Source: an uncultured Spirochaetota bacterium (lineage in GTDB: Bacteria > Spirochaetota > Spirochaetia > SZUA-6 > Fen-1364). Taken from it: a DNA stretch of 64,000 nucleotides. The stretch is taken from contig CAVTHO010000006.1 in NCBI GenBank assembly GCA_963734545.1, forward strand, positions 1 through 64,000, read 5' to 3'. Positions within the stretch are counted from its first letter, which is position 1, and every line of letters begins with the position of its first letter. Below the pieces are notes generated by a model. That model did no database searches. It was not told the DNA's origin and saw only the letters and a list, made by a program, of their open reading frames with translations. A program made the position numbers and the translations under genes. This document shows positions 1 to 64,000 of this stretch, piece by piece.

Positions 1-8
1 GGTGGGGC

Positions 9-124
9 ATGTAACAAATCGTTGCAGTTGTCCCCTTAGAGGCCGCTCGGAACAGTGAATGCGACCCAGCAATGCAATGAAGCCCTTGTCTGATGCGGCG
101 GGGCAACTGAACTCTATGTTATGT
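9..124 (+). repeat. attC-like site 1
   Basis: ATGTAAC-AAATC-GTTGCAGTTGTCCCC...GGGGCAACTGAAC-TCTAT-GTTATGT. Confidence 0.9.
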
Positions 125-445
125 GGCGATTCTGCGGTGGCCATTGCCTGCGGTGGCGCAGGTCGGTTGGTTTGTGACGGGCGGAGAATGGTGCTGCTAT
201 GTCCAAAAGGTTAGATACCGCCCGGCGAACAAACGGGAACCCCAAATCTTCCGTCAACAGATCAATCGCACAACTCTGGAACCTGTCAAACCTGTCATCT
301 GCTTTTGAGCGGTCTGGTCCTATCGTAGAAGGAAGCGAAAGTTCTTTCATGGACGCCTGGACAATCCGGTAGCTTGTGGGTATGCTTTCGTGCATAGAGA
401 CGAACAACCCAAAGTGAACCAATGTAGTCCGCAGGGGGAACAAGA

Positions 446-866
446 ATGATGAAGTTGGACTATTTGGCGGAGGTTAATACAGGCTGGCCTTCGGATTCCA
501 TCATTCGACTCTACGACTTCACATCCGACGACGTCTCTTTATTTATTCAAGTATTGGACAGGCTTTCAAGTGACTCTGATTATTCAATAATCTTGAGCTC
601 CTTACCCTTTATCCAGCCACTAGACTGGTTGCATGCTGGTTCTAAGAAGTGGCAGAAATGACAACGGAATCAAGAAGACCTCCGCAGCGAATACTTTCGA
701 ATGCGAGCTCACTTGCTCCTCTTGGAAGCGCGCCTCAGAACTCGCAAAGCCATTCCTTCATTACGCTCCACATACTTTTCAGTGGCTATACGATCTAAAT
801 ATGGAGAATAATACTGAAATTCTTAATCTCTCAGACGGGAGAATGGTGAATGACGAGGAGATGTGA
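446..866 (+). pseudogene. Hypothetical cassette gene split by a frameshift (ORFs 446-661 and 633-866)
   Basis: Two overlapping same-strand ORFs that read as one protein; purine-rich RBS upstream. Confidence 0.5.
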
Positions 867-869
867 GAT

Positions 870-2217
870 TGAATGAGCCAAGGACATAGGTTACAAAACA
901 TTCTAAAGACATAGGTAACACTTATTCTAAGGACATGGGTAACACTTTCCTGCCAAAGGAGGGTGCCAGCCATGCCGTGGGAGGGTGTTACTGTGAGCGA
1001 GCAGCGTGAGAACTTGATTCGGGACTACGCCGACGGTTACTACAGCAAAACCGAGCTGGCCGAACGTTTCGGAGTTTCGCGTAAGACCGTACATAAGTGG
1101 ATCAACCGCTTCAAGGCCGAAGGGCTGAAGGGGATAGAGGAGCTCAGTCGGCGGCCACGTAGCTGCCCCTGGCAGACTGACAAACGGATTGTTGAGGACC
1201 TGGTTGCGCTGCGCAAAGCATCTCCGTCGAGGGGGCCGAAGAAGCTCCTGGGGAAACTGCGTAAGCTACACCGCTTTGTTGAATTGCCTGCGGAGTCCAC
1301 CGTGGCGCACATTTTGGATCGCCACGGACTGGTGAAAGCCAAACGACGGCACCGCCGCGCGCATCCAGGCTGTCCCAAGCATGCGGCCACGGCTCCCAAC
1401 GACATCTGGGCGGCTGACTATAAAGGGCAGTTCCGACTGAAGAACGGGCAGTATTGCTTCCCGCTGACCGTGAGTGATCTGTATTCGCGCTTTCTGCTGG
1501 GCTGCGAGGCACACCCAGCGATCTCGATGGAGCAGACAATTGCCTTCTTTCTGCGGCTTTTCCGCATCTATGGGCTGCCCAATCGGATCCGCACGGACAA
1601 CGGAGTGCCATTTGCCTCGTGCGCGTTGGGACGGTTGTCGGCGCTGCAGGTGGTGTACATCAAGTACGGGGTCTGCCCGGAACTGATTGAGCCTGGCAAG
1701 CCCCAACAGAATGGGATCCATGAGCGCATGCATCGGACTCTCAAGCAAGAGGCCACTATTCCGCCCGCCAGCAGCCTGAGAGCTCAGCAGCGGAAGTTCG
1801 ATTCGTTTCGGGAGGAGTTCAACACCGATCGTCCCCATGAAGCACTTGGGATGGTTGATCCGGTCAGCGTGTATCAGTCGTCGCCCCGGGAAATGCCCGA
1901 GCACGTTGGCACCTACGACTATCCGGGACACTACCTGGTTCGGCGCGTGAGCCGCTGTGGTACGATCCGCGTCTTCCACAACCAAGTCTTCGTGACACAG
2001 ACGCTGAACGAAGAATACGTGGGCCTGGAGGAAGTAGACGACGGAGTCTATGACTTGTACTTCTGCTTCTACCAGATTGGCCGTTACGAATTGCAGACCA
2101 ACAGGATCGTGGATATTATCTCGAGGGTGCCAACGAGTCAGACCCGTGCGGAGCTGACTCCGAGAGTGTTACCTATGTCTTTAGAATAAAGTGTTACCTA
2201 TGTCCTTGGATTGTACA
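870..2217 (+). mobile_element. IS481-family element type A, copy 1 (1348 bp)
   Basis: Ends TGAATGAGCCAAGGACATAGGTTACA / TGTTACCTATGTCCTTGGATTGTACA; repeated GACATAGGTAACAC motifs at the left end; apparently identical copies at 7039 and 30435. Confidence 0.9.
963..2189 (+). CDS. IS481-family DDE transposase
   Basis: N-terminal HTH; rve core WAADYKG...RTDNG...QNGIHERMHRTLK. Confidence 0.92.
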   Translation: MPAMPWEGVTVSEQRENLIRDYADGYYSKTELAERFGVSRKTVHKWINRFKAEGLKGIEELSRRPRSCPWQTDKRIVEDLVALRKASPSRGPKKLLGKLRKLHRFVELPAESTVAHILDRHGLVKAKRRHRRAHPGCPKHAATAPNDIWAADYKGQFRLKNGQYCFPLTVSDLYSRFLLGCEAHPAISMEQTIAFFLRLFRIYGLPNRIRTDNGVPFASCALGRLSALQVVYIKYGVCPELIEPGKPQQNGIHERMHRTLKQEATIPPASSLRAQQRKFDSFREEFNTDRPHEALGMVDPVSVYQSSPREMPEHVGTYDYPGHYLVRRVSRCGTIRVFHNQVFVTQTLNEEYVGLEEVDDGVYDLYFCFYQIGRYELQTNRIVDIISRVPTSQTRAELTPRVLPMSLE

Positions 2218-2225
2218 GAAGGGAG

Positions 2226-2341
2226 CCATAACAAATCGTTGCAGTTGTCCGCCTGGGTGCGGCCTGCTCAGGAAGAATGCGGTCCGTGGAACGGGCGCAT
2301 AGCGGTCTGATTCGGGGCGGCAACTGAACTCTATGTTATGA
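2226..2341 (+). repeat. attC-like site 2
   Basis: CCATAAC...GTTATGA, TCCGCC/GGCGG arm variant. Confidence 0.9.
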
Positions 2342-2642
2342 TGCGCCAAGTTATGAACTCATTGGTGGATGGCTGGGCTACCTCGGTGCAGAAGGTCAGG
2401 CCTCCCTGCCTGACCTTCTGCACCTTTAGCAATCGTGGTAAGGTGTCACTTTTTGCATGAACTACTTCCACTATCGGGGCCGGAAAAGCTTGACAAGCGC
2501 CTTGCGGCGGACATCGAGTCGGGCCACTCACAAAGGCGCCGCATCATCTGCTAGTGCAAAAGGTTTGTGATTTGTGAAAAGCACGCCCTCTTTTCGGAGA
2601 AGATATAGATAGCGACCTACGAATGCTCCGGAAACCGGGCTT

Positions 2643-3065
2643 CTACGATGATTTACTTCGTAAAGCCATAAGGGCCTCTCTGCAATCTTCTTGCTTGATG
2701 TAGAGAATGACCCCGTAGCCTCCATTTATGTGAGCGATCCCACTAGATTCATCAACATTAATGTTGGCTTGAGATAATTTTTCGTATATTGCGGCTAAAG
2801 CTCCTATTTCTTCATCACCTTTGACCAATATTGCAGAATATGGTCCATCTACTTTGAATCCGCGTTTGTCTGCTACCTCGGCCATTTTTTGCGCATTATC
2901 AGAAAAAAGTGTGATTAATGCTTGTTTCCCTTCTATAGTAATGGCTTTATACGCAAGAAAGTCTATTCCACTACTTGCAAGTGTAGAGAGTAGTTTAGAA
3001 GCATCACTAACTCGATATTCAACCACGATGTTGGCGTATTCAATTTGTCTGACATTGAAAATCAT
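2643..3065 (-). CDS. ACT-domain-like protein (antisense cassette gene)
   Basis: 140 aa; GALAAIYEKLSQANINV motif typical of tandem ACT proteins; AAGGAG RBS. Confidence 0.7.
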   Translation of the reverse strand: MIFNVRQIEYANIVVEYRVSDASKLLSTLASSGIDFLAYKAITIEGKQALITLFSDNAQKMAEVADKRGFKVDGPYSAILVKGDEEIGALAAIYEKLSQANINVDESSGIAHINGGYGVILYIKQEDCREALMALRSKSS

Positions 3066-3226
3066 ATAATCTCCTTAACTATGAATCAACACACATTGCA
3101 TGATTAGACACAAACAGCGATTTAGCAGGCCCACCTCCAAGAGTTGGCAGCAAGAAGTTAGTGTAAGTTCCCACGCCCTCGCCATCCGTGGCTCGGGCGC
3201 AGTTTTCGGGTAGAGGGGTTGGCGCA

Positions 3227-3343
3227 TCATAACCTGTCGTTGCAGTTGTCCCCTAAGATGCTGCCTGGAACAGTGAATGCAGCCTCGCAATTCCACGTTA
3301 GCGCTGTGTTGATACGGCGGGGCAACTGAACTCTATGTTAGGA
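3227..3343 (+). repeat. attC-like site 3
   Basis: TCATAAC...GTTAGGA. Confidence 0.9.
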
Positions 3344-3424
3344 CGCAAGAGGGTCCGCTTCGCACGCATTGGAGACCGCTCTTACGCATGAGTACTCTCG
3401 TTCGGCCAGCTACGAGGCGATGCC

Positions 3425-3453
3425 TTGACAGGTAACCCTATTTAGTTTACATT
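3425..3453 (+). promoter_or_regulatory. Sigma70-type promoter of TA cassette
   Basis: TTGACA-17 bp-TACATT, 5 nt before the ATG at 3459. Confidence 0.55.
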
Positions 3454-3458
3454 GAGTC

Positions 3459-3722
3459 ATGTACGAGGTTCTGGTGCCGAGGAAGGTGCTGAAGCGCATC
3501 GAAAGGATGCCAGAATCGATACAGGACCGAATGGCCGACCTTCTACGCGACCTGAAAGAGGCCGGCCCACTTCAACCCGGTTGGCCAAATTATGGAACGC
3601 TTGGCCCGGGCCGGTATCACTGCCATCTATCCTACAAATGGGTGGCCTGCTGGTATCACGAAAAGGGTACCATCCGAATCGAGGTGTACTATGCTGGCAG
3701 TCGTGAAGACGCCCCATATTAG
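3459..3722 (+). CDS. RelE/HigB-like toxin
   Basis: 87 aa; YHCHL...WVACW...IEVYYAGSRE; upstream of an HTH gene. Confidence 0.7.
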   Translation: MYEVLVPRKVLKRIERMPESIQDRMADLLRDLKEAGPLQPGWPNYGTLGPGRYHCHLSYKWVACWYHEKGTIRIEVYYAGSREDAPY

Positions 3723-4132
3723 GATCCGCATCGAAGGTAAGATTCCGTCCCGGCTCATCACGGTACTCAAGAAGGAGTACGGCAAAGGGGTACGGCTGGT
3801 AGACGACACCGAGACGAATGACGAGCTGGTTGACGTGTTCCAGACCGACTGGTACAAGCGGACCAAGGGAAGGCTTACTCCTGGCAAGAACCTGAGGATT
3901 TACCGGCAAAACTCGAAGATGACTCAGGCGCAACTGGGCAAGCTCATTGGCTCTACCGAAGCAGTATGTTTCGAACATGGAAAATGATATTCGATCCATA
4001 AGCAAGAACATGGCAATCAAGCTCGCTGCAATCTTCAAGACGTCGGTCGGCAAGATTCATAGGATAGGTAGTCCCAAGGGCAGCGATTTCGGCGCCTTGC
4101 GTCCTAACAAATCGTTGGAGCAGTCGCCTTAA
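3691..4132 (+). pseudogene. XRE HTH antitoxin (HigA-like), frameshifted near 3950
   Basis: PGKNLRIYRQNSKMTQAQLGKLIG continues in another frame as LPKQYVSNMENDIRSISKNMAIKLA. Confidence 0.7.
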
Positions 4133-4218
4133 GGGCTGTTCTGAACCTTGAGTGCAGCCCCGTAAGGAACCTCGGCCCGAGGGCGTGGTCGGCGGCGCTG
4201 CTCAACTCTATGTTATCC
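4102..4218 (+). repeat. attC-like site 4
   Basis: GTTGGAGCAGTCGCC / GGCGCTGCTCAAC covarying arms. Confidence 0.88.
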
Positions 4219-4311
4219 CGCTCCAAGAGAGCCTTTTGCAGCGCACCGTGAACTTCTCATAAAAGGGTAGGCCAGCTGCCCTCAAAGCCAATTAATGATG
4301 CGGAGCGTGCC

Positions 4312-4638
4312 TTACTCCAGCTCAAGAGCGATAGAAAGGGCCTTATCTAATTCCGAAACCTTGGCCGATCCGAGTCGACCTACAAAATCGCTAAGGGCGG
4401 ACTTAGGTATGCTGACCAATTCATCACAGTGGATGGAACTTGCATGTTTGAGACCAACTTCAACTCCGACTGCCACTTGTGTGGACAAGCCATCATAGGC
4501 TGTGTAGATGGGAGCGCACGTGACAGAAGAAAACTGGGAATCAATCAAAACTTGACGACTGACAATTACGAACACACGAGATCTGCGGGGATCATTACGA
4601 TTCCCCTTGTAAACGCGAAAGAGCTCTGCTCTTTTCAA
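4312..4638 (-). CDS. mazF: PemK/MazF-family toxin
   Basis: [14 protein letters not shown]...VTCAPI...[18 protein letters not shown]. Confidence 0.85.
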
Positions 4639-4871
4639 CCTCGAAGCTCCACCTGGTACCCAAGGACGTCTTCTGCTTCCTTATTAAGCTTTTCTGATAG
4701 CCTGTTGATTGTCCTAAGGTCGGAAGAATCTCTTTTTTTCCGCTTCAGGATTTCAAGATATGTCCTCACGGCCAACTCTATGAATGCAGATCGGTTGGAC
4801 TCTCCTTCAGCATGTTGATCAATCAGAGCAACAATGTCTCTGGAAAGCGTAACTGATGTCTTTACCTTCAT
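4635..4871 (-). CDS. RHH antitoxin paired with MazF
   Basis: [10 protein letters not shown]...[11 protein letters not shown]; overlaps the toxin start. Confidence 0.8.
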
Positions 4872-4960
4872 ACCACAAGGGTACCACCAATGTCTTCCAA
4901 AGTCAATAATTGAAATGGTTTTGAGAAACGAATAGCGTATTGTGCAGAACAAAGAGAGCG

Positions 4961-5077
4961 GGATAACAAATCGTTGCAGTTGTCCCCTAAGAGGCCGTCT
5001 GGAACGGCGAATGCAGCCTGGCAATTCCACGTAAGTGCTGTGTTGATGCGGCGGGGCAACTGAACTCTATGTTAGGT
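4961..5077 (+). repeat. attC-like site 5
   Basis: GGATAAC...GTTAGGT. Confidence 0.9.
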
Positions 5078-5147
5078 AGGCGAAACGCATGATGGGCTGC
5101 GGCGCACCGTTGGATTCTGCCTGCGAAACTGGGAAGAGTGACTCCAC

Positions 5148-5955
5148 ATGAAACAATCAGAGGTCGCCAAACTACGCAAAACTGATATTGATCGTCTCCG
5201 CGAAAAAGCCGCCGCGTACGTAGATGGCATCGCCAAGGAAGCACTTTCAGCGGTGTTGCTGTCGGGAAGCGTAGCGCGAGGTGACTTCTTTCCAGGCAGA
5301 CTAGGTGGAATGATCGACCTTACGGTATTCAAGAAGCCAAACAGCTTCATAACTGCAGAGGAGCTATTTGGAAAGAACGAAGATCCAGAAATCCCATATC
5401 ACTGCGTGAATCGGGAAGGTGACTGGTACCAGATATGGTTCAGCGAGATACCTAACGCTGAAAGCTATAGACTACTGCCGGAGGCTAGGAAATACGCTTT
5501 GGCTGAGTCCAGTGTGCTGTGGCAAGCCGACGGAGCATACTCAGACGTAGATAGCGAGTTCAGGAGGATTGCATCGGAGGAAACGGCAGACCGGCTTCAA
5601 GGCACGACTTGGCGGAATAGGGTACCTCCTCTCGGACTACAAGGTGGACCGATGGCAAAGGCGGAAGGAACGCGGACAATTGCATTTCAACCTTAATGCA
5701 GCGATTGATCTCGCGATTGGCTGTCTTTGCAACATGAATGGGAAGTACGTTCCAGCATCCGATCGAGCTGTGTATTACAGCTATGAACTTGAAAAGAAAC
5801 CGTTGCGCTACGAGAACCTACTTAAAAGATTGATGAATATCAGGCTTGATTCCATCCGGAACTACAGGAATAGAGACGGACTATTCAGATCCGAGTTCCT
5901 AAGGTTCCTAGAGGAACGGCGCCTACCTAACAAATCGTTGCACTTGTCCGCCTGA
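5148..5955 (+). pseudogene. Nucleotidyltransferase-fold protein, frameshifted near 5590
   Basis: LSGSVARGD...IDLTV motif; ORFs 5148-5696 and 5569-5955 overlap; the second reads into site 6. Confidence 0.65.
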
Positions 5956-6038
5956 GCACCGGTTGGAACCGCTGGCATGGTCCGCAGAACCGAGAGTGCG
6001 TAGCGTGGTCGGGGCGGCAAGTGAACTCTATGTTAGAC
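5925..6038 (+). repeat. attC-like site 6
   Basis: GTTGCACTTG / CAAGTGAAC compensatory pair. Confidence 0.9.
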
Positions 6039-6057
6039 GCCCCTTTAAGAGGCAGGT

Positions 6058-7041
6058 ATGGAACCGTCGAGTGCAGATGAACTCGCAAGACTGTTGTTTG
6101 AGGCAACAGAAGGTCAAGGGCCAAGGGCCGATTCAAAGGAAGTGATAGCCCGATTTAAGCGGCTAGAGATGGGCCTTCCTGCTGAGGATGAATTTGCCCT
6201 CATGCTTGCGTGGCTGGGCAAATGTAGGCTTGTGCACAGACTAGACCAACAGCAATCACCTCCAGAATCACGGTCGAACTACCAGGTACCAGACCTGCTG
6301 GCGATCTTTGACTTTGAAGGCAAGGAATTGCCTGTATTGATAGAAGTGAAGACGTCGAAAAAGAAGCGCCTGTCTTGGAAAGTTCAGTATTGGGACAAAC
6401 TGAAGCGGTACGCCGGGGCAGTCCAACTCCCAATTCTAGTCGCCTGCAAATGGACCGAGGCCGGCCTTTGGTCACTAGTTGATTTGGATTGCTTCGATGC
6501 ATCAGAAGCAACGAAGAAGCTTCAATTTGCAGATGCCGTGCAAAATGATTTGTTGGGCATCCTTGCTGGCAATTTCTATTATACATTTCAGCCGAGAGTA
6601 GGACTTCACCTAAAGTTCGAAAAAATCTCCGAAGCGCCTTCGGAAGAACCGGATACCCGCACTTATAGAATGATTGTCAGAGAGGCCTACTTCTACAACT
6701 CGAAAGGGGAGGTGCGAGCGAAATTGGCAAACTGGCTCTTCCCGATGTTTCTAGACTATGATCACGAAACCAGAACTGTAGACGGCGATAAATTCCTTGA
6801 CCAGGACTACTTCATTCCTGATCCCGCGGCAATGCAAATAGCATACAAGCTGTTGCCTCAAGTGGTGAGGGGATTGGCGCAAGGACAGAAGCCACATTGG
6901 CGGAAGCTACTGCGCGATTGCGATTTTGCTATTTCATGTCCGGAGCTGCAACGTAGCGCCTCGAAGGAATTTGAGACAGGTATGCTTCAATACATAATGG
7001 AATACCGTCCAAAGCAATTGCCGTCCTTCCTAACGGGCTGA
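6058..7041 (+). CDS. PD-(D/E)XK nuclease-domain protein
   Basis: VPDLLA...LIEVKT motif; stop codon supplied by the IS481 terminal TGA. Confidence 0.7.
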   Translation: MEPSSADELARLLFEATEGQGPRADSKEVIARFKRLEMGLPAEDEFALMLAWLGKCRLVHRLDQQQSPPESRSNYQVPDLLAIFDFEGKELPVLIEVKTSKKKRLSWKVQYWDKLKRYAGAVQLPILVACKWTEAGLWSLVDLDCFDASEATKKLQFADAVQNDLLGILAGNFYYTFQPRVGLHLKFEKISEAPSEEPDTRTYRMIVREAYFYNSKGEVRAKLANWLFPMFLDYDHETRTVDGDKFLDQDYFIPDPAAMQIAYKLLPQVVRGLAQGQKPHWRKLLRDCDFAISCPELQRSASKEFETGMLQYIMEYRPKQLPSFLTG

Positions 7042-8386
7042 ATGAGCCAAGGACATAGGTTACAAAACATTCTAAAGACATAGGTAACACTTATTCTAAG
7101 GACATGGGTAACACTTTCCTGCCAAAGGAGGGTGCCAGCCATGCCGTGGGAGGGTGTTACTGTGAGCGAGCAGCGTGAGAACTTGATTCGGGACTACGCC
7201 GACGGTTACTACAGCAAAACCGAGCTGGCCGAACGTTTCGGAGTTTCGCGTAAGACCGTACATAAGTGGATCAACCGCTTCAAGGCCGAAGGGCTGAAGG
7301 GGATAGAGGAGCTCAGTCGGCGGCCACGTAGCTGCCCCTGGCAGACTGACAAACGGATTGTTGAGGACCTGGTTGCGCTGCGCAAAGCATCTCCGTCGAG
7401 GGGGCCGAAGAAGCTCCTGGGGAAACTGCGTAAGCTACACCGCTTTGTTGAATTGCCTGCGGAGTCCACCGTGGCGCACATTTTGGATCGCCACGGACTG
7501 GTGAAAGCCAAACGACGGCACCGCCGCGCGCATCCAGGCTGTCCCAAGCATGCGGCCACGGCTCCCAACGACATCTGGGCGGCTGACTATAAAGGGCAGT
7601 TCCGACTGAAGAACGGGCAGTATTGCTTCCCGCTGACCGTGAGTGATCTGTATTCGCGCTTTCTGCTGGGCTGCGAGGCACACCCAGCGATCTCGATGGA
7701 GCAGACAATTGCCTTCTTTCTGCGGCTTTTCCGCATCTATGGGCTGCCCAATCGGATCCGCACGGACAACGGAGTGCCATTTGCCTCGTGCGCGTTGGGA
7801 CGGTTGTCGGCGCTGCAGGTGGTGTACATCAAGTACGGGGTCTGCCCGGAACTGATTGAGCCTGGCAAGCCCCAACAGAATGGGATCCATGAGCGCATGC
7901 ATCGGACTCTCAAGCAAGAGGCCACTATTCCGCCCGCCAGCAGCCTGAGAGCTCAGCAGCGGAAGTTCGATTCGTTTCGGGAGGAGTTCAACACCGATCG
8001 TCCCCATGAAGCACTTGGGATGGTTGATCCGGTCAGCGTGTATCAGTCGTCGCCCCGGGAAATGCCCGAGCACGTTGGCACCTACGACTATCCGGGACAC
8101 TACCTGGTTCGGCGCGTGAGCCGCTGTGGTACGATCCGCGTCTTCCACAACCAAGTCTTCGTGACACAGACGCTGAACGAAGAATACGTGGGCCTGGAGG
8201 AAGTAGACGACGGAGTCTATGACTTGTACTTCTGCTTCTACCAGATTGGCCGTTACGAATTGCAGACCAACAGGATCGTGGATATTATCTCGAGGGTGCC
8301 AACGAGTCAGACCCGTGCGGAGCTGACTCCGAGAGTGTTACCTATGTCTTTAGAATAAAGTGTTACCTATGTCCTTGGATTGTACA
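7039..8386 (+). mobile_element. IS481-family element type A, copy 2
   Basis: Same ends and transposase as copy 1. Confidence 0.9.
7132..8358 (+). CDS. IS481-family transposase
   Basis: Identical translation to 963-2189. Confidence 0.92.
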   Translation: MPAMPWEGVTVSEQRENLIRDYADGYYSKTELAERFGVSRKTVHKWINRFKAEGLKGIEELSRRPRSCPWQTDKRIVEDLVALRKASPSRGPKKLLGKLRKLHRFVELPAESTVAHILDRHGLVKAKRRHRRAHPGCPKHAATAPNDIWAADYKGQFRLKNGQYCFPLTVSDLYSRFLLGCEAHPAISMEQTIAFFLRLFRIYGLPNRIRTDNGVPFASCALGRLSALQVVYIKYGVCPELIEPGKPQQNGIHERMHRTLKQEATIPPASSLRAQQRKFDSFREEFNTDRPHEALGMVDPVSVYQSSPREMPEHVGTYDYPGHYLVRRVSRCGTIRVFHNQVFVTQTLNEEYVGLEEVDDGVYDLYFCFYQIGRYELQTNRIVDIISRVPTSQTRAELTPRVLPMSLE

Positions 8387-8394
8387 GCCGGGCG

Positions 8395-8510
8395 TTATAA
8401 CAAATCGTTGCAGTTGTCCCCTTAGGTGCTGACTGGAACGGTGTATGCAACTTGGCAATTCCATGGAGTTTTGGCCTGATGCGGCGGGGCAACTGAACTC
8501 TATGTTAGGT
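8395..8510 (+). repeat. attC-like site 7
   Basis: TTATAAC...GTTAGGT. Confidence 0.9.
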
Positions 8511-8597
8511 CCCCCAATATACGCAGAAAACTGGTTGCTTATCCAGGATTCGTATTATGGTTGCCTGGACTGAAAGACGCTGAGTATTGTCCTATCA

Positions 8598-9392
8598 ATG
8601 AGATTTCCTACTCAAACCCATGAAAGGGTAGCTGAGCTATTCGCTGGATTTTGCAGAAACAGAAAAGTGGTCGACACCGTTCTGGTGGTCAATTCATGTG
8701 CTAGGGGCGTTGCTACTCCCCAAAGTGATCTCGATATGGCTGCGCTTGTGAAAGTGAGCACATCTGATTCGGAACTATTGGAATTGGAAGCGTCCTGGGC
8801 CAGATTTGCTTCGAGAAGCGCGCTTGTCGCACAGTTTATGGACATGGGACCATACTGCAAATTGCATGTAGACTTCTTCAATGGAGCATTTGTTCCCGCG
8901 GTCTGGGATGAAGGTGGCGGTCCGGATTCATTCGAAATAGAAATAGGAAACAGAATCGCACATTCAGCTGCTTTACAGCAACCCGGACCTTATTTCGAGG
9001 AGCTAAGGCGGCAATGGCTTCCGTATTATGGCAGCGAACTGCGGGCTAGTAGAATCGATATGGTTCGTCAGGCGTGCAACTATCACCTGGAGTACATTAA
9101 GCTTTTGCACCTTAGGAGCTTACACTTCCATGCGTTTGATCAGCTGTATAAAGCCTACCAAGAGTTTCTGCAAGGGGTATTTATCTCAAGACAAACATAC
9201 CCGATCGCTTACAACAAATGGATTTACGAACAAGTTGTTGAATGGCTGGAGCTGCCTGATTTGTATGACGAACTGCTAAGAATCCCGACAGTAGCCGATT
9301 TGGAAGGGGATGACGTCTTGTTGAAGGCCAGGGCGCTTCGTGACCTGCTTGAGTATTGGGTAAAACCTATCAGATCAGAAACTGATGAGTAG
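8598..9392 (+). CDS. Nucleotidyltransferase-domain protein
   Basis: VNSCARGVATPQSDLD motif; C-terminal YPIAYNKWI helical domain. Confidence 0.75.
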   Translation: MRFPTQTHERVAELFAGFCRNRKVVDTVLVVNSCARGVATPQSDLDMAALVKVSTSDSELLELEASWARFASRSALVAQFMDMGPYCKLHVDFFNGAFVPAVWDEGGGPDSFEIEIGNRIAHSAALQQPGPYFEELRRQWLPYYGSELRASRIDMVRQACNYHLEYIKLLHLRSLHFHAFDQLYKAYQEFLQGVFISRQTYPIAYNKWIYEQVVEWLELPDLYDELLRIPTVADLEGDDVLLKARALRDLLEYWVKPIRSETDE

Positions 9393-9428
9393 GTTTCAGG
9401 ACAATGAGCGCAAAACAGCAGCAGGGGG

Positions 9429-9543
9429 ACCTAACAAATCGTTGCAGTAGTCGCCTTAAAGGCCGTCTAAATCGGACGGTGCAGTTCCGAATTCCATGCA
9501 GTGCTGGGTTGATGCGGCGGCGCTACTGAACTCTATGTTACAT
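9429..9543 (+). repeat. attC-like site 8
   Basis: GTAGTCGCC / GGCGCTAC arm variant. Confidence 0.9.
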
Positions 9544-9995
9544 GCCCCAAAATGACAAAACGCGCACCTATCGAGAACGGTTGGCTACATCCATATTCAT
9601 TGAATAGAAGAATCCCGCTTTTGCAGTGGGAAATTTCTGCTGCCTAGATTGGACATAAGTAGCACCCGAGATATTGAAAACAACACATGGCAGGCTGTTG
9701 CCTAACAAAAGGATGAGACAACGGTAAGCCGGATGATTGTAAGCATTGATGTGCTGTATGCCTAGGAAATTGCGCTCCCAGGGCGGTGTATTGCGCAAAA
9801 GAAAACTAATCACGCACAAGCGTGGGCTGCATTAATCTTATCCGCTGGCGCGGAAGATTGGAGGCCGTTCTATCGGAATTGACGTTGTATTCACGGTCTA
9901 TCTTGATCGGTGATGTATTAGAACAAAAGGAATTGTGCAGTTTGCATTCCGCCCACGCAATAGAATGGCTTGAAAAGAGCGGTGGGGCATGTAAC
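9537..9995 (+). other. ORF-less cassette, copy A
   Basis: GTTACATGCCCCA...TGGGGCATGTAAC; closely similar copy at 24201-24661; no ORF conserved between them. Confidence 0.75.
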
Positions 9996-10105
9996 AAATC
10001 GTTGCAGTTGTCCCCTAAGAGGCCGCCTGGGATTGGTGAATGCAGCTTGGCAATCCGATTCAGTGCAGTGTTGATGCGGCGGGGCAACTGAACTCTATGT
10101 TATGA
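9989..10105 (+). repeat. attC-like site 9
   Basis: ATGTAAC...GTTATGA. Confidence 0.9.
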
Positions 10106-10225
10106 CGCCTCAGGGATCGGGAAGATCGGGCGGCACCATGTGGGCTGGAGAGGAAGGGCGGGCGTCCATGCCCGCCCTTCCCCTTGGGCCCGGACGAGTT
10201 CATCAATCTCCCGGAGAGGGCGACC

Positions 10226-10255
10226 TTGACAGCATACAAAGATTGTATGTATTCT
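10226..10255 (+). promoter_or_regulatory. TA promoter with palindromic operator
   Basis: TTGACA, then CATACAA-aga-TTGTATG inverted repeat, then TATTCT. Confidence 0.55.
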
Positions 10256-10273
10256 AGATTCAAGGAAACCATC

Positions 10274-10513
10274 ATGAGCACGGTGAACATCTCTTTCAGT
10301 CCTAAACTCCTTAAGGAGATCGACAAGGTCGCACAGGAGGAGTCTCGGTCGCGTTCCGAGTTGCTTCGAGAAGCGGCGCGCAGCTATATCGAACGAAAGC
10401 GACGCTGGGGCCGTATTTTCGACACAGGCCTGAAGGCTGGACGCGCCCGGAGCATCACCCCAGAGGTAATCGAGAGGGAGATCTCTGTCTATCGCCGAGA
10501 AAAGCGCAAGTAG
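10274..10513 (+). CDS. RHH/CopG antitoxin
   Basis: MSTVNISFSPKLLKEIDKVAQEESRSRSELLREAAR. Confidence 0.85.
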   Translation: MSTVNISFSPKLLKEIDKVAQEESRSRSELLREAARSYIERKRRWGRIFDTGLKAGRARSITPEVIEREISVYRREKRK

Positions 10514-10939
10514 GTGACCAAAGTTGTCTTGGATACGAATGTTCTGATCTCCGCAATTGTATATGGAGGAAACCCGCGGATCATACTGGAGGCCGCGCTG
10601 GCTGGTAGCATAGAGTTGTGCATCTCCGAGGCAATCATTGGGGAGGTCCAGGCGGTGTTGGGGCGACCACAGTTTGGTTTGAGCGCACAATTCGTACACA
10701 ATACTGTGGCGGAGTTGGCATCACTTTCCCGGTGGGTTACCCCTGAGACGCATTTTGACCTGATAAAGGAAGATCCAACGGACAATCTCGTGCTGGATTG
10801 CGCGGTTACAGCAGAAGCAGACTATTTGGTCAGCGGAGACGGTCATCTACTGCACTTGGGCGCGTGTGGGAAGGTGAGAATTGTTAACCCGCAGGAATTC
10901 GTACAGATACTGGTGAACGAGGCCAAATCCAACACATAA
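10514..10939 (+). CDS. PIN-domain (VapC-like) toxin
   Basis: VVLDTNVLIS...DPTDNLVLDCA...SGDGHLL. Confidence 0.9.
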   Translation: MTKVVLDTNVLISAIVYGGNPRIILEAALAGSIELCISEAIIGEVQAVLGRPQFGLSAQFVHNTVAELASLSRWVTPETHFDLIKEDPTDNLVLDCAVTAEADYLVSGDGHLLHLGACGKVRIVNPQEFVQILVNEAKSNT

Positions 10940-11077
10940 GGCCGTGAGACGGTACGTATTGGCTGATGTCCCTATTGGAGCCACGATCTCCAGCACACCG
11001 CCCTCGCCATCCATGGCTCGGGCGGCCGCGGCATGGTCATTGGCCATCGAGTGTGATCCCGATTGTACGCCACGGCG

Positions 11078-11193
11078 TCATAACAAATCGTTGCAGTAGT
11101 CGCCTTAGGGGCCGTGTGGAACGGCGGATGCAGCTTGGCAATTCAAAGTAGCGTTGGGTTGATGCGGCGGCGCTACTGAACTCTATGTTATAG
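11078..11193 (+). repeat. attC-like site 10
   Basis: TCATAAC...GTTATAG. Confidence 0.9.
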
Positions 11194-11253
11194 CCCCTAA
11201 GAATAGTTGGTGAGTTGTTCATCGGAATTGATCGCGTAAAAAAGGAGACCTAC

Positions 11254-12531
11254 ATGACCTTCCGTCGAGCGCTATGCTGTGCTGCAGCAGCTTTCCTTCT
11301 GGGTGCGAACCTATGTGGCGCATTTCCGCTACGGGTCTTGGAATCGAAGCTGCCTAAAGATCTAGCGTTCCGAAAAGCGGTTGAACATCTCGGCAATGAA
11401 ATCGAACTAGTTGATACCTGGCATTCGGAATGGAACTATTCAATTCCGAAAGAGCAGGTTGTCAAAGAAGTAGAGGAGTTGCTGTCAACTACCGACTCGT
11501 TCATCAGGAGTGGCGGATCAGGGCTAGAGATAAGACTCTTCCGGGCACTGCTGAAACACTATCTATATAACCTCGAGGCACTGCATAGTGAAAAGGATAT
11601 AGTGAACGACTTGGAGGCCCTCAAGAAGGAATTTCCAAAGGACAACAGACCGGGATGGCTGCTGGGCGTACACTATATGCAGGCAAATAGATCCATAGAA
11701 GCGGTAAACGAGTTCGAAAAGATAGTACATGGTGCAGCGGCAGAAGACCTTGACGGCAGCCTTTGGTATGATTGTGCTGAAGCAGCATATCTTGCGGCGA
11801 TGCCTTCGCGTGCTACATGGGCGCTATCGAATGCCTATGGTGCACAACGAAAAGCACTCCTCCAAAGGGATGAACTCTACAAGTTCATAGAGGCAAAGAG
11901 AAAAGTACCTAGCACCAATGAGAGAATACTCTCGAAGACGCTGTACCATGCTACACGGCTGGAAGACTATGTTGCCCTAGTTTCGCGTCCCTTTGGACTC
12001 TGGATACCGCTGAAATTTGATTGGCAGGCTCAGCTTGGAGACTGCGAGAATGGCAGTACATTCGTAGCACTCAAACCGACCGCACTGAAGAGCGAGCGGG
12101 GCACAACAATCACATACAGAATAGGTATTCAATGTTATGCAAGCAATAGCGGTAGCTTTGATAGTTTCGTAGCGAAAGAGAAGGCATCGTTTAAGAATAC
12201 GGCGGCGGTTACCAACATATCCGCAAAGCTACCTTTCGTGGCTTACGAGTGGGTGGATCCACAACTATACTCATCGGTCGGCGGCGGGCACGGATACGTC
12301 TTTTTCCTAGAGAGGGCGGAGCCGCCAATAAGTGGCCTTGATCTTGAACGGATTCCTAATGAGGCAAAGCCGACGCAGGAAAACAAGGTGCAATACTTTT
12401 CACTTGTAGATTTCTATGACCGATTCCGAGGCAGAATCTACTACAAGATCATTCTTGATACCTGCAACGACATCTTTGAAGGCGCTTCAGTTGAATTTCG
12501 ATGGTTTCTGGACAATTTAATAATTGAGTGA
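11254..12531 (+). CDS. Secreted hypothetical protein with helical (TPR-like) N-terminal half
   Basis: AAGGAG RBS; signal-peptide-like MTFRRALCCAAAAFLLG; long ORF. Confidence 0.65.
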   Translation: MTFRRALCCAAAAFLLGANLCGAFPLRVLESKLPKDLAFRKAVEHLGNEIELVDTWHSEWNYSIPKEQVVKEVEELLSTTDSFIRSGGSGLEIRLFRALLKHYLYNLEALHSEKDIVNDLEALKKEFPKDNRPGWLLGVHYMQANRSIEAVNEFEKIVHGAAAEDLDGSLWYDCAEAAYLAAMPSRATWALSNAYGAQRKALLQRDELYKFIEAKRKVPSTNERILSKTLYHATRLEDYVALVSRPFGLWIPLKFDWQAQLGDCENGSTFVALKPTALKSERGTTITYRIGIQCYASNSGSFDSFVAKEKASFKNTAAVTNISAKLPFVAYEWVDPQLYSSVGGGHGYVFFLERAEPPISGLDLERIPNEAKPTQENKVQYFSLVDFYDRFRGRIYYKIILDTCNDIFEGASVEFRWFLDNLIIE

Positions 12532-12587
12532 AATTGCCCAAGAGGAAAAGAGCTGTTCTCCTTTGTGCATGGTTGCAAATGAGGGGC

Positions 12588-12607
12588 CTTAGGTTCAAGG
12601 TTGAAGT
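12588..12607. mobile_element. Isolated IS30 type B terminal repeat (scar)
   Basis: CTTAGGTTCAAGGTTGAAGT, identical to 26371-26390, fused into site 11. Confidence 0.8.
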
Positions 12608-12703
12608 TGTCCGCCTGAGTGCGGCCTGCTGACGAAGAATGCAGTCCGTCGAACTAGCGCATAGCGGTATGATTCGGGGCGGCAACTGAACTCTATGTTA
12701 GGT
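12600..12703 (+). repeat. attC-like site 11 (R'' end replaced)
   Basis: AGTTGTCCGCC...GGCGGCAACTGAACTCTATGTTAGGT, but no TAACAAATC. Confidence 0.85.
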
Positions 12704-12769
12704 CCATCTATGATTCTCCAAAATCGGAAGAGAGCGTATGACGCCTGAACAGAAGCTCGTTCTTTCAGC

Positions 12770-12805
12770 GTAAGCGTCCGCTGAACCCCACCCGACGGGA
12801 ATCAG
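12770..12805. mobile_element. IS66-like terminal repeat remnant
   Basis: GTAAGCGTCCGCTGAACCCCACCCGA, near-identical to the IS66 end at 15513. Confidence 0.65.
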
Positions 12806-13245
12806 GCTTGGCGGCACGGGATTCGATGGGATGTTGTCGTTCGTATCAGGAGCCATGACACAGAATGAACTGCGACACTGGTGTCTGTATCAATGCCAAA
12901 GGCGCCGTCAGCCTGCCGTCCATGCTCCGCCAAGCCAACGATCCAGATCGCCAAAGGCACTCCCCCAGTGAGATCTCCGGCTGGGAACCGGGAAGGCCAT
13001 GAAAAGCGACATAGGACTCCAATGCCATCCTACCATTCCCAGCGATCGGTGAAAGTTCGCTCTAGCTCGGCGACCTGCTGTTCCTCCACTGAAGGCTTGA
13101 TATCTTGCTTCGAGCTTGCCCCGCCAGCTACTGCCCCCCGCCTCTTGGCCTTCACGCAACGCTCGATCTTTTTCTCTTCAACGGTATTCATTTCGATATC
13201 TCCATATTTCTCTTGAACGACTTCAAGCGAATCCTTTTTGTTTGA

Positions 13246-14463
13246 TTACTTCAGCACTGCCCGAAGTCCCGGAATGCGGCACAGGATCAGGAATGAAAAG
13301 GCCAGTGTGATTGCAAAGGCAAGAGGTGCAACCGCCACGTGCTTGAGCAGAGGAGCGCCATGCCAGGGCCTCACGAGCAGAGAGATCGTGATGAGGATGG
13401 GAGCGTGGAACATATAGATCGCGAACGAGTTTGCCCCCAGGAGCCTCGTGAATCGATTGTCGACGTTCAGGTACTTGCGGAAGAAGGCAATCATGCCCAG
13501 GGAGAAGCCGATGGCCACAAAGGCCTCCCAGAACGCATAGACAAAGCTCTGCCAGTTGAGGCCGCCGGTGAAAAGGATCTTTCCTCGAGCCGCTCCACCT
13601 CCAATCATGATCACATTCCAAAGGACCAACCCGGCGCCAAGGACAACCGTGAACCAAGTGAGCCCCTGTTTCTCGGGGAAATTCTCCAGCCATCGCCTTT
13701 CTCCGGCATGGAGGCCAAGGAGGAAGAGCGCGATGTAGGAGGCGAAAAAGCACAGCTGCAGATTTGCGACACTGGTTCCGATGGGCTGGAACATTCTGAT
13801 GGAAAATGCCCCCAGTCCCGTTGCCACAATGATGAGGATCGCTGTCATGACCCGTGGCGGCTCACCAGGGGTCTTTACGGGCCGTCGGACAGCTCTCCAC
13901 GCGGCGTAGGGAAGGCTGAAAAGCAGAAGCGCTTCGACGAACCAGAGAGGCCCGGTAGACCCAATCCAGCGGAAGGAGCCGAGGTAGTCAAGGTAGAACC
14001 GCAAGACGTTGGAGTGTTCCCGGATGTTTCCATAGTTCATGATGAAGTACCCAATGAAGGGGTCGATGACGAACATGTAGATGAGCAGCGGAACCCCGAG
14101 GCGGAAAAGCCTCTCTTTCGCGAAAGCAGCCGGTCCGCGCTTTGCAAGCGACCTGGCTGCAAAAAAAGCGGCCAGGAAAAACAGGATTCCCATGAACCAT
14201 GCCTGCGTGAAAGACCCGTACAAGGCGAAAAGTATCAGCGACGCCGTGTCCAAGCTTGCTGGGTTGCCTTCCGTATAGTACCAGCTGCCGATTCCGCTGT
14301 AGGTCACGTTCGAATGCATGACGACCACAAGGAAGATGACGAACGACCTCAGGTTGTCCAGGTATCCGAGGCGCTTTGTCGCAGTGTCTGCGAGCGGTAA
14401 CGTGTGAAGCATGCCTTTCTCCTCCATGGCCTCACAGTACGGCCCGGGAAAAGGCAGCCTCAA
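13246..14463 (-). CDS. Acyltransferase-3 (OpgC/OafA-like) membrane protein
   Basis: YLDNLRSF...VVMHS...ERLFRLGVP...GPLWFVEALL; true start probably near 14427. Confidence 0.85.
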   Translation of the reverse strand: MRLPFPGPYCEAMEEKGMLHTLPLADTATKRLGYLDNLRSFVIFLVVVMHSNVTYSGIGSWYYTEGNPASLDTASLILFALYGSFTQAWFMGILFFLAAFFAARSLAKRGPAAFAKERLFRLGVPLLIYMFVIDPFIGYFIMNYGNIREHSNVLRFYLDYLGSFRWIGSTGPLWFVEALLLFSLPYAAWRAVRRPVKTPGEPPRVMTAILIIVATGLGAFSIRMFQPIGTSVANLQLCFFASYIALFLLGLHAGERRWLENFPEKQGLTWFTVVLGAGLVLWNVIMIGGGAARGKILFTGGLNWQSFVYAFWEAFVAIGFSLGMIAFFRKYLNVDNRFTRLLGANSFAIYMFHAPILITISLLVRPWHGAPLLKHVAVAPLAFAITLAFSFLILCRIPGLRAVLK

Positions 14464-14520
14464 TCACCCGCCATTCTCATTCTGTTCCTGAATTGCCAGG
14501 ACTGAACAGGGAATACGTTC

Positions 14521-15426
14521 CTAGGAAGCCTTTCCTGCTGAAATCCTTTTGAGAAGCTCGAAGCGATTTGTCGCTCCGGATTTTCGGAAGATGCTTGTGA
14601 CGTGATTCTTGACCGTATGAGGAGAGATGAAGAGCTTCGAAGCGATAGCCTCGTTGGAAAGCCCTTCAACGATCAGCGGGACGATCTCAGATTCTCTGTC
14701 GGTCAGATCGAGGTCCAGACCTCCGGGGAGAGCAAGGGTGCCTTCTTTCTTCTTGAGGAGTTCCCTGATGCAGCCGAAGACGATGAACAAGTCAGCCAGG
14801 AACAAGCAGAAGGGTGAGAAAGGGAACTGCGGGACCCCCAGGAGCGCCCCGAAACGAAACGTATCGTTCAAGATGGCGAGGACATTCATTACCGCGAAGG
14901 CAAGGCTGAAGACGGGCAGAAAACCGAAGAATTGTGGGAGCTTGGCGCGGTATTTGATGATGATAAACGTCGCGTAGAACTGGCAGACCGCCGCATAGAG
15001 AGTGGCTGCAAGGTATCCATGTGCAATGTCTATCGCGTTCGGCATCAAGAGTATTGGAAGTGAGAGTACGAGAAAGAAGAACAGGATTGAAAAAGCCCAA
15101 AAGACCACCCGCTTCGATGAAGTGATCTTGGTTCGCACGCTTTCGTAGGCAAAGCGCAGTACGAAGCCGCTGGTGATGACCTCCCCAAGGAAGACCTCGT
15201 TTAAGATCAGGAACTGTATGCGAGAGTCCCAGTGGTGAAGGAAGTCAAAAAGCACATAATTCACCGCGTTGCCGCTCAGGACGAAAAAGAGTCCAAGCAA
15301 ACAGAAAGCAAGTGAACGAAAGGAAAGCTCGCCGGTCCTCTTGTACATCAGCCAGAGGAAGAGAAACGCCGAGGGGGCCGAAATGACAGCCAATCCGATA
15401 GCAGTCATGATGACGGGCGGCGACAT
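14521..15426 (-). CDS. Membrane-anchored LuxR-family HTH regulator
   Basis: Multiple TM segments; C-terminal LTDRESEI...GLSNEAIASKLFISPHTVKNHV. Confidence 0.85.
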   Translation of the reverse strand: MSPPVIMTAIGLAVISAPSAFLFLWLMYKRTGELSFRSLAFCLLGLFFVLSGNAVNYVLFDFLHHWDSRIQFLILNEVFLGEVITSGFVLRFAYESVRTKITSSKRVVFWAFSILFFFLVLSLPILLMPNAIDIAHGYLAATLYAAVCQFYATFIIIKYRAKLPQFFGFLPVFSLAFAVMNVLAILNDTFRFGALLGVPQFPFSPFCLFLADLFIVFGCIRELLKKKEGTLALPGGLDLDLTDRESEIVPLIVEGLSNEAIASKLFISPHTVKNHVTSIFRKSGATNRFELLKRISAGKAS

Positions 15427-15512
15427 GGTGAGGAGTGTACACCTCCTTCTTGCCCGGAGGCAACGCCTACCTGGTGCCAGCCGTCGATCTTCGTGGCTCC
15501 ACTGCCGCCAAT

Positions 15513-16712
15513 GTAAGCATCCGCTGAACCCCACCCGAGCGAATCAGACGGTGGTGATGCGGAAGGACGTCAGGTCCAGGATGTCGGCCTCTGTGCGCGC
15601 CTGGGGAAGCTTCTCGAAGAGCTCCCGCAGGTACCAGTACGGCTCCCGCCGGTTGGCCTTTGCGGTCTCGATGATGCTGTAGAAGCTCGCACTGGCCCCA
15701 GCCCCGCAGGGGCTGCCGGAGAACAGCCAGTTCTTGCGCCCCACCACGAAAGGCCGAATGGCATTCTCGCAGGCGTTGGTGTCCGGAGTCATCGCCGGGT
15801 GCTCCAGATAGCGAAGCAGTTTCGGCCACTGTACCAGGGCGTAGTTCACCGCTTTGCCCAGGAGCGTCTCCGGCGGAACTTGAGAGGCCCGACGTTGTTG
15901 CCAGGCATGGAAATCCTTCAGAACCGGCTCGACCAGCCGACGCCGTTCGGCGGCAAAGGCTGCAGGATCCTGGTATCGCTCGCCCTGGCCTTTAGCGACG
16001 TATAGCTTGCCGATCGAGCAGAGGGCCACCTCCGCGCTGCCGAGACCAGCGCCCTGTGTGGATCACGTTCGGACTGCCCTCACACAAGCGGTCATAGACC
16101 TCATATCCGTCGGTCTGAAGGAAGCCTTCGAAGTCGCCCAGCATCTGCCGAGCCACCTCCAGCCCGCGACTGGGAGCGTAGTGATACAGAATCACAGGCG
16201 CCTCGGGCGCACCGCCGCGCGCCACCCACATGTAGCTCAACGAGGTGTTGTCTCGGCCCGGCTCATCCATGACCTGCACGGTGGTCTCATCCAGTTGCAG
16301 AAACGGTCCTGACCGAAGGCGCCGCTCCAGCGCTTTCATCAACGGCGCGCAGGCAATGCTGGCCGCGATCATCCAGTCGCCCATCGTGCGACGGGACAGT
16401 TCCACTCCAATTCGAGCGAACTGCTTCTTCTGGCGGTACAGTGGCAGGGAGTCGCAGAACTTGCTGGCCACGATGTGGGCCAGGAGTCCCGCCGTGGCGA
16501 TCTCCTTATCGATGATTGCAGGAGGCATCGGCGCGATGCGTACAGCCGGATGACTCTCATCGCCAGATCCTTCGCAGTCGTGGCAGGCGTACCTGGGACG
16601 CACCGTGCGGATCACGCGGACTTGTGGAGGGATCACGTCCAGCTTCTCGCTGGTTTCCTCTCCGATGCGTACCAGCTGCGCGCCGCACTCGCAGTGCTTC
16701 TGGTCTTCCAGG
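15513..16712 (-). mobile_element. IS66-family remnant (truncated, frameshifted tnpC; ORFs 15544-16029 and 15992-16636)
   Basis: LQLDETTVQV, LQTDGYEVY, DTNACENAIRPFVVGRKNWLF motifs; GTAAGC end at 15513. Confidence 0.85.
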
Positions 16713-16884
16713 AGAACATCATGGTCAAGATCCTGTCCAACGAGGCGAAGCGGCTGGGCCTGGTTACTGTCATGCCGACAGTTAACAGAGAAAAACTGCC
16801 CTCAATTGAGATTCCGGACGAAATGCGTGACGAGCCTGCGCCGCCAAAACGCAATAAATGAGGTGGAAACTGCGGAGACGACAA

Positions 16885-18232
16885 TGAACCGTTCGGGGAC
16901 ATAGGTAACAAAGTCTTCTGGAGACATAGGTAACACTTATTCTGGGGACATGGGTAACACTCTTCTCGCAAGAGGAGGTGGTGGCCATGCCGTGGAAAGG
17001 GGTTACCGTGAGCGAACAGAGAGCAAACTTCCTCCGAGACTACGCGCTGAAGTACTACAGCGTGACTGAGTTGGGGGAGATGTACAGTATTTCCCGAAAG
17101 ACCGCCTACAAGTGGATCGATCGCCACGAGGAATTAGGACGCAGCGGTCTGGAGGACCTGTCGCGACGTCCTCATAGTTGTCCTTGGCAGACACCAGGGT
17201 ACATTGCCGAGGAACTGGTGAAGGTGCGGGAGAAGCATCCGTACTGGGGACCGAAGAAGCTGCTGGATATCATGGAGCGCAGGCACCGCAGGTGGCAGCT
17301 TCCTTCGGTGGCCACCGCGGCACATATTCTGGCCGAAAAAGGTCTGGTACGTGAGAGGCGCCGGCATCGGCGGGCTCACCCCGGATGTCCGAAGAGCGTT
17401 GCCGAGGGACCGAATGATATCTGGGGATCCGACTACAAGGGTCAGTTCCGAATGGGCAACGGGCAGTACTGCTTCCCCCAGACCGTCAGCGACCTGCATA
17501 CGCGCTTCCTTCTGGGGTGCGACGGCCATCCGCAGGTATCCGCGGAGCTGACCAAGGTGCATTTTACAGGGCTTTTTCGCACCTTTGGGCTTCCCCGACG
17601 GATTCGCACCGACAACGGTGTTCCATTCGCGTCCAACGCGCTGGGTCGGTTGTCAGACTTGTCGGTGTGGTACATCAAGCTGGGCATATATCCTGAGCTC
17701 ATCGAGCCAGGTCGGCCGCAACAGAACGGGATCCATGAGCGAATGCATCGAACGCTGAAGCAAGGCACCACTCATCCGCCTGGCAGCAGTCTGAAAAGCC
17801 AACAGGAGAAGTTCGAGACCTTTCGGAAGGAATACAACGAGGACCGCCCTCACGAGGCGCTGCAAATGAAGAGGCCAGCGGAGGTGTACCAACCCTCATC
17901 GCGGGAACTGCCTGAGCGAATCGAAACCTATGACTACCCCAATCAGTTCCTGGTGAGGCGCGTCAGCCGTTGCGGAACGATTCGAGTCTTTGGAAATCAA
18001 GCGTTTGTCAGTCAGACACTGAACGAGGACTTCGTGGGCCTGGAGGAAGTGGATGACGGCGTCTATGACATCTACTTTTGCTTCTACTTGATCGGGCGCT
18101 ATGAATTGCGCACCAATACGATACATGACATCATTACCAAAGTCGCGGTGAGCGTCAGGAAGGCAGAGGGGCCATCGAGGGTGTCACCTATGTCTCCAGA
18201 ATAAAGTGTTACCCATGTCCCTTGATTGTACA
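16885..18232 (+). mobile_element. IS481-family element type B, copy 1 (1348 bp)
   Basis: TGAACCGTTCGGGGACATAGG...TGTCCCTTGATTGTACA; same layout as type A. Confidence 0.9.
16978..18204 (+). CDS. IS481-family transposase
   Basis: Homologue of the type A transposase (WGSDYKG, RTDNG, HERMHRTLK). Confidence 0.92.
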   Translation: MVAMPWKGVTVSEQRANFLRDYALKYYSVTELGEMYSISRKTAYKWIDRHEELGRSGLEDLSRRPHSCPWQTPGYIAEELVKVREKHPYWGPKKLLDIMERRHRRWQLPSVATAAHILAEKGLVRERRRHRRAHPGCPKSVAEGPNDIWGSDYKGQFRMGNGQYCFPQTVSDLHTRFLLGCDGHPQVSAELTKVHFTGLFRTFGLPRRIRTDNGVPFASNALGRLSDLSVWYIKLGIYPELIEPGRPQQNGIHERMHRTLKQGTTHPPGSSLKSQQEKFETFRKEYNEDRPHEALQMKRPAEVYQPSSRELPERIETYDYPNQFLVRRVSRCGTIRVFGNQAFVSQTLNEDFVGLEEVDDGVYDIYFCFYLIGRYELRTNTIHDIITKVAVSVRKAEGPSRVSPMSPE

Positions 18233-18241
18233 ACGGGATGA

Positions 18242-18357
18242 ACATAACAAATCGTTGGAGCCGTCCCCTAAGAGGCTGCCTGGAACCATGGGCTATGTCT
18301 GAATGAACCGCCGCCGCTGTGCTGTGGTCGGCGGGGCGGCTCAACTCTATGTTAGGC
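18242..18357 (+). repeat. attC-like site 12
   Basis: GTTGGAGCCGTCCCC / GGGGCGGCTCAAC covarying arms. Confidence 0.88.
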
Positions 18358-18617
18358 ATTACTTGGCCTTGTTAGCGGGCCTAATGATAAGAAAACGCGT
18401 GAAAGCGCCATGGAACCGCAATATATGCCATTGGTTCCGGTTGCAGCTTGCGCCAGCTAGGCTATCGCGACTGAAAGAGTCGTCTTTACGATGAAGAACT
18501 GACTTCAGTCGCATCGACAAGAAGCTAAAATCTCAAACTTGCGACCTCACTGTGTGTGGGATATTTCTTGACTATTGAAAAATGGGTGCATAAGATTTAC
18601 CAAGAGGTGTAAATACA

Positions 18618-19016
18618 TTGAATACAGTTAAGAAGATCACAAAGAATATAGAAACGAAAGTGAAACTCTCAATGCTCTGGCTGGTTGCAATGCTCACATA
18701 CACATACGGCGACGTTGTAACCTTGATGGACCCGGTCAAGCATGGCTCGATGCAGCTGACGCAAGGATTCTTATTGGGAGCCTCTATATTTATGACAATT
18801 CCTATTGCGATGGTTCTCTTCTCCCGCATTCTAAATCATCGAGCAAACCGACTGGCAAACATAATTACGGGCTCCATTATGACAGTTGCGTTGATCGGCA
18901 CGTTGTTCGTCGCAGTGCCGGCAATGTATTACGTCTATTTCACCGCAATAGAAATTGCCTGTACTTCACTGGTCGTAGTATATGCCTCCAAATGGTCTAT
19001 CGGCGAGGAAGCTTAA
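18618..19016 (+). CDS. Small four-TM membrane protein (DUF6326-like)
   Basis: KLSMLWLVAMLTYTYGDV...NRLANII; GAGGTG RBS. Confidence 0.65.
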   Translation: MNTVKKITKNIETKVKLSMLWLVAMLTYTYGDVVTLMDPVKHGSMQLTQGFLLGASIFMTIPIAMVLFSRILNHRANRLANIITGSIMTVALIGTLFVAVPAMYYVYFTAIEIACTSLVVVYASKWSIGEEA

Positions 19017-19221
19017 AAAAGCGCTGCGGCCGCCGCTTGATTTGCTCAGTGTGGCAGGCATTTTCAAAGCAAGAGCATGCCTTTCACTGTTTTGAATAGG
19101 GCACCAGGGTCATTCAACTCTAGCCGCATGGTCCGTACCGTTCCACGGGCAAGAACCCACTGCAGACGCCCAGCAAAAAGTATAGAGACGCTTAGGCAGG
19201 GCTCCGATCAACAGAATAATG

Positions 19222-20310
19222 CCTGAGTTCAAGATCGAAGTGCAATAATCAGGAGCGTTCATAGTATACCTCCTGTGGTGGTCTGAAGCCATGGCGCTTT
19301 CTTGGTCTGGCGTTGAGTCTGTTGGAGATTGCCTCGCAATAGGCTTGGGTGACCCCGGACATCGAGACCCCTTTGGGAATGTATTGGCGGATTAACCCGT
19401 TAAGGTTCTCGTTGCTGCCTCGTTCCCAGGAGTGATAGGGGGTAGCGAAATAGCATTGCAAAGGAAAGTGTTGCTCGAGAACCTTGTAGTCATGGAACTC
19501 AGTTCCGTTGTCGAACGTGATTGTCTTGAACTTGGCTCTGTGCGCTGAGATTGCCTCTATGGCGGCTTGATTCACGGAAGCCGCCGTGCGAGAGCTCAGC
19601 TTCCGGATGATAGCGAATCCTGATTTTCGTTCCACAAGGGTTAGGATGCAATTGTGAAGGTCCGTTCCTATTACAGTGTCACCCTCCCAGTGGCCCAGCT
19701 GCATCCTGGTTTCAACCTCGGGCGGACGCTCCGAGATGTGGCGCTTGCCGGCCAGGATTCCTCGCGAATCCCTTGATCTGTAGCGTTTTCTGTGGGTCTT
19801 GGTAACGATTCGCAGGTGCTTGAAAAGCGTGCCTCCATGCTTTTCGTCATCGTAGATGAACTGGTAGATGGTTTCGTGGCTAACGGTGAACGATCCGTTG
19901 CGACGTAAGGACCCAGAAATCTGTTCGGGGCTGAAGTCCTGCTCGAGCAAAGCGATCACCTCTTGCCAGTAGCGGGGAGCCATGTGAAAGCCACGGCGGG
20001 ACCGTTTTCGCCTGGTGGTAGCATAACTGTGGGCAAGATCCGCACGGTACCAACCATCAACGATCTTCTTGTTACGAGCAATCTCGCGACTGATTGTGCT
20101 GGGGGAGCGCTGAAGAGCTCTGGCAATGGCGGAAATGGTAGAGTGCCTATTGCGGAACTCGGTAATGGTGTAGCGTTCATCTTGAGAGAGTTGATGATAT
20201 CTACGCAAGTATGGATCCCCTTTCTTGGCGGAAAAGTGACACGTACCCAAGTAGCATCTCGACTCTCTCATTTGGTTTCCAGACCCTTGCACTTACTTCT
20301 TGAATCCGCG
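19222..20310 (-). mobile_element. IS30-family element type A, copy 1 (1089 bp, 3-bp ATG target duplication)
   Basis: 24-bp imperfect IRs CCTGAGTTCAAGATCGAAGTGCAA / TTGCACTTACTTCTTGAATCCGCG. Confidence 0.92.
19249..20292 (-). CDS. IS30-family transposase (likely TTG start at 20208)
   Basis: SPSTISREI, SPEQIS, GHWEGDTV, TITFDNGTEF, SWERGSNENLNGLIRQY. Confidence 0.93.
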   Translation of the reverse strand: MQGSGNQMRESRCYLGTCHFSAKKGDPYLRRYHQLSQDERYTITEFRNRHSTISAIARALQRSPSTISREIARNKKIVDGWYRADLAHSYATTRRKRSRRGFHMAPRYWQEVIALLEQDFSPEQISGSLRRNGSFTVSHETIYQFIYDDEKHGGTLFKHLRIVTKTHRKRYRSRDSRGILAGKRHISERPPEVETRMQLGHWEGDTVIGTDLHNCILTLVERKSGFAIIRKLSSRTAASVNQAAIEAISAHRAKFKTITFDNGTEFHDYKVLEQHFPLQCYFATPYHSWERGSNENLNGLIRQYIPKGVSMSGVTQAYCEAISNRLNARPRKRHGFRPPQEVYYERS

Positions 20311-20312
20311 AT

Positions 20313-20428
20313 GCCTAACAAATCGTTGCAGTTGTCCGCCTGGGTGCAGTGTGTTAAGTGTTAATGCAGTCTGTCGAACCGTCGCATAGCTATTTGATTC
20401 GGGGCGGCAACTGAACTCTATGTTATGT
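20313..20428 (+). repeat. attC-like site 13
   Basis: GCCTAAC...GTTATGT. Confidence 0.9.
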
Positions 20429-20549
20429 TCATCTAAAAATGATGGAGCACTCTTCGAGGTGCCTTCCATTCTCATTGGAGAACGCATCACCGTGCACTAC
20501 AACAAGTCTTCACTTGACGATTTTTCGAAGCCAAACATATCTTAAGTCC

Positions 20550-21200
20550 ATGCCTAAGCTAGTCGTTCGCAGTTTTACGGTCTCACTTGATGGTTATTGT
20601 GCCGCCCCCGATCAGACCCTCGAGGCGCCCTTTGGCAAGGGCGGCCTGAGGTTGATGAACTGGGCCTTTGCCACCAAGTTCTTCAGTACGATGTTCGGAA
20701 AAGAGGGCGGGGCGGAAGGCGTCGACAACGACTTTGCCTCCCATGCCGACGACAACATTGGCGCCAGCATCATGGGCCGCAATATGTTCGGCCCCTTGCG
20801 TGGCGCCTGGGCCAACGAGGATTGGAAGGGCTGGTGGGGTGAAACCCCTCCTTACCATCACCCAGTGTTCGTCGTGAGCCATCATAAGCGCGCCGCCTTT
20901 GACATGCTGGGTGGCACCAGCTTTACCTTTGTGAACGACGGCATCGAGTCTGCCCTGAAGCAGGCCTTTGCCGCAGCCAAGGGTAAGGATGCGCGCTTAG
21001 CCGGTGGTCCGTCAATCGTGAGGCAGTATTGGAAAGCAGGTTTGATTGACGAGTTGCATCTAGTCCAAGTCCCAATCATGCTTTGCCAGGGCGAGAGGCT
21101 GTTTGAGGGCCTAGAAGGCGTGGAAGAGCGGTATGAAGTCGCTGAATTCACCCCCTCCAAGTCGGTGGCCCATCTCCGTGTCGTAAAAAGAAAGGCCTAA
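20550..21200 (+). CDS. Dihydrofolate reductase / RibD C-terminal family protein
   Basis: SLDGY...IMGRNMF...WWGETPPYHHPVFV...AGLIDEL. Confidence 0.88.
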   Translation: MPKLVVRSFTVSLDGYCAAPDQTLEAPFGKGGLRLMNWAFATKFFSTMFGKEGGAEGVDNDFASHADDNIGASIMGRNMFGPLRGAWANEDWKGWWGETPPYHHPVFVVSHHKRAAFDMLGGTSFTFVNDGIESALKQAFAAAKGKDARLAGGPSIVRQYWKAGLIDELHLVQVPIMLCQGERLFEGLEGVEERYEVAEFTPSKSVAHLRVVKRKA

Positions 21201-21301
21201 GAACTCCTAAGACGTCACTATTGACGCCCTGCCGGGTGGAGCATACGATCCGTCCGTTTTGGAATGGCTGATTTCCATGGGTCGGCGCTACAGCGGGATG
21301 A

Positions 21302-21416
21302 ACATAACAAATCGTTGCAGTAGTCGCCTTAAGGGCCGTCTGGAAGTGGCGGTGCAGCCCGAGAAGCCTTGGGCTTTTGGCTTCGGGCGGCGGGGCAACT
21401 GAACTCTATGTTATGT
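21302..21416 (+). repeat. attC-like site 14 (hybrid arms)
   Basis: Left arm GTAGTCGCC, right arm GGGGCAAC. Confidence 0.88.
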
Positions 21417-21572
21417 TCAACAAAGCCGCGATCAGCACAGCGGAATGCCAGCTGTCGCTTGGCACCGAGAGCATCGGCGCGGAAAGGTCTATATCGAGCG
21501 TCGACAAGGTCGGCTCTGGTAGGTGATTGACTATACGTATGCATGGTGATACTTTATACGTGGAGAATCACA

Positions 21573-21824
21573 ATGACCACGAAATTAACGCTGAGCGTCG
21601 ACAAGCGGGTAGTTCAAAGAGCCAAGGTCTTCGCTCGAAAACAAAAACAGAGCCTTTCGCAGATTGTAAACACTTATCTTGATCACATCTCGCGGCAGAT
21701 GGCCGGCGCGGAAGATATCGATCCGGAAGTGATGGAGTTGTCCGATCGAATAAAGCTTAAGGACTTGCCTGATCTCAAAGACTCCAAGTACCGGTATTTG
21801 AAAGAAAAGTACATCCATGACTAA
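21573..21824 (+). CDS. Antitoxin (DUF6364-like RHH)
   Basis: MTTKLTLSVD...AKVFARKQKQSLSQIV...YLKEKY. Confidence 0.75.
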   Translation: MTTKLTLSVDKRVVQRAKVFARKQKQSLSQIVNTYLDHISRQMAGAEDIDPEVMELSDRIKLKDLPDLKDSKYRYLKEKYIHD

Positions 21825-22245
21825 GGTCTTTATTGACACGGATGTACTGCTGGACGTCTTCCTAGAAAGAGAGCCGCATCATTCGATAGCCTTGCGTCTT
21901 CTTACGGACCTACGACGAAATGGGACAAGCTGCCTTACCTCAGCGGTCGTGCTGGCAAACATGAACTACATACTCGCCAAGGCAAAGGGCAGAGAGTACT
22001 CAGTCAACAAGTTGCGTTCCTTGCGGAGGATGGTTGGTGTCGCCCCCATCGACGAAGCGATGGTAGATGCTGCACTGGCGGCGCCACATCGCGACTTTGA
22101 AGATAGTCTCCAATTTCATTGTGCGAGTGGAAGCGGAATTGGAACGTTGATAACGCGTAACGCAAAGCACTACCCCAAGGGCCGACTTCGCGTCACAAGT
22201 CCAGTTGAGTATCTGGGATCTCAAGGTCCTGCAGAATCTGGTTGA
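21817..22245 (+). CDS. PIN-domain toxin
   Basis: VFIDTDVLLD...DFEDSLQ...LITRN. Confidence 0.88.
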   Translation: MTKVFIDTDVLLDVFLEREPHHSIALRLLTDLRRNGTSCLTSAVVLANMNYILAKAKGREYSVNKLRSLRRMVGVAPIDEAMVDAALAAPHRDFEDSLQFHCASGSGIGTLITRNAKHYPKGRLRVTSPVEYLGSQGPAESG

Positions 22246-22360
22246 ACATAACAAATCGTTGCAGTTGTCCCCTTAGAGGCTGCTCGGAACGGTGGGTGCA
22301 GCCTGGCAACTACAGGCAGTGCAGGTTGATGCGGCGGGGCAACTGAACTCTATGTTAGAA
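22246..22360 (+). repeat. attC-like site 15
   Basis: Begins directly after the PIN stop codon; ACATAAC...GTTAGAA. Confidence 0.9.
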
Positions 22361-22453
22361 CGCCCAAGAATTTTGGAAACCGACATTTGCAGCTCCCTTA
22401 CCGCCAGAATGGCTATGGCCAATTTTAAGAATGTACTATCCTGCATTTGACCG

Positions 22454-22486
22454 TTGACACAATCAGTGGTATCATATATGATACCA
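22454..22486 (+). promoter_or_regulatory. TA promoter with perfect 20-bp palindromic operator
   Basis: TTGACA-17-TATGAT; TGGTATCATATATGATACCA (22467-22486) overlaps the -10. Confidence 0.7.
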
Positions 22487-22491
22487 AGATA

Positions 22492-22917
22492 ATGGTTCCC
22501 AAAGTCGTAATGGATACTAACGTCCTGGTGGCAGGTTTGCGGTCGCAGAAAGGCGCATCATTTCGAATGCTGTCTCTGATCGACAGCGGAAAGTTCACTC
22601 TTTGCCTGTCGGTCCCTATGGTGCTGGAATACGAGGCCGCTGCCAAGAAACAAGCCCGTACAACAGGGCTGAGGACAACTGACATTGATGCCATCATCGA
22701 CTACCTATGCTTGGTGGGCCAACACTACAAGATCTATTACCTTTGGCGTCCATTCCTTAGAGACCAGAAGGATGACATGGTACTGGAGTTGGCTGTTACA
22801 TCGAATGCCAATTTGATAGTTACTTACAACAGGGCTGATTTCAAAGGAGCTGATCACTTCGGCATCAAAGTGATCACTCCCAAAGACCTCTTGACCCAAA
22901 TAGGAGTATTCCCATGA
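22492..22917 (+). CDS. PIN-domain toxin
   Basis: VVMDTNVLVAGLRS...LWRPFLRDQKDDMVLELA. Confidence 0.88.
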   Translation: MVPKVVMDTNVLVAGLRSQKGASFRMLSLIDSGKFTLCLSVPMVLEYEAAAKKQARTTGLRTTDIDAIIDYLCLVGQHYKIYYLWRPFLRDQKDDMVLELAVTSNANLIVTYNRADFKGADHFGIKVITPKDLLTQIGVFP

Positions 22918-23150
22918 GCGCCATTAGCATACGGCTTCCAGATTCACTGCACCGAAAGGTGAAGGAAGTGGCTCAAAGAGACAACGTATCGATCAACCAG
23001 ATGATTACTTTGGCAGTCGCAGAAAAGCTTTCCGCACTTGAAACGGAAGACTATCTCGAGAAGAGAGCTGGCAGAGCAAGCAAAGCCAAGTTCCGCAGAG
23101 CACTTAAGAAGATCTCATTGCGCGCTCCCGAAAAGGCCGACAGATTATAG
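22914..23150 (+). CDS. RHH (HicB-like) antitoxin
   Basis: MSAISIRLPDSLH...SINQMITLAVAEK. Confidence 0.82.
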   Translation: MSAISIRLPDSLHRKVKEVAQRDNVSINQMITLAVAEKLSALETEDYLEKRAGRASKAKFRRALKKISLRAPEKADRL

Positions 23151-23154
23151 GGCG

Positions 23155-23270
23155 TTCTAACAAATCGTTGCAGTAGTCGCCTTAAGGGCCGTCTGGAACT
23201 GTGAATGCAGCCTGGCAATTCCGTGCAGCGTTGGTTTGATGCGGCGGGGCAACTGAACTCTATGTTCTGC
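23155..23270 (+). repeat. attC-like site 16 (hybrid arms; R' = GTTCTGC)
   Basis: TTCTAAC...GTTCTGC. Confidence 0.88.
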
Positions 23271-23416
23271 GCCTTTGTAGGCCTATTGGCTCGGTTGCTT
23301 GACTAATAGCGACGCGACACTAGGTCGGAATGATCCATTGGTCGGCATGGAAACCGACTTCCACAGGTCACCAAGCTCGTGATACTATTCTTGCAGATTT
23401 GCGGTAGAGGTGAAAA

Positions 23417-23737
23417 ATGGCCGCAGCACGGAACATGGTTAGCAATCGTCAGGAAATAATAGCATATATAGACTCACATCGTGAACAGCTCCGCACCAGG
23501 TTTCATGTCCGTAAGATTGCATTGATTGGTTCTTTCGCTCGTGACGAACAGACTCCTGAAAGCGACGTGGACCTTTTGCTGGATCTTGAAGAGGGAACCG
23601 CGAGCATTTATCAATTGAAGCGCAACCTAAAGGACGAGTTGGAGCGGCAATTCGGCCGTCCGGTCGAACTTGCGTCGGAACGATATCTAAAGCCATATTA
23701 CAAAAAGCAGATTCTTCAAGAAGCTATCTATGTCTAG
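23417..23737 (+). CDS. Minimal nucleotidyltransferase (MNT) antitoxin
   Basis: IGSFARDEQTPESDVDLL. Confidence 0.88.
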   Translation: MAAARNMVSNRQEIIAYIDSHREQLRTRFHVRKIALIGSFARDEQTPESDVDLLLDLEEGTASIYQLKRNLKDELERQFGRPVELASERYLKPYYKKQILQEAIYV

Positions 23738-24074
23738 CAAAGACAGGGCGAATCTGCTCGCAATATTGGACGCTATCGCTCGTATCAACGAATACACGAA
23801 GGCTGTCGGCTCTCCTCAGGAATTCTACAAATCGTCTGTTGTATTTGATGCAACCCTTATGAACTTCATCAACATAGGAGAAATGGCTGATCGACTATCA
23901 AAACCACTAAGGGATCGGCATGTTGATGTTGACTGGCAGAGAGTGAAGGATTTCAGGAACCTCGTCGCGCACGACTATCTTGGAGTTGACGCGGAAGAGG
24001 TTTGGCAGATCATCAAGAATGATTTGCCAATTCTCCGTAGCTCAGTAAGCAATATTCTAGCGGAGCTGAAATAG
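23730..24074 (+). CDS. HEPN/DUF86 RNase toxin
   Basis: FRNLVAHDY (RxxxxH) motif; downstream of MNT. Confidence 0.88.
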   Translation: MSSKDRANLLAILDAIARINEYTKAVGSPQEFYKSSVVFDATLMNFINIGEMADRLSKPLRDRHVDVDWQRVKDFRNLVAHDYLGVDAEEVWQIIKNDLPILRSSVSNILAELK

Positions 24075-24091
24075 CGTCATAAACGGAAGGC

Positions 24092-24207
24092 GCAGAACAA
24101 ATCGTTGCAGTTGTCCCCTTGAAGGCCGTTTGGATCGGTGCATGCAGTCTGGCAATTCCATGTAGTGTTGGGTTGATGCGGCGGGGCAACTGAACTCTAT
24201 GTTACAT
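24092..24207 (+). repeat. attC-like site 17
   Basis: GCAGAAC...GTTACAT. Confidence 0.9.
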
Positions 24208-24661
24208 GCCCCAAAATGACAAAACGCGCACCTATCGAGAACGGTTGGCTACATCCATATTCATGGAATAGAAGAATCCCGCTTTTGCCGTGAGAGATTT
24301 CTGCTGCCTAGATTGGGCATACGTAGCACTCGAGATATTGAAAACAACACATGGCAGGCTGTTGCCCAACGAAAGGATGAGACAACGGTAAGCCGGATGA
24401 TTGTAGGCATTGATGTGCTGTATGCCTAGGAAATTACGCTCCTAGGGCGGTGTGTTGCGCAAAAGAAAACCAATCACGCACAAGCGTGGGCTGCATTTAT
24501 CTTATCCGCTGGCGCAGAAGATCGGCGGCCGTTCAGTCGGAATTGACGTTGTATTCACGGTCTACCATTGCTTGGTGATGTGTTGGGACAAAAGGATTTG
24601 TGCAGTTTGCATTCCGCCCACGCAATAGAATGGCTTGAAAAGAGACGGTGGGGCATGTAAC
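24201..24661 (+). other. ORF-less cassette, copy B
   Basis: Diverged duplicate of 9537-9995. Confidence 0.75.
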
Positions 24662-24770
24662 AAATCGTTGCAGTTGTCCCCTTAGAGGCCGCTCGGAACA
24701 GTGAATGCGGCCCGGCAATTCAATGAAGCCCTTGTCTGATGCGGCGGGGCAACTGAACTCTATGTTATCT
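24655..24770 (+). repeat. attC-like site 18
   Basis: Nearly identical to site 1. Confidence 0.9.
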
Positions 24771-24818
24771 CCCCCAAGAGACTTGATAGCGTTGCATCCG
24801 CGATACATATTGATGCAT

Positions 24819-25019
24819 ATGAGAACTACACTCAATATCGACAGTGGCCTTTTGAAGGAAGCAGGCAAACTGACTGGCATCTCCGAAAAGACTGCGCTCG
24901 TCAGAATGGGCCTGGAAGCGCTTATCGCGAAGGAAAGTGCGAGACGGTTGGCCGATCTTGGGGGAACCGAGAAGAAACTGTCCCCAATCCCTAGGAGACG
25001 ACCGACGAGGGTCGCATGA
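24819..25019 (+). CDS. vapB: VapB-family antitoxin
   Basis: MRTTLNIDSGLLKEA...EKTALVRMGLEALI. Confidence 0.85.
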   Translation: MRTTLNIDSGLLKEAGKLTGISEKTALVRMGLEALIAKESARRLADLGGTEKKLSPIPRRRPTRVA

Positions 25020-25378
25020 TTCTCGTAGACACCTCTGTTTGGGTTGATCATTTCAGAAATGGGAGTGCTCAACTGAAAGCTTGGCTAAATGACAACGAAG
25101 TGATCGTACATCCGTTTGTTATTGGTGAACTTGCTTGCGGCTCGATGCGAAACAGAAATGAAGTCCTGAACTTGCTATCCGAATTGCCAGAAGCGACAGT
25201 TGCGAATCACGACGAGGTTCTGACCTTTGTCGAGAACAATAGACTGCATGGAACCGGAATTGGATGGATAGACGCTCACCTCGTGGCGTCTGCTTTGCGG
25301 TCAAAAAGCAAGTTGATGACTTTAGACAAGCAGTTGTCCAGAATTGCCTCAATGCTTGGGCTGCGCCCATCGAAATAG
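25016..25378 (+). CDS. vapC: VapC PIN toxin
   Basis: MILVDTSVWVDHF...HPFVIGELACG...IDAHLVAS. Confidence 0.9.
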   Translation: MILVDTSVWVDHFRNGSAQLKAWLNDNEVIVHPFVIGELACGSMRNRNEVLNLLSELPEATVANHDEVLTFVENNRLHGTGIGWIDAHLVASALRSKSKLMTLDKQLSRIASMLGLRPSK

Positions 25379-25452
25379 AGCACAAAACAGATAGGCGCCG
25401 CGTGCTGATCAATGGATGTCACTTTCCTTTGGAAGTGGCCAATGCAGGGTGG

Positions 25453-25568
25453 AGATAACAAATCGTTGCAGTTGTCCCCTTAGAGGCTGTTTTGAACTGT
25501 GAATGCAGCCTGTCAATTGCATTCAGTCTTGGGTTGATGCGGCGGGGCAACTGAACTCTATGTTATGT
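25453..25568 (+). repeat. attC-like site 19
   Basis: AGATAAC...GTTATGT. Confidence 0.9.
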
Positions 25569-25714
25569 CTCTCCTATTTGGCGTTTGATAGCGTTTGAAA
25601 GTGTCAGCCTGAAACGAGTGTCATTTCAACCGTAGGCGTGGGAGAACTATCTATGCCAGCACTTGACGAGATCTTGTTCTATGTATTACAGTCCGTAATA
25701 CAAGGAGGTCGCGT

Positions 25715-25963
25715 GTGTTGTCAGTACGCTTGCCAGGGGAGCTCGAGAGGAAGGTTAAGCAACTTGCTACTGTCGAGGGGCGCACGAAGACAGAGATAAT
25801 CCGCGTCGCACTCGAAGCATACGTCAAGTTAAAGGACCAGACCGCCTCCTCCTACGATATCGGTAAGGACCTCTTCGGTCGTCATGGGTCAGGCCGCCGT
25901 GACCTGTCGATCATCTACAAGAGCAAAGTGAAGGAACGGATTCGTGAAAAGCACTCTCATTGA
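25715..25963 (+). CDS. RHH/CopG antitoxin
   Basis: LSVRLPGELE...TKTEIIRVALEAY; AGGAGG RBS; TGTATTAC-N5-GTAATACA operator upstream. Confidence 0.82.
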   Translation: MLSVRLPGELERKVKQLATVEGRTKTEIIRVALEAYVKLKDQTASSYDIGKDLFGRHGSGRRDLSIIYKSKVKERIREKHSH

Positions 25964-26357
25964 TGCCGGGCCGCTCATTGCACTTTTCGACAAGGACGAC
26001 AAATATCATCGCAAGGTCAGGGGGTTTCTCTCCCACGGTGATACCGCGCTCATTACGACCTGGCCGGTCATTACTGAGACCTGCCACATGTTGGATTTCA
26101 GTGCCGAGGCCCAACTGGACTTCCTGGAATGGACATATCGCGGCGGCTTGCGTATCCACGAGCTGGGCAAACCTGATCTGGAAAGGATGATCTCCCTTAT
26201 AAGAAAGTACCGTGATCGACCAATGGACCTTGCCGATGCCAGTCTAGTCGTCACATCTGAGGTTCTTGGCATAAAGCAGATCATTTCTATTGACAGGGAC
26301 TTTGAGATCTATCGAAGGGCAGACAAGAAGCCGATCGACAACATCTTGCTCAAGTAG
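25944..26357 (+). CDS. PIN-domain toxin
   Basis: LIDAGPLIAL...TWPVITE...MDLADASLV...SIDRDF. Confidence 0.9.
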   Translation: MKSTLIDAGPLIALFDKDDKYHRKVRGFLSHGDTALITTWPVITETCHMLDFSAEAQLDFLEWTYRGGLRIHELGKPDLERMISLIRKYRDRPMDLADASLVVTSEVLGIKQIISIDRDFEIYRRADKKPIDNILLK

Positions 26358-26370
26358 ACAACTGGAGAGA

Positions 26371-27451
26371 CTTAGGTTCAAGGTTGAAGTGCAATTATCG
26401 AGAGTCTGCATTATATACCTCCTGGGGTGTTCTGTAGCCGTGGCGTTTTCGGGGTCTTGAGTTCAATTTGAAGGCAATGTAGTTGCAGTGGGCTTGGGTG
26501 ATGCCGCTCATGCACATTCCCTTGGGGAGGTATTGGCGGATAAGGCCGTTTAGGTTTTCGTTGCTACCACGTTCCCAAGAATGAAAAGGCGTTGCGAAGT
26601 AGCATTTCAGAGGGAACTGATCTTCTAGAATCTTGTATTCGTGGAACTCCGTTCCGTTGTCCAAGGTGAGTGTTTTGAAGTGGGCCTCGTGTTCTTTGAT
26701 GGCCATAACGGCTGCCCGAATGACCTCAGCAGCTGTTCGTGAGTTCATCTTCTTGATGATGACAAGGCCTGACTTTCTTTCTACGAGGGTGAGAATGCAG
26801 TGGTGGAGATCACTGCCCATCACGGTATCACCCTCCCAGTGGCCGAGCACCTTGCGTGTCTCTACTTCATAGGGACGAGTTGAAATATGACGCTTTCCAG
26901 GGAGAATTCCGCGTGAATCCTTGGAGTTGTAGCGCTTTTTGCGGACTTTGGGGATGATTCGCAGATATGTGAACAGCGTACCTCCGTTCTTTTTGTCGTG
27001 GAGGATGTACTTGTAGATCGTCTCGTGGCTAATAGTGAAAGATCCATGGAGTTTCAAGCAGTTGGAGATCTGCTCGGGACTCCACTTCTCCTTTAGTAGA
27101 AGAACGACTTGATCCCATTGTTGCACAGTATGGTGAAAACCACGGCGCACGCGTCGCCGCCTGGCAATGCTCTTGTAATAAGCCTCATCAGCACGATACT
27201 TGCCATCGCAAAGCTTCTTATTGCGGATCAGTTCCCTGCTGATGGTACTAGGAGATCGACCAAGCACCCGGGCGATGTCGGCCTTCGAGTGGCGACTTAC
27301 CCTGAGGCCCGTAATGATGTATCGTTCTTCTTGAGAGAGTTGGTGATAGGTACTCATGTATGCATCCTTTCTGTGGTAGGAATCGAAGCATACAACATCT
27401 CAGCTCTCTCATTTCTTCGAAATAGCGTTGCACTTACTAGTTGAATCCACG
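26371..27451 (-). mobile_element. IS30-family element type B (1081 bp)
   Basis: IRs CTTAGGTTCAAGGTTGAAGTGCAA / TTGCACTTACTAGTTGAATCCACG. Confidence 0.9.
26395..27357 (-). CDS. IS30-family transposase
   Basis: GHWEGDTV, LTLDNGTEF, ERGSNENLNGLIRQY. Confidence 0.93.
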   Translation of the reverse strand: MSTYHQLSQEERYIITGLRVSRHSKADIARVLGRSPSTISRELIRNKKLCDGKYRADEAYYKSIARRRRVRRGFHHTVQQWDQVVLLLKEKWSPEQISNCLKLHGSFTISHETIYKYILHDKKNGGTLFTYLRIIPKVRKKRYNSKDSRGILPGKRHISTRPYEVETRKVLGHWEGDTVMGSDLHHCILTLVERKSGLVIIKKMNSRTAAEVIRAAVMAIKEHEAHFKTLTLDNGTEFHEYKILEDQFPLKCYFATPFHSWERGSNENLNGLIRQYLPKGMCMSGITQAHCNYIAFKLNSRPRKRHGYRTPQEVYNADSR

Positions 27452-27454
27452 CGC

Positions 27455-27569
27455 GCATAACAAATCGTTGCAGTTGTCCCCTAAGAGGCCGCCTGGAACG
27501 GTGAATGCAGCCTGGCAATTCCATGCAGTGCAGGTTGATGCGGCGGGGCAACTGAACTCTATGTTAGGT
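27455..27569 (+). repeat. attC-like site 20
   Basis: GCATAAC...GTTAGGT. Confidence 0.9.
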
Positions 27570-27882
27570 TGTTCTATGCTTTGTTCTGATTCGGGGAGGC
27601 CTGATGGCCAAGCATGACGTACAGTCTGTACGGGTACATTCCGACTGAGCTGAATCGACTTCCGCGAGGAGAGAAGCACAACGCGATCACCAAATAGAGC
27701 TGCGCTTGTTTGCCCAAACTTGGAGCCGGTTTGAAAAAGCTCTTGCAGATACTGATATCGCTACCCAACGGGGAGTGCGGCAATTGATGAAAAGGCTCTG
27801 TTTTGGTATACCCAGTAGCATCAATGACTACATCCATAGGAATTCATTGTAAGAGATTGGTACTGCCGCAAAGGATTGAGTA

Positions 27883-28179
27883 GTGGCGCTAATCTTTCGC
27901 TGGGATCAACGGAAAGCCAAAGCAAACCTATCAAAACATGGCATTTCATTTGAAGAGGCTTCTTCCGCATTTGGGGACCCACTCTCAATTACCATTGAGG
28001 ATGTTGACCACTCATATGGTGAAAATAGGTATATTCTCCTTGGGGAAACCTTGGAGCATGATCTTGTAATTGTGGCTCATACCGACAGGAATGGGGAAAT
28101 ACGAATCATCAGTGCAAGGCTCGCTACAAGGCAAGAACGGAGATCATATGAAACCGGCAAAGCGAAATCCAAAGGGTGA
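27883..28179 (+). CDS. brnT: BrnT-family toxin
   Basis: FRWDQRKAKANLSKHGISFEEA...IRIISAR. Confidence 0.9.
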   Translation: MALIFRWDQRKAKANLSKHGISFEEASSAFGDPLSITIEDVDHSYGENRYILLGETLEHDLVIVAHTDRNGEIRIISARLATRQERRSYETGKAKSKG

Positions 28180-28360
28180 TCAAATGAGAGCTGAGTACGA
28201 CTTTTCAAAAGGAGTACGTGGCAAGTACGCAAAACTTTTTGCCAAAGGAACTAACATTATCGTTCTTGATCCAGATGTAGCAAAAGTATTTAAGAATTCA
28301 AAAGAAGTGAACTCTATTCTGCGTACGTTGACTAAGATCGCTGTTCAAAAGGCAAAATAG
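28148..28360 (+). CDS. BrnA-like antitoxin
   Basis: MRAEYDFSKGVRGKY...LDPDVAKVF...VNSILR. Confidence 0.8.
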   Translation: MKPAKRNPKGDQMRAEYDFSKGVRGKYAKLFAKGTNIIVLDPDVAKVFKNSKEVNSILRTLTKIAVQKAK

Positions 28361-28365
28361 AACAA

Positions 28366-29454
28366 CCTGAGTTCAAGATCGAAGTGCAATAATCAGGAGC
28401 GTTCATAGTATACCTCCTGTGGTGGTCTGAAGCCATGGCGCTTTCTTGGTCTGGCGTTGAGTCTGTTGGAGATTGCCTCGCAATAGGCTTGGGTGACCCC
28501 GGACATCGAGACCCCTTTGGGAATGTATTGGCGGATTAACCCGTTAAGGTTCTCGTTGCTGCCTCGTTCCCAGGAGTGATAGGGGGTAGCGAAATAGCAT
28601 TGCAAAGGAAAGTGTTGCTCGAGAACCTTGTAGTCATGGAACTCAGTTCCGTTGTCGAACGTGATTGTCTTGAACTTGGCTCTGTGCGCTGAGATTGCCT
28701 CTATGGCGGCTTGATTCACGGAAGCCGCCGTGCGAGAGCTCAGCTTCCGGATGATAGCGAATCCTGATTTTCGTTCCACAAGGGTTAGGATGCAATTGTG
28801 AAGGTCCGTTCCTATTACAGTGTCACCCTCCCAGTGGCCCAGCTGCATCCTGGTTTCAACCTCGGGCGGACGCTCCGAGATGTGGCGCTTGCCGGCCAGG
28901 ATTCCTCGCGAATCCCTTGATCTGTAGCGTTTTCTGTGGGTCTTGGTAACGATTCGCAGGTGCTTGAAAAGCGTGCCTCCATGCTTTTCGTCATCGTAGA
29001 TGAACTGGTAGATGGTTTCGTGGCTAACGGTGAACGATCCGTTGCGACGTAAGGACCCAGAAATCTGTTCGGGGCTGAAGTCCTGCTCGAGCAAAGCGAT
29101 CACCTCTTGCCAGTAGCGGGGAGCCATGTGAAAGCCACGGCGGGACCGTTTTCGCCTGGTGGTAGCATAACTGTGGGCAAGATCCGCACGGTACCAACCA
29201 TCAACGATCTTCTTGTTACGAGCAATCTCGCGACTGATTGTGCTGGGGGAGCGCTGAAGAGCTCTGGCAATGGCGGAAATGGTAGAGTGCCTATTGCGGA
29301 ACTCGGTAATGGTGTAGCGTTCATCTTGAGAGAGTTGATGATATCTACGCAAGTATGGATCCCCTTTCTTGGCGGAAAAGTGACACGTACCCAAGTAGCA
29401 TCTCGACTCTCTCATTTGGTTTCCAGACCCTTGCACTTACTTCTTGAATCCGCG
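28366..29454 (-). mobile_element. IS30-family element type A, copy 2 (flanks do not match)
   Basis: Same IRs as copy 1; left flank CAA, right flank GGT. Confidence 0.92.
28393..29436 (-). CDS. IS30-family transposase
   Basis: Identical translation to 19249-20292. Confidence 0.93.
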   Translation of the reverse strand: MQGSGNQMRESRCYLGTCHFSAKKGDPYLRRYHQLSQDERYTITEFRNRHSTISAIARALQRSPSTISREIARNKKIVDGWYRADLAHSYATTRRKRSRRGFHMAPRYWQEVIALLEQDFSPEQISGSLRRNGSFTVSHETIYQFIYDDEKHGGTLFKHLRIVTKTHRKRYRSRDSRGILAGKRHISERPPEVETRMQLGHWEGDTVIGTDLHNCILTLVERKSGFAIIRKLSSRTAASVNQAAIEAISAHRAKFKTITFDNGTEFHDYKVLEQHFPLQCYFATPYHSWERGSNENLNGLIRQYIPKGVSMSGVTQAYCEAISNRLNARPRKRHGFRPPQEVYYERS

Positions 29455-29456
29455 GG

Positions 29457-29571
29457 TCATAACAAATCGTTGCAGTAGTCGCCTTGAGGGCCGTCTGGAA
29501 CAGAAGGTGCAGTTCGGAATTCCAAAAGGAGCCGGGTTGATGCGGCGGCGCTACTGAACTCTATGTTATGT
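29457..29571 (+). repeat. attC-like site 21
   Basis: TCATAAC...GTTATGT. Confidence 0.9.
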
Positions 29572-29724
29572 CCAACTAGACGGCGCGCGGTAAGGCAAGT
29601 GGGCCATCGATAGGTCCCCAGATTTCGCATATGCGACATCATTCATTGTAGGTAGACTTCGCTATGTTCAATGACGTAAGCGTGGATTGAGTGGACGGCG
29701 CTGCAAAAACAAAGGAGACCCGGA

Positions 29725-30240
29725 ATGAAACTCAGCTCTCTTTTCATAGTCTTATTGGCATCGATCGTGGCAAGTTGTGCCTACAGCCAACGACCTTCCT
29801 CAAATGCCCTTGAAGGCTTTACTCGTATTGATATCGCCTATAGAGCGCTGCCATCGGATCATCCCGAAGAATTCGCTAAGATAGGGCGGGTATTTGCAGC
29901 GTATATGAAGCTTGATACGCAATATGTCGCGCTTTTTGGGGAGACTAAAACTCTTGTTGCCGAGGTAATCTATTGCGCAGAACTGGGCGGCAGGGTCTTG
30001 ATCCTTGGCAAAGTAACCAAAGATGGAGCTTTCGATTCGAAAGGAAAACCAATTGAGGTATTCGCAGATACTATCGCCGGGCAGATAATTGGGATTTCTG
30101 GAGACATTGTGGAAACGCCGTTTCTCCCATGCCTTGTTTTGCAGGACGGCAACGACGTGTGGGAAACCGAGAGCGTTATATCAATTGGGATTGATGCCAA
30201 GAAGAAGACCATCTATTCCTACACTCCTACATTGGAGTAG
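29725..30240 (+). CDS. Putative lipoprotein / secreted hypothetical protein
   Basis: AAGGAG RBS; MKLSSLFIVLLASIVASC lipobox-like signal. Confidence 0.65.
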   Translation: MKLSSLFIVLLASIVASCAYSQRPSSNALEGFTRIDIAYRALPSDHPEEFAKIGRVFAAYMKLDTQYVALFGETKTLVAEVIYCAELGGRVLILGKVTKDGAFDSKGKPIEVFADTIAGQIIGISGDIVETPFLPCLVLQDGNDVWETESVISIGIDAKKKTIYSYTPTLE

Positions 30241-30434
30241 ACGCAGACAAGCAGACTGTTTCCTGCCGAAGGAATTGCGCGAAGGGACTTTGTAGAACAC
30301 TCTGAAATGGACTCATGACTCAAGGCTTATTGACCCCAAAGGCATGCAGCCAAGGTAGCTACGAAAGAGTGCCCAAGAACAATAAGAAACGAAAAAGATA
30401 GGCACGCACTTCCGCAATGAACTCAGAAAGGCGG

Positions 30435-31782
30435 TGAATGAGCCAAGGACATAGGTTACAAAACATTCTAAAGACATAGGTAACACTTATTCTAAGGACA
30501 TGGGTAACACTTTCCTGCCAAAGGAGGGTGCCAGCCATGCCGTGGGAGGGTGTTACTGTGAGCGAGCAGCGTGAGAACTTGATTCGGGACTACGCCGACG
30601 GTTACTACAGCAAAACCGAGCTGGCCGAACGTTTCGGAGTTTCGCGTAAGACCGTACATAAGTGGATCAACCGCTTCAAGGCCGAAGGGCTGAAGGGGAT
30701 AGAGGAGCTCAGTCGGCGGCCACGTAGCTGCCCCTGGCAGACTGACAAACGGATTGTTGAGGACCTGGTTGCGCTGCGCAAAGCATCTCCGTCGAGGGGG
30801 CCGAAGAAGCTCCTGGGGAAACTGCGTAAGCTACACCGCTTTGTTGAATTGCCTGCGGAGTCCACCGTGGCGCACATTTTGGATCGCCACGGACTGGTGA
30901 AAGCCAAACGACGGCACCGCCGCGCGCATCCAGGCTGTCCCAAGCATGCGGCCACGGCTCCCAACGACATCTGGGCGGCTGACTATAAAGGGCAGTTCCG
31001 ACTGAAGAACGGGCAGTATTGCTTCCCGCTGACCGTGAGTGATCTGTATTCGCGCTTTCTGCTGGGCTGCGAGGCACACCCAGCGATCTCGATGGAGCAG
31101 ACAATTGCCTTCTTTCTGCGGCTTTTCCGCATCTATGGGCTGCCCAATCGGATCCGCACGGACAACGGAGTGCCATTTGCCTCGTGCGCGTTGGGACGGT
31201 TGTCGGCGCTGCAGGTGGTGTACATCAAGTACGGGGTCTGCCCGGAACTGATTGAGCCTGGCAAGCCCCAACAGAATGGGATCCATGAGCGCATGCATCG
31301 GACTCTCAAGCAAGAGGCCACTATTCCGCCCGCCAGCAGCCTGAGAGCTCAGCAGCGGAAGTTCGATTCGTTTCGGGAGGAGTTCAACACCGATCGTCCC
31401 CATGAAGCACTTGGGATGGTTGATCCGGTCAGCGTGTATCAGTCGTCGCCCCGGGAAATGCCCGAGCACGTTGGCACCTACGACTATCCGGGACACTACC
31501 TGGTTCGGCGCGTGAGCCGCTGTGGTACGATCCGCGTCTTCCACAACCAAGTCTTCGTGACACAGACGCTGAACGAAGAATACGTGGGCCTGGAGGAAGT
31601 AGACGACGGAGTCTATGACTTGTACTTCTGCTTCTACCAGATTGGCCGTTACGAATTGCAGACCAACAGGATCGTGGATATTATCTCGAGGGTGCCAACG
31701 AGTCAGACCCGTGCGGAGCTGACTCCGAGAGTGTTACCTATGTCTTTAGAATAAAGTGTTACCTATGTCCTTGGATTGTACA
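30435..31782 (+). mobile_element. IS481-family element type A, copy 3
   Basis: Same ends and transposase as copy 1. Confidence 0.9.
30528..31754 (+). CDS. IS481-family transposase
   Basis: Identical translation to 963-2189. Confidence 0.92.
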   Translation: MPAMPWEGVTVSEQRENLIRDYADGYYSKTELAERFGVSRKTVHKWINRFKAEGLKGIEELSRRPRSCPWQTDKRIVEDLVALRKASPSRGPKKLLGKLRKLHRFVELPAESTVAHILDRHGLVKAKRRHRRAHPGCPKHAATAPNDIWAADYKGQFRLKNGQYCFPLTVSDLYSRFLLGCEAHPAISMEQTIAFFLRLFRIYGLPNRIRTDNGVPFASCALGRLSALQVVYIKYGVCPELIEPGKPQQNGIHERMHRTLKQEATIPPASSLRAQQRKFDSFREEFNTDRPHEALGMVDPVSVYQSSPREMPEHVGTYDYPGHYLVRRVSRCGTIRVFHNQVFVTQTLNEEYVGLEEVDDGVYDLYFCFYQIGRYELQTNRIVDIISRVPTSQTRAELTPRVLPMSLE

Positions 31783-31791
31783 GAAGGGAGC

Positions 31792-32880
31792 CCTGAGTTC
31801 AAGATCGAAGTGCAATAATCAGGAGCGTTCATAGTATACCTCCTGTGGTGGTCTGAAGCCATGGCGCTTTCTTGGTCTGGCGTTGAGTCTGTTGGAGATT
31901 GCCTCGCAATAGGCTTGGGTGACCCCGGACATCGAGACCCCTTTGGGAATGTATTGGCGGATTAACCCGTTAAGGTTCTCGTTGCTGCCTCGTTCCCAGG
32001 AGTGATAGGGGGTAGCGAAATAGCATTGCAAAGGAAAGTGTTGCTCGAGAACCTTGTAGTCATGGAACTCAGTTCCGTTGTCGAACGTGATTGTCTTGAA
32101 CTTGGCTCTGTGCGCTGAGATTGCCTCTATGGCGGCTTGATTCACGGAAGCCGCCGTGCGAGAGCTCAGCTTCCGGATGATAGCGAATCCTGATTTTCGT
32201 TCCACAAGGGTTAGGATGCAATTGTGAAGGTCCGTTCCTATTACAGTGTCACCCTCCCAGTGGCCCAGCTGCATCCTGGTTTCAACCTCGGGCGGACGCT
32301 CCGAGATGTGGCGCTTGCCGGCCAGGATTCCTCGCGAATCCCTTGATCTGTAGCGTTTTCTGTGGGTCTTGGTAACGATTCGCAGGTGCTTGAAAAGCGT
32401 GCCTCCATGCTTTTCGTCATCGTAGATGAACTGGTAGATGGTTTCGTGGCTAACGGTGAACGATCCGTTGCGACGTAAGGACCCAGAAATCTGTTCGGGG
32501 CTGAAGTCCTGCTCGAGCAAAGCGATCACCTCTTGCCAGTAGCGGGGAGCCATGTGAAAGCCACGGCGGGACCGTTTTCGCCTGGTGGTAGCATAACTGT
32601 GGGCAAGATCCGCACGGTACCAACCATCAACGATCTTCTTGTTACGAGCAATCTCGCGACTGATTGTGCTGGGGGAGCGCTGAAGAGCTCTGGCAATGGC
32701 GGAAATGGTAGAGTGCCTATTGCGGAACTCGGTAATGGTGTAGCGTTCATCTTGAGAGAGTTGATGATATCTACGCAAGTATGGATCCCCTTTCTTGGCG
32801 GAAAAGTGACACGTACCCAAGTAGCATCTCGACTCTCTCATTTGGTTTCCAGACCCTTGCACTTACTTCTTGAATCCGCG
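31792..32880 (-). mobile_element. IS30-family element type A, copy 3 (3-bp AGC duplication)
   Basis: GGGAGC[IS]AGCCATAAC. Confidence 0.92.
31819..32862 (-). CDS. IS30-family transposase
   Basis: Identical translation to 19249-20292. Confidence 0.93.
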   Translation of the reverse strand: MQGSGNQMRESRCYLGTCHFSAKKGDPYLRRYHQLSQDERYTITEFRNRHSTISAIARALQRSPSTISREIARNKKIVDGWYRADLAHSYATTRRKRSRRGFHMAPRYWQEVIALLEQDFSPEQISGSLRRNGSFTVSHETIYQFIYDDEKHGGTLFKHLRIVTKTHRKRYRSRDSRGILAGKRHISERPPEVETRMQLGHWEGDTVIGTDLHNCILTLVERKSGFAIIRKLSSRTAASVNQAAIEAISAHRAKFKTITFDNGTEFHDYKVLEQHFPLQCYFATPYHSWERGSNENLNGLIRQYIPKGVSMSGVTQAYCEAISNRLNARPRKRHGFRPPQEVYYERS

Positions 32881-32882
32881 AG

Positions 32883-32997
32883 CCATAACAAATCGTTGCA
32901 GTTGTCCCCTATGAGGCCGCCTGTAGCGGTGAATGCAGCTTGGCATTCCATAGAGTGTTGGGTTGATGCGGCGGGGCAACTGAACTCTATGTTAGAT
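32883..32997 (+). repeat. attC-like site 22
   Basis: CCATAAC...GTTAGAT. Confidence 0.9.
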
Positions 32998-33055
32998 GCT
33001 TTGAAAGCGGTGCGCGCCGCAGAAACTAGACAATCCAGACCTATGGAGGTACAAT

Positions 33056-33982
33056 ATGTCATATCTTGCTAGTCTTAGGATAAGAACGCCTTTTGCACAT
33101 TTGTCAGTGCTTGCGGCTCTTTGTCTGCTACTTTTGTTGCCGGCCAATACGTCTGCTCAAGAAGTCTCGAGGCAACTTGATGTGGTCTTCTGCAACCACG
33201 ACGGAACCGACCTCAGAGCGGATATCGCATTCCCAAGCGAACTACAAGGTACATACCCCGCTTTGATATTCATCTCTGGGAGTGGATGGGGTAATTGGTG
33301 GGGATATGGAATGGATAGACACCAATTTAACAGCGCTATCGTCACTGCGGCTGAACACGGATATGTCGCGGCGACTGTAGACTATCGGCCCACTTCAATC
33401 AAGGAAAATGGCAAAGCGAAATACCCGCATCCGGCCCAACTTGCGGACGTTCGAAGCGCCATTCGATGGCTACGGGCAAATGCAGCAAAGTATCACGTTG
33501 ATGCCAATCACATAGGAGCGATTGGATGGTCGTCAGGAGGCCATTTGTCACTTATGCTTGGACTCGCTGGCCCTGAACCGGACCAAAAGGAGACCGACAA
33601 TGCTTCTTTTTCCAGTCAAGTCCAAGCTGTTGTAAGTCTGGCGGGACCTACAGAACTTTCTCGCATGTATCATGAGGCTTCTTACCCGGGCATCTCCGAT
33701 GCCTTATCGGATCTTATGGGAGGAACACCAGAGCAAGTTCCTGCAAACTATAGAAAGGCAAGTCCGCTGTACTATGTGACACGCAACGCTCCGCCTATCC
33801 TAATAATCCAAGGCGATAATGATACCGAGGTCCCCTATGATCAAGCAACCCTCTTTGTAGAGGCAATGAAGAACTTAGGTGCTCCGGTCAGCATGGTCGT
33901 ACTAAAGGGATTTGGACATCTTAATGCTTATTATCACGAGGCTATTTTCCCTTTCTTCGATAAAGCGCTAAAAACTAGGTAG
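33056..33982 (+). CDS. Secreted alpha/beta hydrolase (esterase/lipase)
   Basis: GWSSGG nucleophile elbow; QGDND and GFGH triad candidates; signal peptide. Confidence 0.88.
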   Translation: MSYLASLRIRTPFAHLSVLAALCLLLLLPANTSAQEVSRQLDVVFCNHDGTDLRADIAFPSELQGTYPALIFISGSGWGNWWGYGMDRHQFNSAIVTAAEHGYVAATVDYRPTSIKENGKAKYPHPAQLADVRSAIRWLRANAAKYHVDANHIGAIGWSSGGHLSLMLGLAGPEPDQKETDNASFSSQVQAVVSLAGPTELSRMYHEASYPGISDALSDLMGGTPEQVPANYRKASPLYYVTRNAPPILIIQGDNDTEVPYDQATLFVEAMKNLGAPVSMVVLKGFGHLNAYYHEAIFPFFDKALKTR

Positions 33983-33996
33983 AAACGACATCGAAC

Positions 33997-35344
33997 TGAA
34001 CCGTTCGGGGACATAGGTAACAAAGTCTTCTGGAGACATAGGTAACACTTATTCTGGGGACATGGGTAACACTCTTCTCGCAAGAGGAGGTGGTGGCCAT
34101 GCCGTGGAAAGGGGTTACCGTGAGCGAACAGAGAGCAAACTTCCTCCGAGACTACGCGCTGAAGTACTACAGCGTGACTGAGTTGGGGGAGATGTACAGT
34201 ATTTCCCGAAAGACCGCCTACAAGTGGATCGATCGCCACGAGGAATTAGGACGCAGCGGTCTGGAGGACCTGTCGCGACGTCCTCATAGTTGTCCTTGGC
34301 AGACACCAGGGTACATTGCCGAGGAACTGGTGAAGGTGCGGGAGAAGCATCCGTACTGGGGACCGAAGAAGCTGCTGGATATCATGGAGCGCAGGCACCG
34401 CAGGTGGCAGCTTCCTTCGGTGGCCACCGCGGCACATATTCTGGCCGAAAAAGGTCTGGTACGTGAGAGGCGCCGGCATCGGCGGGCTCACCCCGGATGT
34501 CCGAAGAGCGTTGCCGAGGGACCGAATGATATCTGGGGATCCGACTACAAGGGTCAGTTCCGAATGGGCAACGGGCAGTACTGCTTCCCCCAGACCGTCA
34601 GCGACCTGCATACGCGCTTCCTTCTGGGGTGCGACGGCCATCCGCAGGTATCCGCGGAGCTGACCAAGGTGCATTTTACAGGGCTTTTTCGCACCTTTGG
34701 GCTTCCCCGACGGATTCGCACCGACAACGGTGTTCCATTCGCGTCCAACGCGCTGGGTCGGTTGTCAGACTTGTCGGTGTGGTACATCAAGCTGGGCATA
34801 TATCCTGAGCTCATCGAGCCAGGTCGGCCGCAACAGAACGGGATCCATGAGCGAATGCATCGAACGCTGAAGCAAGGCACCACTCATCCGCCTGGCAGCA
34901 GTCTGAAAAGCCAACAGGAGAAGTTCGAGACCTTTCGGAAGGAATACAACGAGGACCGCCCTCACGAGGCGCTGCAAATGAAGAGGCCAGCGGAGGTGTA
35001 CCAACCCTCATCGCGGGAACTGCCTGAGCGAATCGAAACCTATGACTACCCCAATCAGTTCCTGGTGAGGCGCGTCAGCCGTTGCGGAACGATTCGAGTC
35101 TTTGGAAATCAAGCGTTTGTCAGTCAGACACTGAACGAGGACTTCGTGGGCCTGGAGGAAGTGGATGACGGCGTCTATGACATCTACTTTTGCTTCTACT
35201 TGATCGGGCGCTATGAATTGCGCACCAATACGATTCATGACATTATTAGCAAGGTGGCGGTGAGCGTCAGTAAGGCAGAGGGGCCATCGAGGGTGTCACC
35301 TATGTCTCCAGAATAAAGTGTTACCCATGTCCCTTGATTGTACA
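33997..35344 (+). mobile_element. IS481-family element type B, copy 2
   Basis: Near-identical to 16885-18232 with a few 3' differences. Confidence 0.9.
34090..35316 (+). CDS. IS481-family transposase
   Basis: Two substitutions relative to 16978-18204. Confidence 0.92.
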   Translation: MVAMPWKGVTVSEQRANFLRDYALKYYSVTELGEMYSISRKTAYKWIDRHEELGRSGLEDLSRRPHSCPWQTPGYIAEELVKVREKHPYWGPKKLLDIMERRHRRWQLPSVATAAHILAEKGLVRERRRHRRAHPGCPKSVAEGPNDIWGSDYKGQFRMGNGQYCFPQTVSDLHTRFLLGCDGHPQVSAELTKVHFTGLFRTFGLPRRIRTDNGVPFASNALGRLSDLSVWYIKLGIYPELIEPGRPQQNGIHERMHRTLKQGTTHPPGSSLKSQQEKFETFRKEYNEDRPHEALQMKRPAEVYQPSSRELPERIETYDYPNQFLVRRVSRCGTIRVFGNQAFVSQTLNEDFVGLEEVDDGVYDIYFCFYLIGRYELRTNTIHDIISKVAVSVSKAEGPSRVSPMSPE

Positions 35345-35352
35345 AAGCATCC

Positions 35353-35467
35353 ATCTAACAAATCGTTGCAGTTGTCCCCTATGAGGCCGCCTGTAGCGGT
35401 GAATGCAGCTTGGCATTCCATGCAGTGCTGGGTCGATGCGGCGGGGGAACTGAACTCTATATTATGC
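35353..35467 (+). repeat. attC-like site 23 (R' mutated GTT>ATT)
   Basis: ATCTAAC...TCTAT-ATTATGC; body nearly identical to site 22. Confidence 0.85.
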
Positions 35468-35570
35468 GTTCCTTAGGGTATTGCATTACTGCGAGCAAGT
35501 AGCATATTGTTTGGCTATCGACAGGAACTTTGAACTAGATCCTTGACTCGAAGCGGAAAGGTCAAAGGAA

Positions 35571-35933
35571 ATGAATGTCTTTGTTCACAACATAAATGGA
35601 ACTCAAGTAGCAGAGATGCAGTCTGAAGGCATAGTAGTACGGAGCGCTCGAGACGCAGCGGACATTACAGGTGAACTATTGATCAGCGGAATTACCAAAT
35701 TGATTCTGCACGAAAGGAATATGTCTCCAGAGTTCTGGCAGCTCTCCAGCGGTCTCGCCGAATTGATCCTGCAAGAATTCGCAAGCAAGGCTATTGATGT
35801 AGCTTTCGTAGGAAAGATAGGTCAGGATAAGGGTAAGGACTTTACGGCGCTAGTTGAGGAGAGCGGCCTTAGTAATAAGGCATTCTTCCTAGGCACTGTC
35901 GAATTGGCAAAGACGCAACTCTGCAGAGAATAG
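35571..35933 (+). CDS. DUF4180-like protein
   Basis: PEFWQLSSGLAELILQEF...VAFVG. Confidence 0.7.
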   Translation: MNVFVHNINGTQVAEMQSEGIVVRSARDAADITGELLISGITKLILHERNMSPEFWQLSSGLAELILQEFASKAIDVAFVGKIGQDKGKDFTALVEESGLSNKAFFLGTVELAKTQLCRE

Positions 35934-36144
35934 AAAACTACCATAGAGCTTTTACTTTGTCGTGACTCAATGAGGGGAAGATGCTTCATTGCAGATGACG
36001 TATCTATGATACGTTTCGCATGAATGCTCTAAAGATATTTTTTTACATGCATAAACTGTTGATTGAGATAAAAGTCGCCAACACGGAAAAAGGAACCAGT
36101 AGGTCAATAAGGAATGGCGAAGGGAACTAGTCTTGTCGAAAAAG

Positions 36145-37470
36145 TGAATGAGCCAAGGACATAGGTTACAGAACATACTAAAGACATAGGTAGCACTTAT
36201 TCTACGGACATGTGTAGCACTTTCCTCTCAGAGGAGGGTGCCAGCCATGCCATGGGAGGGTGTTACCGTGAGCGAGCAGCGTCAGAACTTCATTCGGGAT
36301 TACGCCGACGGCCACTACAGCAGAACGGAGCTGCTGAACGTTTCGGAATCTCGCGCAAAACCGCCCATAAGTGGGTCAAGCGCTCCAAGGCGGAAGGGCT
36401 GAAGGGCCTGGAGGAGCTCAGTCGGCGACCGCGCAGCCGCCCCTGGCAGACGGACAAGCGGATAGTTGAGGATCTGGTGGCGCTGCGCAAAGCATCCCCG
36501 TCGAAGGGTCCGAAGAAGCTCCTGGGGAAACTACGCAAGCTACACCGCTTTGTTGAATTGCCTGCGGAGTCGACAGTAGCGCACATCCTGGATCGTCAGG
36601 GATTGGTGAAAGTCAAGTGGCGGCATCATCGGGCGCATTCTGGCTGTCCCAAGCGTGCGGCCACCGCTCCCAACGACATCTGGGCGGCTGACTACAAAGG
36701 ACAGTTCCGCCTGAAGAATGGGCAGTACTGCTTTCCGTTGACGGTGAGCGACCTGTATTCGCGCTTCCTGCTGGGCTGTGAGGCACACCCAGTGGTCTCG
36801 ATGGAGCAGACAATTGCGTTTTTCCTGCGGCTTTTCCGCGAATATGGGCTGCCCAATCGGATCCGCACGGATAACGGGGTGCCGTTTGCTTCGTGCGCGT
36901 TGGGGCGGTTGTCGGCTCTGCAGGTAGTGTACATCAAGTACGGTGTCTACCCGGAACTGATTGAGCCTGGCAAACCCCAACAGAATGGGATCCATGAGCG
37001 GATGCACAGAGCCCTCAAGCAGGAGGCCACTATTCCGCCTGCAAGTAGCCTGAAGGCTCAGCAGCGGAAGTTTGATGCGTTTCGTCGACGCAATAACGAG
37101 GCATACCCGAGGGACGTTCTGGACCAAAGCACACCGCAGGAGCTCTACTATCGCTCTGCACGAACATATGACGGCAAATCAGAGCTGTGGCACTATCTAG
37201 ATGGAATCGTGGTGAAGTATGTATGCAGGAATGGGGCTATGCGTTGGGGGGCGGGCAAGTGGGTCATGGTATCCACGACGCTGATTGGCAAATACATTGG
37301 ATTGGAACAAATTGAAGAGGGCAAGTGGCTTGTGTACTATCGAAATATCCTGTTGGGCTACCTGGACGAGAAACAGATGCGTATCATGGACGGGCAGGGA
37401 CGGCTGAAGAGAAATGAAAAAGTGTAAAGGATGTGCTTAGAGAACTGTAAAGGATGTGTTCGGTAGTACA
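36145..37470 (+). mobile_element. Degenerate chimeric IS481 element (ORF 36210-37427)
   Basis: Type A-like left end and core with 5' frameshifts; unrelated IS481-type C-terminus; right end TGTAAAGGATGTG x2...TACA. Confidence 0.8.
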
Positions 37471-37543
37471 TTTGCCTGACGATAGTGATTCTTTTGCATG
37501 CATTTTGAGTAGCTATTTGGGAACGTGAGGCATGGGGGAGCGT

Positions 37544-38119
37544 ATGAAAAGTATAGATCTTTACCTGCAACAAAGGGATCAGCGCTTCTATTGCAAGGAC
37601 AACACCGAAACCAGAGAACTAATCGTTGATCTGCAAAATATTGTTGGGGAACCTGCAACCCTGGATGAATTGCGGCTGCTAGATAGGATAGCCCGCAGGG
37701 AATCAAAACACCTTGCAGAACTTTACAGGACTTATAATGGGCTTCAGCTTCAAATCAATAAGAAAACTATTGGCTTGATCATCACATCTATAAGGAATCT
37801 CAAACAACTCAATAAGGACTGGAAGGATTGGTTTCGTCACTCGCCTAGAAGGGAATTGTATGACTATCAGAGAGAGGGGTTTGCTTTCGGAGAGATCTGC
37901 CATAGTGGGAACTATTTCGTAATGTACGGAGGCTATGTTTACTATAGTAGCCATGATTCCGCGGATGATGAGCAGTGGGGATATGGCCTCGATGTTTTTT
38001 TCGACAGAGCCCTGTCTGATCCAACAAGGTTTCTGTGGGAAGTCGGTTGCTACACCAGATATTCGGATGGAAAGACCGATGTGCAATATATACCCAACAA
38101 GTTCCTGTTCAAGCAATGA
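37544..38119 (+). CDS. Hypothetical protein (possibly SMI1/KNR4-like)
   Basis: GGGGAG RBS; LAELYRTYNGL, FAFGEICHSGNYF; family assignment is tentative. Confidence 0.55.
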   Translation: MKSIDLYLQQRDQRFYCKDNTETRELIVDLQNIVGEPATLDELRLLDRIARRESKHLAELYRTYNGLQLQINKKTIGLIITSIRNLKQLNKDWKDWFRHSPRRELYDYQREGFAFGEICHSGNYFVMYGGYVYYSSHDSADDEQWGYGLDVFFDRALSDPTRFLWEVGCYTRYSDGKTDVQYIPNKFLFKQ

Positions 38120-38125
38120 TCATTA

Positions 38126-38157
38126 ATGCGGCGGGGCAACTGAACTCTATGTTATGA
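38126..38157 (+). repeat. attC-like right half-site
   Basis: ATGCGGCGGGGCAACTGAACTCTATGTTATGA with no left arm. Confidence 0.8.
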
Positions 38158-38189
38158 CTACTTAGGGTTATAGTGGCTGGCAATGGAAG

Positions 38190-38232
38190 TCGGAACAGTA
38201 GTCCAGGCGTCCTGCCTGGACTACTGTTCCGA
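38190..38232. repeat. Perfect 19-bp inverted repeat (5-nt loop)
   Basis: TCGGAACAGTAGTCCAGGC-gtcct-GCCTGGACTACTGTTCCGA. Confidence 0.8.
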
Positions 38233-38337
38233 TGTGCGCTGAGTCTGCTGAAAGTAAGAAAGGAGCTTGCTGGTCGCCAGCTGAACACGTTTCCATCTGG
38301 GACTGGAGATGCTATCTTTTCTTAAGGCGGACATGAC

Positions 38338-38574
38338 ATGGACAGCCTCTATGACGAACTTTCCGAGAAGCTGAAGGCGCAGTCTCGCGCAACGAGACGC
38401 TCCACGGTGAGAGCAGACATCGGTCTACTACTGTTCTCCAATAGAGATGCGTTGCGCGACCTGTGGAAGGCGGCCGAGCAACATGAAAGGATCCATGACG
38501 CGGCTTCTTTGGAAGACCTTCACAACGCGGTCGAGAAGTTAAGTGGGTTGTTTGGGGAAAGACTCGCGCGGTGA
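38338..38574 (+). CDS. Small hypothetical protein
   Basis: 78-aa helical ORF. Confidence 0.4.
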   Translation: MDSLYDELSEKLKAQSRATRRSTVRADIGLLLFSNRDALRDLWKAAEQHERIHDAASLEDLHNAVEKLSGLFGERLAR

Positions 38575-38954
38575 GCATGAAGCGCATGTTGGCAGTGTGG
38601 ACATGTCCGAAATGTAATAGATCGTTCCTCCGATAGAGTTGTGACCCTTGAACGGTATGTACTTCTGCGCAGCACCCAAATCTTCGCTGACCTGGTGGTG
38701 ATGACAGATGCCATCAGGACTGCAGTTCACATGGGGCGTAAGGTAGGAAGCGTACGACTTACGCTGCGGACCCAAGGTAAATAGACTCCGACTCTGGTAG
38801 CTCGGTTGGGCTTGAGTGCCGAATGACGGACGTGTGCTCTTGAGTCCAAGACCCGCGCGCCCTCGCCATCCCTGGCTCGCCCAAGAGACTTTACATAGGA
38901 TTCGATGGAGCAATAGAGTGCACCGGGCCTGACACATATTCCCGAACGGACAAG

Positions 38955-39150
38955 ATGAGTCGCGCAGAGATTAAGGGTAGATTTGACCAAGGAGTGGCCT
39001 CTCTCTGCAGCCAACGGGATCCAGTATGGCTTCCCGACCATATGCTTGCCTTGATTCCTCAATTGATCAGATCGCACAGCCAGAAGGACAGCGTAGTTCT
39101 TGACATCGGTGCGGGCACCGGGAATTTGTCGCGCTCGGTATATGGACGCT
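38955..39150 (+). pseudogene. SAM methyltransferase N-terminal fragment
   Basis: VLDIGAGTGNLS motif I, then truncated. Confidence 0.6.
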
Positions 39151-39400
39151 TTAAGGATCAGGGACCGCGCCAGAGGAGTGGCCATACATGAATGCTGCCC
39201 CACCGGCTTCATCAATCAGTGCCTCGATATCATCAATCTCCCGCTCAACCGCGCAAGGAAGGGTATGGCTGCTGTCGCCGCAGCCACGTCGGTCGTAGTT
39301 GAATACAGTAAACAACGGCGCAAGCCGTTCGATAGGCCTGGTCCGGATTAGGATAGCCTCGCGCGGAGCGCGCCGGTCACCAAGATGACCGCCGGTCCGG
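39151..39400 (-). pseudogene. Alpha/beta hydrolase fragment
   Basis: FTVFNYDRRGCGDS...MYGHSSGA. Confidence 0.7.
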
Positions 39401-39489
39401 CACCCTCTGCTTGTCATAAGCAATCTTTGTTCCGTCTCGTGAAGATGGCAGGGTTCTCTTCACAGCCATACCAAAGGAGGGGTGACGAA

Positions 39490-39897
39490 ATGATCAGGTA
39501 TTCTATTGTGGGCATGGGGAGCGGCATTCTATTTGGCTTTATGGACGGCTTTATAAACGCCAATTCACTTGCTCAAAGGTTATACAGGGTCTTTGAACCC
39601 ATCGCCAGGAAGTCAATAAACATACCGGCAGGATTCGCTATTGACATCGTCTACGGTTTCGCCATGGCGGGGATCTTTCTTCTGCTTCGCTCAAGCTTGC
39701 CATTCGAATCTGGGGTACTAAAGGGATTGGTTTTTGGATTGTTAGTATGGTTTTTCCGGGTGGCAATGCAGGTGGCCACGCAGTGGGTGATGTTCAACAT
39801 CCCTATAGGCACACTAATATATGCCTTGGTCTGCGGATTGGGCGAAACGCTTGTACTTGGATTGCTTTACGGCCTCACCTTGAAGCCTTCTGCCTGA
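39490..39897 (+). CDS. Four-TM membrane protein
   Basis: AGGAGG RBS; hydrophobic; KGLVFGLLVWFFRV. Confidence 0.65.
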   Translation: MIRYSIVGMGSGILFGFMDGFINANSLAQRLYRVFEPIARKSINIPAGFAIDIVYGFAMAGIFLLLRSSLPFESGVLKGLVFGLLVWFFRVAMQVATQWVMFNIPIGTLIYALVCGLGETLVLGLLYGLTLKPSA

Positions 39898-40137
39898 ATT
39901 AGGCGATTCCCCCTAATGCTTCGTCTGCACCTGCATGCTCGAGCGTCGATATCGGATTCATTTGTTTCGCGTTCCCCCCGGCAGATGGAATACACTTTGA
40001 CCTTTGCCGCCACATCAGAGGGGGATAGCCGCGGCTTTAAGCCCTCGCGGGATTCGGCAGTAGATCTCCGCGATGAATATTAATACATTGAAGCAGTCTG
40101 CAGATAGGCGAAATGTTGACGAATACAAGGAGGCAAT

Positions 40138-40425
40138 ATGCCAGAATACCTTTTCGATGGAAAGAAACTGAAGAAGCGCTCTGGACAAAAGGAAGGAGAA
40201 CTTGACGGGAATCAGGTTAAGGCCTGGAACGGTGAGAAAGTGGGTGAAATTGAAGGCAAGAACGTTAAGGATTCTCAGGGCAAGAAAGTTCTGGAATTTG
40301 ATGGAAAAAACATTAAGGATGACAAAGGAAAGAAAATAGCGACTCTCGAAGAAGTACGGAAAATAGTCGAAGGGGAGGCTGGAATCTCCCTGGTCGCAAT
40401 GTGGTATTTTTTTGTGTGGAAATAG
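40138..40425 (+). CDS. Hypothetical protein with short beta-repeats
   Basis: AAGGAGG RBS; repeated D/EGKN(V/I)KD..GKK units. Confidence 0.7.
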   Translation: MPEYLFDGKKLKKRSGQKEGELDGNQVKAWNGEKVGEIEGKNVKDSQGKKVLEFDGKNIKDDKGKKIATLEEVRKIVEGEAGISLVAMWYFFVWK

Positions 40426-40440
40426 CCAGGATGCCACTAT

Positions 40441-40472
40441 GCATAACGGTCGTTGGAGTTGTCGCCTTGAGG
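40441..40472 (+). repeat. attC-like left half-site
   Basis: GCATAAC-GGTC-GTTGGAGTTGTCGCCTTGAGG. Confidence 0.65.
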
Positions 40473-40854
40473 ATCGAGAGTTTCTGAGGGTTCAATCATT
40501 CGAAGAAAACCCATGGTCTCCTTCAACTTCTTTGCATATCTCGTCCTTCTCACGTGCTACATGGCAATGGTGGTGCCCAAACCTGCATCAGGACAACGGA
40601 AGCGCAACGCGGACGCCCTGAGGGCCAATCAGAAAGGCGATCCGGCAAGAATGCCTATCCGGAACGATGAAGGCTGCAAATTCGCCTCTGCAACTAGACT
40701 CGACATTCTGTTCCCTATTTAGCACGGTAGAAATTATCCAGCCAATGGGCTACCCTTTGTGTCGGATACAAGGAATTGGGTCCAAGACTGCGATCCACCA
40801 TAGCGACGGAGTGCGCCTTAGCTGACGTGCGAAACAGGAAAGGGCGAAGATTGT

Positions 40855-41382
40855 ATGCAGCATAGTTTACTCATTCCCAGGAATCATAGTATTCGAAAGA
40901 AGGCACGGGGTTCAAAAAGAAAGCTACATTCGATTGAGCGTCGACTTGATTCAATACTTCTTAATATTCCTGATGAAAGCTTGCCTCATGACAAGTTCTG
41001 GCGCTACCACTTGCCTAATCCTGCCAAATTGATCGATTCCACCAATAGTTCTCGTAAATTACGCAAAAGGTTTCTTCAACTATTGGCTGATAAGCTATTT
41101 GAACTTGATAGCAGCATCAAAGGAAAGTACAAAACATTGTTGTTTCTTTCGCTCCCATTTCTTTCCCAATCTCGAATTGATATTTGCATTGATGCCAAAT
41201 ACTTCGAAAAATTGCTAAACAATATCGATGCACCTTCGACTTGGACGCCCTTGAGCCCGGATAGAAGCATCATTAGAGAACTCAACATTGCACTACCAAC
41301 CGAGTATCGAGCTAGGGGCTATCGGAATTCGACTGATCCGAAATCAACGGAAGAGAATTGGATAATATGGAAAGAGACATGA
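40855..41382 (+). CDS. Hypothetical protein (DUF3916-like)
   Basis: RKKARGSKRKL...FWRYHLP...EENWIIW. Confidence 0.55.
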   Translation: MQHSLLIPRNHSIRKKARGSKRKLHSIERRLDSILLNIPDESLPHDKFWRYHLPNPAKLIDSTNSSRKLRKRFLQLLADKLFELDSSIKGKYKTLLFLSLPFLSQSRIDICIDAKYFEKLLNNIDAPSTWTPLSPDRSIIRELNIALPTEYRARGYRNSTDPKSTEENWIIWKET

Positions 41383-41578
41383 GACTCAGCGGGTGCGCGG
41401 ATTCCCTTGAGGCGGACCTTAACGAATCCACCGCCGGAGGCGGCTGATTTGAGCCAGGCCAGAAGAGGCCTGGTTTTTCGCGCTCCTTCTCTTAGAACCG
41501 CTCCTTTTCTTCCTGGTATTGCACGTTCGGAACCCCAAACTAGTGGACAGCAACCCTTAGATTCACGGGTCTACTACA

Positions 41579-42088
41579 CTATTTCGAACTCAGCTTTGGC
41601 CTAGTTCTATAGAACGTGATCAAGTCTGTCCCAATCGGCTTCGATCCAATCTGACGCAATAACGTGATGATCTGTCCCCGATGATAGGAGGAATGATTGA
41701 CCAAATGTTGCATCTGTTGGAATAGAGGCTCTGATTGTCGGTTCCCTTTGAGATCGCCGTAAGAGAAGGAGTCGTTGAGCTTGCGTTCATCGAGGTTTCC
41801 TAGATAGCTATCCAGGTCGGCTTGGTACTTCTTCCACTGACTTTTCAAAGATTCAAGGTTGGGTATCTCATTCGCAGTGACGGACGCCGATGGGGAGCTG
41901 CCATTCCATCGTTGAAGCCAGATCATGTTTGATCCGTAAATGTGCACGAGAGTTCCATGGATTCCGCCATGGCTGGATGTCAAGTCCGCAAGGTACTTCC
42001 GCTCCGGAACAGAAGAAACCGTTTCTAGAATCCGATCGATTGCCCATGCATCGTACTCGAACAAGGCGAAAATTTCTTGCAGCATCAT
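41579..42088 (-). CDS. DinB-family protein
   Basis: GIHGTLVHI...QHLVNHSSYHRGQIITLLRQ. Confidence 0.88.
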   Translation of the reverse strand: MMLQEIFALFEYDAWAIDRILETVSSVPERKYLADLTSSHGGIHGTLVHIYGSNMIWLQRWNGSSPSASVTANEIPNLESLKSQWKKYQADLDSYLGNLDERKLNDSFSYGDLKGNRQSEPLFQQMQHLVNHSSYHRGQIITLLRQIGSKPIGTDLITFYRTRPKLSSK

Positions 42089-42305
42089 ATCATAAATCTG
42101 CTGACGCAACTCCAAAGGGTCAATAGGCAAATAATGGAGTCCGGCCGGGCTGGGCCATGGACAGAGACTTCTGGGTCTGGGATTGAATGCCAAAAACGCC
42201 GTGAGTTGCATGCCGACCAGATCTTCTGAGGGTGCTGTACATTGCGCGGATCGCCGCACTTCTGATCGAAGGAAGCTTATCCCACCGAAATTGAATCTAG
42301 ACCCT

Positions 42306-42334
42306 GCATAACATAGAGTTCAGTTTCGCCGCCG
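42306..42334 (-). repeat. attC-like right half-site (minus strand)
   Basis: Reverse complement reads GGCGGCGAAACTGAACTCTATGTTATGC. Confidence 0.75.
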
Positions 42335-42499
42335 ACAAGAGCTTAAAGAATCCACCGCCAGAGGAGGTGGACTTGAGCCAGGCCTCTAGAAGAGGCCTGG
42401 CTCTTTGCGCTCTTTCTCTTCGAACCGCTCCTTTTCTTCCTGGTATCGCATGTAACGCCATCTCTTTTTCTCGTCCCAGCCCTACGGTCGTTACGCTTT

Positions 42500-42662
42500 T
42501 GCCGCGGCTCATTCCGAAGTGTGAAGGAACTGACTGCCAAGATCGACCAGTTCGTGTCGACCTACAACAAAAAGGCAAAGGCGTTCACCTGGGTCGCTAC
42601 CGCTGAATCGATCCAGCAAAAGTCGAGCGCTTAAGTCAGCAAATTTCTGGGACAGCACACTA
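42500..42662 (+). mobile_element. IS630-family 3' remnant
   Basis: Translates RGSFRSVKELTAKIDQFVSTYNKKAKAFTWVATAESI; ends GGGACAGCACAC-TA. Confidence 0.7.
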
Positions 42663-42768
42663 GATGGCCACTCCTTTACCGCCTATCATCGCGCAACGGA
42701 TTCCAAATGGCCTTTAAAGGTATCCTTTGGCGAGCGTCGCAATCACCATTGTTTGTGTTTCAAATACG

Positions 42769-43455
42769 CTAATCTACTTTAACAAATTGAAATCCAAATC
42801 GTTGTCCAATTTCGCTTCTAGACTTCGTATCCATTAGATTGCGGTACCCCAGGCCTGGTACGTTGTACGGTAGCGCAAACAAGTTCCAAATCTCTGCCTG
42901 TCTATCATCCGCCGATGCATACTTTCCCTCTAGGACGGTCCTTAGTTTTGAAACATCTGCGCTCGGAAACGTGCTTTCAATGTCTTCCAGCCCCTGGATC
43001 GAAGAAGACTTTCCTGCCCCAGGGGACGAATCATATTCAAATACCTTCTCTCCATATGCGTAGGCTGCTATCGACAGCTCTTTGCTATCATGGTTGAGCA
43101 CATAAACAGCAATGGATTCTAAGCTTTTTGAAAGCCTCTTTGCCAGGTTCCTACCATAAACATCGTCCTGGCTGTCCATTGTCTTTTCGCAGATGACAGC
43201 CGCGTCAGGCTTCCCTAGGACAACAATCGCTGTGAGACCCATGTCCTTGGCTGCGTCAACGACAGCGTCGGGATTTGTGCCCACAATGGTTATGTTCGCA
43301 TAGAACGACCCCGCCCATGAAAGCACCGGCAACAACGCCAACCCAGCGGCCACCAACAGAACTAGTCGCAGTTTCAAGGCGCTCGCTCCTTTCACTAAAG
43401 GAGCGAGCAGTATAATACATTTCCTGATGCAATGCACCAGCATATAGCGGGCCAT
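42769..43455 (-). CDS. Secreted hypothetical cassette protein (start probably near 43377)
   Basis: Signal-like LKLRLVLLVAAGLALLPVLSWAGSFY; lies between minus-strand sites. Confidence 0.6.
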   Translation of the reverse strand: MARYMLVHCIRKCIILLAPLVKGASALKLRLVLLVAAGLALLPVLSWAGSFYANITIVGTNPDAVVDAAKDMGLTAIVVLGKPDAAVICEKTMDSQDDVYGRNLAKRLSKSLESIAVYVLNHDSKELSIAAYAYGEKVFEYDSSPGAGKSSSIQGLEDIESTFPSADVSKLRTVLEGKYASADDRQAEIWNLFALPYNVPGLGYRNLMDTKSRSEIGQRFGFQFVKVD

Positions 43456-43565
43456 CTATCATAGAGTTGAGCTGTGCCGCCGAATAAGACTTGTAGTAGC
43501 GTAGCGGATAAGCCCCTTCAAACCAAACTGCACCCACGGCGACAGTTCCAACGATTTTGCTAGAG
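43454..43565 (-). repeat. Degenerate attC-like site (minus strand)
   Basis: Reverse complement reads CTCTAGC-AAAATC-GTTGGAACTGTCGCC...GGCACAGCTCAAC-TCTAT-GATAGAT. Confidence 0.75.
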
Positions 43566-43623
43566 CGTTCCCACCATGCGTTTCACTGAGCTTTTTTCTT
43601 CAGGTACTTGTCGAAAAAGGGCA

Positions 43624-44350
43624 CTACCTGAGGGTGACTCGGGCATTCAGGTGCCCCATCGACGGCACCATGATCGACGTGTGGTTCGCACCAACTTCCT
43701 TCATCTTCTTGTCAAGCAGCTCTGCCTGCGACGGATAACCGTTCTCCCCCATGATGCCAAGCACAGGTGGGCTACCGCGACGAACATACGTGACTGCGCT
43801 CACGATGCGGTACTTCTCTGGCACTGCAGAAGGAGAGCCTCCAAGGAGTCCTTCAAGCACTTCGTGTACTTCTTCTAGCTCGTCATACGCTTTCTCTATG
43901 TCTGCGGCTGCTCCAATAGCGACGACCGCCTGCACGTCGCAGCGATATTCTCCGTTCTTGACGTCCCCGTCCGAGTTGTCCTGTTGCTTTGCAAGTCCAG
44001 CTAAAAGAGCCAACCGGCCTCCCGATGACCGGCCAATTAGGCCTATCTTCTGTGGATCAATGCCATACCGGTCTGCGCAAGCCCGTACCCATCGTGTTGC
44101 GTTCTTCACGTCATAGATCTGCGCAGGAAATTGGAACTTGGTCCTATTTCCATCCTTGATGCCTATTGGGACTGTAGTCTATTGAGATCGCAACGTATCC
44201 GCTTTCGGCAGTGTCCTTGATTGCGCAGGAGAATTGGCGGCGATCAAGCTGTGGTCCCCACAACTTGCCACATATGTTGCCTTGGGAGATCACTGCCGGC
44301 TGTTTCTCATGCTGGTCGGCTAGCCTGGCTACGTCAAGCCTCAGATTTAG
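43624..44350 (-). pseudogene. Alpha/beta hydrolase, paralog of 33056-33982, frameshifted
   Basis: KFPAQIYDVKNATRW...GRSSGG; disrupted 5' part. Confidence 0.75.
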
Positions 44351-44632
44351 CCCGTTTCAGCTGTAATAGACAATGTCCTTCTCGAAGGAGACTTTCTACG
44401 CCCGGAGCGGTACCCAGGGGCCAGCATCAACTATGTGCCTAGATAAGAGTACCATCGACTTCTGCCAAGCCCACGCATTTTCACGCACTCCTCTCTCTTT
44501 GCCGTAGAGACAGCAGCCGCCTAACCTCTTGTCATTCCTATGGACAGGGAGCAAACCCACTCCCGAATAGGCCCAATGGGCCATAGCGGCGCACGATGAG
44601 GTTGCTGTGCTCCCCTGACAATTCCCCAAACG

Positions 44633-44745
44633 CTCTAGCATAGAGTTAAGTTGCCCCGCATCAGCACAGAACTGCATCGAATTCCCAGACTGCACCGATC
44701 GTTCCAGGCGACCTCTTAGGGGACAACTGCAACGATTTGTCGGGC
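44633..44745 (-). repeat. attC-like site adjacent to the recombinase (minus strand)
   Basis: Reverse complement reads GCCCGAC-AAATC-GTTGCAGTTGTCCCC...GGGGCAACTTAAC-TCTAT-GCTAGAG. Confidence 0.85.
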
Positions 44746-44812
44746 TGCTCTTTCCCTTTGTTTCTTTATGTTATCTTGTACCATCACCATTGACACTTAG
44801 GGGGACACAGCC

Positions 44813-45700
44813 ATGGGAACTTTGCGGGACTCAATGCGAACTGCAATGGAAATACGAGGTTATTCCAAAAGGACCGTGGAAATCTACCTGTCCTGTGTAC
44901 GGGTCTTTGCGAATCACTTTAAACGGTCTCCTTTGCTGATCTCCGCGAAGGAGGTAGAGTCCTTTTTCCACTTCCTCCGTCAACAGCATAAGAGCGATTC
45001 GACGATCCATCTCTACTACTTTTCATTAAGGCTCTTCTACCACATTAACAATATCAGCGACCGGCTACCGAGGTTTGCCTTTAGGAGAATACAGAATAAA
45101 GTTCCCATGATCTTGAGTCAAGAGAAAGTGGTGACAATACTAAGTAGCTGTAAAAGCCTCAAATTTAGAACGCTCTTCTCTTTGGCTTATGCTTCCGGAC
45201 TGCGGACCTCGGAACTACGAGACCTAACTGTGCGCGACATCGACTTTGACAGGAAGCAGGTATACGTCAGAAACGGAAAGTGTGGACGCAACCGATACTC
45301 AATCCTCGGGAACAGGATCATGCAACTACTACATACCTATATGAATGTGTACAGGCCGCACTCCTTTCTTTTCTACAATCGGGAGGACGGTACCACCAGA
45401 GTTGGCAAAGATGCAATCAGAAGAGAACTGAAGAAGCTTTTAGTCAAGAACGGAATAGATGCCCATGAGGTGCATCTGCACACGTTGAGACACTGCTTTG
45501 CTACGCACCTAATGGAAAACGGCACCAGCATATTTTACATTATGCACCTGCTTGGTCACGCAAGTATCTACACCACGATGGTGTACCTTCACATGCAGGA
45601 CCTGGAGAAACTGAACATTACGTCGCCAATCGACATACTTGAGCTGCGCCCGAATGAGGACACCGAACCTCAGAAAGAGCTATTCGGGGAAACCGCTTGA
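44813..45700 (+). CDS. Tyrosine recombinase/integrase (IntI-like N-terminus, no IntI-specific insertion)
   Basis: RGYSKRTVEIY N-terminus; catalytic SGLR, GK, HTLRH, LLGH, TTMVY; C-terminal TSPID. Confidence 0.92.
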   Translation: MGTLRDSMRTAMEIRGYSKRTVEIYLSCVRVFANHFKRSPLLISAKEVESFFHFLRQQHKSDSTIHLYYFSLRLFYHINNISDRLPRFAFRRIQNKVPMILSQEKVVTILSSCKSLKFRTLFSLAYASGLRTSELRDLTVRDIDFDRKQVYVRNGKCGRNRYSILGNRIMQLLHTYMNVYRPHSFLFYNREDGTTRVGKDAIRRELKKLLVKNGIDAHEVHLHTLRHCFATHLMENGTSIFYIMHLLGHASIYTTMVYLHMQDLEKLNITSPIDILELRPNEDTEPQKELFGETA

Positions 45701-45799
45701 AGTGGACCACAGCATAGGGCAAGACTCCGAGGAAGTCGGCCCAACATAGATGTCTCATCACTTCGCGATATTGCTTTTTCTCAGCAACCTTCCATTTCT

Positions 45800-46366
45800 T
45801 CAACTAAATTCCTTTAGCAATTCATTCGTTTTTCTCAGGTCGAAGGTTTCTGAATCAAACTTCGGACCAATGAATTCCCGTATTTCTTGATATCGTTTGT
45901 GTCTAGGGTTGTCGTAGATCTTTACTTTCTCCATGTACTCTCGCGAGCCGCCACTATCTTCAACTGGACCATGCCGAAAACCTTCAATGCATTCCGTCGA
46001 TTGTTTTTGCTGAAAACCATCATTCTTTGGTTCGTTGCAGAGCTCGATCTCCCAACGGTCACCAAAATCATATTCATACGTAATAACTGCTACGTCTTCT
46101 GCAAATATGTTGGAGAGTTTTGTGCGAATCGAACTTTGCCTTCCTATGTCCGCATCATGTTCACTAGGAGGAAAATACCGCTTTTTGTCAATCACAAACG
46201 CATAAAGATGATTGTCTCTCCATCCCATTAGTACTTGGAGGATCGCGTGCAACCTTTCAAGTGTAATGTCTGATGACACCAGCAGTTTTCTCCAGATCTC
46301 GGGCTTTACGTCCTTCACTGAAACTCTGAACTGCAGAGTTCGTGACTGAGTTCTATTTTGCTTCAT
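45800..46366 (-). CDS. Plasmid pRiA4b ORF-3 family protein
   Basis: PEIWRKLLV...LHAILQVLMGWRDNHLY...YEYDFGDRW...GPVEDSGG. Confidence 0.88.
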   Translation of the reverse strand: MKQNRTQSRTLQFRVSVKDVKPEIWRKLLVSSDITLERLHAILQVLMGWRDNHLYAFVIDKKRYFPPSEHDADIGRQSSIRTKLSNIFAEDVAVITYEYDFGDRWEIELCNEPKNDGFQQKQSTECIEGFRHGPVEDSGGSREYMEKVKIYDNPRHKRYQEIREFIGPKFDSETFDLRKTNELLKEFS

Positions 46367-46564
46367 TCAATTCCTTCTTGATGCAACTAATGTAACCATA
46401 AACGGTTCACTTGCATACATGAGTCGATCCGCACGTAATTCGGGCAAAGAGTTGCAAGACTCTCTATGCCGTGCATCTATGGAGTATGCAGGCCAGGATC
46501 CCCGTCTCGCCCTCCCGCCATGGAAAACTCACGCTACGTCACGCGGCAAAATTTCAGATTTCTT

Positions 46565-46675
46565 ATGAGAGGTTCAGTTGCCCCGCCATATCAGGCCAGA
46601 ATTGCGTGGAATTGCCGGGCTGCACCTGCCGATCCAAGCGGCCGCATAAGGGACAACTGCAACGATCTGTTATGG
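46565..46675 (-). repeat. attC-like site (minus strand), R' lost
   Basis: Reverse complement reads CCATAAC-AGATC-GTTGCAGTTGTCCC...GGGGCAACTGAAC-CTCTCAT. Confidence 0.82.
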
Positions 46676-46677
46676 CT

Positions 46678-46855
46678 CGCGGATTCAAGAAGTAAGTGCA
46701 ACACTCCTCTGGTCAATAAATGAGAGAGTTGCGATGCTATTACGGTACGCCTCCATTTTCCGCCAAGAAAGGGGATTCATACTTGCGTAGCTACACTCAA
46801 CTCTCTCAAGACGAACGGTACCACATCATCGAGCTGGGAAGCAATCATTGCCTTA
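46678..46855 (+). mobile_element. IS30-family 5' remnant
   Basis: IR CGCGGATTCAAGAAGTAAGTGCAA, then LRSYTQLSQDERYHIIE. Confidence 0.8.
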
Positions 46856-47049
46856 CAGAACCGGCCGGTTGACCGTTGTCTTATCCTTTTCTTAAGCAAT
46901 AGCCCGCCGGGTGTAGTTTTCAATATCTCGAGTTCTATGTATGACCAATCTAGGCAGCAGAAGTCTCCGACTGCAAGAGCGAAATTCTTCGATGAAAAAG
47001 GATGTAGCTGAGGTGGACCTTAAAGCCAAGACAACGTCCTGGCGATCCG

Positions 47050-47690
47050 TTGATTGCTCAAGCAGCAGCCTCTATGCGACCTTTTGGGTAGACAGTACCC
47101 GGTGTTCGCCCACCAAGTGACTGATGACGACGGAATGAATTGTAGTGCTCAATATAGCGACCGATCTCCAGCCGCGCCTCGTTCAGATTGGCGTACTCCT
47201 TCAGGTAGAACTCCTCGTATTTCAGACTCCGCCCAGAAACGCTCTATGGCGACGTTGTCCAGCGCCCGCCCTTTGCCGTCGGTACTCATGTGTACCCCAG
47301 CGGCAAGAAGCGGCTCGACGAATCCCGGATAGGTGAACTGAGACCCTCTTCTCATTCTCACTCCCGCCGTGATGGTATTATGAAGAGCGCGCCACGCCCG
47401 CCAGCTGACACTGTTCACATGCGGGAAGTTCAGTATCGGCCACGATCATGGCCTTTCGTTGGGCAGATCCGAGACCTGAGTTTTTCTTAACCAGGACATG
47501 ACCACCTGCCGATGCCCGAAGGTCTTGTACAATTCCTCTCGCTCGGCATCAAGGCGCTTTCCGTCGCGCTCAACTTGGGCGGCGAATAGCGCGGGGCCCC
47601 TTCTCTAGGAGCTCTAGTTTCCATTGCGTCACCTGCTGCGCGTGCACGTGGTACTCTTCAGCCATCTTCGCCGATTGCTTCTCGCCGTGG
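47050..47690 (-). pseudogene. IS3-family transposase fragments
   Basis: GSQFT...MSTDGKGRALDNVAIERFW; an OrfA-like piece (ELYKTFGHRQ) upstream. Confidence 0.7.
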
Positions 47691-47849
47691 ATCGCCTCGA
47701 GGGCATGGCGGCAGAGTTATTTGCCGGATTCTGCAAGAGCAGAGAATCGGTCGACACTATGTTGCGCGGTACGGCGACTGAACCTCTTGACATGAATCAT
47801 CAGGGCTTTCCCAAGTAGGTTCCTTCCTGATATCCTTTGGTGTCAGGCA

Positions 47850-48737
47850 ATGCAGTACACGCATGTCTCCTTCAGTGACGAATCAAACTGGACCAGCGGT
47901 CGCTATCGTTCGATTGGAATGCTGTCAGCTTCACGGAGTGATGCTCGCTCACTCCACCACGAGACCAGCAGACTGCTCTCTGAAAGCCGGGTAAAAGAAC
48001 TAAGATGGAACAAGATTCGGACCGCAAAGCACCGACTTGCAGCCACGAAGGTCATTGATTCATGCGCGAAGGCACTGTCCGACACCAGCCTAAGAATCGA
48101 CGTTCTGATCTGGGACAGTCAAGAGGACCGGCAAGGAGCACGCAATCCTGACTTGAAGGCAAATCTCCAGATCATGTACTCTCATCTCTTTGGAAACGTC
48201 ATGTCACACAGATGGCCTTTTGACCGCATTTGGCGTCATATTCCAGACGAACGTATTGGTATGAACTGGGATACACTCGAAAGCTGCCTGTCCCCAAAAG
48301 ATTTCCGGAGCACGGACGAGCCATCATCTTGCACCATTTTGCCTGCCACGGAGAGCTTCGGCGCCGCAATCAGGCGACTTTTCAAGGTGGCTGAGATCGT
48401 AGACTGTCCCGCGCAGGAAATGTGTTTGACACAGCTCGCGGACCTATTCGCTGGAATGGGGGCATTCTCTAGAGAAAGATTCAACGACTATCGCTCTTGG
48501 AAGCGAAATATGGGATATGCGTCAACCCTATTCGAGGCAGCGTCCAAACGTGATTCAACACCTGGCCTTCTGGAAAAGTATCAAGTGCTTTCCCACTTCG
48601 AAGGGAAGCTGGCTGAGCTTGGATTCCCGGTTGCCCTAGACCAAACGAGAGGCCTCCGAACGCTGGATCCAAGTATTCCAGTCAACTTCTGGTGGTATGA
48701 GACGCAATCGCGGATCGACAGGGCTTGCCCAATCTAG
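47850..48737 (+). CDS. DUF3800-like (RNase H-fold) protein
   Basis: FSDES at the N-terminus; C-terminal QLADLFAG. Confidence 0.65.
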   Translation: MQYTHVSFSDESNWTSGRYRSIGMLSASRSDARSLHHETSRLLSESRVKELRWNKIRTAKHRLAATKVIDSCAKALSDTSLRIDVLIWDSQEDRQGARNPDLKANLQIMYSHLFGNVMSHRWPFDRIWRHIPDERIGMNWDTLESCLSPKDFRSTDEPSSCTILPATESFGAAIRRLFKVAEIVDCPAQEMCLTQLADLFAGMGAFSRERFNDYRSWKRNMGYASTLFEAASKRDSTPGLLEKYQVLSHFEGKLAELGFPVALDQTRGLRTLDPSIPVNFWWYETQSRIDRACPI

Positions 48738-48760
48738 CTTTCTCCATGCAGGTCTGGTAG

Positions 48761-49828
48761 ATGAAAAAGGAAATGGAAATGACAAACTGGAGGGTCTGCC
48801 TTAAAGCAGACGCAACCGCCTGGCTACTGGAAAAGAGCAATCCATCAGTTCGGTACCTCACATTGACCAATCTCCTGGACAGGGAGAAAACGAACCCTGA
48901 AGCGAAGCGTGCAAAAGAAGAGATCATGCTGTCGGGTGTCGTACCGAAGATACTCAAAAGGCAAGAAGCGGGAAGCTGGAATAGTCCTGGTCGATTCTAT
49001 GTGGACAAGTACAAGGGGACAGTCTGGCAACTAATCATACTTGCAGAACATGAGGCAGATGGTAACAGCAGACAAGTAAGGGATGCCTGCGAATACATAT
49101 TGCGCTGCTCGCAGGATCCGGATAGCTACGGATTTGCCTATCATCAAAGAGGCGGTAATGACGGCGGTCGACATGGTGAAGTAGTTCCCTGCCTCACGGG
49201 AAACATGATCTGGAGTTTGATCAAATTGGGCTACCTAAATGACGAACGTGTAAGCAAAGGAATAGAGTGGATCGCCAAGTATCAGCGGTTCGATGATGGG
49301 GCCGACACTCATCCAGAAGGCTGGCCGTACGACAGGTATGAAATGTGCTGGGGAAACCACAGTTGTCATATGGGTGTAGTAAAGGCGCTTAAAGCTCTTT
49401 CTGTGGTCCCGAAAGAACAAAGAAGCAGGAACGTCAGTGCAGCCATCGAACGAGGTTGCGACTATCTCCTGGCGCATCGCATCTACAAGCAAAGCCATAA
49501 CTTGTCGAAGACAGCAAAGCCCGGCTGGCTCAGATTACAGTTCCCGCTGATGTATCAAACGGACATTCTGGAAAATGCCTTGGTCCTTCTCGACTTGGGA
49601 ATTAAGGACACGCGCATGCAGGAAGCAATTGACAAGATCAGTTCGAAGCAGAATAGCGATGGAAAGTGGAACCTGGAAGGAACATTCAACGGCAGATTCC
49701 AGGTGGACATCGAGGTGAAGGGCAAGCCGAGCAAATGGATAACATACAGAGCACTGCGCGTCCTTAAGAAGTACAACGAAATGAACGGCGGCGCAGTTCG
49801 ACTCCAGGCTGACATGACTCTGAGCTAG
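48761..49828 (+). CDS. Alpha/alpha-barrel (prenyltransferase/squalene-cyclase-repeat-like) protein
   Basis: PSVRYLTL, YQRFDDG, FPLMYQTDILE, KQNSDGKW, PSKWIT. Confidence 0.7.
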   Translation: MKKEMEMTNWRVCLKADATAWLLEKSNPSVRYLTLTNLLDREKTNPEAKRAKEEIMLSGVVPKILKRQEAGSWNSPGRFYVDKYKGTVWQLIILAEHEADGNSRQVRDACEYILRCSQDPDSYGFAYHQRGGNDGGRHGEVVPCLTGNMIWSLIKLGYLNDERVSKGIEWIAKYQRFDDGADTHPEGWPYDRYEMCWGNHSCHMGVVKALKALSVVPKEQRSRNVSAAIERGCDYLLAHRIYKQSHNLSKTAKPGWLRLQFPLMYQTDILENALVLLDLGIKDTRMQEAIDKISSKQNSDGKWNLEGTFNGRFQVDIEVKGKPSKWITYRALRVLKKYNEMNGGAVRLQADMTLS

Positions 49829-50758
49829 GTGGGTATTGAAACGATGCAAACAAATGACATCAGCCGATGGCAGCATTCGCACGACTTTGGCACCGACTCT
49901 CCTGCTGCCGAAAGGCGAACTTGGGTAGTTGTCACGATCACGACATCAATGATGCTCGTCGAGCTTGTTGGTGGATGGCTTTTTGGCTCAATGGCGGTTG
50001 TTGCAGACGGCTGGCACATGAGCACGCATGCGGCGGCCTTGGGTTTGGCAGGAATAGCCTTTGCATATTCTAGACGTGCGGCAAAAGACACGCGATTTGC
50101 ATTTGGACCTTGGAAGATCGAAGCTCTCGGCGGATACACGAGCGCCCTGCTACTTGTGGGAGTGGCTTTGTACATGGCATGGCAGTCGATTCAACGACTC
50201 TACCAGCCACTGCAAATACAATATGGGCAAGCGCTCATAATCGCCATAGTCGGCCTTGCAATCAATGTTGTATGTGCATTTATACTTCGAGGGCATGAAA
50301 GTCATGTCCACTCCGCAGGTCATGCCCATGGTCCAGTAGACTTGAACACCAAAGCAGCGTATCTGCATGTGATGGCAGATGCATTGACTTCAGTCCTCGC
50401 TATTATTGCCTTGCTGGCAGGCATGTACTTTCAGATCAGGATACTTGACCCACTAATGGGCTTCGTTGGCGGATGCCTCATTACGGCTTGGGCAATCGGA
50501 TTAATCAGAGATTCGAGTCAGGTTCTCTTGGATCGCGAAATGAACCATGAGATTGTTGCCAGAATCAAAACGCTGATCGAAGCAGATGGTGACTCAAGAA
50601 TTTGTGATATGCACTTATGGAGAATCGGCAAAATGAAGTTTGCCTGTGCTTTGGCAGTTGTTTGTTCGAATGGACTGCGTGCCGCAGACTACCGTGAGAG
50701 ACTTAGGGAGCTTCAGGAACTTGCGCATTTGACAATCGAAGTCAATCAGAATGGATGA
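49829..50758 (+). CDS. dmeF: CDF-family Co/Ni efflux transporter
   Basis: WQHSHDF, ADGWHMSTH, His-rich loop, AAYLHVMAD. Confidence 0.85.
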   Translation: MGIETMQTNDISRWQHSHDFGTDSPAAERRTWVVVTITTSMMLVELVGGWLFGSMAVVADGWHMSTHAAALGLAGIAFAYSRRAAKDTRFAFGPWKIEALGGYTSALLLVGVALYMAWQSIQRLYQPLQIQYGQALIIAIVGLAINVVCAFILRGHESHVHSAGHAHGPVDLNTKAAYLHVMADALTSVLAIIALLAGMYFQIRILDPLMGFVGGCLITAWAIGLIRDSSQVLLDREMNHEIVARIKTLIEADGDSRICDMHLWRIGKMKFACALAVVCSNGLRAADYRERLRELQELAHLTIEVNQNG

Positions 50759-51087
50759 GGATCATGTCAGAATGTACTATCCGTCGACTATTTTCTGGTC
50801 TATTCATATCGGCTTTTGAGAAGAGATATCTTCATACCTGGCCTTTTTAGGCTACTGTGGAGGTCCTGCTCTCAATGCATTTGCATAGAGAAGTAGAGCA
50901 TTTGGGAAATATGTCTTTTGCTAGCTTCCTTGAGGCAGGTGCACGTACTCTACGAGCTAATGAGGCTCGGGAGGCCACTGTGAAAGCATAGGCGTTGATC
51001 GGAAAACTGTCCCGGTGTTATTGTGTTCAAGGAAGCAACCTCTGGCACGTCGAGACACTAGATTGAGCACAACACGGAGGTGACACA

Positions 51088-51828
51088 ATGTCCGACAGAA
51101 ATGGCGGGACGTCCGCAAACGGAACCTGGCGCACTCTCTATGTCATCGGAGGGGTCGCCGCGATCCTTGTTCTTCTGGGAACACTCGGCGACATCGTCAT
51201 CATTTCGATTCCGGGCTGGCAGACGTCGACCGTGCCGACATCCGTCGCGCAATGGTTCGCACAGTTCTCGGAAAATCCGCTGCTCGGTCTTCGCAATCTC
51301 GATCTTCTAAACATCACTCTTTCGGTTGTCGGGATCCCCATGTACGTAGCCCTGTACGGTGCGCACCGTCGGGATAGCCAGGGGCTCGCCACGCTCGCCT
51401 TGGTTATGGCTGTAATGGGAACAACTGTCTTCGTGGCGCGAAACGCGGCTCTTTCGATGTTCGAGCTCAGCCGGCAATTATCGCTCGCGACTACCGATTC
51501 GCAACGACTAGTGTTGCAGGGCGCCGCTCAAGCCCTTCTCGCCACCGGGGCTCATGGCAGTGCGGGAGCCTTCGCAGGCTTCTTTCTCTCGAGCGTTGCT
51601 ACCTTGCTGATGGCTTTCGCGATGCTGGAGGGAAAGGTCTTTGGACGCCTCACCGCGTGGATTGGCATCACGGGAGCGCTTCTCTTGCTGGTCTACGTTG
51701 TCGGGAGCACGTTCGCTCCTACGTCGGCCGGCTTTCTCATGGCGTTCGCGGTGCCGGGAGGACTCATGATGATCGCGTGGGATGTCCTTGTTGCGCAGAA
51801 ACTGCTCCGGCTTGCCACGACGGGATAA
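51088..51828 (+). CDS. Multi-pass membrane protein (DUF4386-like)
   Basis: GGAGG RBS; NPLLGLRNLDLLN; about six TM segments. Confidence 0.65.
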   Translation: MSDRNGGTSANGTWRTLYVIGGVAAILVLLGTLGDIVIISIPGWQTSTVPTSVAQWFAQFSENPLLGLRNLDLLNITLSVVGIPMYVALYGAHRRDSQGLATLALVMAVMGTTVFVARNAALSMFELSRQLSLATTDSQRLVLQGAAQALLATGAHGSAGAFAGFFLSSVATLLMAFAMLEGKVFGRLTAWIGITGALLLLVYVVGSTFAPTSAGFLMAFAVPGGLMMIAWDVLVAQKLLRLATTG

Positions 51829-51912
51829 CGCATCGGTGGGGAGGTGCTTCTCGGTGGAATCACGCAAGATAGCGGCCATTCGTGGTTGTTGGCGACGGAG
51901 GCGCATGAAAAC

Positions 51913-52479
51913 ATGCGAAACAGACTGACAAAGGCATATTCTACTGTCGGATGTTGTGGAATAGATTGTGGACTCTGTCCAAGATATCACACCGAAGGAA
52001 AGTCAAGGTGCCCTGGTTGCGCTGGCAAGGACTTCTTTGAAAAGCACCCCTCGTGTTCTATTGTCACTTGCTGCTTCATAACCAGGAAATTGGAGACATG
52101 TGGCAACTGTGAAAGATTCATCTGTGAGAGAATCAAGAATTGGGACAGTGCTGATTCTTTTGTCACGCACCGCACCTGCATCTCCAATCTTGAAAACATA
52201 AAGGAAAATGGATTGGCCGTAGTCATCAGGCAGAAGGAGCAGCGACTGAAATTGCTGTACGATTTACTTAGAGACTATGATGACGGTCGGTCGAAAAGCT
52301 TCTACTGCCTGTCGGCAGCATTGCTTCCGATTGACGAACTTAAAAAGGCAATTGCAGAGATCGGAGACCCCGAAGAAAAATCAAACGACAGAACGCAGGT
52401 AGCGAAGCGGCTCAAGGAGGCGTTCCTGGCAATCGCCAATAGAATTGATGTCGAACTGTCATATCGGAGGAAGACATAA
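51913..52479 (+). CDS. Cys-rich DUF3795-like protein
   Basis: GCCGIDCGLCP...CPGC...CC...CGNC. Confidence 0.75.
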   Translation: MRNRLTKAYSTVGCCGIDCGLCPRYHTEGKSRCPGCAGKDFFEKHPSCSIVTCCFITRKLETCGNCERFICERIKNWDSADSFVTHRTCISNLENIKENGLAVVIRQKEQRLKLLYDLLRDYDDGRSKSFYCLSAALLPIDELKKAIAEIGDPEEKSNDRTQVAKRLKEAFLAIANRIDVELSYRRKT

Positions 52480-52502
52480 CAGATTGTTGCAGTCGTTCCC
52501 CC
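52474..52502 (+). repeat. Degenerate attC-like left half-site
   Basis: ACATAAC-AGATT-GTTGCAGTCGTTCCCC overlapping the stop codon. Confidence 0.55.
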
Positions 52503-52565
52503 AGCAATTGCTGCCAGAGCTTTCCTCGCTTGACGAGAATACTGTCACTTCCTATCTTGTAGCAA

Positions 52566-53102
52566 GTGACCCCGCTGCAGCCATGGTTTGAACGACAATT
52601 CACGTTCGATCTCCCCTCGTCGCGCTTTCCGAATATCATAGAGAGACTCCGTGGGAGCCCGGCTCGCGTTGAAGAACGCGTTCGGTCTCTTTCGCCCGCT
52701 ACTCTCGTCGCCCGCTTCCGCGACGGGTGGTCGATTCAGGAAAACGTCGGCCACCTCTGTGACTTGGAGCCCCTCTGGATTCGTCGTGCCGAGCAGCTGC
52801 TGGAGGGGCATGGCGAACTCGCCGTCGCCGACTTGACAAATAGGGGCACGGACGAAGCGAACCATAACGCTACTCCGCTCGATGATCTGCTGAAGCGCTT
52901 TCGCGACCTACGGCTTCAGTTGATCATAATTCTGGATAGTGCGAACGGGTTGGCGCTCGAACGTACTGCGCGCCATCCGCGGCTAGGGACGCATATGCGT
53001 CTGATCGACATAGCGTTCTTCACCGCGGAGCATGACGATCATCATCTCGCAAGGATCACGGAGCTGCTGCAGTTGGGGGCGTCAAACCGTTCGCCCTCCT
53101 AG
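52566..53102 (+). CDS. DinB-family protein
   Basis: WSIQENVGHL...HPRLG...AEHDDHHL. Confidence 0.88.
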   Translation: MTPLQPWFERQFTFDLPSSRFPNIIERLRGSPARVEERVRSLSPATLVARFRDGWSIQENVGHLCDLEPLWIRRAEQLLEGHGELAVADLTNRGTDEANHNATPLDDLLKRFRDLRLQLIIILDSANGLALERTARHPRLGTHMRLIDIAFFTAEHDDHHLARITELLQLGASNRSPS

Positions 53103-53401
53103 ATGAGGGCGGGAAGGCATGAAGAATCTCGACGGGCACTGGCAATCAGTTCTACGAACCAGTCGTGCGGGAAAATGACGGGAGTATTGGAAAGATTTGA
53201 CAAATGCAGGCGAACCATCGATTCGCTGAGGTCGGCATAGCACTTGATCGCGGCGTAGAGTATCTACTCATACATAGACTTTTTAGGTCGAGTGAAACGA
53301 ATGAAATAGCAGACGCGAAAAGGTCAATCGAATTGCTCAGGCTATTGAATCGTGCTGGCAGATAGCCCCGTCCAGGGTGAACTGACGTCAGGAGGAATTG
53401 T

Positions 53402-53812
53402 ATGAAACCGAGAGGGCAGTTGATGATTGAACACCGACTCATCGAGAAGTGCCTGGCATCTGCCGCGGAATCGACGAAGGACATGAAGGAAGGTCGATAT
53501 GACCCTGACCTGATTGATACAATCGTCGATTTCATCAAGACCTATGCAGACCGAACGCATCATGGAAAGGAAGAGGACATACTTTTCCGAACGCTGTCGC
53601 AGAGACAAATCAGCGGAGATGATCTTGTTGTCATGAATGAACTGATTGACGAGCATAAACGAGCACGGCAAAAAGTTGGCAGAATAGTGGAGTCGAATAG
53701 GCAATTCACTGAGTCGACGCGGGCAAAGACAGCGAATACGAACGACATACAATCCGAGTTCCCACTTTGTTACGGCATCTGCGGCATTGCGCGCAGCAAA
53801 ACTGTTCTTTAG
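53402..53812 (+). CDS. Hemerythrin-domain protein (C-terminus probably truncated)
   Basis: EHRLI...HHGKEEDILF...EHKRAR. Confidence 0.78.
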   Translation: MKPRGQLMIEHRLIEKCLASAAESTKDMKEGRYDPDLIDTIVDFIKTYADRTHHGKEEDILFRTLSQRQISGDDLVVMNELIDEHKRARQKVGRIVESNRQFTESTRAKTANTNDIQSEFPLCYGICGIARSKTVL

Positions 53813-54378
53813 TTGCCGGGGGTGTAGGCCGCGGTTACATCAGAAATGAGCATTCCCGATAGTTGTGATTCATTCGGGCTATAGGCTGGAGCAGCCCGGG
53901 ACAACTGGGCCTGGTTCCCAACCGCTATAATGCCGGACCATACTACCCTCTTTTCCCAATAAATGTTTCCTTCTATTAGGTATCGATACCTGCCAGAAGC
54001 TACCAACTGTCCCTTCGAATCCCGCAAATCCCAGTCCACCTTATGAGGTCCGCTTCCAGGGGTCGCGCCGCTAATGGCGTCGAGTTCTTTCTGGGGAAGA
54101 TTGCCCACACCCGCAGCCCTGATCCAAGTGGGAACAGTCTGGGGGCGTTTTTTCCAACCTGCTTTCTTCGCCACAAAGTTCGTGGCGAAAAGAGTCCGTA
54201 CAAAGGAGCCTTTTTCATCCTCAATCCAAATGGCATATTGATTGCTCGCTATTCTTGTCAAACGGGATAGCGTATAGGAAACAGTAACAGAGCCAGTTGG
54301 GACCGGGGACTGAGCATGACAACTCAGCGTGACGAAGAAGATCAGCGCGGCGCCAAGAGCATACCTTCGCAATGACAT
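53809..54378 (-). CDS. Secreted DUF2271-like protein
   Basis: Signal peptide; QYAIWIED...DAISGAT...WDLRD. Confidence 0.72.
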   Translation of the reverse strand: MSLRRYALGAALIFFVTLSCHAQSPVPTGSVTVSYTLSRLTRIASNQYAIWIEDEKGSFVRTLFATNFVAKKAGWKKRPQTVPTWIRAAGVGNLPQKELDAISGATPGSGPHKVDWDLRDSKGQLVASGRYRYLIEGNIYWEKRVVWSGIIAVGNQAQLSRAAPAYSPNESQLSGMLISDVTAAYTPGN

Positions 54379-54562
54379 GAGCGATGCCTCCTAGACTGCC
54401 AAGGATCAATCGGGATCGTCAATCGCGCACAAAAACAATGCAGCGATGATACGGCTTTTGCTGGATTTTGAAAACAGGTCAATTTGTCATACTGGTCGGA
54501 AAAAAGCCGCGTTGACGGAGGCATCGCGTTTCGACACTATGGGGTACAGAGGCAATCGGGCA

Positions 54563-55324
54563 ATGAGCTCCCACGTATCAATTTGGAAGGACCAACGTAC
54601 AATCGAATCCCATGAAATTGACGTGAACGGAAAGCTCAGAGCGCACATACTTTTCGCCTTTCTTCTCAATAGTGCCTGGAATCACGCAAAGCAGCACTTG
54701 TTCGACTATCAGACGTTGTCGGCGCGCAACTTGATGTGGGTAATGTCGAAGTTGCAGCTCGCCGTTGTGAGGCTCCCCAAATGGGGCGATCGAATAGTCA
54801 TCGAAACGTGGGGAAAAAGAATAGAGAGATTTTATGCACTAAGAGATTTTGTCGTGTCGACCGACGACGGAGAACGACTGGCATCTGCGACGTCCGCGTG
54901 GATGATCCTGAACAAGAGCTCGTATCGACCTCAAAGAATAGAGGAATTGATGAAGGACTTTCCATGGAGGAATGACCGAAGCGAGATTGAAACCAGCTTG
55001 AAGAAAGTACAGGAATTAGCCAATGAAAAAGGTTGCGGTGAGTTTCGCGTCACATTCAGCGATATCGATGTCAATAGCCACGTTACGGCGGCGAGATACC
55101 TGCATTGGATACTGGATAGTTTTCCCCCGGCAGTCCTGACTGAAAAGGAAGTGCAGTCAGCGGAAATCAGCTTTATTGCAGAAGCGGTGCTGGACGATCG
55201 GGTTTCGGTATCCATGGAAACCAGTTCCAATCAGGATTTGTGCAGCGTCAGGAGAATCAACGACAATCAAGAACTTTGCAGAGCGAGACTCCAGTGGAAG
55301 CCGTCAGGCGACGGATCGCTGTAG
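54563..55324 (+). CDS. Acyl-ACP thioesterase
   Basis: Double hotdog fold; DIDVNSHV motif. Confidence 0.85.
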   Translation: MSSHVSIWKDQRTIESHEIDVNGKLRAHILFAFLLNSAWNHAKQHLFDYQTLSARNLMWVMSKLQLAVVRLPKWGDRIVIETWGKRIERFYALRDFVVSTDDGERLASATSAWMILNKSSYRPQRIEELMKDFPWRNDRSEIETSLKKVQELANEKGCGEFRVTFSDIDVNSHVTAARYLHWILDSFPPAVLTEKEVQSAEISFIAEAVLDDRVSVSMETSSNQDLCSVRRINDNQELCRARLQWKPSGDGSL

Positions 55325-55376
55325 TTGCCTCTGAAGGAACGGAGGCAGCGACATAACGGTTGCTGCGCGCTGCCGG

Positions 55377-55666
55377 CTATCCTGGGACTATCATATTACC
55401 GCGATCGTCGAACTCGAACTGCAGATTGCAGGCGACTTCCCATAAATGCCCTTCTGGATCGGCAAAGTATCCGCTGCAGCGGCCCCAAGCCGCTCGCTGT
55501 GGCGCCTTGACTACTTTGCCCCCTGCCTCCCTGGCCTTGGAGAATGCTGCGTCCACCAGGCTTTCGTTTGGCACATTTTGTGAGAGCCAAGGCAGGTTCT
55601 GTAACAGGCAAGCTCGACCGCAAAGTCCTTCGCGGTTATTGTGATAAAGCCCAGTCTTTGATCCAT
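55377..55666 (-). pseudogene. VOC/glyoxalase family gene with internal deletion
   Basis: MDQRLGFITI...; SGYFADPEGHLWEVA in another frame. Confidence 0.75.
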
Positions 55667-55772
55667 GTCCCTGCTACCCTTGGCTCGCATACACAGAAGC
55701 ATCCCGCGGGGAAGAGCGATTTAGGCAATAACATTTCCCGGCAATCGTCTACAAATGTGCAGGAGGCAAAAC

Positions 55773-56342
55773 ATGGCGCATGGCGTCTGTCCTTGGTGGA
55801 TAGGATACTGGCTTGCGAGTCCCATAAGGAAGTTACGTCACAACCCCGTCTCGATTCTCGCGCCTTTCGTGCATGAAGGAATGACTGTTCTCGAACCAGG
55901 GCCAGGGATGGGCTTCTTTACCCTTGAAATGGCCCGCATGGTAGGCAAAAACGGACGGATAATCGCTATAGACATTCAGCCCAAGATGCTTCGCGGCCTG
56001 AGCCGCAGAGCACAAAGGAAAGGCGTGCGCGGTCTCATTGAGCTCAGGCTGGCGGATTCCTTCAGTTTGAGGACCAGCGATTTGAATGAATGTGTGGATT
56101 TTGTCCTGGCCTTTGCCGTGGTTCACGAGCTGCCAGACTCAGGACTCTTCTTTAGGGAATCGTATGGAGTGCTCCGGCCAGGAGGAAAACTATTGTTCTC
56201 AGAACCTGCTCACCATATCGAAAGATCAGAATTTGCAAAATCGCTCGACTCTGCAAGGCTGGCTGGATTTGAAGTTGAAAGTATGCCGACCATCAAATCG
56301 AATTTATCCGCTCTCTTGACCAAAAAGCTGGCAGAGCACTGA
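55773..56342 (+). CDS. Class I SAM-dependent methyltransferase
   Basis: VLEPGPGMGFF; AGGAGG RBS. Confidence 0.88.
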   Translation: MAHGVCPWWIGYWLASPIRKLRHNPVSILAPFVHEGMTVLEPGPGMGFFTLEMARMVGKNGRIIAIDIQPKMLRGLSRRAQRKGVRGLIELRLADSFSLRTSDLNECVDFVLAFAVVHELPDSGLFFRESYGVLRPGGKLLFSEPAHHIERSEFAKSLDSARLAGFEVESMPTIKSNLSALLTKKLAEH

Positions 56343-56426
56343 CAACGAATGTGGCAGAAAAACCGAGCTCCCCATTGGCATGTTCAGCAACATCGTACTT
56401 GACGGCTCTCTGCCGGCAGGCAACAC

Positions 56427-56837
56427 TTGGACGCAATTATGAAGATCCTCGCGCTATGGAGGCAGTGGGCTCGCGCCCTTACGCTGGAGACATACACCCT
56501 CTATTATGCATTTAGAAATCCAAGAACACCGTGGTACGCCAGGCTCTGGGGCGCAATTGTCGTTGCTTACGCATTCAGTCCTGTTGATCTTATTCCTGAT
56601 TTCATTCCGGTCCTCGGCTTCATAGATGACCTTGTTTTGATTCCCCTTGGCGTAGTGATAGCAAGAAAGCTGATTCCGAGAGACATACTAATGGAAAGCA
56701 GGCAGCTCGCCCAAGACCGGGTTGACAGCAAGAAACCAGTCAATTGGCTGGCCGGAGGCGTCGTTATCGCAATCTGGGTTGCGCTGGTTTCATTTGTCCT
56801 TCTTCGAGTGATGCGCGTGTTCGGAAAGTGCCTATAG
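56427..56837 (+). CDS. YkvA/DUF1232 membrane protein
   Basis: YAFSPVDLIPDFIPVLGFIDD. Confidence 0.9.
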   Translation: MDAIMKILALWRQWARALTLETYTLYYAFRNPRTPWYARLWGAIVVAYAFSPVDLIPDFIPVLGFIDDLVLIPLGVVIARKLIPRDILMESRQLAQDRVDSKKPVNWLAGGVVIAIWVALVSFVLLRVMRVFGKCL

Positions 56838-56849
56838 AAAGGAGGAGTG

Positions 56850-57552
56850 ATGCTGCCTGACTATGACAGATTGTTCGCGGATCATGCCGAAGAATATGAT
56901 CGCTTCATCGCCGCAGAAGACTCTCAAGGCCATCTGCTGAAAGCTTTGAAACAATTCGGCCACCTCAACAGGGAACAGGCAGTTGCAGATCTAGGGTACC
57001 GGCACGGGTAGAATCGCGTTCCTTGTGGCTCCGATTGTGCGACATGTGTACGGAATAGAGCCTGTGGGAGGGATGCGACTTGTCGCAGAGTCGAAAAAGC
57101 TCAAGCTTGGTGTCAAGAATGTTGACTTCTTGCCGGGAGAACACAAGGACATACCGCTTCCCGACAACAGCATCGATCTGATAATAGAGGGGTGGGCGTT
57201 TCTGAAGGCTTTCCATAGCACATATCCAGAATGGCGTTCTGAATTTGAGGCTATTGTGCCAGAGATGAAAAGGATACTAAGGCCCAGGGGAGCTGTTATC
57301 TTGATTGAGACAATGGGTTCCCTGCATATCTGGAGTGAAATACCTGATCGAACAGTTGTGCTATATGACTATTTTGAAAAGGAACTGGGCCTTCGAAAGA
57401 CCATAATCAGGACAGACTATAGATTTTCCAGTGTGGAAGAAGCGGTCGATCTTTCGACGTTCTTCTTTGGTGACGAAATTGGAGCTGAAATACAACAGAT
57501 TGGAGAACCCATTGTTCCGGAAGCTACCGCAATCTGGCATGGGAGAATATAG
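56850..57552 (+). pseudogene. SAM methyltransferase, frameshifted near 56970
   Basis: AGGAGG RBS and MLPDYD... start; VADLGTGTGR is in the frame of ORF 57025-57552. Confidence 0.72.
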
Positions 57553-58439
57553 TGGAAAGGAGGAAGAAGATGCCCCAATCGCCCTGGCAGGGACTTCACT
57601 ACAGGCAGGTAGATGTATTTGCCGACAAGGTGCTGAGTGGTAATGGCGTCGCCGTATTCTGGAACTGCGACGATCTGGCGATAGAGACCATGCAGGAGCT
57701 CACCCGGGAGCTTCGTCAATTCGAGGCCATCTTCCTTCGCGCCACGAGCGTGGCGGGAGAGTTTCGGGCGAAAGTGTTCACGATGGAGGAGCAGCTGGAC
57801 TTCGCAGGTCATCCAGTATTGGGCGCTGCGGCAGTGCTGCATGAGAGGTATGGACAAAATGAGGTTGAGACTTGGCGAGTCGTTCTGAACACCCGCACAA
57901 TTGAGGTCACCACGCGGCGGAATGGGAAAGCTTTTTTTGCTGCCATGCTTCAGCCTGCGGCCCAGTTCTATCCGGCAATCCGGCTGCCCTCTGAGATTGA
58001 GACAGTCATGCACTCCGTCAACCTGAGTGTGGATGACAAGCATCCGACTTTGCCTTTGGAAGTGGGGTCTACAGGCCTCGCATACCTTATTGTGCCCATA
58101 ATAAGGAACCTACAGAAGGCGGGGATAGTGATAGACAATATGGAAGAGATGCTCGCCAAGATTGGCGCAAGATTCGTGTACATATACGATGTAGGAAAAT
58201 CCGAAGGTCGAAATTGGGACAACAAAGGATGGGTGGAGGATATCGCAACGGGAAGTGCTGCAGGACCGATCGCAGCGTATCTTTGCAGGCATGGCCTTCT
58301 TGAAATTGGACAAGCCCTGAGCATCAAACAAGGCGGATATGCGGGTCGACCGAGTGAAATGGTGGCGAAGGTGGTAGAATCAGGCCAAATCGAGGTGTCA
58401 GGCGCTGTTCAAATGGTTGCATCAGGAAATTTTGACTGA
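57552..58439 (+). CDS. PhzF-family epimerase/isomerase
   Basis: VDVFA...GNGVAV, FAGHPVLG, EDIATGSAAG. Confidence 0.88.
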   Translation: MERRKKMPQSPWQGLHYRQVDVFADKVLSGNGVAVFWNCDDLAIETMQELTRELRQFEAIFLRATSVAGEFRAKVFTMEEQLDFAGHPVLGAAAVLHERYGQNEVETWRVVLNTRTIEVTTRRNGKAFFAAMLQPAAQFYPAIRLPSEIETVMHSVNLSVDDKHPTLPLEVGSTGLAYLIVPIIRNLQKAGIVIDNMEEMLAKIGARFVYIYDVGKSEGRNWDNKGWVEDIATGSAAGPIAAYLCRHGLLEIGQALSIKQGGYAGRPSEMVAKVVESGQIEVSGAVQMVASGNFD

Positions 58440-58517
58440 CGGTGATGCGCCATAGACAACTGCAGTTGGCTGAAGGTAGTCCTTGGTCCGTGAGAATCGC
58501 ATCCATGGGGGTGAGCG

Positions 58518-58865
58518 ATGATAAGGGAAACAGCACGGAAGTCCGAAACAGCAGCTGTTGAAAGCCCGGTGGGGATCTTTCGCACCACGATTGCGTACAA
58601 TGAGCAACTCATGCTTTGTCACTTCTTTCTCAAAAAGGGTGTCCGCATACCTTTTCATGAGCACCCTGCCGCGCAGAATGGTTATCTGATAAGCGGGAAG
58701 CTGCGAATGCTCTGGGAGACGGGTCGGGAGTTCATCGCAGAACCCGGGAGCGGCTGGTGCTTCGACTCAAATGTTCGGCATGGTGCGGAGGCACTTGAGG
58801 ATTCCGAAGCGATTGAGTGTTTTGCCCCAACACGACCGGAATATGTGCCCGAACGACCAGTGTGA
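58518..58865 (+). CDS. Cupin-domain protein
   Basis: HEHPAAQNGY...VRHGA. Confidence 0.85.
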   Translation: MIRETARKSETAAVESPVGIFRTTIAYNEQLMLCHFFLKKGVRIPFHEHPAAQNGYLISGKLRMLWETGREFIAEPGSGWCFDSNVRHGAEALEDSEAIECFAPTRPEYVPERPV

Positions 58866-58979
58866 ACCGGGATCCAAACCTGATGAATGGGAGCGAAAGG
58901 TCTCTCGCCGCACCAGCGGCAAATTGAGAATTTCCTGCGTCTCACGTATCCTTGCATCCAGGTGAGGGGAGGGCTGATC

Positions 58980-59354
58980 ATGGCAGAATCCAAGAAATAC
59001 TCAATCGATCTGGAAATAAAGCTCGGATATCTTCGGTTGATTGATGTGCCGGCGATCATCTCAAAGGTAACTGATGACTGGTCGAATCAGACGCTCTGTG
59101 AAGTAAACGATTGCGTTGTGCGCCTGGGGGTATTCAAGAAGGGAGAGTTTCATTGGCATAAGCATGACAAGGAAGACGAATTCTTCTTTGTCCTTGAAGG
59201 CCGATTTGTGATCGAATTGGAAGGCGAGACAATCACTCTTCTCAAACACCAAGGCTTTACAGTTCCGAAGGGTGTGCTTCACAAGACAAGCGCGCCTGTG
59301 CCGACTTCGATACTTATGATGGAGGCAGCGACGGTCAAGCCAACCGGAGACTGA
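58980..59354 (+). CDS. Cupin-domain protein
   Basis: GEFHWHKHDKEDEFF...VPKGVLH. Confidence 0.88.
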   Translation: MAESKKYSIDLEIKLGYLRLIDVPAIISKVTDDWSNQTLCEVNDCVVRLGVFKKGEFHWHKHDKEDEFFFVLEGRFVIELEGETITLLKHQGFTVPKGVLHKTSAPVPTSILMMEAATVKPTGD

Positions 59355-59534
59355 AGGGCATGGACTATCACGGAGTGGCGAGCTCCCCAATGCCGATCCG
59401 CGGGAAAAACAGATGGATATCGAAGGTCTCAGAAGACTAGGCAAACCTTATGTCCTCGGCATCGGTCCACAGGAAGTGCCTGCAAGCAAAGAGGTCAAGA
59501 CCGTCAGCATGAGGAAAGCAAACGAGGAAGTGAT

Positions 59535-59972
59535 ATGCCGCACAATGAATATTGTCTGGGTGATTACCTCATAAGCACAAATCGTGAGAAGTTGGACCTG
59601 AGGGTGATCCACGAGTATCTATCTGGCCAATCATATTGGGCACAAGGCAGGCCGATCGACATTGTCAAACGGTCTGTCGAGAACTCACTTTGTTTCGGCC
59701 TGTACCGCTTATCCGGTGGGCAGATCGGCTTCGCCCGCGTCGTGACCGACTATGCAACTTTCGGCTGGCTGTGTGACGTGTTCGTTCTAGACGAAGGAAA
59801 AGGCAGGGGCTTGGGCAAGTGGTTGATACGAACCATAGTAGACTGTCCAGAGCTGAAGCAACTCAAGAGGATCATGCTCGCAACGAGGGATGCGCATGCG
59901 CTCTACAAGCGGTATGGTGGATTTGAAAGTCTCAAAGAACCCGCAAAATGGATGGAGCGCACGGGGGTCTAG
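59535..59972 (+). CDS. GNAT acetyltransferase
   Basis: FARVVTDYATFGWLCDVFV...GRGLGK...ATRDAH. Confidence 0.9.
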   Translation: MPHNEYCLGDYLISTNREKLDLRVIHEYLSGQSYWAQGRPIDIVKRSVENSLCFGLYRLSGGQIGFARVVTDYATFGWLCDVFVLDEGKGRGLGKWLIRTIVDCPELKQLKRIMLATRDAHALYKRYGGFESLKEPAKWMERTGV

Positions 59973-60133
59973 CACACTGATCGGGGGCGCGGCTCAACCC
60001 CCTATTGCTCGCGCTTCCCTTGAAATGTGTGATGGAACAACCTTACCATGCATATTGTAGGTATTCATTGACGAAAGCATTGCGGGCAATCCAGGCCGTA
60101 TTTGCAGGAAATGTAGAGTTGGCGAGGAGACAA

Positions 60134-60745
60134 ATGGGTAAGTTGCTCATTACGACCTTCTTGACAGCGGCGATGATCGCATCATCGGTTCAGGTATCTG
60201 CTGGCTCAAACGAAAACCAGAGCACAGCATGCATTGTCATGATAGTCGCTCCAAAGGACTTTACCGATCAAGAGTATTTTGATCCACGGAAGGTCTTCGA
60301 AAATGCGGGAGCGCGTGTAAGGGTGGCGAGTACCACGACCCGGCCAGCGGTGAGCCACAACCTGGCAAAAGTCAGGGTTGACCAGGCAATTTCCGACATC
60401 AGACTTGACCAGGTGGATGCGATAGTAGTAGTCGGGGGGATGGGGGCTGCAACCTACCTCATGAATGACGAAAGCCTGCGAAATCTTCTCGTTGCAGCCA
60501 GTAAATCAAACAAGGTTGTGTCGGCCATCTGCATCGCGCCGGCAGTCCTTGCGCGCGCGGGGGTATTGCGAAACAGGGAAGCGACCTGCTATGCCGATAA
60601 GACGATAATTGGTGCTTTAAAAATGAACGGAGCGGCGTACCTGGACAGGGAGGTTGTGGTATCTGGAAGGATCGTGACCGGGAACGGACCAGGTGCGGCA
60701 AAGGAATTTGCAGCCACGGTCCTTGCGGGAATCGGCAAAAGCTGA
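60134..60745 (+). CDS. DJ-1/PfpI family protein (secreted)
   Basis: DFTDQEY, VVGGMG, SAICIAP, VTGNGP. Confidence 0.88.
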   Translation: MGKLLITTFLTAAMIASSVQVSAGSNENQSTACIVMIVAPKDFTDQEYFDPRKVFENAGARVRVASTTTRPAVSHNLAKVRVDQAISDIRLDQVDAIVVVGGMGAATYLMNDESLRNLLVAASKSNKVVSAICIAPAVLARAGVLRNREATCYADKTIIGALKMNGAAYLDREVVVSGRIVTGNGPGAAKEFAATVLAGIGKS

Positions 60746-60788
60746 ATCAAGCATATCTGCTTTGAGTCCGTTCGATGGGAGGCGAAAA

Positions 60789-61577
60789 ATGAAGGTCATT
60801 GATCTGCCTGCAGAACACGAAAAATCATACTTCCAATGCCTTGAGGAATGGTCAGACGAAATACGTGAGGCCGGTGACCATAAGAAACAATGGTTCGAAA
60901 AGATGAAAGGTCAAGGGCTTCGCGTAAAGGTTGCCGTAGACGAACAAGGGACAGTGGGGGGCATGATACAATACATTCCAATAGAGAAAGTGCTCGTTGA
61001 CGGAAAAGGCCTCTACTATATGTATTGCATCTGGGTACATGGACACAGCAAAGGCCGGGGCAATCACCAGAAGAAGGGCTTGGGGAAGGCACTCCTTCAA
61101 GCTGCCGAGGACGATGTGAAGCAGCTTGGAGGCAAGGGTTTCGTCGTGTGGGGCCTGTCTCTTCCATTTTTTATGAGAGCCGCCTGGTTCAGGAGACAAG
61201 GATATCAACGGGTTGATCGAGACGGGATTCAAGAGTTGCTCTGGAAGCGATTTGACGAGGATGCTGCTCCGCCAAGATGGATCCGGCAAAGGAAGAAACC
61301 GTCGGCAGAACCAGTGAAGGTGGTTGTTACATGTTTGAAGAATGGGTGGTGCCCGGCACAGAACCTCAGCTATGAACGCGCAAAGCGTGCCGCAAATGAG
61401 CTTGGGAACAATGTAGTATTCAGGGAAATCGATACCTTCAATAGAGAGGTTGCTGCTGAATGGGGAATCTCCGATGCGCTGTTTGTTGATGGCAAGCAGG
61501 TACGAACAGGACCCCCTCCTACCTATGACAGGATCAGGAAATTGATCCAAAAGAAACTCAAGGCGCGTAACCGCTAG
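60789..61577 (+). CDS. GNAT acetyltransferase (YoaP-like)
   Basis: CIWV...QKKGLGKALL; C-terminal WCP thioredoxin-like segment. Confidence 0.78.
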   Translation: MKVIDLPAEHEKSYFQCLEEWSDEIREAGDHKKQWFEKMKGQGLRVKVAVDEQGTVGGMIQYIPIEKVLVDGKGLYYMYCIWVHGHSKGRGNHQKKGLGKALLQAAEDDVKQLGGKGFVVWGLSLPFFMRAAWFRRQGYQRVDRDGIQELLWKRFDEDAAPPRWIRQRKKPSAEPVKVVVTCLKNGWCPAQNLSYERAKRAANELGNNVVFREIDTFNREVAAEWGISDALFVDGKQVRTGPPPTYDRIRKLIQKKLKARNR

Positions 61578-61640
61578 GGTTGGCGACGTCCCTTTGACCT
61601 CGCGCATCGAAACGGTATAGAATTTGCCGAGGGCTGAACA

Positions 61641-62276
61641 TTGCCGGAATTGTCTTCCATTTCCGTATTCCTTCTCGCCGCGCTCGGCCTGCTCCTGATT
61701 CCGGGCCCGGCGGTTCTCTATATTGTGACGCGAAGCGTCGCTCACGGCAGAAAAGCCGGACTCGCCTCGGTTTTAGGAATTGAACTTGCGACCCTTTGCC
61801 ATTCAATGGCCGCAGCTTTCGGGCTGTCAGCGATCCTTCTCGCCTCTTCTCTGGCATTCAGCCTGGTCAAATATCTCGGTGCAGGCTACCTGATATACCT
61901 GGGCATCAGAACGATTTTCTCGAGGTCCGTTTCCCCGGCGAAGGACGATTCGTCAACTCCGAGTCTTTCGCAGATGTTCCAGAAGGGGTTCCTTGTCAAC
62001 CTGTTGAACCCAAAGACGGCGCTATTCTTTTACGCATTCCTTCCGCAATTCGTTGACCCGGCCCGTGGTTCGTCGATTCTACAGATACTGCTGCTGGGGG
62101 CGCTGTTTGTTGTTTTGGCAACTATTACGGACAGTACGTATGCGCTCATCTCCTCGGGTGTCGGCAGAATGATCACTCAAAGAGCGGGCTTCCAGCGAAT
62201 CCAGAAGTATGTCACCGGCGGGATTTACATTTCTCTCGGAGTAGCTGCTGCAGTGTCAGGATCCGGAAAGAAGTAG
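61641..62276 (+). CDS. LysE/RhtB translocator
   Basis: IPGPAV...KYLGAGYLIYLG...NLLNPKTALF. Confidence 0.9.
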   Translation: MPELSSISVFLLAALGLLLIPGPAVLYIVTRSVAHGRKAGLASVLGIELATLCHSMAAAFGLSAILLASSLAFSLVKYLGAGYLIYLGIRTIFSRSVSPAKDDSSTPSLSQMFQKGFLVNLLNPKTALFFYAFLPQFVDPARGSSILQILLLGALFVVLATITDSTYALISSGVGRMITQRAGFQRIQKYVTGGIYISLGVAAAVSGSGKK

Positions 62277-62299
62277 GATCACATCGCAAAGGGGGGGCA

Positions 62300-62737
62300 A
62301 TGAAAGCCTTGGTGGTTTTTGACTCAACCTGGGGCAACACAGAGAAAATAGCGCACGCTGTTGCATCAGGAATTGGGGGAGGCACGAAAGCGCATCGGGT
62401 CGGCGCCATCGATGCAAAGCGATTTGAGGCCATAGATCTTCTCGTGGTGGGATCACCAATACTCGGGGGGCGGCCTTCTCCTGCCATTCAGGGATATATC
62501 AATTCCATTCCCGAGGCGGCTGCCAAGAAATTGCGCGTTGCGACCTTCGACACCCGGCTGATGATGAGATTCGCAAAGATATTTGGATACGCCGCAGTAC
62601 GGATGGCAGATCAACTGAAAGACAAGGGATGTACGCTGAGATCGACGGAAGGATTTTTCGTGAAAGGTCGCAGCGGTCCGCTGGCTGACGGAGAATTGGC
62701 TCGCGCAAGTGAATGGGGCAGCAAGCTAAGGTCCTGA
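62300..62737 (+). CDS. Flavodoxin-family protein
   Basis: DSTWGNTEKIA...GSP...ATFDTR. Confidence 0.88.
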   Translation: MKALVVFDSTWGNTEKIAHAVASGIGGGTKAHRVGAIDAKRFEAIDLLVVGSPILGGRPSPAIQGYINSIPEAAAKKLRVATFDTRLMMRFAKIFGYAAVRMADQLKDKGCTLRSTEGFFVKGRSGPLADGELARASEWGSKLRS

Positions 62738-62904
62738 TCGGCTGCATCCAACTCCTTTCCCGGCTATTCTCAGGGACCGGAAGCTTCGAAGACACCGCGA
62801 CGGTTATTGGCTTCGGGATTGGAGTGGACACCTGGGCGAGTCTTGTGCGTGACCTGACGGATGCGGTACTGGCGCGCTAGGGATTATCGACATGAAGGCC
62901 TACG

Positions 62905-63090
62905 AGGCCGCTCTCTTTTTCGCTCAGCGATCCTAATTCGTTCTCTTGCAGTTTTGTTCAAGAGCTGCTCCGCCACGCGGATCGCCGATGTGTTGAGCCC
63001 GGCGCTCCTCTTGCCGATGTTCCGCAAGGCCCCGCTCACCGCCTTCTTGACATAGTTCCTCTCATCGGCTGCTCCCGCAATGATGTGGGG
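62905..63090 (-). pseudogene. DNA alkylation repair (AlkD-like) C-terminal fragment
   Basis: Minus strand reads AADERNYVKKAVSGALRNIGKRS. Confidence 0.55.
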
Positions 63091-63250
63091 GTAGAGATCA
63101 GGTGCTTATATGAATTCCCGCACGGACATGTGCGAAGTGAAATTTAATATAGTAGACATCGAAGTCGGCGTGAATTGCGGAGTATGACGATGAGTGAGAG
63201 TTGCATTGCGCGAAGCGTCGGATATACTTCTATTCGAGGAGAAGCGAGAA

Positions 63251-63682
63251 ATGCTGATGGAAATCTCCAGTCTCATCACTCCTGAAGTCTATGAAGTGAT
63301 ATACCGAATGGGGCATATGGACGAACTGGTAATAGCAGACGCGAACTACTGCGCGTCTGCGTTGAGCGGCAAGGTGGTATTCTGCTATGCGCAGGAGAAC
63401 CATGCACTATTGGCTGAAATCCTGAAATACTTTCCGCTGGACGACGATGAAGAGTTTCCCATCAACGTTATGACCCCCGACCATGGATACATCCACGAGC
63501 CACAGATCTGGAACGATTACCAGAATGTTCTCGCCCGTACGTATGATTCAAGGAAGCTGCAGCTCAACAAGATCTCGCGGCAGGAATTCTATCTGAGAAC
63601 CAGGAATGCATACGCCACGATACAAACGTCGGACCCCCGGCTTTATGCGGACATCATACTCAAGAAAGGCGTGGTGCTGTGA
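63251..63682 (+). CDS. RbsD/FucU-family sugar mutarotase
   Basis: MGHMDELVIADANY...FY...TSDPRLYADIILKKGV. Confidence 0.85.
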   Translation: MLMEISSLITPEVYEVIYRMGHMDELVIADANYCASALSGKVVFCYAQENHALLAEILKYFPLDDDEEFPINVMTPDHGYIHEPQIWNDYQNVLARTYDSRKLQLNKISRQEFYLRTRNAYATIQTSDPRLYADIILKKGVVL

Positions 63683-64000
63683 TCGAGAAGGGGATGTACG
63701 TCGCTTCCGGCAGCTTGCCTGGCATGTGCCGCCGCGCAGACGCGCTGCCTGCATAGTGGCAACAAAGCTGTGTCCAAAACTCATCCTGGAAGGCACTCGG
63801 CTCACTCTGAAGACCGAAATCGCTTTTGCCCTCAATGAAGATGCACGCATAGTCGGCCCGCGAAAGTATCGATACCATTCCCCGCTGATATCAGCTGAAT
63901 GGTGCTCCTTCACGAACTTCCCCTGGGGGCGAGGACTCATCAACTTTTTGCCCGAAGAGGAAGACCAGGCGATCGAAACGTATCACACGTGGGCGCGACT

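What the first reader, a model, noticed from the sequence alone, without database searches (positions are those of the whole stretch)
2226..2341. attC-like sites have 'complemented' extrahelical bases (G and T on the top strand)
Seen: the left arm GTT[G]CAGTTG[T]CCCC pairs with GGGGCAACTGAAC, leaving a bulged G and a bulged T. Both bulges persist through covarying arms: GTAG[T]CGCC/GGCGCTAC, CACTTG/CAAGTG, GAGCCG[T]CCCC/GGGGCGGCTC and GAGCAG[T]CGCC/GGCGCTGCTC. The AAATC/TCTAT spacers stay unpaired. This shows selection on a hairpin. Established: in typical attC (aadA, VCR) the top strand has C and A at these positions, so the recombined bottom strand displays G and T. Inference: here the bottom strand would display C and A, suggesting different strand choice or a different recognition mode.
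Basis: partly seen in the sequence, partly recalled or inferred. Interest (0 to 1): 0.8.

Follow-up and report, generated by a model that had tools for sequence, protein, structure and literature searches.

The report
Integron attC sites with swapped bulge bases
This is an ordinary-shaped array of integron cassette recombination sites whose two flipped-out bases differ from the textbook ones, a natural variant shared by a whole bacterial lineage and not a sign of a new recombination mechanism.

Summary
The window holds 22 complete attC sites (13-35467, + strand), one degenerate site and one truncated site. All 22 fold as TAAC-5 nt-GTT[G]-6 bp-[T]-4 bp ... with G and T bulged on the + strand. 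Six stem pairs covary (0 of 500 shuffles reach this).

The + strand is the top strand. The bulges lie on the 5'-AAC arm, most cassette ORFs are on +, and on contig C5 intI, attI and two sites of the same family are arranged as in ordinary integrons. So the bottom strand shows A-N6-C where the textbook has T-N6-G, with unchanged geometry. Published work says strand choice depends on bulge position, not base identity. Changed strand choice is therefore not supported.

The variant is not unique. In 80 integrase loci from many phyla, top-strand G at the first bulge was the commonest state (81 of 159 sites). T at the second was rare (12 of 159).

The same attC family occurs in 27 of 61 genomes searched (G000 included). 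There, T and A alternate at the second bulge, even within one array. No integrase residue tracks the bulge base.

One further oddity is lineage-wide: the top strand is G-rich and predicted to fold more stably, the reverse of the published rule.

The parts
9..124 (+). attC site s13, arms CCCC/GGGG, bulged G and T
   Evidence: 123.6 bits
2226..2341 (+). attC site s2230 (the finding), arms CCGCC/GGCGG, bulged G and T
   Evidence: 93.9 bits
3227..3343 (+). attC site s3231; spacer CCTGT in place of AAATC
4102..4218 (+). attC site s4106, covarying arms GAGCAG[T]CGCC/GGCGCTGCTC
4961..5077 (+). attC site s4965
5925..6038 (+). attC site s5929, covarying CACTTG/CAAGTG
8395..8510 (+). attC site s8399
9429..9543 (+). 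attC site s9433, covarying GTAG[T]CGCC/GGCGCTAC
9989..10105 (+). attC site s9993
11078..11193 (+). attC site s11082 (GTAG[T]CGCC type)
12587..12703 (+). degenerate attC: both arms and both bulges kept, but the R'' TAAC and spacer are lost
   Evidence: 59.7 bits
18242..18357 (+). attC site s18246, covarying GAGCCG[T]CCCC/GGGGCGGCTC
20313..20428 (+). attC site s20317 (CCGCC type)
21302..21416 (+). attC site s21306; hybrid with left arm GTAG[T]CGCC and right arm GGGGCAAC (2 mismatches)
22246..22360 (+). attC site s22250
23155..23270 (+). attC site s23159; hybrid arms as in s21306; R' reads GTTC
24092..24207 (+). attC site s24096 (R'' GAAC)
24655..24770 (+). attC site s24659 (98% identical to s13)
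25453..25568 (+). attC site s25457
27455..27569 (+). attC site s27459
   Evidence: 131.1 bits
29457..29571 (+). attC site s29461 (GTAG[T]CGCC type)
32883..32997 (+). attC site s32887
35353..35467 (+). attC site s35357; R' reads ATT instead of GTT and has one arm mismatch
38092..38157 (+). truncated last site of the array: only the right arm, spacer and R' remain
   Evidence: 15.7 bits, E 0.05
43454..43565 (-). decayed attC relic in inverted orientation; bulged G and T kept, AAC/GTT triplets mutated
   Evidence: 51.6 bits
44633..44745 (-). decayed attC relic in inverted orientation (GAC ... GCT in place of AAC ... GTT)
   Evidence: 87.8 bits
46561..46675 (-). decayed attC relic in inverted orientation (R' lost)
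   Evidence: 80.4 bits

Best explanation
The repeats are the attC recombination sites of a large sedentary chromosomal integron. Its integrase gene and attI lie on another contig of the same assembly. Each site has the canonical architecture: R'' (TAAC), a 5-nt unpaired spacer, an L stem with one extrahelical base after 3 bp and a second 6 bp further on, a variable ~68-nt centre, then L', a 5-nt spacer and R' (GTTA).

The window's + strand is the top strand. The folded - (bottom) strand is therefore the one expected to be bound and cleaved by IntI at AA^C in R'. It carries the two flipped-out bases on the arm opposite that triplet, as in all studied attC sites. Only the identity of those bases differs: A and C (A-N6-C) where mobile integrons and Vibrio repeats have T and G.

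This is a lineage-typical sequence variant. C at the first bottom-strand bulge is the norm in this order and common in environmental integrons generally. A or T alternates at the second.

Shown: the structure, the covariation, the orientation, and the distribution in relatives and other phyla. Inferred from published mutagenesis and the VchIntIA-VCR structure: that the bottom strand is still the recombined one and that the integrase tolerates either base.
For: (1) Structure and covariation.

(2) Top-strand assignment by three independent cues.
- Bulges are on the 5'-AAC arm of +. This is the published definition of the top strand (Nivina 2016).
- In my reading of the ORF list, about 15 array intervals have their non-IS ORFs of at least 90 aa on +, against 4 on -.
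- On contig C5 the integron integrase (TIGR02249, 403.9 bits against a cut-off of 265) points away from two sites of the same family on the opposite strand. The attI junction reads G|TTATGTTCAG, the complement of the R'' flank CTGAACATAAC of the first attC. That is what a crossover at R' gives.

(3) The integrase is a true IntI. It matches VchIntIA (2a3v) at E 5.7e-80 with the integron-specific insertion. The contacts to the G bulge are K/R/K/Y/W as in IntI1, and the proline is kept. The catalytic positions I recognise from recall (Arg, Lys, His, Arg, His, Tyr) are among the invariant columns of A2.

(4) Identity matters little in experiments. G16 changed to A, T or C in VCR costs 1.2- to 2.7-fold (Bouvier 2009). 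An engineered A-N6-C attC is excised at 79% by IntI2*179E, 45% by SonIntIA and 33.5% by IntI1. Natural attC-dfrA1 is A-N7-8-C (Larouche & Roy 2011). Position, not identity, sets strand choice.

(5) Distribution.
- Covariance model R1 finds the family in 27 of 61 genomes searched (G000 included), 15 of 20 in the genus.
- In 172 structurally detected sites of 19 relatives, the top-strand bulges are GT 101, GA 65, TA 5 and AT 1.
- GT and GA are mixed within single arrays (G408 6 and 6; G423 9 and 42).

(6) Broad survey of 80 named IntI loci: 159 sites in 54 loci. The first top-strand bulge is G 81, C 58, A 10, T 10. The last is A 114, G 17, C 16, T 12. The shuffled control gave 8 hits in 1.03 Mb.
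Against: No recombination assay exists for this integrase or these sites, so bottom-strand use rests on homology and arrangement.

Three cues that normally favour the bottom strand are reversed here.
- The G and T bulge bases are on the top strand.
- The top strand is G-rich (GC skew +0.13; +0.23 in the central part).
- The top strand is predicted to fold more stably: the bottom strand is more stable in 0 of 22 sites, with a mean difference of 1.57 kcal/mol.

The published rule for 263 attC sites from the INTEGRALL database (the authors discuss the skews as a property of mobile-integron sites) is the opposite: bottom more stable by 2.12 kcal/mol. Class-mate arrays obey that rule (bottom more stable in 15 of 16, 20 of 20 and 10 of 10).

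The window's array and intI are on different contigs, so their linkage is inferred. The His that stacks on the T bulge in VchIntIA (H240) is Tyr here. Tyr was seen in 0 of 80 survey integrases, so some change in the pocket is possible. The array carries 10 IS copies and decayed relics, so parts of it may no longer recombine.
Confidence: 0.8

Rival explanations
1. Co-adapted recognition. The lineage's integrase has a remodelled bulge pocket (an aromatic Tyr or Phe where VchIntIA has H240). It prefers or requires C and A on the bottom strand, making these sites a partly orthogonal attC class that canonical integrases handle poorly, and vice versa.
For: Position H240 is Y in G000 and in G264, the only other all-'GT' array in the phylum sample, although the two integrases are only 44% identical. 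It is Y or F in 7 of 9 integrases of this lineage, G000 included, against 0 Y and 4 F among 80 survey integrases. IntI1 and IntI3 do prefer T at that bulge.
Against: The residue does not track the base. G417 has F with GT in 64 of 64 sites. G421 has F with GA in 4 of 4. G434 has Y with GA 8 and TA 4. G408 has F with GT 6 and GA 6 in one array. G423b has HH with GA 42 and GT 9. L088 has HH with T at the last bulge in 4 of 4 sites. Y also occurs in G329 and G044, whose few detected sites have A at the last bulge. The residues that contact the first bulge are the same as in IntI1.
Confidence: 0.12
2. Changed strand choice. The + strand carries G and T bulges, is G-rich and folds better, so it is the strand that is folded and recombined.
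For: Base identity, GC skew and predicted stability all favour the + strand. The same holds across the lineage, where the top strand is more stable in 125 of 162 sites.
Against: On the + strand the bulges are on the same arm as 5'-AAC, which published work says hinders integrase binding. Recombining that strand would insert cassettes in the opposite orientation relative to attI. Yet on C5 and in the window the sites and most ORFs point away from intI as in canonical integrons, and the attI junction is at a G|TT, not at an attC body. G264 has GT bulges but a more stable bottom strand in 6 of 6 sites, so the two traits are separable.
Confidence: 0.04
3. Neutral drift in a homogenised, largely inactive array. 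The bulge bases are simply those of the founder copy, spread by duplication and gene conversion, and say nothing about function.
For: The sites are 80% identical on average. Half of the stem columns are invariant too. The array holds 6 IS481-like and 4 IS30-like copies, hybrid-arm sites, and truncated and decayed sites.
Against: The first bulge is G in 166 of 172 sites across 19 relatives in several families, while the surrounding stems covary. The second bulge is only T or A in those sites. Each R' flank remains complementary to the next site's R'' flank for up to 12 nt in the pairs I read, as expected of cassettes made by site-specific recombination. The integrase frame is open and the invariant columns of A2 are kept.
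Confidence: 0.1

Closest known systems
Canonical attC sites of mobile integrons (aadA type) and Vibrio cholerae repeats (VCR)
   Same: R''/R' boxes with AAC/GTT, 5-nt unpaired central spacers, an L stem with an extrahelical base 3 bp from the spacer and a second one 6 bp further on, both on the R''-L'' arm. A variable centre, cassette arrays, and an IntI with the integron-specific insertion. A tool-derived control is the 52-nt aadA-like site in L098, ATT[C]AAGCCG[A]CGCC.
   Different: The bulged bases are G and T on the top strand instead of C and A, so the bottom strand shows C and A instead of G and T. The top strand, not the bottom, is G-rich and predicted to be more stable.
attC of dfrA1 (class 2 integron) and its engineered A-N6-C derivative (Larouche & Roy 2011, PMC3053210; abstract, passages and section 13 read)
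   Same: The bottom-strand bulges are A and C. The engineered A-N6-C version has exactly the identity and spacing found here, and four integrases excise it (IntI3 only weakly, about 17%).
   Different: Natural attC-dfrA1 has 7-8 bp between the bulges and is a single mobile cassette site. Here A-N6-C is fixed in a whole chromosomal array and in a family of sites across an order.
'GA'-type attC arrays of environmental chromosomal integrons (for example the Planctomycetota, Acidobacteriota, Anaerolineales and cyanobacterial MAG loci L156, L147, L143, L095, L113, L138)
   Same: The first top-strand bulge is G (C on the bottom strand), with 3-bp and 6-bp spacing. This was the commonest class in my survey: GA 52 of 159 sites, first bulge G 81 of 159.
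   Different: Their second top-strand bulge is the canonical A; the window has T. Arrays with mostly T were seen only in L088 (4 of 4), G264 (6 of 6), G417 (64 of 64) and smaller samples of this genus.
attC arrays of class-mate genomes (G284, G240, G195, G317, G323, G305)
   Same: Same phylum and class as the window's genome. The integron integrase is 43-50% identical, and the site layout is the same.
   Different: They carry canonical C and A on the top strand (for example 13 of 17 hits 'CA' in L038 and 17 of 20 in L045). Their bottom strands are the more stable ones.

Membership tests
integron attC site | Outer inverted repeats R''/R' carrying the conserved 5'-AAC / GTT-3' triplets | tested here: met
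   A5 A6 C7 are invariant in all 22 sites. T115 and T116 are invariant, and G114 is G in 21 of 22 (A in s35357). The TAAC/GTTA helix is 96.6% paired.
integron attC site | Inner imperfect repeats L''/L' with 2-3 extrahelical bases on the R''-L'' arm, the first inside L'' and the last 6 bp further on | tested here: met
   The layout 3 bp-bulge-6 bp-bulge-4 bp was found in 19 of 22 sites with at most 1 mismatch, and nowhere else in 40 kb on either strand. The folds agree.
integron attC site | Unpaired central spacer of about 5-6 nt on each arm | tested here: met
   AAATC / TCTAT, 5 + 5 nt, with at most one A-T pair predicted.
integron attC site | Sites arranged in one orientation, separating short, mostly promoterless ORFs (a cassette array) | tested here: met
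   All 22 sites are on +, spaced 560-7164 nt. In my reading of the ORF list, non-IS ORFs of at least 90 aa are on + in about 15 intervals and on - in 4.
integron attC site | An integron integrase (tyrosine recombinase with the IntI-specific insertion) and an attI next to sites of the same family | tested here: met
   TIGR02249 scores 403.9 bits against a cut-off of 265 at C5:2875-3807. Two R1 matches lie within 2 kb on the opposite strand. The attI junction G|TTATGTTCAG is complementary to the first R'' flank. intI is on a different contig from the window.
integron attC site | Bottom-strand extrahelical bases G (first, 'almost exclusively') and T (last, 'conserved'). This is a usual property, not a requirement. 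| tested here: not met
   The bottom strand has C and A in 22 of 22 sites. Substitution experiments show that identity is not essential.
integron attC site | Bottom strand purine-rich and more stably folded than the top strand (a statistical property of 263 INTEGRALL attC sites) | tested here: not met
   The bottom strand is more stable in 0 of 22 sites. Top-strand GC skew is +0.13.
integron attC site | Recombined as a folded bottom strand by IntI, with the crossover between A and C of R' | not testable with these tools
   Only indirect evidence: the attI junction and flank complementarity fit a crossover at R'.
integron attC site | Detected by the IntegronFinder attC covariance model | not testable with these tools
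   That model is not in Rfam. Rfam gave 0 matches in the window. I built my own model, R1, instead.

The most novel reading that the evidence does not exclude
In this order-level lineage every strand-asymmetry cue except the position of the bulges is flipped to the top strand: bulge identity, G/T richness and predicted folding stability. If this is selected rather than mutational, it could be a built-in brake that keeps the recombinogenic bottom strand from folding, stabilising very large sedentary arrays. It might work together with an integrase whose T-bulge pocket has become aromatic (Tyr or Phe for His) and base-indifferent. That would make these sites a naturally evolved low-activity or partly orthogonal attC class.
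Probability: 0.15. Interest if true: 0.55.

Novelty: new member of a known kind. Interest (0 to 1): 0.3.

Why it matters
It corrects a textbook generalisation. The 'conserved G and T' of attC sites comes from clinical and Vibrio-centred collections. In a sample of 80 integrase loci from many phyla, C on the bottom strand (G on top) was the commonest first bulge, and a whole bacterial order uses C with either A or T. This matters in two ways.
- Tools that score attC sites by sequence as well as structure may be affected.
- It bears on arguments about how far integrases read base identity and how far they read shape.

The lineage-wide reversal of strand skew and predicted stability gives a natural test case for the proposal that nucleotide skew helps strand selection. 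It does not point to a new mechanism.

Tried and rejected
- **Rfam scan of the window:** 0 matches. No attC family is held there.
- **Flank complementarity as a strand test:** I considered using the complementarity between each R' flank and the next R'' flank to decide which strand is exchanged. I rejected it because both models predict the same pattern.
- **Duplicated cassettes as a strand test:** I tried to use them to see which attC travels with an ORF. Candidates were 9433-10103 against 24096-24768, a third copy at the end of C1, and window 2-869 against the end of C9. The copies are interrupted by IS elements or lie at contig ends, so this gave no clear answer.
- **Integrase covariation:** I tested whether Tyr at the position of VchIntIA H240 covaries with the second bulge. 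It does not.
- **Mutational-skew explanation:** I considered that the G/T bulges are a by-product of general G+T enrichment of the top strand through strand-biased mutation. C-to-G and A-to-T changes are transversions that deamination does not explain, so this is left open.
- **Limits of the structural detector:**
  - It uses fixed layouts and allows at most 1 mismatch.
  - It missed 3 of the 22 window sites.
  - It found nothing in 26 of 80 survey loci.
  - It mis-registers some three-bulge sites (for example L052 and L067).
  - Several survey 'GT' hits (L150, L160, L161) look doubtful, so the survey counts are approximate.
- **Literature:** three full-text searches and passages of seven papers found no statement about natural C/A bulges other than attC-dfrA1. 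That does not show it is unpublished. Figure S1 of Bouvier 2009 and the supplements of Nivina 2016 and Ghaly 2021 may hold bulge statistics that bear on this.

Full report
**What is there**

The first 38 kb of the window (contig C6 of a 10-contig, 5.1-Mb assembly, 89% complete) is a cassette array.
- Pattern and repeat searches find 22 complete copies of a ~110-nt element, all on the + strand, between 13 and 35467.
- Two further matches are right halves only, at 12688 and 38142. The one at 12587-12703 is a whole site that has lost its outer left repeat.
- Each copy reads TAAC-AAATC-GTT[G]CAGTTG[T]CCCC ... about 68 variable nt ... GGGGCAACTGAAC-TCTAT-GTTA.

**Check of the observation**

- DNA folding of three sites on both strands gives the two stems, with a bulged G and a bulged T on the + strand and C and A on the - strand.
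- In the alignment of the 22 sites the two bulged columns are invariant.
- For the 17 stem pairs, 97.9% of cells pair and six pairs show compensatory changes (17 cells). None of 500 shuffles reaches these values, and sliding the 3' partners by 1-3 columns drops pairing to 27-49%.
- The site at 2226-2341 has inner arms CCGCC/GGCGG rather than the CCCC/GGGG quoted, which belong to the majority type.

One caveat applies. About half of the stem columns are invariant too, so invariance of two columns inside one homogeneous array is not by itself evidence for selection on the identity of the bulged bases.

**Which strand is the top strand**

Three independent cues agree that + is the top strand.
- The bulges lie on the arm that carries 5'-AAC-3'. 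This is how the top strand is defined structurally (Nivina et al. 2016, PMC5027507, passages read).
- In my reading of the ORF list, about 15 array intervals have their non-transposase ORFs of at least 90 aa on +, against 4 on -.
- The genome's only integron integrase is at C5:2875-3807 on the + strand of that contig (TIGR02249, 403.9 bits against a cut-off of 265). Two sites of the same family lie on the - strand at C5:335-453 and 1177-1288. So intI and the cassettes diverge, as in ordinary integrons.

Reading outward from intI, the intergenic region ends in ...ATATG|TTATGTTCAG. That is the exact complement of the R'' flank CTGAACATAAC of the first attC, which is the signature of a crossover at R'.

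More sites of the family lie at the end of C9 and on C3. Model R1 finds 35 in the genome. The array is broken over several contigs by repeats, so the window's linkage to intI is inferred.

**What differs from the textbook**

The geometry is exactly canonical: the first bulge is 3 bp from the spacer and the second is 6 bp further on, both on the R''-L'' arm. Only the bases differ. The bottom strand shows A-N6-C in place of T-N6-G.

The literature I read says the following.
- The first bulge is 'almost exclusively a G' and the last 'a conserved T' (Bouvier et al. 2009, PMC2727003; Nivina 2016).
- Replacing G16 of VCR by A, T or C costs only 1.2- to 2.7-fold.
- Strand selection follows the location of the bulges, with cumulative effects and help from the spacer and the central part.
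- The natural attC of dfrA1 has A-N7-8-C. An engineered A-N6-C version is excised at 79% by IntI2*179E, 45% by SonIntIA and 33.5% by IntI1 (Larouche & Roy 2011, PMC3053210).

So the base combination found here has an experimental precedent. Known integrases tolerate it to varying degrees.

**How common it is**

I wrote a structure-only detector: AAC, 3-8 nt, 3 bp, bulge, 5-8 bp or 3+3 bp, bulge, 4 bp, mirrored before GTT, with at most 1 mismatch. It finds 19 of the 22 window sites, all 'GT', and nothing else in 40 kb on either strand.

| Sample | Result |
|---|---|
| Class-mate genomes with an integron integrase | Canonical 'CA' on the top strand (13 of 17 hits in L038, 17 of 20 in L045, 7 of 10 in L051) |
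| Other families of the phylum | G264 'GT' in 6 of 6; G057 and G060 mostly 'GA' |
| 80 named IntI loci from many phyla | 159 sites in 54 loci; first top-strand bulge G 81, C 58, A 10, T 10; last A 114, G 17, C 16, T 12; 'GA' 52, 'CA' 26, 'GT' 8 |

In the 80-locus survey, shuffled sequences gave 8 hits in 1.03 Mb and minority-strand hits numbered 4. Of the eight 'GT' hits about five look sound: three in the Steroidobacteraceae MAG L088 and one each in L095 and L147. A class-1-type control, L098, gives the expected C and A.

So top-strand G is common outside the clinical and Vibrio data sets. Top-strand T is uncommon but recurrent.

**The lineage**

A covariance model built from the 22 sites (R1) matches 27 of 61 genomes searched (G000 included). 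These include 15 of 20 in the genus, 19 of 24 in the family, and some in other families of the order.

In fetched arrays of 19 relatives the detector sites: GT 101, GA 65, TA 5 and AT 1. The first bulge is G in 166 of 172. GT and GA coexist within single arrays (G408 6 and 6; G423 9 and 42), whereas G417 is GT in 64 of 64. The window's second-bulge T is therefore one state of an A/T polymorphism handled by the same integrases.

**The integrase**

P0001 (499 aa) aligns with VchIntIA (2a3v) at E 5.7e-80 over residues 193-497.

The residues said to contact the G bulge are Q145, W157, K209, Y210 and W219 in VchIntIA, corresponding to K156, R168, K219, Y220 and W229 in IntI1. Here they are K325, R337, K388, Y389 and W398, which is the IntI1 pattern.

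Of the residues around the T bulge (P232, H240, H241), P411 and H420 are kept and H240 is Y419. Tyr at that position occurs in 0 of 80 survey integrases. It does occur in G264 and, as Y or F, in 7 of 9 integrases of this lineage, G000 included.

It does not track the bulge base, so I treat it as a lineage trait, not a specificity switch.

| Integrase | Residue at H240 position | Second-bulge pattern in its array |
|---|---|---|
| G417 | F | GT 64 of 64 |
| G421 | F | GA 4 of 4 |
| G434 | Y | GA 8, TA 4 |
| G408 | F | GT 6, GA 6 |
| G423b | H | GA 42, GT 9 |
| L088 | H | T at the last bulge in 4 of 4 |

**An extra asymmetry**

The + strand of the sites is G-rich (GC skew +0.13, +0.23 in the central part; AT skew -0.07). 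It is predicted to fold as well as or better than the - strand in every site: the bottom strand is more stable in 0 of 22, with a mean difference of 1.57 kcal/mol.

- Nivina et al. report the opposite for 263 attC sites from the INTEGRALL database (they discuss the skews as a property of mobile-integron sites): the bottom strand is more stable by 2.12 kcal/mol and purine-rich.
- Class-mate arrays behave as published: bottom more stable in 15 of 16, 20 of 20 and 10 of 10.
- The reversal holds across the lineage, where the top strand is more stable in 125 of 162 sites and the bottom in 35. It is not tied to the second bulge (GT mean +1.22, GA +0.73).
- G264 has GT bulges but more stable bottom strands in 6 of 6 sites.
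- A few survey arrays are also reversed, such as L107 and L143.

The window as a whole has positive GC skew on + (+0.07 in the array, +0.04 beyond). If + is the leading strand, this puts the bottom strands on the leading-strand template. Loot et al. 2017 report that orientation for 25 of 30 sedentary integrons (PMC5371416). Whether the local skew is mutational or selected I cannot tell.

**Verdict**

These are genuine attC sites of canonical shape in a large, IS-ridden sedentary integron.
- The 'complemented' bulge bases are real and depart from the textbook.
- Position rather than identity governs strand choice in all published tests.
- The arrangement around intI/attI is canonical.
- The variant is widespread in the lineage, its first-bulge state is common across phyla, and no integrase change tracks it.

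I put 0.8 on ordinary bottom-strand recombination with tolerated base variants, about 0.12 on co-adapted recognition and about 0.04 on altered strand choice. These figures are judged separately and do not sum to 1. The lineage-wide reversal of skew and predicted stability is the most interesting residue and is directly testable.

Noticed in passing
window 870-2227, 7039-8387, 30435-31792 (identical copies); 16885-18282, 33997-35393; 36144-37427: Six copies of an IS481-family element lie inside the array, in three sequence variants. The 408-aa transposase has rve/rve_3 and LZ_Tnp_IS481 domains. Several copies end within a few bases of the R'' of the next attC. At the point corresponding to window 869/870, the end of contig C9 has the other IS type instead.
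   Followed up: partly
window 19222-20316, 28366-29460, 31792-32886; diverged copy about 26370-27357: Four copies of a second IS lie on the - strand. Its 347-aa or 320-aa transposase has HTH_38 + rve domains, which I recall as IS30-like. Each of the three near-identical copies sits immediately upstream of an attC R'', which suggests targeting of the cassette/attC boundary.
   Followed up: no
window 43454-43565, 44633-44745, 46561-46675 (- strand); ORF 44813-45700 (+): Three decayed attC copies lie in inverted orientation 5-8 kb beyond the end of the array. They keep the bulged G and T, but their AAC/GTT triplets are mutated. Two of them flank a 295-aa Xer-like tyrosine recombinase gene (Phage_integrase, 121.5 bits; only 89 bits to the integron-integrase model). 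A lone left half-site stands at about 40438-40475 on +.
   Followed up: partly
window 21302-21416 and 23155-23270: Two sites have a left arm of one type (GTAG[T]CGCC) and a right arm of another (GGGGCAAC), giving two mismatches. Site-specific crossover at R' cannot make such hybrids. Homologous exchange or conversion through the conserved central part is more likely.
   Followed up: no
all 22 sites; relatives G417, G423, G408, G434 and others: The structural top strand is G-rich and predicted to fold more stably than the bottom strand. The bottom is more stable in 0 of 22 sites here, and the top is more stable in 125 of 162 sites in relatives. This is the reverse of the published rule for 263 INTEGRALL (mobile-integron) attC sites and of class-mate arrays.
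   Followed up: partly
for example window 2335-2346 with 3224-3235; 9537-9545 with 9987-9995; 21410-21418 with 22244-22252: The bases after each R' GTT are complementary to the bases before the next site's R'' AAC for 9-12 nt. A circularised cassette would therefore have an R stem much longer than the usual 7 bp.
   Followed up: no
G000 C5:2311-3810 (locus L001 937-2436): The integron integrase frame is 499 aa. It has an N-terminal extension of about 185 aa with a proline-rich linker before the usual IntI core. Relatives also have long open frames (417-542 aa). An inverted repeat AACATAAC-GGGCG-GTTATGTT lies just upstream, in the presumed attI region.
   Followed up: no
window 2-869 versus the last 868 nt of contig C9; window 24199-24650 versus C1:91033-91486 and window 9535-9979: Cassettes are present in two or three copies with different neighbours (92-99% identical). 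Several contigs of the assembly end inside the array, so the real array is larger than any one contig shows.
   Followed up: partly
80 named IntI loci L085-L164: Across phyla the first top-strand extrahelical base was G more often than the 'canonical' C (81 against 58 of 159 sites). By my tally, 10 of 23 arrays with at least 3 sites are mostly G and 8 mostly C. This suggests the textbook consensus reflects the clinical and Vibrio bias of the reference sets.
   Followed up: partly
window 3457-4053 and 4312-5030: Two cassettes each carry a pair of small overlapping ORFs, one pair on + and one on -. They look like toxin-antitoxin pairs, which I recall as a common feature of sedentary integron arrays. 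No family search was run on them.
   Followed up: no

What the first reader, a model, noticed from the sequence alone, without database searches (positions are those of the whole stretch)
2335..25459. Each cassette's two ends are complementary over 9-15 bp, and cores tolerate non-GTTRRRY sequences
Seen: cassette start versus reverse complement of its own end matches for GTTATGATGCGCCAA (15 bp, 2335/3233), GTTAGGACGCAAG (13), GTTATCCCGCTC (12), GTTAGGTAGGCG (12), GTTAGGTCCCCC (12), GTTACATGCCCCA (13), GTTATGACGCC (11), GTTATGTTCATC (12), GTTATGTTCAAC (12), GTTAGAACGCCC (12), GTTCTGCGCCTT (12) and GTTATCTCC (9). The minus-strand cassette 43559-44639 even has a covarying GCTAGAGCGTT core. This places the crossover at or near GTT and supports true mobile cassettes. 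The stem extends well past the canonical 7-bp R box and forms only in the excised circle. Inference: it could bias toward re-integration, or it could be a footprint of how cassettes are created.
Basis: seen in the sequence. Interest (0 to 1): 0.72.

Follow-up and report, generated by a model that had tools for sequence, protein, structure and literature searches.

The report
Integron cassette ends pair, 12 bases
Each gene cassette in this large chromosomal integron begins with about 12 bases that mirror the bases just before its own recombination site, which is the expected signature of cassettes that once closed into circles and is a known, general property of integrons rather than a new one.

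Summary
In the 14 uninterrupted cassettes of this genome, the start matches the reverse complement of the cassette's own end for 9-15 bases (median 12). The median over 600 non-own pairs is 4.

The feature is not special to this array. I measured the same thing in 9 Vibrio arrays (median 10), 5 Xanthomonas arrays (8), 8 arrays from other phyla (9) and 5 arrays from same-class, Treponema-sized genomes (8). Bouvier et al. 2009 (PMC2727003, passage read) already state that self-pairing extends beyond the 7-nt R boxes to 9-11 nt for most cassettes.

What stands out here is only the degree. Pairing is near-complete to position 12 and random from position 13. Non-GTTRRRY cores are also ordinary: 2 of 13 starts fit here and 16 of 95 in Vibrio.

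Best reading: the two ends are the halves of the attC R arm, split by the G|TT crossover, and selection keeps them paired. Among homologous cassettes in the other arrays, the arms diverge 1.5% against 7.6% for the flanks.

Unchecked notes from this scan report longer own-end stems (15-100 nt) in other genomes, next to non-IntI recombinases.

The parts
1..38153 (+). Cassette array of a sedentary chromosomal integron. It holds 24 attC hits on the + strand (22 full-length, 107-109 bp AAC..GTT). The array continues on other contigs, and intI lies on contig C5.
   Evidence: nhmmer attC profile. Site table. intI scores 403.9 bits against TIGR02249 (cut-off 265).
2335..3233 (+). Cassette with 15-nt paired ends: start arm 2335-2349, own R'' arm 3219-3233. 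Its attC body runs 3231-3339.
   Evidence: perfect match 15; sequence read
3337..4108 (+). Cassette with 13-nt paired ends (3337-3349 / 4096-4108). It holds two + strand ORFs with no Pfam hit.
4212..4967 (+). Cassette with 12-nt paired ends (4212-4223 / 4956-4967). It carries a MazF/PemK toxin gene and an RHH antitoxin gene on the minus strand. Its core GTTATCC does not fit GTTRRRY.
5071..5931 (+). Cassette with 12-nt paired ends (5071-5082 / 5920-5931)
8504..9435 (+). Cassette with 12-nt paired ends (8504-8515 / 9424-9435)
9537..9995 (+). Cassette with 13-nt paired ends (9537-9549 / 9983-9995). A duplicate lies at 24201-24661.
10099..11084 (+). Cassette with 11-nt paired ends (10099-10109 / 11074-11084). 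It carries a PIN-domain gene.
20422..21308 (+). Cassette with 12-nt paired ends (20422-20433 / 21297-21308). It carries a RibD_C-domain gene.
21410..22252 (+). Cassette with 12-nt paired ends (21410-21421 / 22241-22252). It carries a DUF6364 + PIN gene pair.
22354..23161 (+). Cassette with 12-nt paired ends (22354-22365 / 23150-23161). It carries a PIN-domain gene.
23264..24098 (+). Cassette with 12-nt paired ends and the non-canonical core GTTCTGC (23264-23275 / 24087-24098). It carries a nucleotidyltransferase + HepT gene pair.
24201..24661 (+). Cassette with 13-nt paired ends (24201-24213 / 24649-24661). It duplicates the cassette at 9537-9995.
24764..25459 (+). Cassette with 9-nt paired ends (24764-24772 / 25451-25459). 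It carries a VapB + PIN gene pair.
870..2227 (+). IS481-like insertion sequence (408-aa transposase). Its right end lies 11-14 nt upstream of the AAC of an attC. Further copies sit at about 7039-8396 and 30435-31792. A second related type sits at about 16885-18245 and 34081-35353.
19222..20310 (-). IS30-like insertion sequence (347-aa transposase, HTH_38 + rve domains) inserted 6 nt upstream of the AAC, inside the extended R'' arm. Further copies sit at about 28366-29454 and 31792-32880.
   Evidence: Removing this copy together with a 3-bp duplication restores an 11-nt match.
43460..44740 (-). Minus-strand cassette with compensated GCT/AGC in place of GTT/AAC (11-nt pairing GCTAGAGCGTT)
   Evidence: An earlier scan note, e1-6621068, covers the same cassette.

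Best explanation
The window holds most of a large sedentary chromosomal integron array. Each cassette is the unit TT...(gene)...attC...G.

When a cassette is excised and circularised, its first bases (TT plus about 9 more) join the G at its far end. This completes the R' half of its own attC site. That half pairs with the R'' half, the bases ending in AAC just upstream of the attC body, to form the R arm of the folded single-stranded site that the integron integrase binds and cleaves.

Integration at G|TT splits the arm again. In the array the two halves therefore lie at opposite ends of the cassette.

The paired arm is longer than the 7-nt consensus because the integrase most likely needs a duplex of about 11 bp outward from the cleavage point. 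What is constrained is the pairing, not the sequence, so the arms covary between cassettes.

Shown here: the complementarity, its own-versus-non-own specificity, a step-like end at position 12, its presence in all four comparison groups of arrays, and slow evolution of the arms. Inferred: that the integrase footprint sets the length.
For: (1) Own pairs give 9-15 nt in 14 of 14 uninterrupted cassettes, against a median of 4 in 600 non-own pairs.

(2) Per-position complementarity in the 13 unique cassettes is 0.92-1.00 for positions 1-12 and 0.08-0.38 for positions 13-20. This is a fixed-length arm, not a decaying palindrome.

(3) The same pattern appears elsewhere. Vibrio: 9 arrays, n=95, median 10. 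Xanthomonas: 5 arrays, n=62, median 8. Other phyla: 8 arrays, n=24, median 9. Same-class 2.7-2.9 Mb genomes: 5 arrays, n=42, median 8, with a sharp stop after position 8. Another same-phylum genome, G349: n=5, median 12. In the four groups, pairing is down to random level by position 13.

(4) A canonical integron integrase is present at 403.9 bits against a cut-off of 265. Its closest solved structure is 2A3V, IntI4, at E 1.7e-80.

(5) The modelled circle junctions fold with 12 R-arm pairs against 9 in the array, with mean ddG -9.5 kcal/mol.

(6) Across 220 ordered pairs of homologous cassettes from the other arrays, the arms differ at 1.5% of sites, the flanks at 7.6% and the interiors at 9.3%. 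Ten positions are compensated and 24 are one-sided.

(7) Literature: pairing extends to 9-11 nt for most cassettes (Bouvier 2009, passage). The AAC triplet is the only conserved stretch (Nivina 2016, passage).
Against: No direct evidence here shows that IntI contacts positions 8-12. The 11-bp-arm analogy with XerC/D is recalled, not tested.

Eleven of the 25 intervals pair for only 4-9 nt. Computational removal of the insertion sequence restored pairing in 1 of 4 cases tried, so the other three are unexplained rearrangements.

The homologous-pair statistic rests on a few large paralogue families, its pairs are not independent, and it excludes this window's cassettes.

The arrays were found with a home-made attC finder that misses heterogeneous arrays. 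It misregistered one array (L042), which I left out of the counts.

No circle junction was observed.
Confidence: 0.82

Rival explanations
1. The complementary ends are a footprint of cassette genesis. The process that first joins a gene to an attC would create an inverted duplication of fixed length at the two ends, and this simply persists.
For: Cassette genesis is unsolved (my knowledge of the field; the listing shows only that 6 papers hold the term). A step-like, lineage-specific length (8, 10 or 12) is what a templated process could also give.
Against: The arms evolve about five times more slowly than the adjacent flanks in homologous cassettes that differ by about 9% inside. At least one compensated change is seen, C to T on both arms in a Vibrio paralogue family. 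A neutral relic should decay at the rate of its flanks.
Confidence: 0.1
2. The matches reflect a conserved consensus around the attC core shared by all cassettes (for example GTTAKGACGCCC), not cassette-specific pairing.
For: A weak consensus exists. In-array hairpins still form a median of 9 R-arm pairs in the minimum-energy fold. Several starts share GTTATGACGCC-like strings.
Against: Non-own pairs have median 4 against 12 for own pairs. In the comparison arrays, same-site pairs (a site's own upstream arm against the next cassette's start) have median 3-7.5. Arms as different as GTTATCCCGCTC, GTTAGGTAGGCG and GTTCTGCGCCTT are each perfectly matched.
Confidence: 0.02
3. The long stem is an adaptation that tilts the balance toward insertion. 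A circle with a perfect 12-bp arm is a better substrate than the hybrid in-array sites, so cassettes here are captured readily but excised rarely.
For: ddG of -9.5 kcal/mol in favour of the circle form. The stem here is longer than in Vibrio, Xanthomonas or other phyla, with Mann-Whitney p about 1e-5 for each comparison.
Against: The same asymmetry exists in every integron, and the field knows it (Loot 2017, Methods passage). No rate data exist for this system. The many insertion sequences in the array suggest low activity for other reasons.
Confidence: 0.06

Closest known systems
attC sites (59-base elements) of sedentary chromosomal integrons, e.g. the Vibrio repeats (VCRs)
   Same: AAC...GTT ends, paired L and R boxes, an unpaired central spacer and two bulged bases on the 3' arm of the bottom strand. 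Sites are 107-109 bp long and highly similar within the array. Cassettes are 0.45-1 kb and many carry toxin-antitoxin pairs. Own-end complementarity extends beyond the 7-nt box, measured here in 9 Vibrio-genus arrays at median 10. Bouvier 2009 gives 9-11 nt.
   Different: Pairing is saturated to 12 nt in nearly every uninterrupted cassette, against 9-11 in Vibrio. The bulged bases on the bottom strand are C and A in 17 of 22 sites, rather than the typical G and T (Nivina 2020, passage). The integrase carries a roughly 180-aa proline-rich N-terminal extension.
Integrons of the same class: 2.7-2.9 Mb genomes, Treponema-sized and unnamed in the tool
   Same: Same phylum and class by the tool's kinship labels. 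Canonical IntI scores and own-end pairing are both present.
   Different: Their attC sites are about 58 bp. Pairing stops sharply at 8 nt (position 9 matches in only 0.07 of 42 cassettes). The array lies past the 3' end of intI, which is the inverted layout. Here the array lies upstream of the 5' end of intI.
Integron-like arrays with very long private stems noted earlier by this scan (CPR, archaeal, Dehalococcoidia-like)
   Same: Each cassette's ends are complementary (AI notes, unchecked).
   Different: Those stems are reported as 15-100 nt and lie beside recombinases said to lack the IntI-specific domain. Here the stem is 12 nt and the integrase is canonical.

Membership tests
Integron (IntI + attC cassette array) | Integron integrase that passes the curated family model | tested here: met
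   TIGR02249 scores 403.9 bits against a cut-off of 265 at G000:C5:2875-3807. The best solved relative is 2A3V, IntI4, at E 1.7e-80.
Integron (IntI + attC cassette array) | Array of attC sites in one orientation next to intI, lying upstream of it and read divergently | tested here: met
   Two attC hits on the minus strand of C5, at 339-449 and 1181-1284, lie upstream of the + strand intI. The array continues on C6 (the window), C9 and C3. Contig breaks prevent a continuous view.
attC site | Imperfect palindrome bounded by AAC and GTT, with paired L and R boxes, an unpaired central spacer and extrahelical bases on the 3' arm of the bottom strand | tested here: met
   22 full-length sites. DNA folding of the bottom strand shows two single-base bulges on the 3' arm in 17 of 22 sites. 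The bulged bases are C and A, not the typical G and T.
attC site | R' consensus GTTRRRY | tested here: not met
   Only 2 of 13 unique cassette starts fit GTTRRRY. The same holds for 16 of 95 in Vibrio arrays, so this consensus is loose in accepted integrons and does not exclude membership.
Mobile gene cassette | The start is complementary to the cassette's own R'', not the neighbour's, which places the crossover at G|TT | tested here: met
   Own median 12 against non-own median 4.
Mobile gene cassette | Excision as a covalently closed circle, with the junction at GTT | not testable with these tools
   Only assembled contigs of other metagenomes were available. They show attC sites joined to other sequence within 0-7 nt after GTT. 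The matched sides are under 30 nt, so this is weak.

The most novel reading that the evidence does not exclude
The length of the paired R arm is a tightly set, lineage-specific parameter of each integron. I measured about 8 nt in the Treponema-sized spirochaete genomes and about 8 in Xanthomonas (where pairing falls off gradually up to position 12), 10-11 in Vibrio, and 12 here and in one other genome of the phylum. In every group measured, pairing is at random level by position 13. On this reading the length co-evolves with the integrase, which here has a long N-terminal extension and reads C/A instead of G/T bulged bases. It would set how much better a circle is as a substrate than an in-array site, and so where the system sits between cassette capture and cassette loss.
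Probability: 0.25. Interest if true: 0.45.

Novelty: new member of a known kind. Interest (0 to 1): 0.22.

Why it matters
The finding itself is the classical signature that defined cassette boundaries and the G|TT crossover, so it mainly confirms that this genome carries a canonical, once-active integron. An earlier scan note (unchecked) calls the genome a soil or wetland spirochaete.

The modest added value is quantitative. Across the 28 comparison arrays, own-end pairing has a sharp upper limit of 12 nt and a preferred length that differs by lineage, and the arms are under purifying selection. This suggests that attC models and synthetic attC designs using a 7-bp R box leave out constrained positions.

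Tried and rejected
(1) Restoring pairing by removing insertion sequences in a script worked for 1 of 4 cases. The IS30-like copy at 19222 with a 3-bp duplication went from 9 to 11 nt. It failed for IS_B2, IS_A1 and IS_A2, which remain unexplained; I guess that recombination between insertion-sequence copies joined unrelated cassette halves.

(2) My structural attC finder found no usable array in the five E. mendocina, two Motiliproteus and one Marinomonas regions (L096-L103), nor in most of the 79 intI loci. In many of those loci intI sits at a contig edge. This shows only the limits of the method.

(3) L042 (Aquabacterium) was registered on an inner AAC/GTT pair, which gave 3-nt matches. By eye, the true boxes lie further out. 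I dropped it from all pooled counts.

(4) L024 and L082 had no interval of 1.5 kb or less and were left out of the pooled groups.

(5) Rowe-Magnus 2003 and Sundstrom 1991, the sources Bouvier cites for the 9-11 nt figure, are not held in the library. I did not see them.

(6) Laying contigs of four metagenome runs gave no circle junction. The short joints near GTT and AAC have sides under 30 nt and may come from other organisms carrying the same attC family.

(7) My first version of the arm-divergence statistic was circular, because the paired length was defined from both cassettes. One search replaces it.

(8) I did not measure mobile (class 1) integron cassettes on plasmids.

(9) I did not work out the target-site duplication of the IS481-like element from its three copies.
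Full report
WHAT IS THERE

The window is the first 64 kb of contig C6 of a 5.1-Mb, 10-contig genome. From position 1 to about 38150 the + strand carries an integron cassette array. An nhmmer profile built from 22 attC sites of the window finds 37 hits in the genome. They lie in the window, at the start of C5, at the end of C9 and in a small cluster on C3.

C5 carries the integron integrase. It scores 403.9 bits against TIGR02249, whose cut-off is 265. The gene encodes 499 aa, with a proline-rich N-terminal extension. Its closest solved relative is 2A3V, IntI4, at E 1.7e-80. The two attC sites on C5 lie upstream of intI and read away from it, which is the classical layout.

The sites are 107-109 bp from AAC to GTT. 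They have a paired L box, a 5-nt unpaired spacer and two bulged bases.

Cassettes are 0.45-1 kb. Where Pfam gives a name, they mostly hold toxin-antitoxin pairs: MazF with RHH, VapB or DUF6364 with PIN, and nucleotidyltransferase with HepT. Two kinds of insertion sequence have repeatedly landed next to the AAC end of attC sites. One is IS481-like with a 408-aa transposase. The other is IS30-like with a 347-aa transposase.

CHECKING THE OBSERVATION

For each of the 25 intervals between consecutive full-length sites, I compared the bases from the G of GTT onward with the reverse complement of the bases ending in the next AAC.

- All 12 strings in the finding are confirmed, with the stated lengths.
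- The 14 intervals of 1 kb or less give 9, 11, 12 (seven times), 13 (four times) and 15.
- The 11 longer intervals (1.9-5.5 kb) give 4-9.
- The 600 non-own pairs have median 4, which is the invariant GTTA. Eleven reach 9 or more. By eye these look like duplicated or near-identical ends, though I did not trace each pair.

The pairing is therefore cassette-specific and far beyond chance. The GCT/AGC cassette on the minus strand is also as described. An earlier scan note had already treated it.

There is a logical limit to what the pairing shows. It flanks the segment between two attC bodies symmetrically. It would therefore look the same whichever neighbouring attC belonged to the cassette, and it places the crossover only within the invariant GTTA. 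Orientation has to come from the position of intI and from the fact that most ORFs lie on the + strand.

IS IT SPECIAL TO THIS ARRAY?

I collected comparison arrays in three ways:
- 79 loci around intI relatives in public genomes;
- 20-kb stretches next to intI in Vibrio-genus and Xanthomonas-genus genomes;
- 20-kb stretches next to intI in genomes of the window's own phylum.

I found attC sites with a home-made finder. It looks for AAC...GTT with paired inner arms, then builds a per-locus nhmmer profile. On the window at threshold 14, the finder recovered 20 of the 22 seed sites, one of them in a shifted register, plus five other candidates.

The table below counts unique intervals of 1.5 kb or less.

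| Group | Arrays | n | Median | Pairing profile |
|---|---|---|---|---|
| This genome | - | 13 | 12 | 0.92-1.00 for positions 1-12, then 0.08-0.38 |
| Vibrio genus | 9 | 95 | 10 | 0.98 or more to position 8, falling to 0.21 at position 13 |
| Xanthomonas genus | 5 | 62 | 8 | gradual fall, about 0.5 at position 12 and 0.26 at 13 |
| Other phyla | 8 | 24 | 9 | 0.92 or more to position 8, 0.29 by position 12 |
| Same-class 2.7-2.9 Mb genomes | 5 | 42 | 8 | abrupt stop after position 8 |
| Same-phylum genome G349 | 1 | 5 | 12 | near 1.00 to position 11, 0.80 at 12, then random |

In the 25 arrays (all groups in the table except the last two), non-own medians were 3-7. Same-site medians, meaning a site's own upstream arm against the next cassette's start, were 3-7.5.

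Own-end pairing beyond the invariant core is therefore general. In most lineages it runs past 7 nt, and no group shows pairing above random at position 13. This genome sits at the top of the range. The difference from each of the three groups is significant by one-sided Mann-Whitney test, at p about 1e-5, although cassettes within an array are not fully independent.

Departure from GTTRRRY is just as ordinary. Starts fit the consensus in 2 of 13 cassettes here, 16 of 95 in Vibrio, 44 of 62 in Xanthomonas and 33 of 42 in the same-class genomes.

IS IT IN PRINT?

Yes. Bouvier et al. [quoted passage not shown] They cite Rowe-Magnus 2003 and Sundstrom 1991. The library does not hold those two papers, and I did not see them.

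Loot et al. 2017 (PMC5371416, Methods passage) note that in the array the variable 4 bp of R' need not be complementary to R''. Nivina et al. 2016 (PMC5027507, passage) state that only the AAC triplet is conserved among all sites.

My own measurements in Vibrio arrays (9-11 nt) reproduce the published figure. The 12-nt saturation seen here lies just above it.

HOW IT MOST LIKELY WORKS

The two ends of a cassette are the halves of the attC R arm. In the circle, the G at the 3' end of the cassette is followed by the cassette's own first bases. The arm ...AAC / GTT... is then fully paired.

I modelled the 13 circle junctions in a script. They fold with a median of 12 R-arm pairs against 9 for the in-array sites, and are on average 9.5 kcal/mol more stable. 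The in-array sites keep partial pairing because the arms share a loose consensus (roughly GTTAKGACGCCC).

Two results argue that a defined length of duplex is required and that the arms are not a decaying remnant. The first is the step-like end of pairing. The second is the behaviour of homologous cassettes in the other arrays (220 ordered pairs, interior divergence 9.3%). There the arms differ at 1.5% of sites against 7.6% in the 9 nt beyond the stem, with 10 compensated and 24 one-sided positions. That count is dominated by a few paralogue families, and it excludes this window, which has only one duplicate pair.

I infer, but did not test, that the required length reflects the integrase footprint on the R arm. 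A limit of 12 nt counted from the G leaves 11 bp outward from the cleavage point. As I recall, that is the arm length of the related XerC/D sites.

WHAT REMAINS UNEXPLAINED

Eleven of the 25 intervals pair poorly. Removing the insertion sequence in a script restored an 11-nt match for only 1 of 4 cases tried. The other three are probably composites made by recombination between insertion-sequence copies, but this is not shown.

No circle junction could be observed. Contigs from four metagenome runs carry the same attC family joined to other sequence, and the similarity breaks within 0-7 nt after GTT or 1-11 nt before AAC. The matched sides are under 30 nt, so this is weak.

VERDICT

The feature that seemed novel is a published and general property of integron cassettes. 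This array is a new member of a known kind whose R arm is saturated at the upper limit of 12 nt.

Unchecked notes of this scan report much longer own-end stems in other genomes next to non-IntI recombinases. This case is not one of those.

Noticed in passing
all 22 full-length attC sites of the window, e.g. 24096-24203: The two bulged (extrahelical) bases sit on the 3' arm of the bottom strand, as in classical attC sites. Here they are C and A in 17 of 22 sites, equivalent to G and T on the top strand. The typical bases are G and T on the bottom strand (Nivina 2020, passage). A first-bulge C also occurs in two other arrays (L043, L049). An A as the second bulge was not the predominant pattern in any comparison array; the fold-based parse is noisy for the long Vibrio sites.
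   Followed up: partly
window 870-2227, 7039-8396, 30435-31792 (IS481-like); 19222-20310, 28366-29454, 31792-32880 (IS30-like); a second IS481-like type near 16885-18245 and 34081-35353: Two insertion-sequence families repeatedly landed at fixed distances from the AAC of attC sites. The IS30-like copies sit 6 nt upstream, inside the extended R'' arm. The IS481-like copies sit 11-14 nt upstream, at its outer edge. This suggests they target the attC arm. One IS30-like copy is itself inserted into the flank of an IS481-like copy at 31792.
   Followed up: partly
G000:C5:2311-3810 (locus L001:937-2436): The integron integrase has a roughly 180-aa N-terminal extension rich in proline, serine and glutamine before the conserved core. 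The function of the extension is unknown.
   Followed up: no
loci L199, L202, L203, L214 (same-class genomes of 2.7-2.9 Mb): In these arrays own-end pairing stops abruptly at 8 nt. Position 9 is complementary in only 0.07 of 42 cassettes, which is below random. The R''-side flank there carries a near-constant base. The array lies past the 3' end of intI (inverted layout).
   Followed up: partly
window 12590-12699 and 38122-38153: These are degenerate attC sites. The site at 12600 has lost its AAC/R'' core but keeps part of the own-end complement (AGGGGC). The hit at 38122 is only the last 32 nt of a site.
   Followed up: no
window 13246-17127: The 5.5-kb interval between the attC sites at 12699 and 18246 is not a simple cassette. 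It holds an acyltransferase-3 gene, a LuxR-type regulator, and IS66-family transposase fragments that are split over two frames.
   Followed up: no
cassette starts, 12-18 nt after GTT (e.g. 2347-2352, 4224-4230, 22366-22371, 24773-24780): Just past the paired arm, many cassettes begin with an A-rich motif such as CAAGA or AAAAT. The cause is not examined.
   Followed up: no

Follow-up and report, generated by a model that had tools for sequence, protein, structure and literature searches.

The window examined here, a stretch of 64,000 nucleotides from an uncultured Spirochaetota bacterium, carries six IS30 insertions or remnants of two types, all of which abut sites resembling the attC sites of integrons. 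The original prediction described them in this way, and all of its coordinates and details hold. The question raised by the locus is whether IS30 elements choose attC as a target, at a fixed position and in a fixed orientation, and what they would recognize there.

The Cassette Array and Its attC Sites

The cassette array of a chromosomal integron occupies positions 1–38,200 of the window. It contains 22 complete and two half attC sites, all 24 on the plus strand of 1–38154. The sites, predicted to be attC-like, are genuine attC sites. They possess the R'' (RYYYAAC) and R' (GTTRRRY) cores together with the R''/R' and L''/L' helices, their conserved ends could be mapped, and an alignment of 22 of them gives 27 predicted pairs, eight with compensatory changes. 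The unpaired G and T in the L'' arm were read as the extrahelical bases. An integrase gene (intI) is located on contig C5 (C5:2875–3807; TIGR02249, 403.9 bits against a cut-off of 265), next to two attC sites (C5:338–1284) that match those of the window in type. Shared repeats, rather than an assembled join, suggest that contig C5 is linked to contig C6.

IS30 Copies and Their Insertion Geometry

Members of the IS30 family are ~1–1.25 kb long, with terminal inverted repeats of 20–30 bp and target duplications of 2–3 bp, and transpose by a copy-out-paste-in route that passes through an IR-IR junction. The elements of the window have these dimensions (1,089 and 1,081 bp, terminal repeats of ~24 bp and 3-bp duplications), and the curated IS30 model NF033563 places both types in the family (303.6 bits for type 1 and 281.6 bits for type 2; cut-off 80). 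The transposases combine an N-terminal helix-turn-helix and a DDE (rve) core in a single ORF, as expected of the family, with Pfam scores of 51.5 bits (HTH_38) and 36.3 bits (rve) in type 1 and of 48.6 bits (HTH_38) and 29.2 bits (rve, under the cut-off of 32.6) in type 2. The two ends of type 1 are identical at 15 of 20 compared positions (tip positions 7–26). The three type 1 copies are 100% identical to one another, and type 2 shares 68% nucleotide identity with type 1.

The search of the 5.1-Mb source assembly (89% complete) revealed five full copies and two remnants of IS30 (table 1). All seven abut an attC, and no copy away from an attC was found in this assembly; the possibility that most copies lie elsewhere, against which the original prediction was to be judged, therefore fails. 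The transposase-proximal end is separated from the AAC of the R'' core by 6 nt, once by 7 nt, in 7/7 copies and remnants, and a single orientation relative to attC is found throughout. The predicted fixed distance is thus confirmed, as is the direction of the transposase gene, which in all four full copies of the window is on the minus strand and points away from the attC. The site is always faced by the transposase-proximal inverted repeat. The 6-nt spacers before AAC are ATGCCT, GGTCAT, and AGCCAT in the type 1 copies. AGCCAT is also found at the inverted remnant, where the AAC that follows it on the minus strand belongs to a decayed attC (~46560–46677).

Duplications of 3 bp flank three of the five full copies (ATG, AGC, and CCA), the predicted ATG and AGC among them being real. 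Counted from the R'' AAC, the duplication covers positions −6 to −4, overlapping the 7-nt R'' box by its first base only, with its other two bases outside the box. The landing point of IS30 separates the cassette gene from its attC; both gene and site stay intact, and the IS becomes cassette cargo. The earlier claim that genes and hairpin survive insertion was right, the first base of the R'' box being merely duplicated. On the R' side, the mirror image of the R'' side, no IS30 insertion was seen. According to our own arithmetic (24 sites, 38.2 kb, two orientations), random insertion within the array would give the exact position and orientation with p ~3e-4 per event.

At the scar, the attC is without its first ~16 nt, and the scar is a deletion that took out the R'' box along with the body of the IS. 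At the empty site, the IS481-like element is followed by GAAGGGAGCCATAAC, uninterrupted (2218–2232), and it is this sequence that the IS30 at 31792 splits; the attC of the empty site is a different variant from the attC at 32883. The flanks of copy B were likely swapped by recombination between copies.

Table 1. Coordinates of IS30 copies, their target attC sites, related features, and IS481-like elements (window positions unless a contig is given)
Feature	Position	Strand	Details
IS30 type 1 copy A	19222–20310	−	1,089 bp; transposase ORF 19249–20292; repeats 19222–19245 (far end) and 20287–20310 (attC-proximal); duplication ATG at 19219–19221 and 20311–20313
Target attC of copy A	20313–20429	+	R'' = GCCTAAC, AAC at 20317–20319; right arm: R' GTTAT, end of conserved arm at 20425
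IS30 type 2 copy	26371–27451	−	1,081 bp; transposase ORF 26395–27357; 7 nt before AAC at 27459; without duplication
Target attC of type 2 copy	27455–27570	+	From mapped conserved ends and aligned-site folding
IS30 type 1 copy B	28366–29454	−	6 nt (GGTCAT) before AAC at 29461; flanks CAA and GGT, no duplication
Target attC of copy B	29457–29572	+	From mapped conserved ends and aligned-site folding
IS30 type 1 copy C	31792–32880	−	Starts 9 nt past the end of an IS481-like element; duplication AGC at 31789–31791 and 32881–32883
Target attC of copy C	32883–32998	+	From mapped conserved ends and aligned-site folding
IS30 type 2 copy outside the window	C9:349230–351094		6 nt before attC AAC; CCA duplication
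Scar	12588–12700	+	20 nt of type 2 far-end inverted repeat (12588–12607), joined to attC interior
Inverted remnant	46678–46833	+	~155 nt of the attC-proximal end of an IS30, with 81% identity to type 1
Empty site	2218–2342	+	IS481-like end (as at copy C), then GAAGGGAGCCAT and attC; no IS30
IS481-like type A	870–2217	+	Identical copies at 7039–8386 and 30435–31782
IS481-like type B	16885–18232	+	Second copy at 33997–35344; ends 13 and 12 nt before AAC
IS481-like type C	36145–37470	+	Sole IS481-like copy without an attC R'' box after it

IS481-Like Elements at the Same Flank

A second lineage, unrelated to IS30, homes to the attC flank 12–13 nt before AAC. This behavior was observed in the same window and was absent from the original prediction. 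Type A elements end in ...TTGTACA, 12 nt before the attC AAC, and contain the Pfam domains rve, rve_3, and LZ_Tnp_IS481 (26.8 bits, cut-off 22.2). IS481 is the best family by the curated model NF033577, but the scores (217.6 and 198.4 bits) are just under the cut-off of 224, and for this reason the elements are labeled IS481-like.

Recurrence in Other Genomes and the Transposase Clade

The same geometry is present in other genomes. In the Spirochaetota MAG G001, 9/9 IS30 copies, located inside an array downstream of intI, show the fixed attC geometry with nine different flanks, and seven of them have perfect 3-bp duplications, each a different one. ISVvu6-like copies in the cassette array of Vibrio vulnificus retain it in all four cases scored. 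In Vibrio campbellii, it is found in 10 of 14 copies, plus one attC that is 1 nt off, whereas three copies lie away from attC. Many marine Gammaproteobacteria and Rubritalea also show it. The attC consensus differs among the genomes concerned.

Among the 80 relatives examined (of at least 534), the attC-homing IS30s form one clade of the transposase tree (99% SH-aLRT), which spans Spirochaetota, Verrucomicrobiota, and Gammaproteobacteria, including the Vibrio superintegrons. AAC is found at +7..9 in 33 of the 50 scorable loci inside the clade and in none of the 12 outside (chance rate ~1 in 64); when 13 identical Endobugula copies are omitted, the count inside is 29/37, and 8/37 non-Endobugula loci lie away from attC. 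Arm complementarity (calibrated p < 0.05) is detected at 15 of the 29 sites against ~1.5 expected. The attC detector is weak on distant loci, and a subjective by-eye estimate is that ~25 of the 29 are attC. The original proposal that IS30 targets attC specifically, at one position and in one orientation, is supported; the pattern recurs in other genomes and follows one clade of transposases.

The element has also become dispersed in an Endobugula genome, where it occupies 16 sites, with 3-bp duplications at all 15 insertions checked by eye. The targets retain an R''/L''-like motif, TAACA...N13...GAC. In detail, AA is present at +7–8 in 11/16 sites (P = 7e-8), A at +10 in 15/16, and GAC exactly at +24–26 in 7/16 (P = 5.5e-7), in agreement with the consensus of 36 attC-linked targets. 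The minimal form of the motif, TAACA-N13-G[AT]C, occurs 40 times in the source genome, 29 of them within attC sites. Arm complementarity did not reach p < 0.05 at any of the four Endobugula sites tested (those with AAC at +7..9). The Endobugula copies constitute one sublineage, whose specificity may have been altered.

Target Recognition and Alternative Explanations

These results probably reflect a distinct IS30 clade whose DDE transposase reads the R''-L'' arm of attC sites in integrons to pick its targets. The recognized form would be double-stranded sequence and not the folded hairpin, with a bipartite motif composed of T-AAC-A (+6..+10) and (T)GAC or GTC (+23..+26). In IS30 itself, the N-terminal helix-turn-helix region is the reader in hot-spot targeting, and the same region of the transposase is probably the reader of the attC motif. 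The element would benefit from a neutral landing site and possibly from host-to-host transfer whenever the integrase moves the cassette; a safe-harbor or hitch-hiking strategy is plausible. The evidence for targeting is drawn from the positions of surviving copies, and part of the attC-linked pattern surely stems from selection against insertions at other places.

Selection of this kind, acting on nearly random insertions that persist only in the neutral stretch separating cassette gene from attC, is nevertheless an extremely improbable explanation of the whole pattern. Cassette arrays are mostly silent and tolerant of insertions. Insertion sequences are present in about one-fourth of complete integrons (Cury et al. 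2016, PMC4889954). However, the gaps between ORF and attC comprise tens to hundreds of bases, and selection could not fix a nucleotide position or an orientation in 7/7, 9/9, and 4/4 copies. The fixed position and orientation, the motif that dispersed Endobugula copies have in common at the same offset, and the lack of the pattern in outgroup IS30 relatives (0/12) already contradict it. A single ancestral insertion beside an attC, subsequently copied by duplication, integrase-mediated cassette movement, or attC-attC recombination, is very unlikely too. The identity of the three type 1 copies, the presence of duplicated cassettes in the array (family D15), and the lack of duplications at the copies at 28366 and 26371 would fit such a history, and copying may explain the flanks of single copies that lack duplications. 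Still, the copies differ from one another in left flank, 6-nt spacer, and attC variant, the distinct duplications (ATG, AGC, and CCA, and the seven of G001) indicate separate transposition events, and an empty site exists at 2218. One insertion spread by duplication, the other outcome by which the original prediction could have failed, is thereby contradicted for most copies. In the full copies without duplications (2/5 in the source genome and 2/9 in G001), recombination between copies is assumed.

The transposase could, alternatively, recognize the folded attC (the base of the hairpin or cruciform) or the IntI-attC complex instead of linear sequence. The insertion point coincides with the exact base of the R''/R' stem, quite different attC sequences serve as targets across phyla, an integrase gene is present in the genomes with strict targeting, and the use of the folded site has been reported for other attC-homing elements, that is, group IIC-attC introns (PMC3001079, PMC8876359). 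On the contrary, a symmetric stem would be expected to receive insertions at either end, yet every one is on the R'' side in a single orientation, and DDE transposases of the IS30 type are described as acting on duplex targets (PMC9333248). Recognition of sequence is favored over recognition of structure because the Endobugula sites keep the R''/L''-like motif, the four tested lacking significant arm complementarity, which leaves structure-directed or integrase-assisted insertion unlikely. Hairpin or cruciform structure, or bound integrase, may still contribute in the genomes with strict targeting.

Implications for Integrons and Insertion Sequences

Hitherto, homing to attC has been ascribed to group II introns and to RNA-guided elements of the IS1111 type. 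Protein-DNA recognition by a classical DDE transposase would be a third, independent route. Such a clade would offer a simple model of how a transposase gains a new site specificity, with ready comparisons in the bipartite motif and in the Endobugula sublineage, which is relaxed. A transposase that inserts at a defined distance of 6 bp from a short motif may also be of interest as a tool for site-directed insertion. As far as the arrays are concerned, IS30s add ~1.1 kb to cassettes, provide repeats for deletion and rearrangement (e.g., the scar, remnant, and duplication-free copies of the window), and may pass between hosts as cassette cargo. The fixed geometry can be used in annotating attC sites and cassette boundaries in Vibrio and other chromosomal integrons.

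In a broader reading, for and against which the balance is about even, two unrelated protein-only DDE lineages, the IS30 and the IS481-like clade, each evolved reading of the attC flank, at offsets of 6 and 12–13 bp before R'', with IS30 reading the integrase-bound R''/L'' boxes as duplex. If so, insertion sequences would have a general safe harbor in the stretch that separates a cassette gene from its attC, and the integron would serve as a vehicle for their spread across phyla. Reading of the attC flank by these two lineages appears to be undescribed so far.

Comparison with Known Systems

In the papers searched (ISfinder entries being a separate resource), no report of attC targeting by IS30 was found. 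IS1111-attC elements insert inside attC without a classical duplication, whereas the IS30s of the window insert outside it, 6 bp before R''. Similarly to the latter, the IS1111-attC group (IS110 family) comprises attC-specific insertion sequences that have one orientation and travel with cassette arrays (Tetu and Holmes 2008, as well as Post and Hall 2009, via PMC11089894, PMC3971601). Their transposase is of the DEDD type and target choice in the IS110 family is guided by RNA, called seekRNA or bridge RNA (PMC11187229, PMC11208160); the elements of the window encode a DDE (rve) transposase, carry terminal repeats of 24 bp, and duplicate 3 bp of their target. Assignment to IS1111-attC was rejected both by domains, Pfam and NCBIfam giving only rve/IS30 and no IS110 domains, and by the mode of insertion, 6 nt outside the R'' AAC with a 3-bp duplication.

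Group IIC-attC (and IIB) introns are likewise attC-specific mobile elements with fixed orientation that keep the cassette gene whole (PMC8876359, PMC7923331). They are retroelements of ribozyme and reverse transcriptase that read a folded strand, whereas the window elements are plain DDE insertion sequences; at the level of ORFs and domains, the sole ORF is a DDE transposase, and identity with these introns was rejected.

REP-targeting insertion sequences (IS1397, ISKpn1, ISPpu9/10, and others) enter repeated extragenic palindromes at a fixed point, which unrelated families share; the survey describing them covers IS3, IS110, IS4, IS256, and IS5, IS30 not being among these five families (PMC1525189). 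Homing of the transposase to a fixed point common to unrelated families is the same as here, but their target is the REP/PU element and not an integron recombination site.

The closest named elements are ISVvu6 and ISVa6 (annotation names in Vibrio records), with 49.5–49.8% amino-acid identity to the type 1 transposase. They have the far-end repeat of the gammaproteobacterial clade members and the same geometry at Vibrio attC sites and, unlike the IS30s of the window, are catalogued elements of well-known genomes. No comment on their target was found in the literature listing, to which ISfinder notes do not belong.

The IS30 of Escherichia coli belongs to the same family and shows a similarly pronounced sequence-specific target choice, directed to hot spots and inverted repeats, with strict orientation (only IRL-IRR junctions) and short duplications (PMC9333248). 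Its insertions fall at the center of near-palindromic hot spots of 24 bp and duplicate 2 bp, whereas the IS30s of the window insert beside one attC arm, 6 bp off the recognized core, with a 3-bp duplication. A weak resemblance, worth recording as a lead only, exists between positions +6..+12 of the target (TAACAAG) and the far-end repeat of the gammaproteobacterial members at the same offset from the tip (TATCAAG).

Insertions of IS30 Elements at attC Sites

Homing to attC is not confined to this genome: it characterises a widespread IS30 clade and, it appears, a second IS lineage unrelated to it. Other mobile elements are known to home site-specifically to attC; here, the agent is a DDE transposase, probably protein-guided. 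The original prediction, that IS30 elements target attC-like sites at a fixed position and in a fixed orientation, was confirmed as an observation, with all seven copies or remnants found in the assembly lying at attC, and its interpretation as targeting is supported.

The four full IS30 elements and two remnants listed in that prediction were all found in place, and they belong to two types (table). Both transposases carry HTH_38 and rve domains and score well above the cut-off of 80 in the NCBIfam IS30 model (type 1, 303.6 bits; type 2, 281.6 bits). The transposase gene has the predicted direction in all four full copies of the window, and the terminal repeat proximal to it, ending in ...TTGAATCCGCG (type 1) or ...CCACG (type 2), faces the attC arm R''. 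The fixed spacing also holds, with 6 nt from the IS end to the AAC of R'' (7 nt in the type-2 copy). Of the predicted 3-bp duplications, ATG (19219/20311) and AGC (31789/32881) are present; at the copies 28366 and 26371 a duplication is absent. The predicted scar consists of 20 nt of the type-2 far-end repeat (the one distal to attC), joined to an attC that lacks its first ~16 nt. The inverted remnant preserves the terminal ~155 nt of a type-1-like end, with 81% identity; on the minus strand, AGCCAT lies between it and the AAC of a decayed attC.

A comparison of empty and occupied sites is offered within the window. At 2218–2232, GAAGGGAGCCATAAC comes after the end of an IS481-like element without an IS30, and at 31783–32889 an identical IS481-like copy with the matching flank is split by an IS30, with AGC duplicated.

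A DNA search of the ten contigs detected a sole additional IS30 copy, of type 2, on contig C9. It is flanked by a CCA duplication, and CCATGT (6 nt) separates it from the attC AAC. This copy is interrupted by a fragment of 853 bp which replaces 65 bp of the IS, is found once in the genome and encodes an ORF resembling IS66-family TnpB. Thus, an attC is abutted by 7/7 IS30 copies or remnants in an assembly that is 89% complete, so that missing copies are possible.

Features of the cassette array and its insertion sequences (window positions unless a contig is named)
Feature	Position	Strand	Remarks
IS30 type 1, 1,089 bp	19222, 28366, 31792	gene on -	three copies identical
IS30 type 2, 1,081 bp	26371	gene on -	68% nt and 65% aa identity to type 1
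IS30 type 2, interrupted	C9:349230-351094		853-bp fragment at C9:350053-350905
IS30 scar	12588-12607		type 2
IS30 inverted remnant	46678-46833		type-1-like
IS481-like copies adjoining attC	870-2217, 7039-8386, 30435-31782, 16885-18232, 33997-35344; C9:346598-347822
Half attC sites	right arms end 12700 and 38154	+	Hamming scan
Further copies of the window attC repeats	C9:341575-351956; C5:338-1284; C3:185291-190648		Hamming scan
Near-identical attC sites sharing the left flank TGGGGCATGT	9-125, 9989-10106, 24655-24771; C9:351848-351967
Integron integrase	C5:2875-3807		adjoins the C5 attC sites; TIGR02249 403.9 bits, cut-off 265

The Cassette Array and Its attC Sites

The window is the start of its contig (C6), and positions 1–38,200 form an integron cassette array. 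An exhaustive Hamming scan for both conserved arms counted 24 right arms and 22 left ones on the plus strand, which make up 22 complete attC sites of ~108 nt each and two half sites. The fold computed from the 22 complete sites (RNAalifold) is the canonical one of attC, with a TAACA/TGTTA helix of R''/R', an unpaired spacer and a helix of L''/L'. In eight out of the 27 predicted pairs, compensatory changes on both sides preserve the pairing. In this model, the unpaired G and T of the L'' arm may be read as the extrahelical bases of attC. The G+C content of the array is 51.9% vs 62.7% for the genome.

Repeats of the same family are found on three other contigs, and those of C5 adjoin an integron integrase gene (table). 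Four near-identical sites share a left flank, and a cassette stretch of 300 nt is duplicated (9490–9789 and 24154–24453, 95% identical). As contigs C6 and C9 each begin or end in a TGGGGCATGT-flanked repeat, the assembly has probably split the array at these points.

A block of attC sites in reverse orientation (window 42309–46833, sites 42309–46671) includes a tyrosine recombinase gene (44813–45700) with Phage_integrase and SAM_4 domains. The respective protein shows two partial matches to the integron-integrase model (89 and 65 bits, cut-off 265). The block may have arisen by inversion of part of the array, or it may represent a second platform that has decayed.

IS30 Relatives in Other Genomes

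In order to examine relatives, one genome per species was scanned with an alignment of the two transposases, and 80 loci were examined, from a total of at least 534 relatives. The closest among these 80 are located in a Spirochaetota MAG (G001; 66% aa identity), where a DNA search showed nine full copies at 762–823 kb, on one strand only, within an array that begins at intI (682 kb). In all nine, 6 nt separate the IS end from the AAC of an attC; no two copies share the 6-mer, and the attC consensus (AACATGCTGTTGGAGTTGACC...) is unlike that of the window. Perfect 3-bp duplications flank seven of the nine; the two exceptions are neighboring copies which look as if their flanks were exchanged.

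The cassette that precedes the IS at 28366 (window 27900–28365) shares 72% nucleotide identity with the one preceding a G001 copy (L101). The IS at 28366 is itself 74–76% identical to the G001 IS, and the junction (...AAATAGAACAA directly before the IS) is identical. This likeness could be due to common ancestry of cassette and IS or to independent insertions, and the two are inseparable because the site is fixed by attC.

In many relatives of ~50% identity the AAC again stands 6 nt beyond the IS end; a short palindrome that resembles attC and ends in GTTRRRY follows, and 3-bp duplications are present in many of these relatives. Their hosts are Alcanivorax, Reinekea, Saccharospirillum, Halioglobus, Colwellia, Microbulbifer, Simiduia and Oleispira, as well as a Xanthomonadaceae MAG and three Rubritalea loci. 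A protein search of a plasmid collection yielded elements carrying the annotation ISVvu6 or ISVa6, at 49.5–49.8% identity. In a cassette-array record of V. vulnificus, whose DUF3265 ORFs are presumably translations of the Vibrio repeats, the geometry is kept in 4/4 copies having both ends. In a V. campbellii record, ten of 14 copies fit the rule, one more is located at attC but off by 1 nt, and three are elsewhere. The 400-genome phylum sample contained no close IS30 relative, its matches being all ≤40% identical, and is thus uninformative on the distribution.

The tree of the transposases (quick IQ-TREE, LG+G4, 82 rows, 65 of them different) showed one strongly supported clade (99% SH-aLRT) of 61 rows, which comprises the elements of the window, G001, Rubritalea and all gammaproteobacterial elements. 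Counting positions from the IS/target junction, AAC is found at +7..9 in 33 of the 50 scorable loci inside the clade; the other 11 rows are the window's own two and nine that could not be scored (contig end, or end repeat not found). With 13 identical copies from the Endobugula MAG omitted, the ratio becomes 29/37. Outside the clade (≤45% identity), AAC was at this position in 0/12 scorable loci, with nine not scorable.

Both arms of an attC were judged by eye to be present in about 25 of these 29, including L071, with R' mutated, and L014, with the right half truncated. A crude test of arm complementarity gave a calibrated p<0.05 in 15/29 and p<0.1 in 18/29. Scores from arm alignment are weak, with a false-positive rate of 2–4% at a threshold which the real window sites barely pass. 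A free-energy hairpin test (DNA parameters, AAC/GTT pair enforced) was rejected as useless because random AAC sites in a genome of 63% G+C fold as strongly as real attC.

A Second Lineage with the IS481-Like Elements

The IS481-like transposases of the window (408 aa, plus strand) point toward attC and score just below the NCBIfam IS481 cut-off of 224 bits (217.6 and 198.4). Their ...TTGTACA end is located 12 or 13 nt ahead of the attC AAC in six of the seven scorable genome copies; the exception is the copy at 36145, of the variant type C. A target duplication was not visible at the window copies.

A metagenome scan with their alignment provided 32 loci of at least 62% identity, with ends determined by fuzzy consensus, and the left ends of these relatives show two subterminal repeats. 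AAC is at +13 or +14 in 23 of the 25 that could be scored by script, and by eye in L194 too, followed by attC-like sequence of varied consensus. The exceptions are L172 and L175. In L172, on an unrelated metagenome contig, an IS30-clade element begins with its far end 9 nt after the IS481-like end, which repeats the nesting of window 31783–31792. At relatives of ~50% identity, attC was not seen. The IS481-like elements seem to form another IS lineage that homes to attC independently of the IS30 clade.

Comparison with Known Systems

In the literature covered, the elements named as targeting attC are the IS1111-attC group and group IIC (and IIB) introns, and a plant-microbiome survey lists mostly IS5, IS3 and IS110 among cassette-associated transposases (PMC11089894). 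As a parallel for DDE transposases that home to a repeated palindrome, the targeting of REP sequences by five other IS families comes closest (PMC1525189). IS30 itself is known to insert into near-palindromic hot spots and also into its own ends, where the orientation is strictly IRL-IRR (PMC9333248). A statement of attC targeting by the IS30 or IS481 family was not found in the literature covered, ISfinder and supplements being outside this scope, and the papers mentioning ISVvu6 or ISVa6 are, judging by their titles, genome or mobilome surveys. An earlier remark is quite possible, because well-known Vibrio genomes display the pattern.

Target Motif and Proposed Recognition

The consensus of 36 different attC-linked targets, read from the junction, is a..caTAACAAG....TG.A...GaCC, with information concentrated at +6..+10 (1.6–2.0 bits) and near +24. 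The far-end repeat of the IS30 elements resembles the target TAACAAG (+6..+12), having TATCAAG at an equal offset from the tip (in the window, TTCAAG at +7..+12). This resemblance of sequence is only a lead.

In the Endobugula MAG, the element occupies 16 dispersed sites (L128–L143), genome-wide and on both strands, outside any attC, with 3-bp duplications at all 15 sites checked by eye. This appears to be a burst of relaxed specificity. The genome, labelled Candidatus Endobugula, has a size of 2.7 Mb. Arm complementarity reached p<0.05 in none of the four sites tested, those with AAC at +7..9. In detail, AA is found at +7–8 in 11/16 sites (background 0.11, P=7e-8), A at +10 in 15/16 and GAC exactly at +24–26 in 7/16 (background 0.035 for a 5-nt window, P=5.5e-7). 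The enriched positions coincide with the R'' core and the L'' box of attC.

This suggests that the transposase recognises a bipartite duplex motif on one arm of attC. Such recognition would explain why insertions are found only on the R'' side and in a single orientation, despite the symmetry of the stem. The minimal motif TAACA-N13-G[AT]C occurs 40 times in the genome of the window, 29 of them within attC, and owing to this rarity it could account for most of the specificity in this genome.
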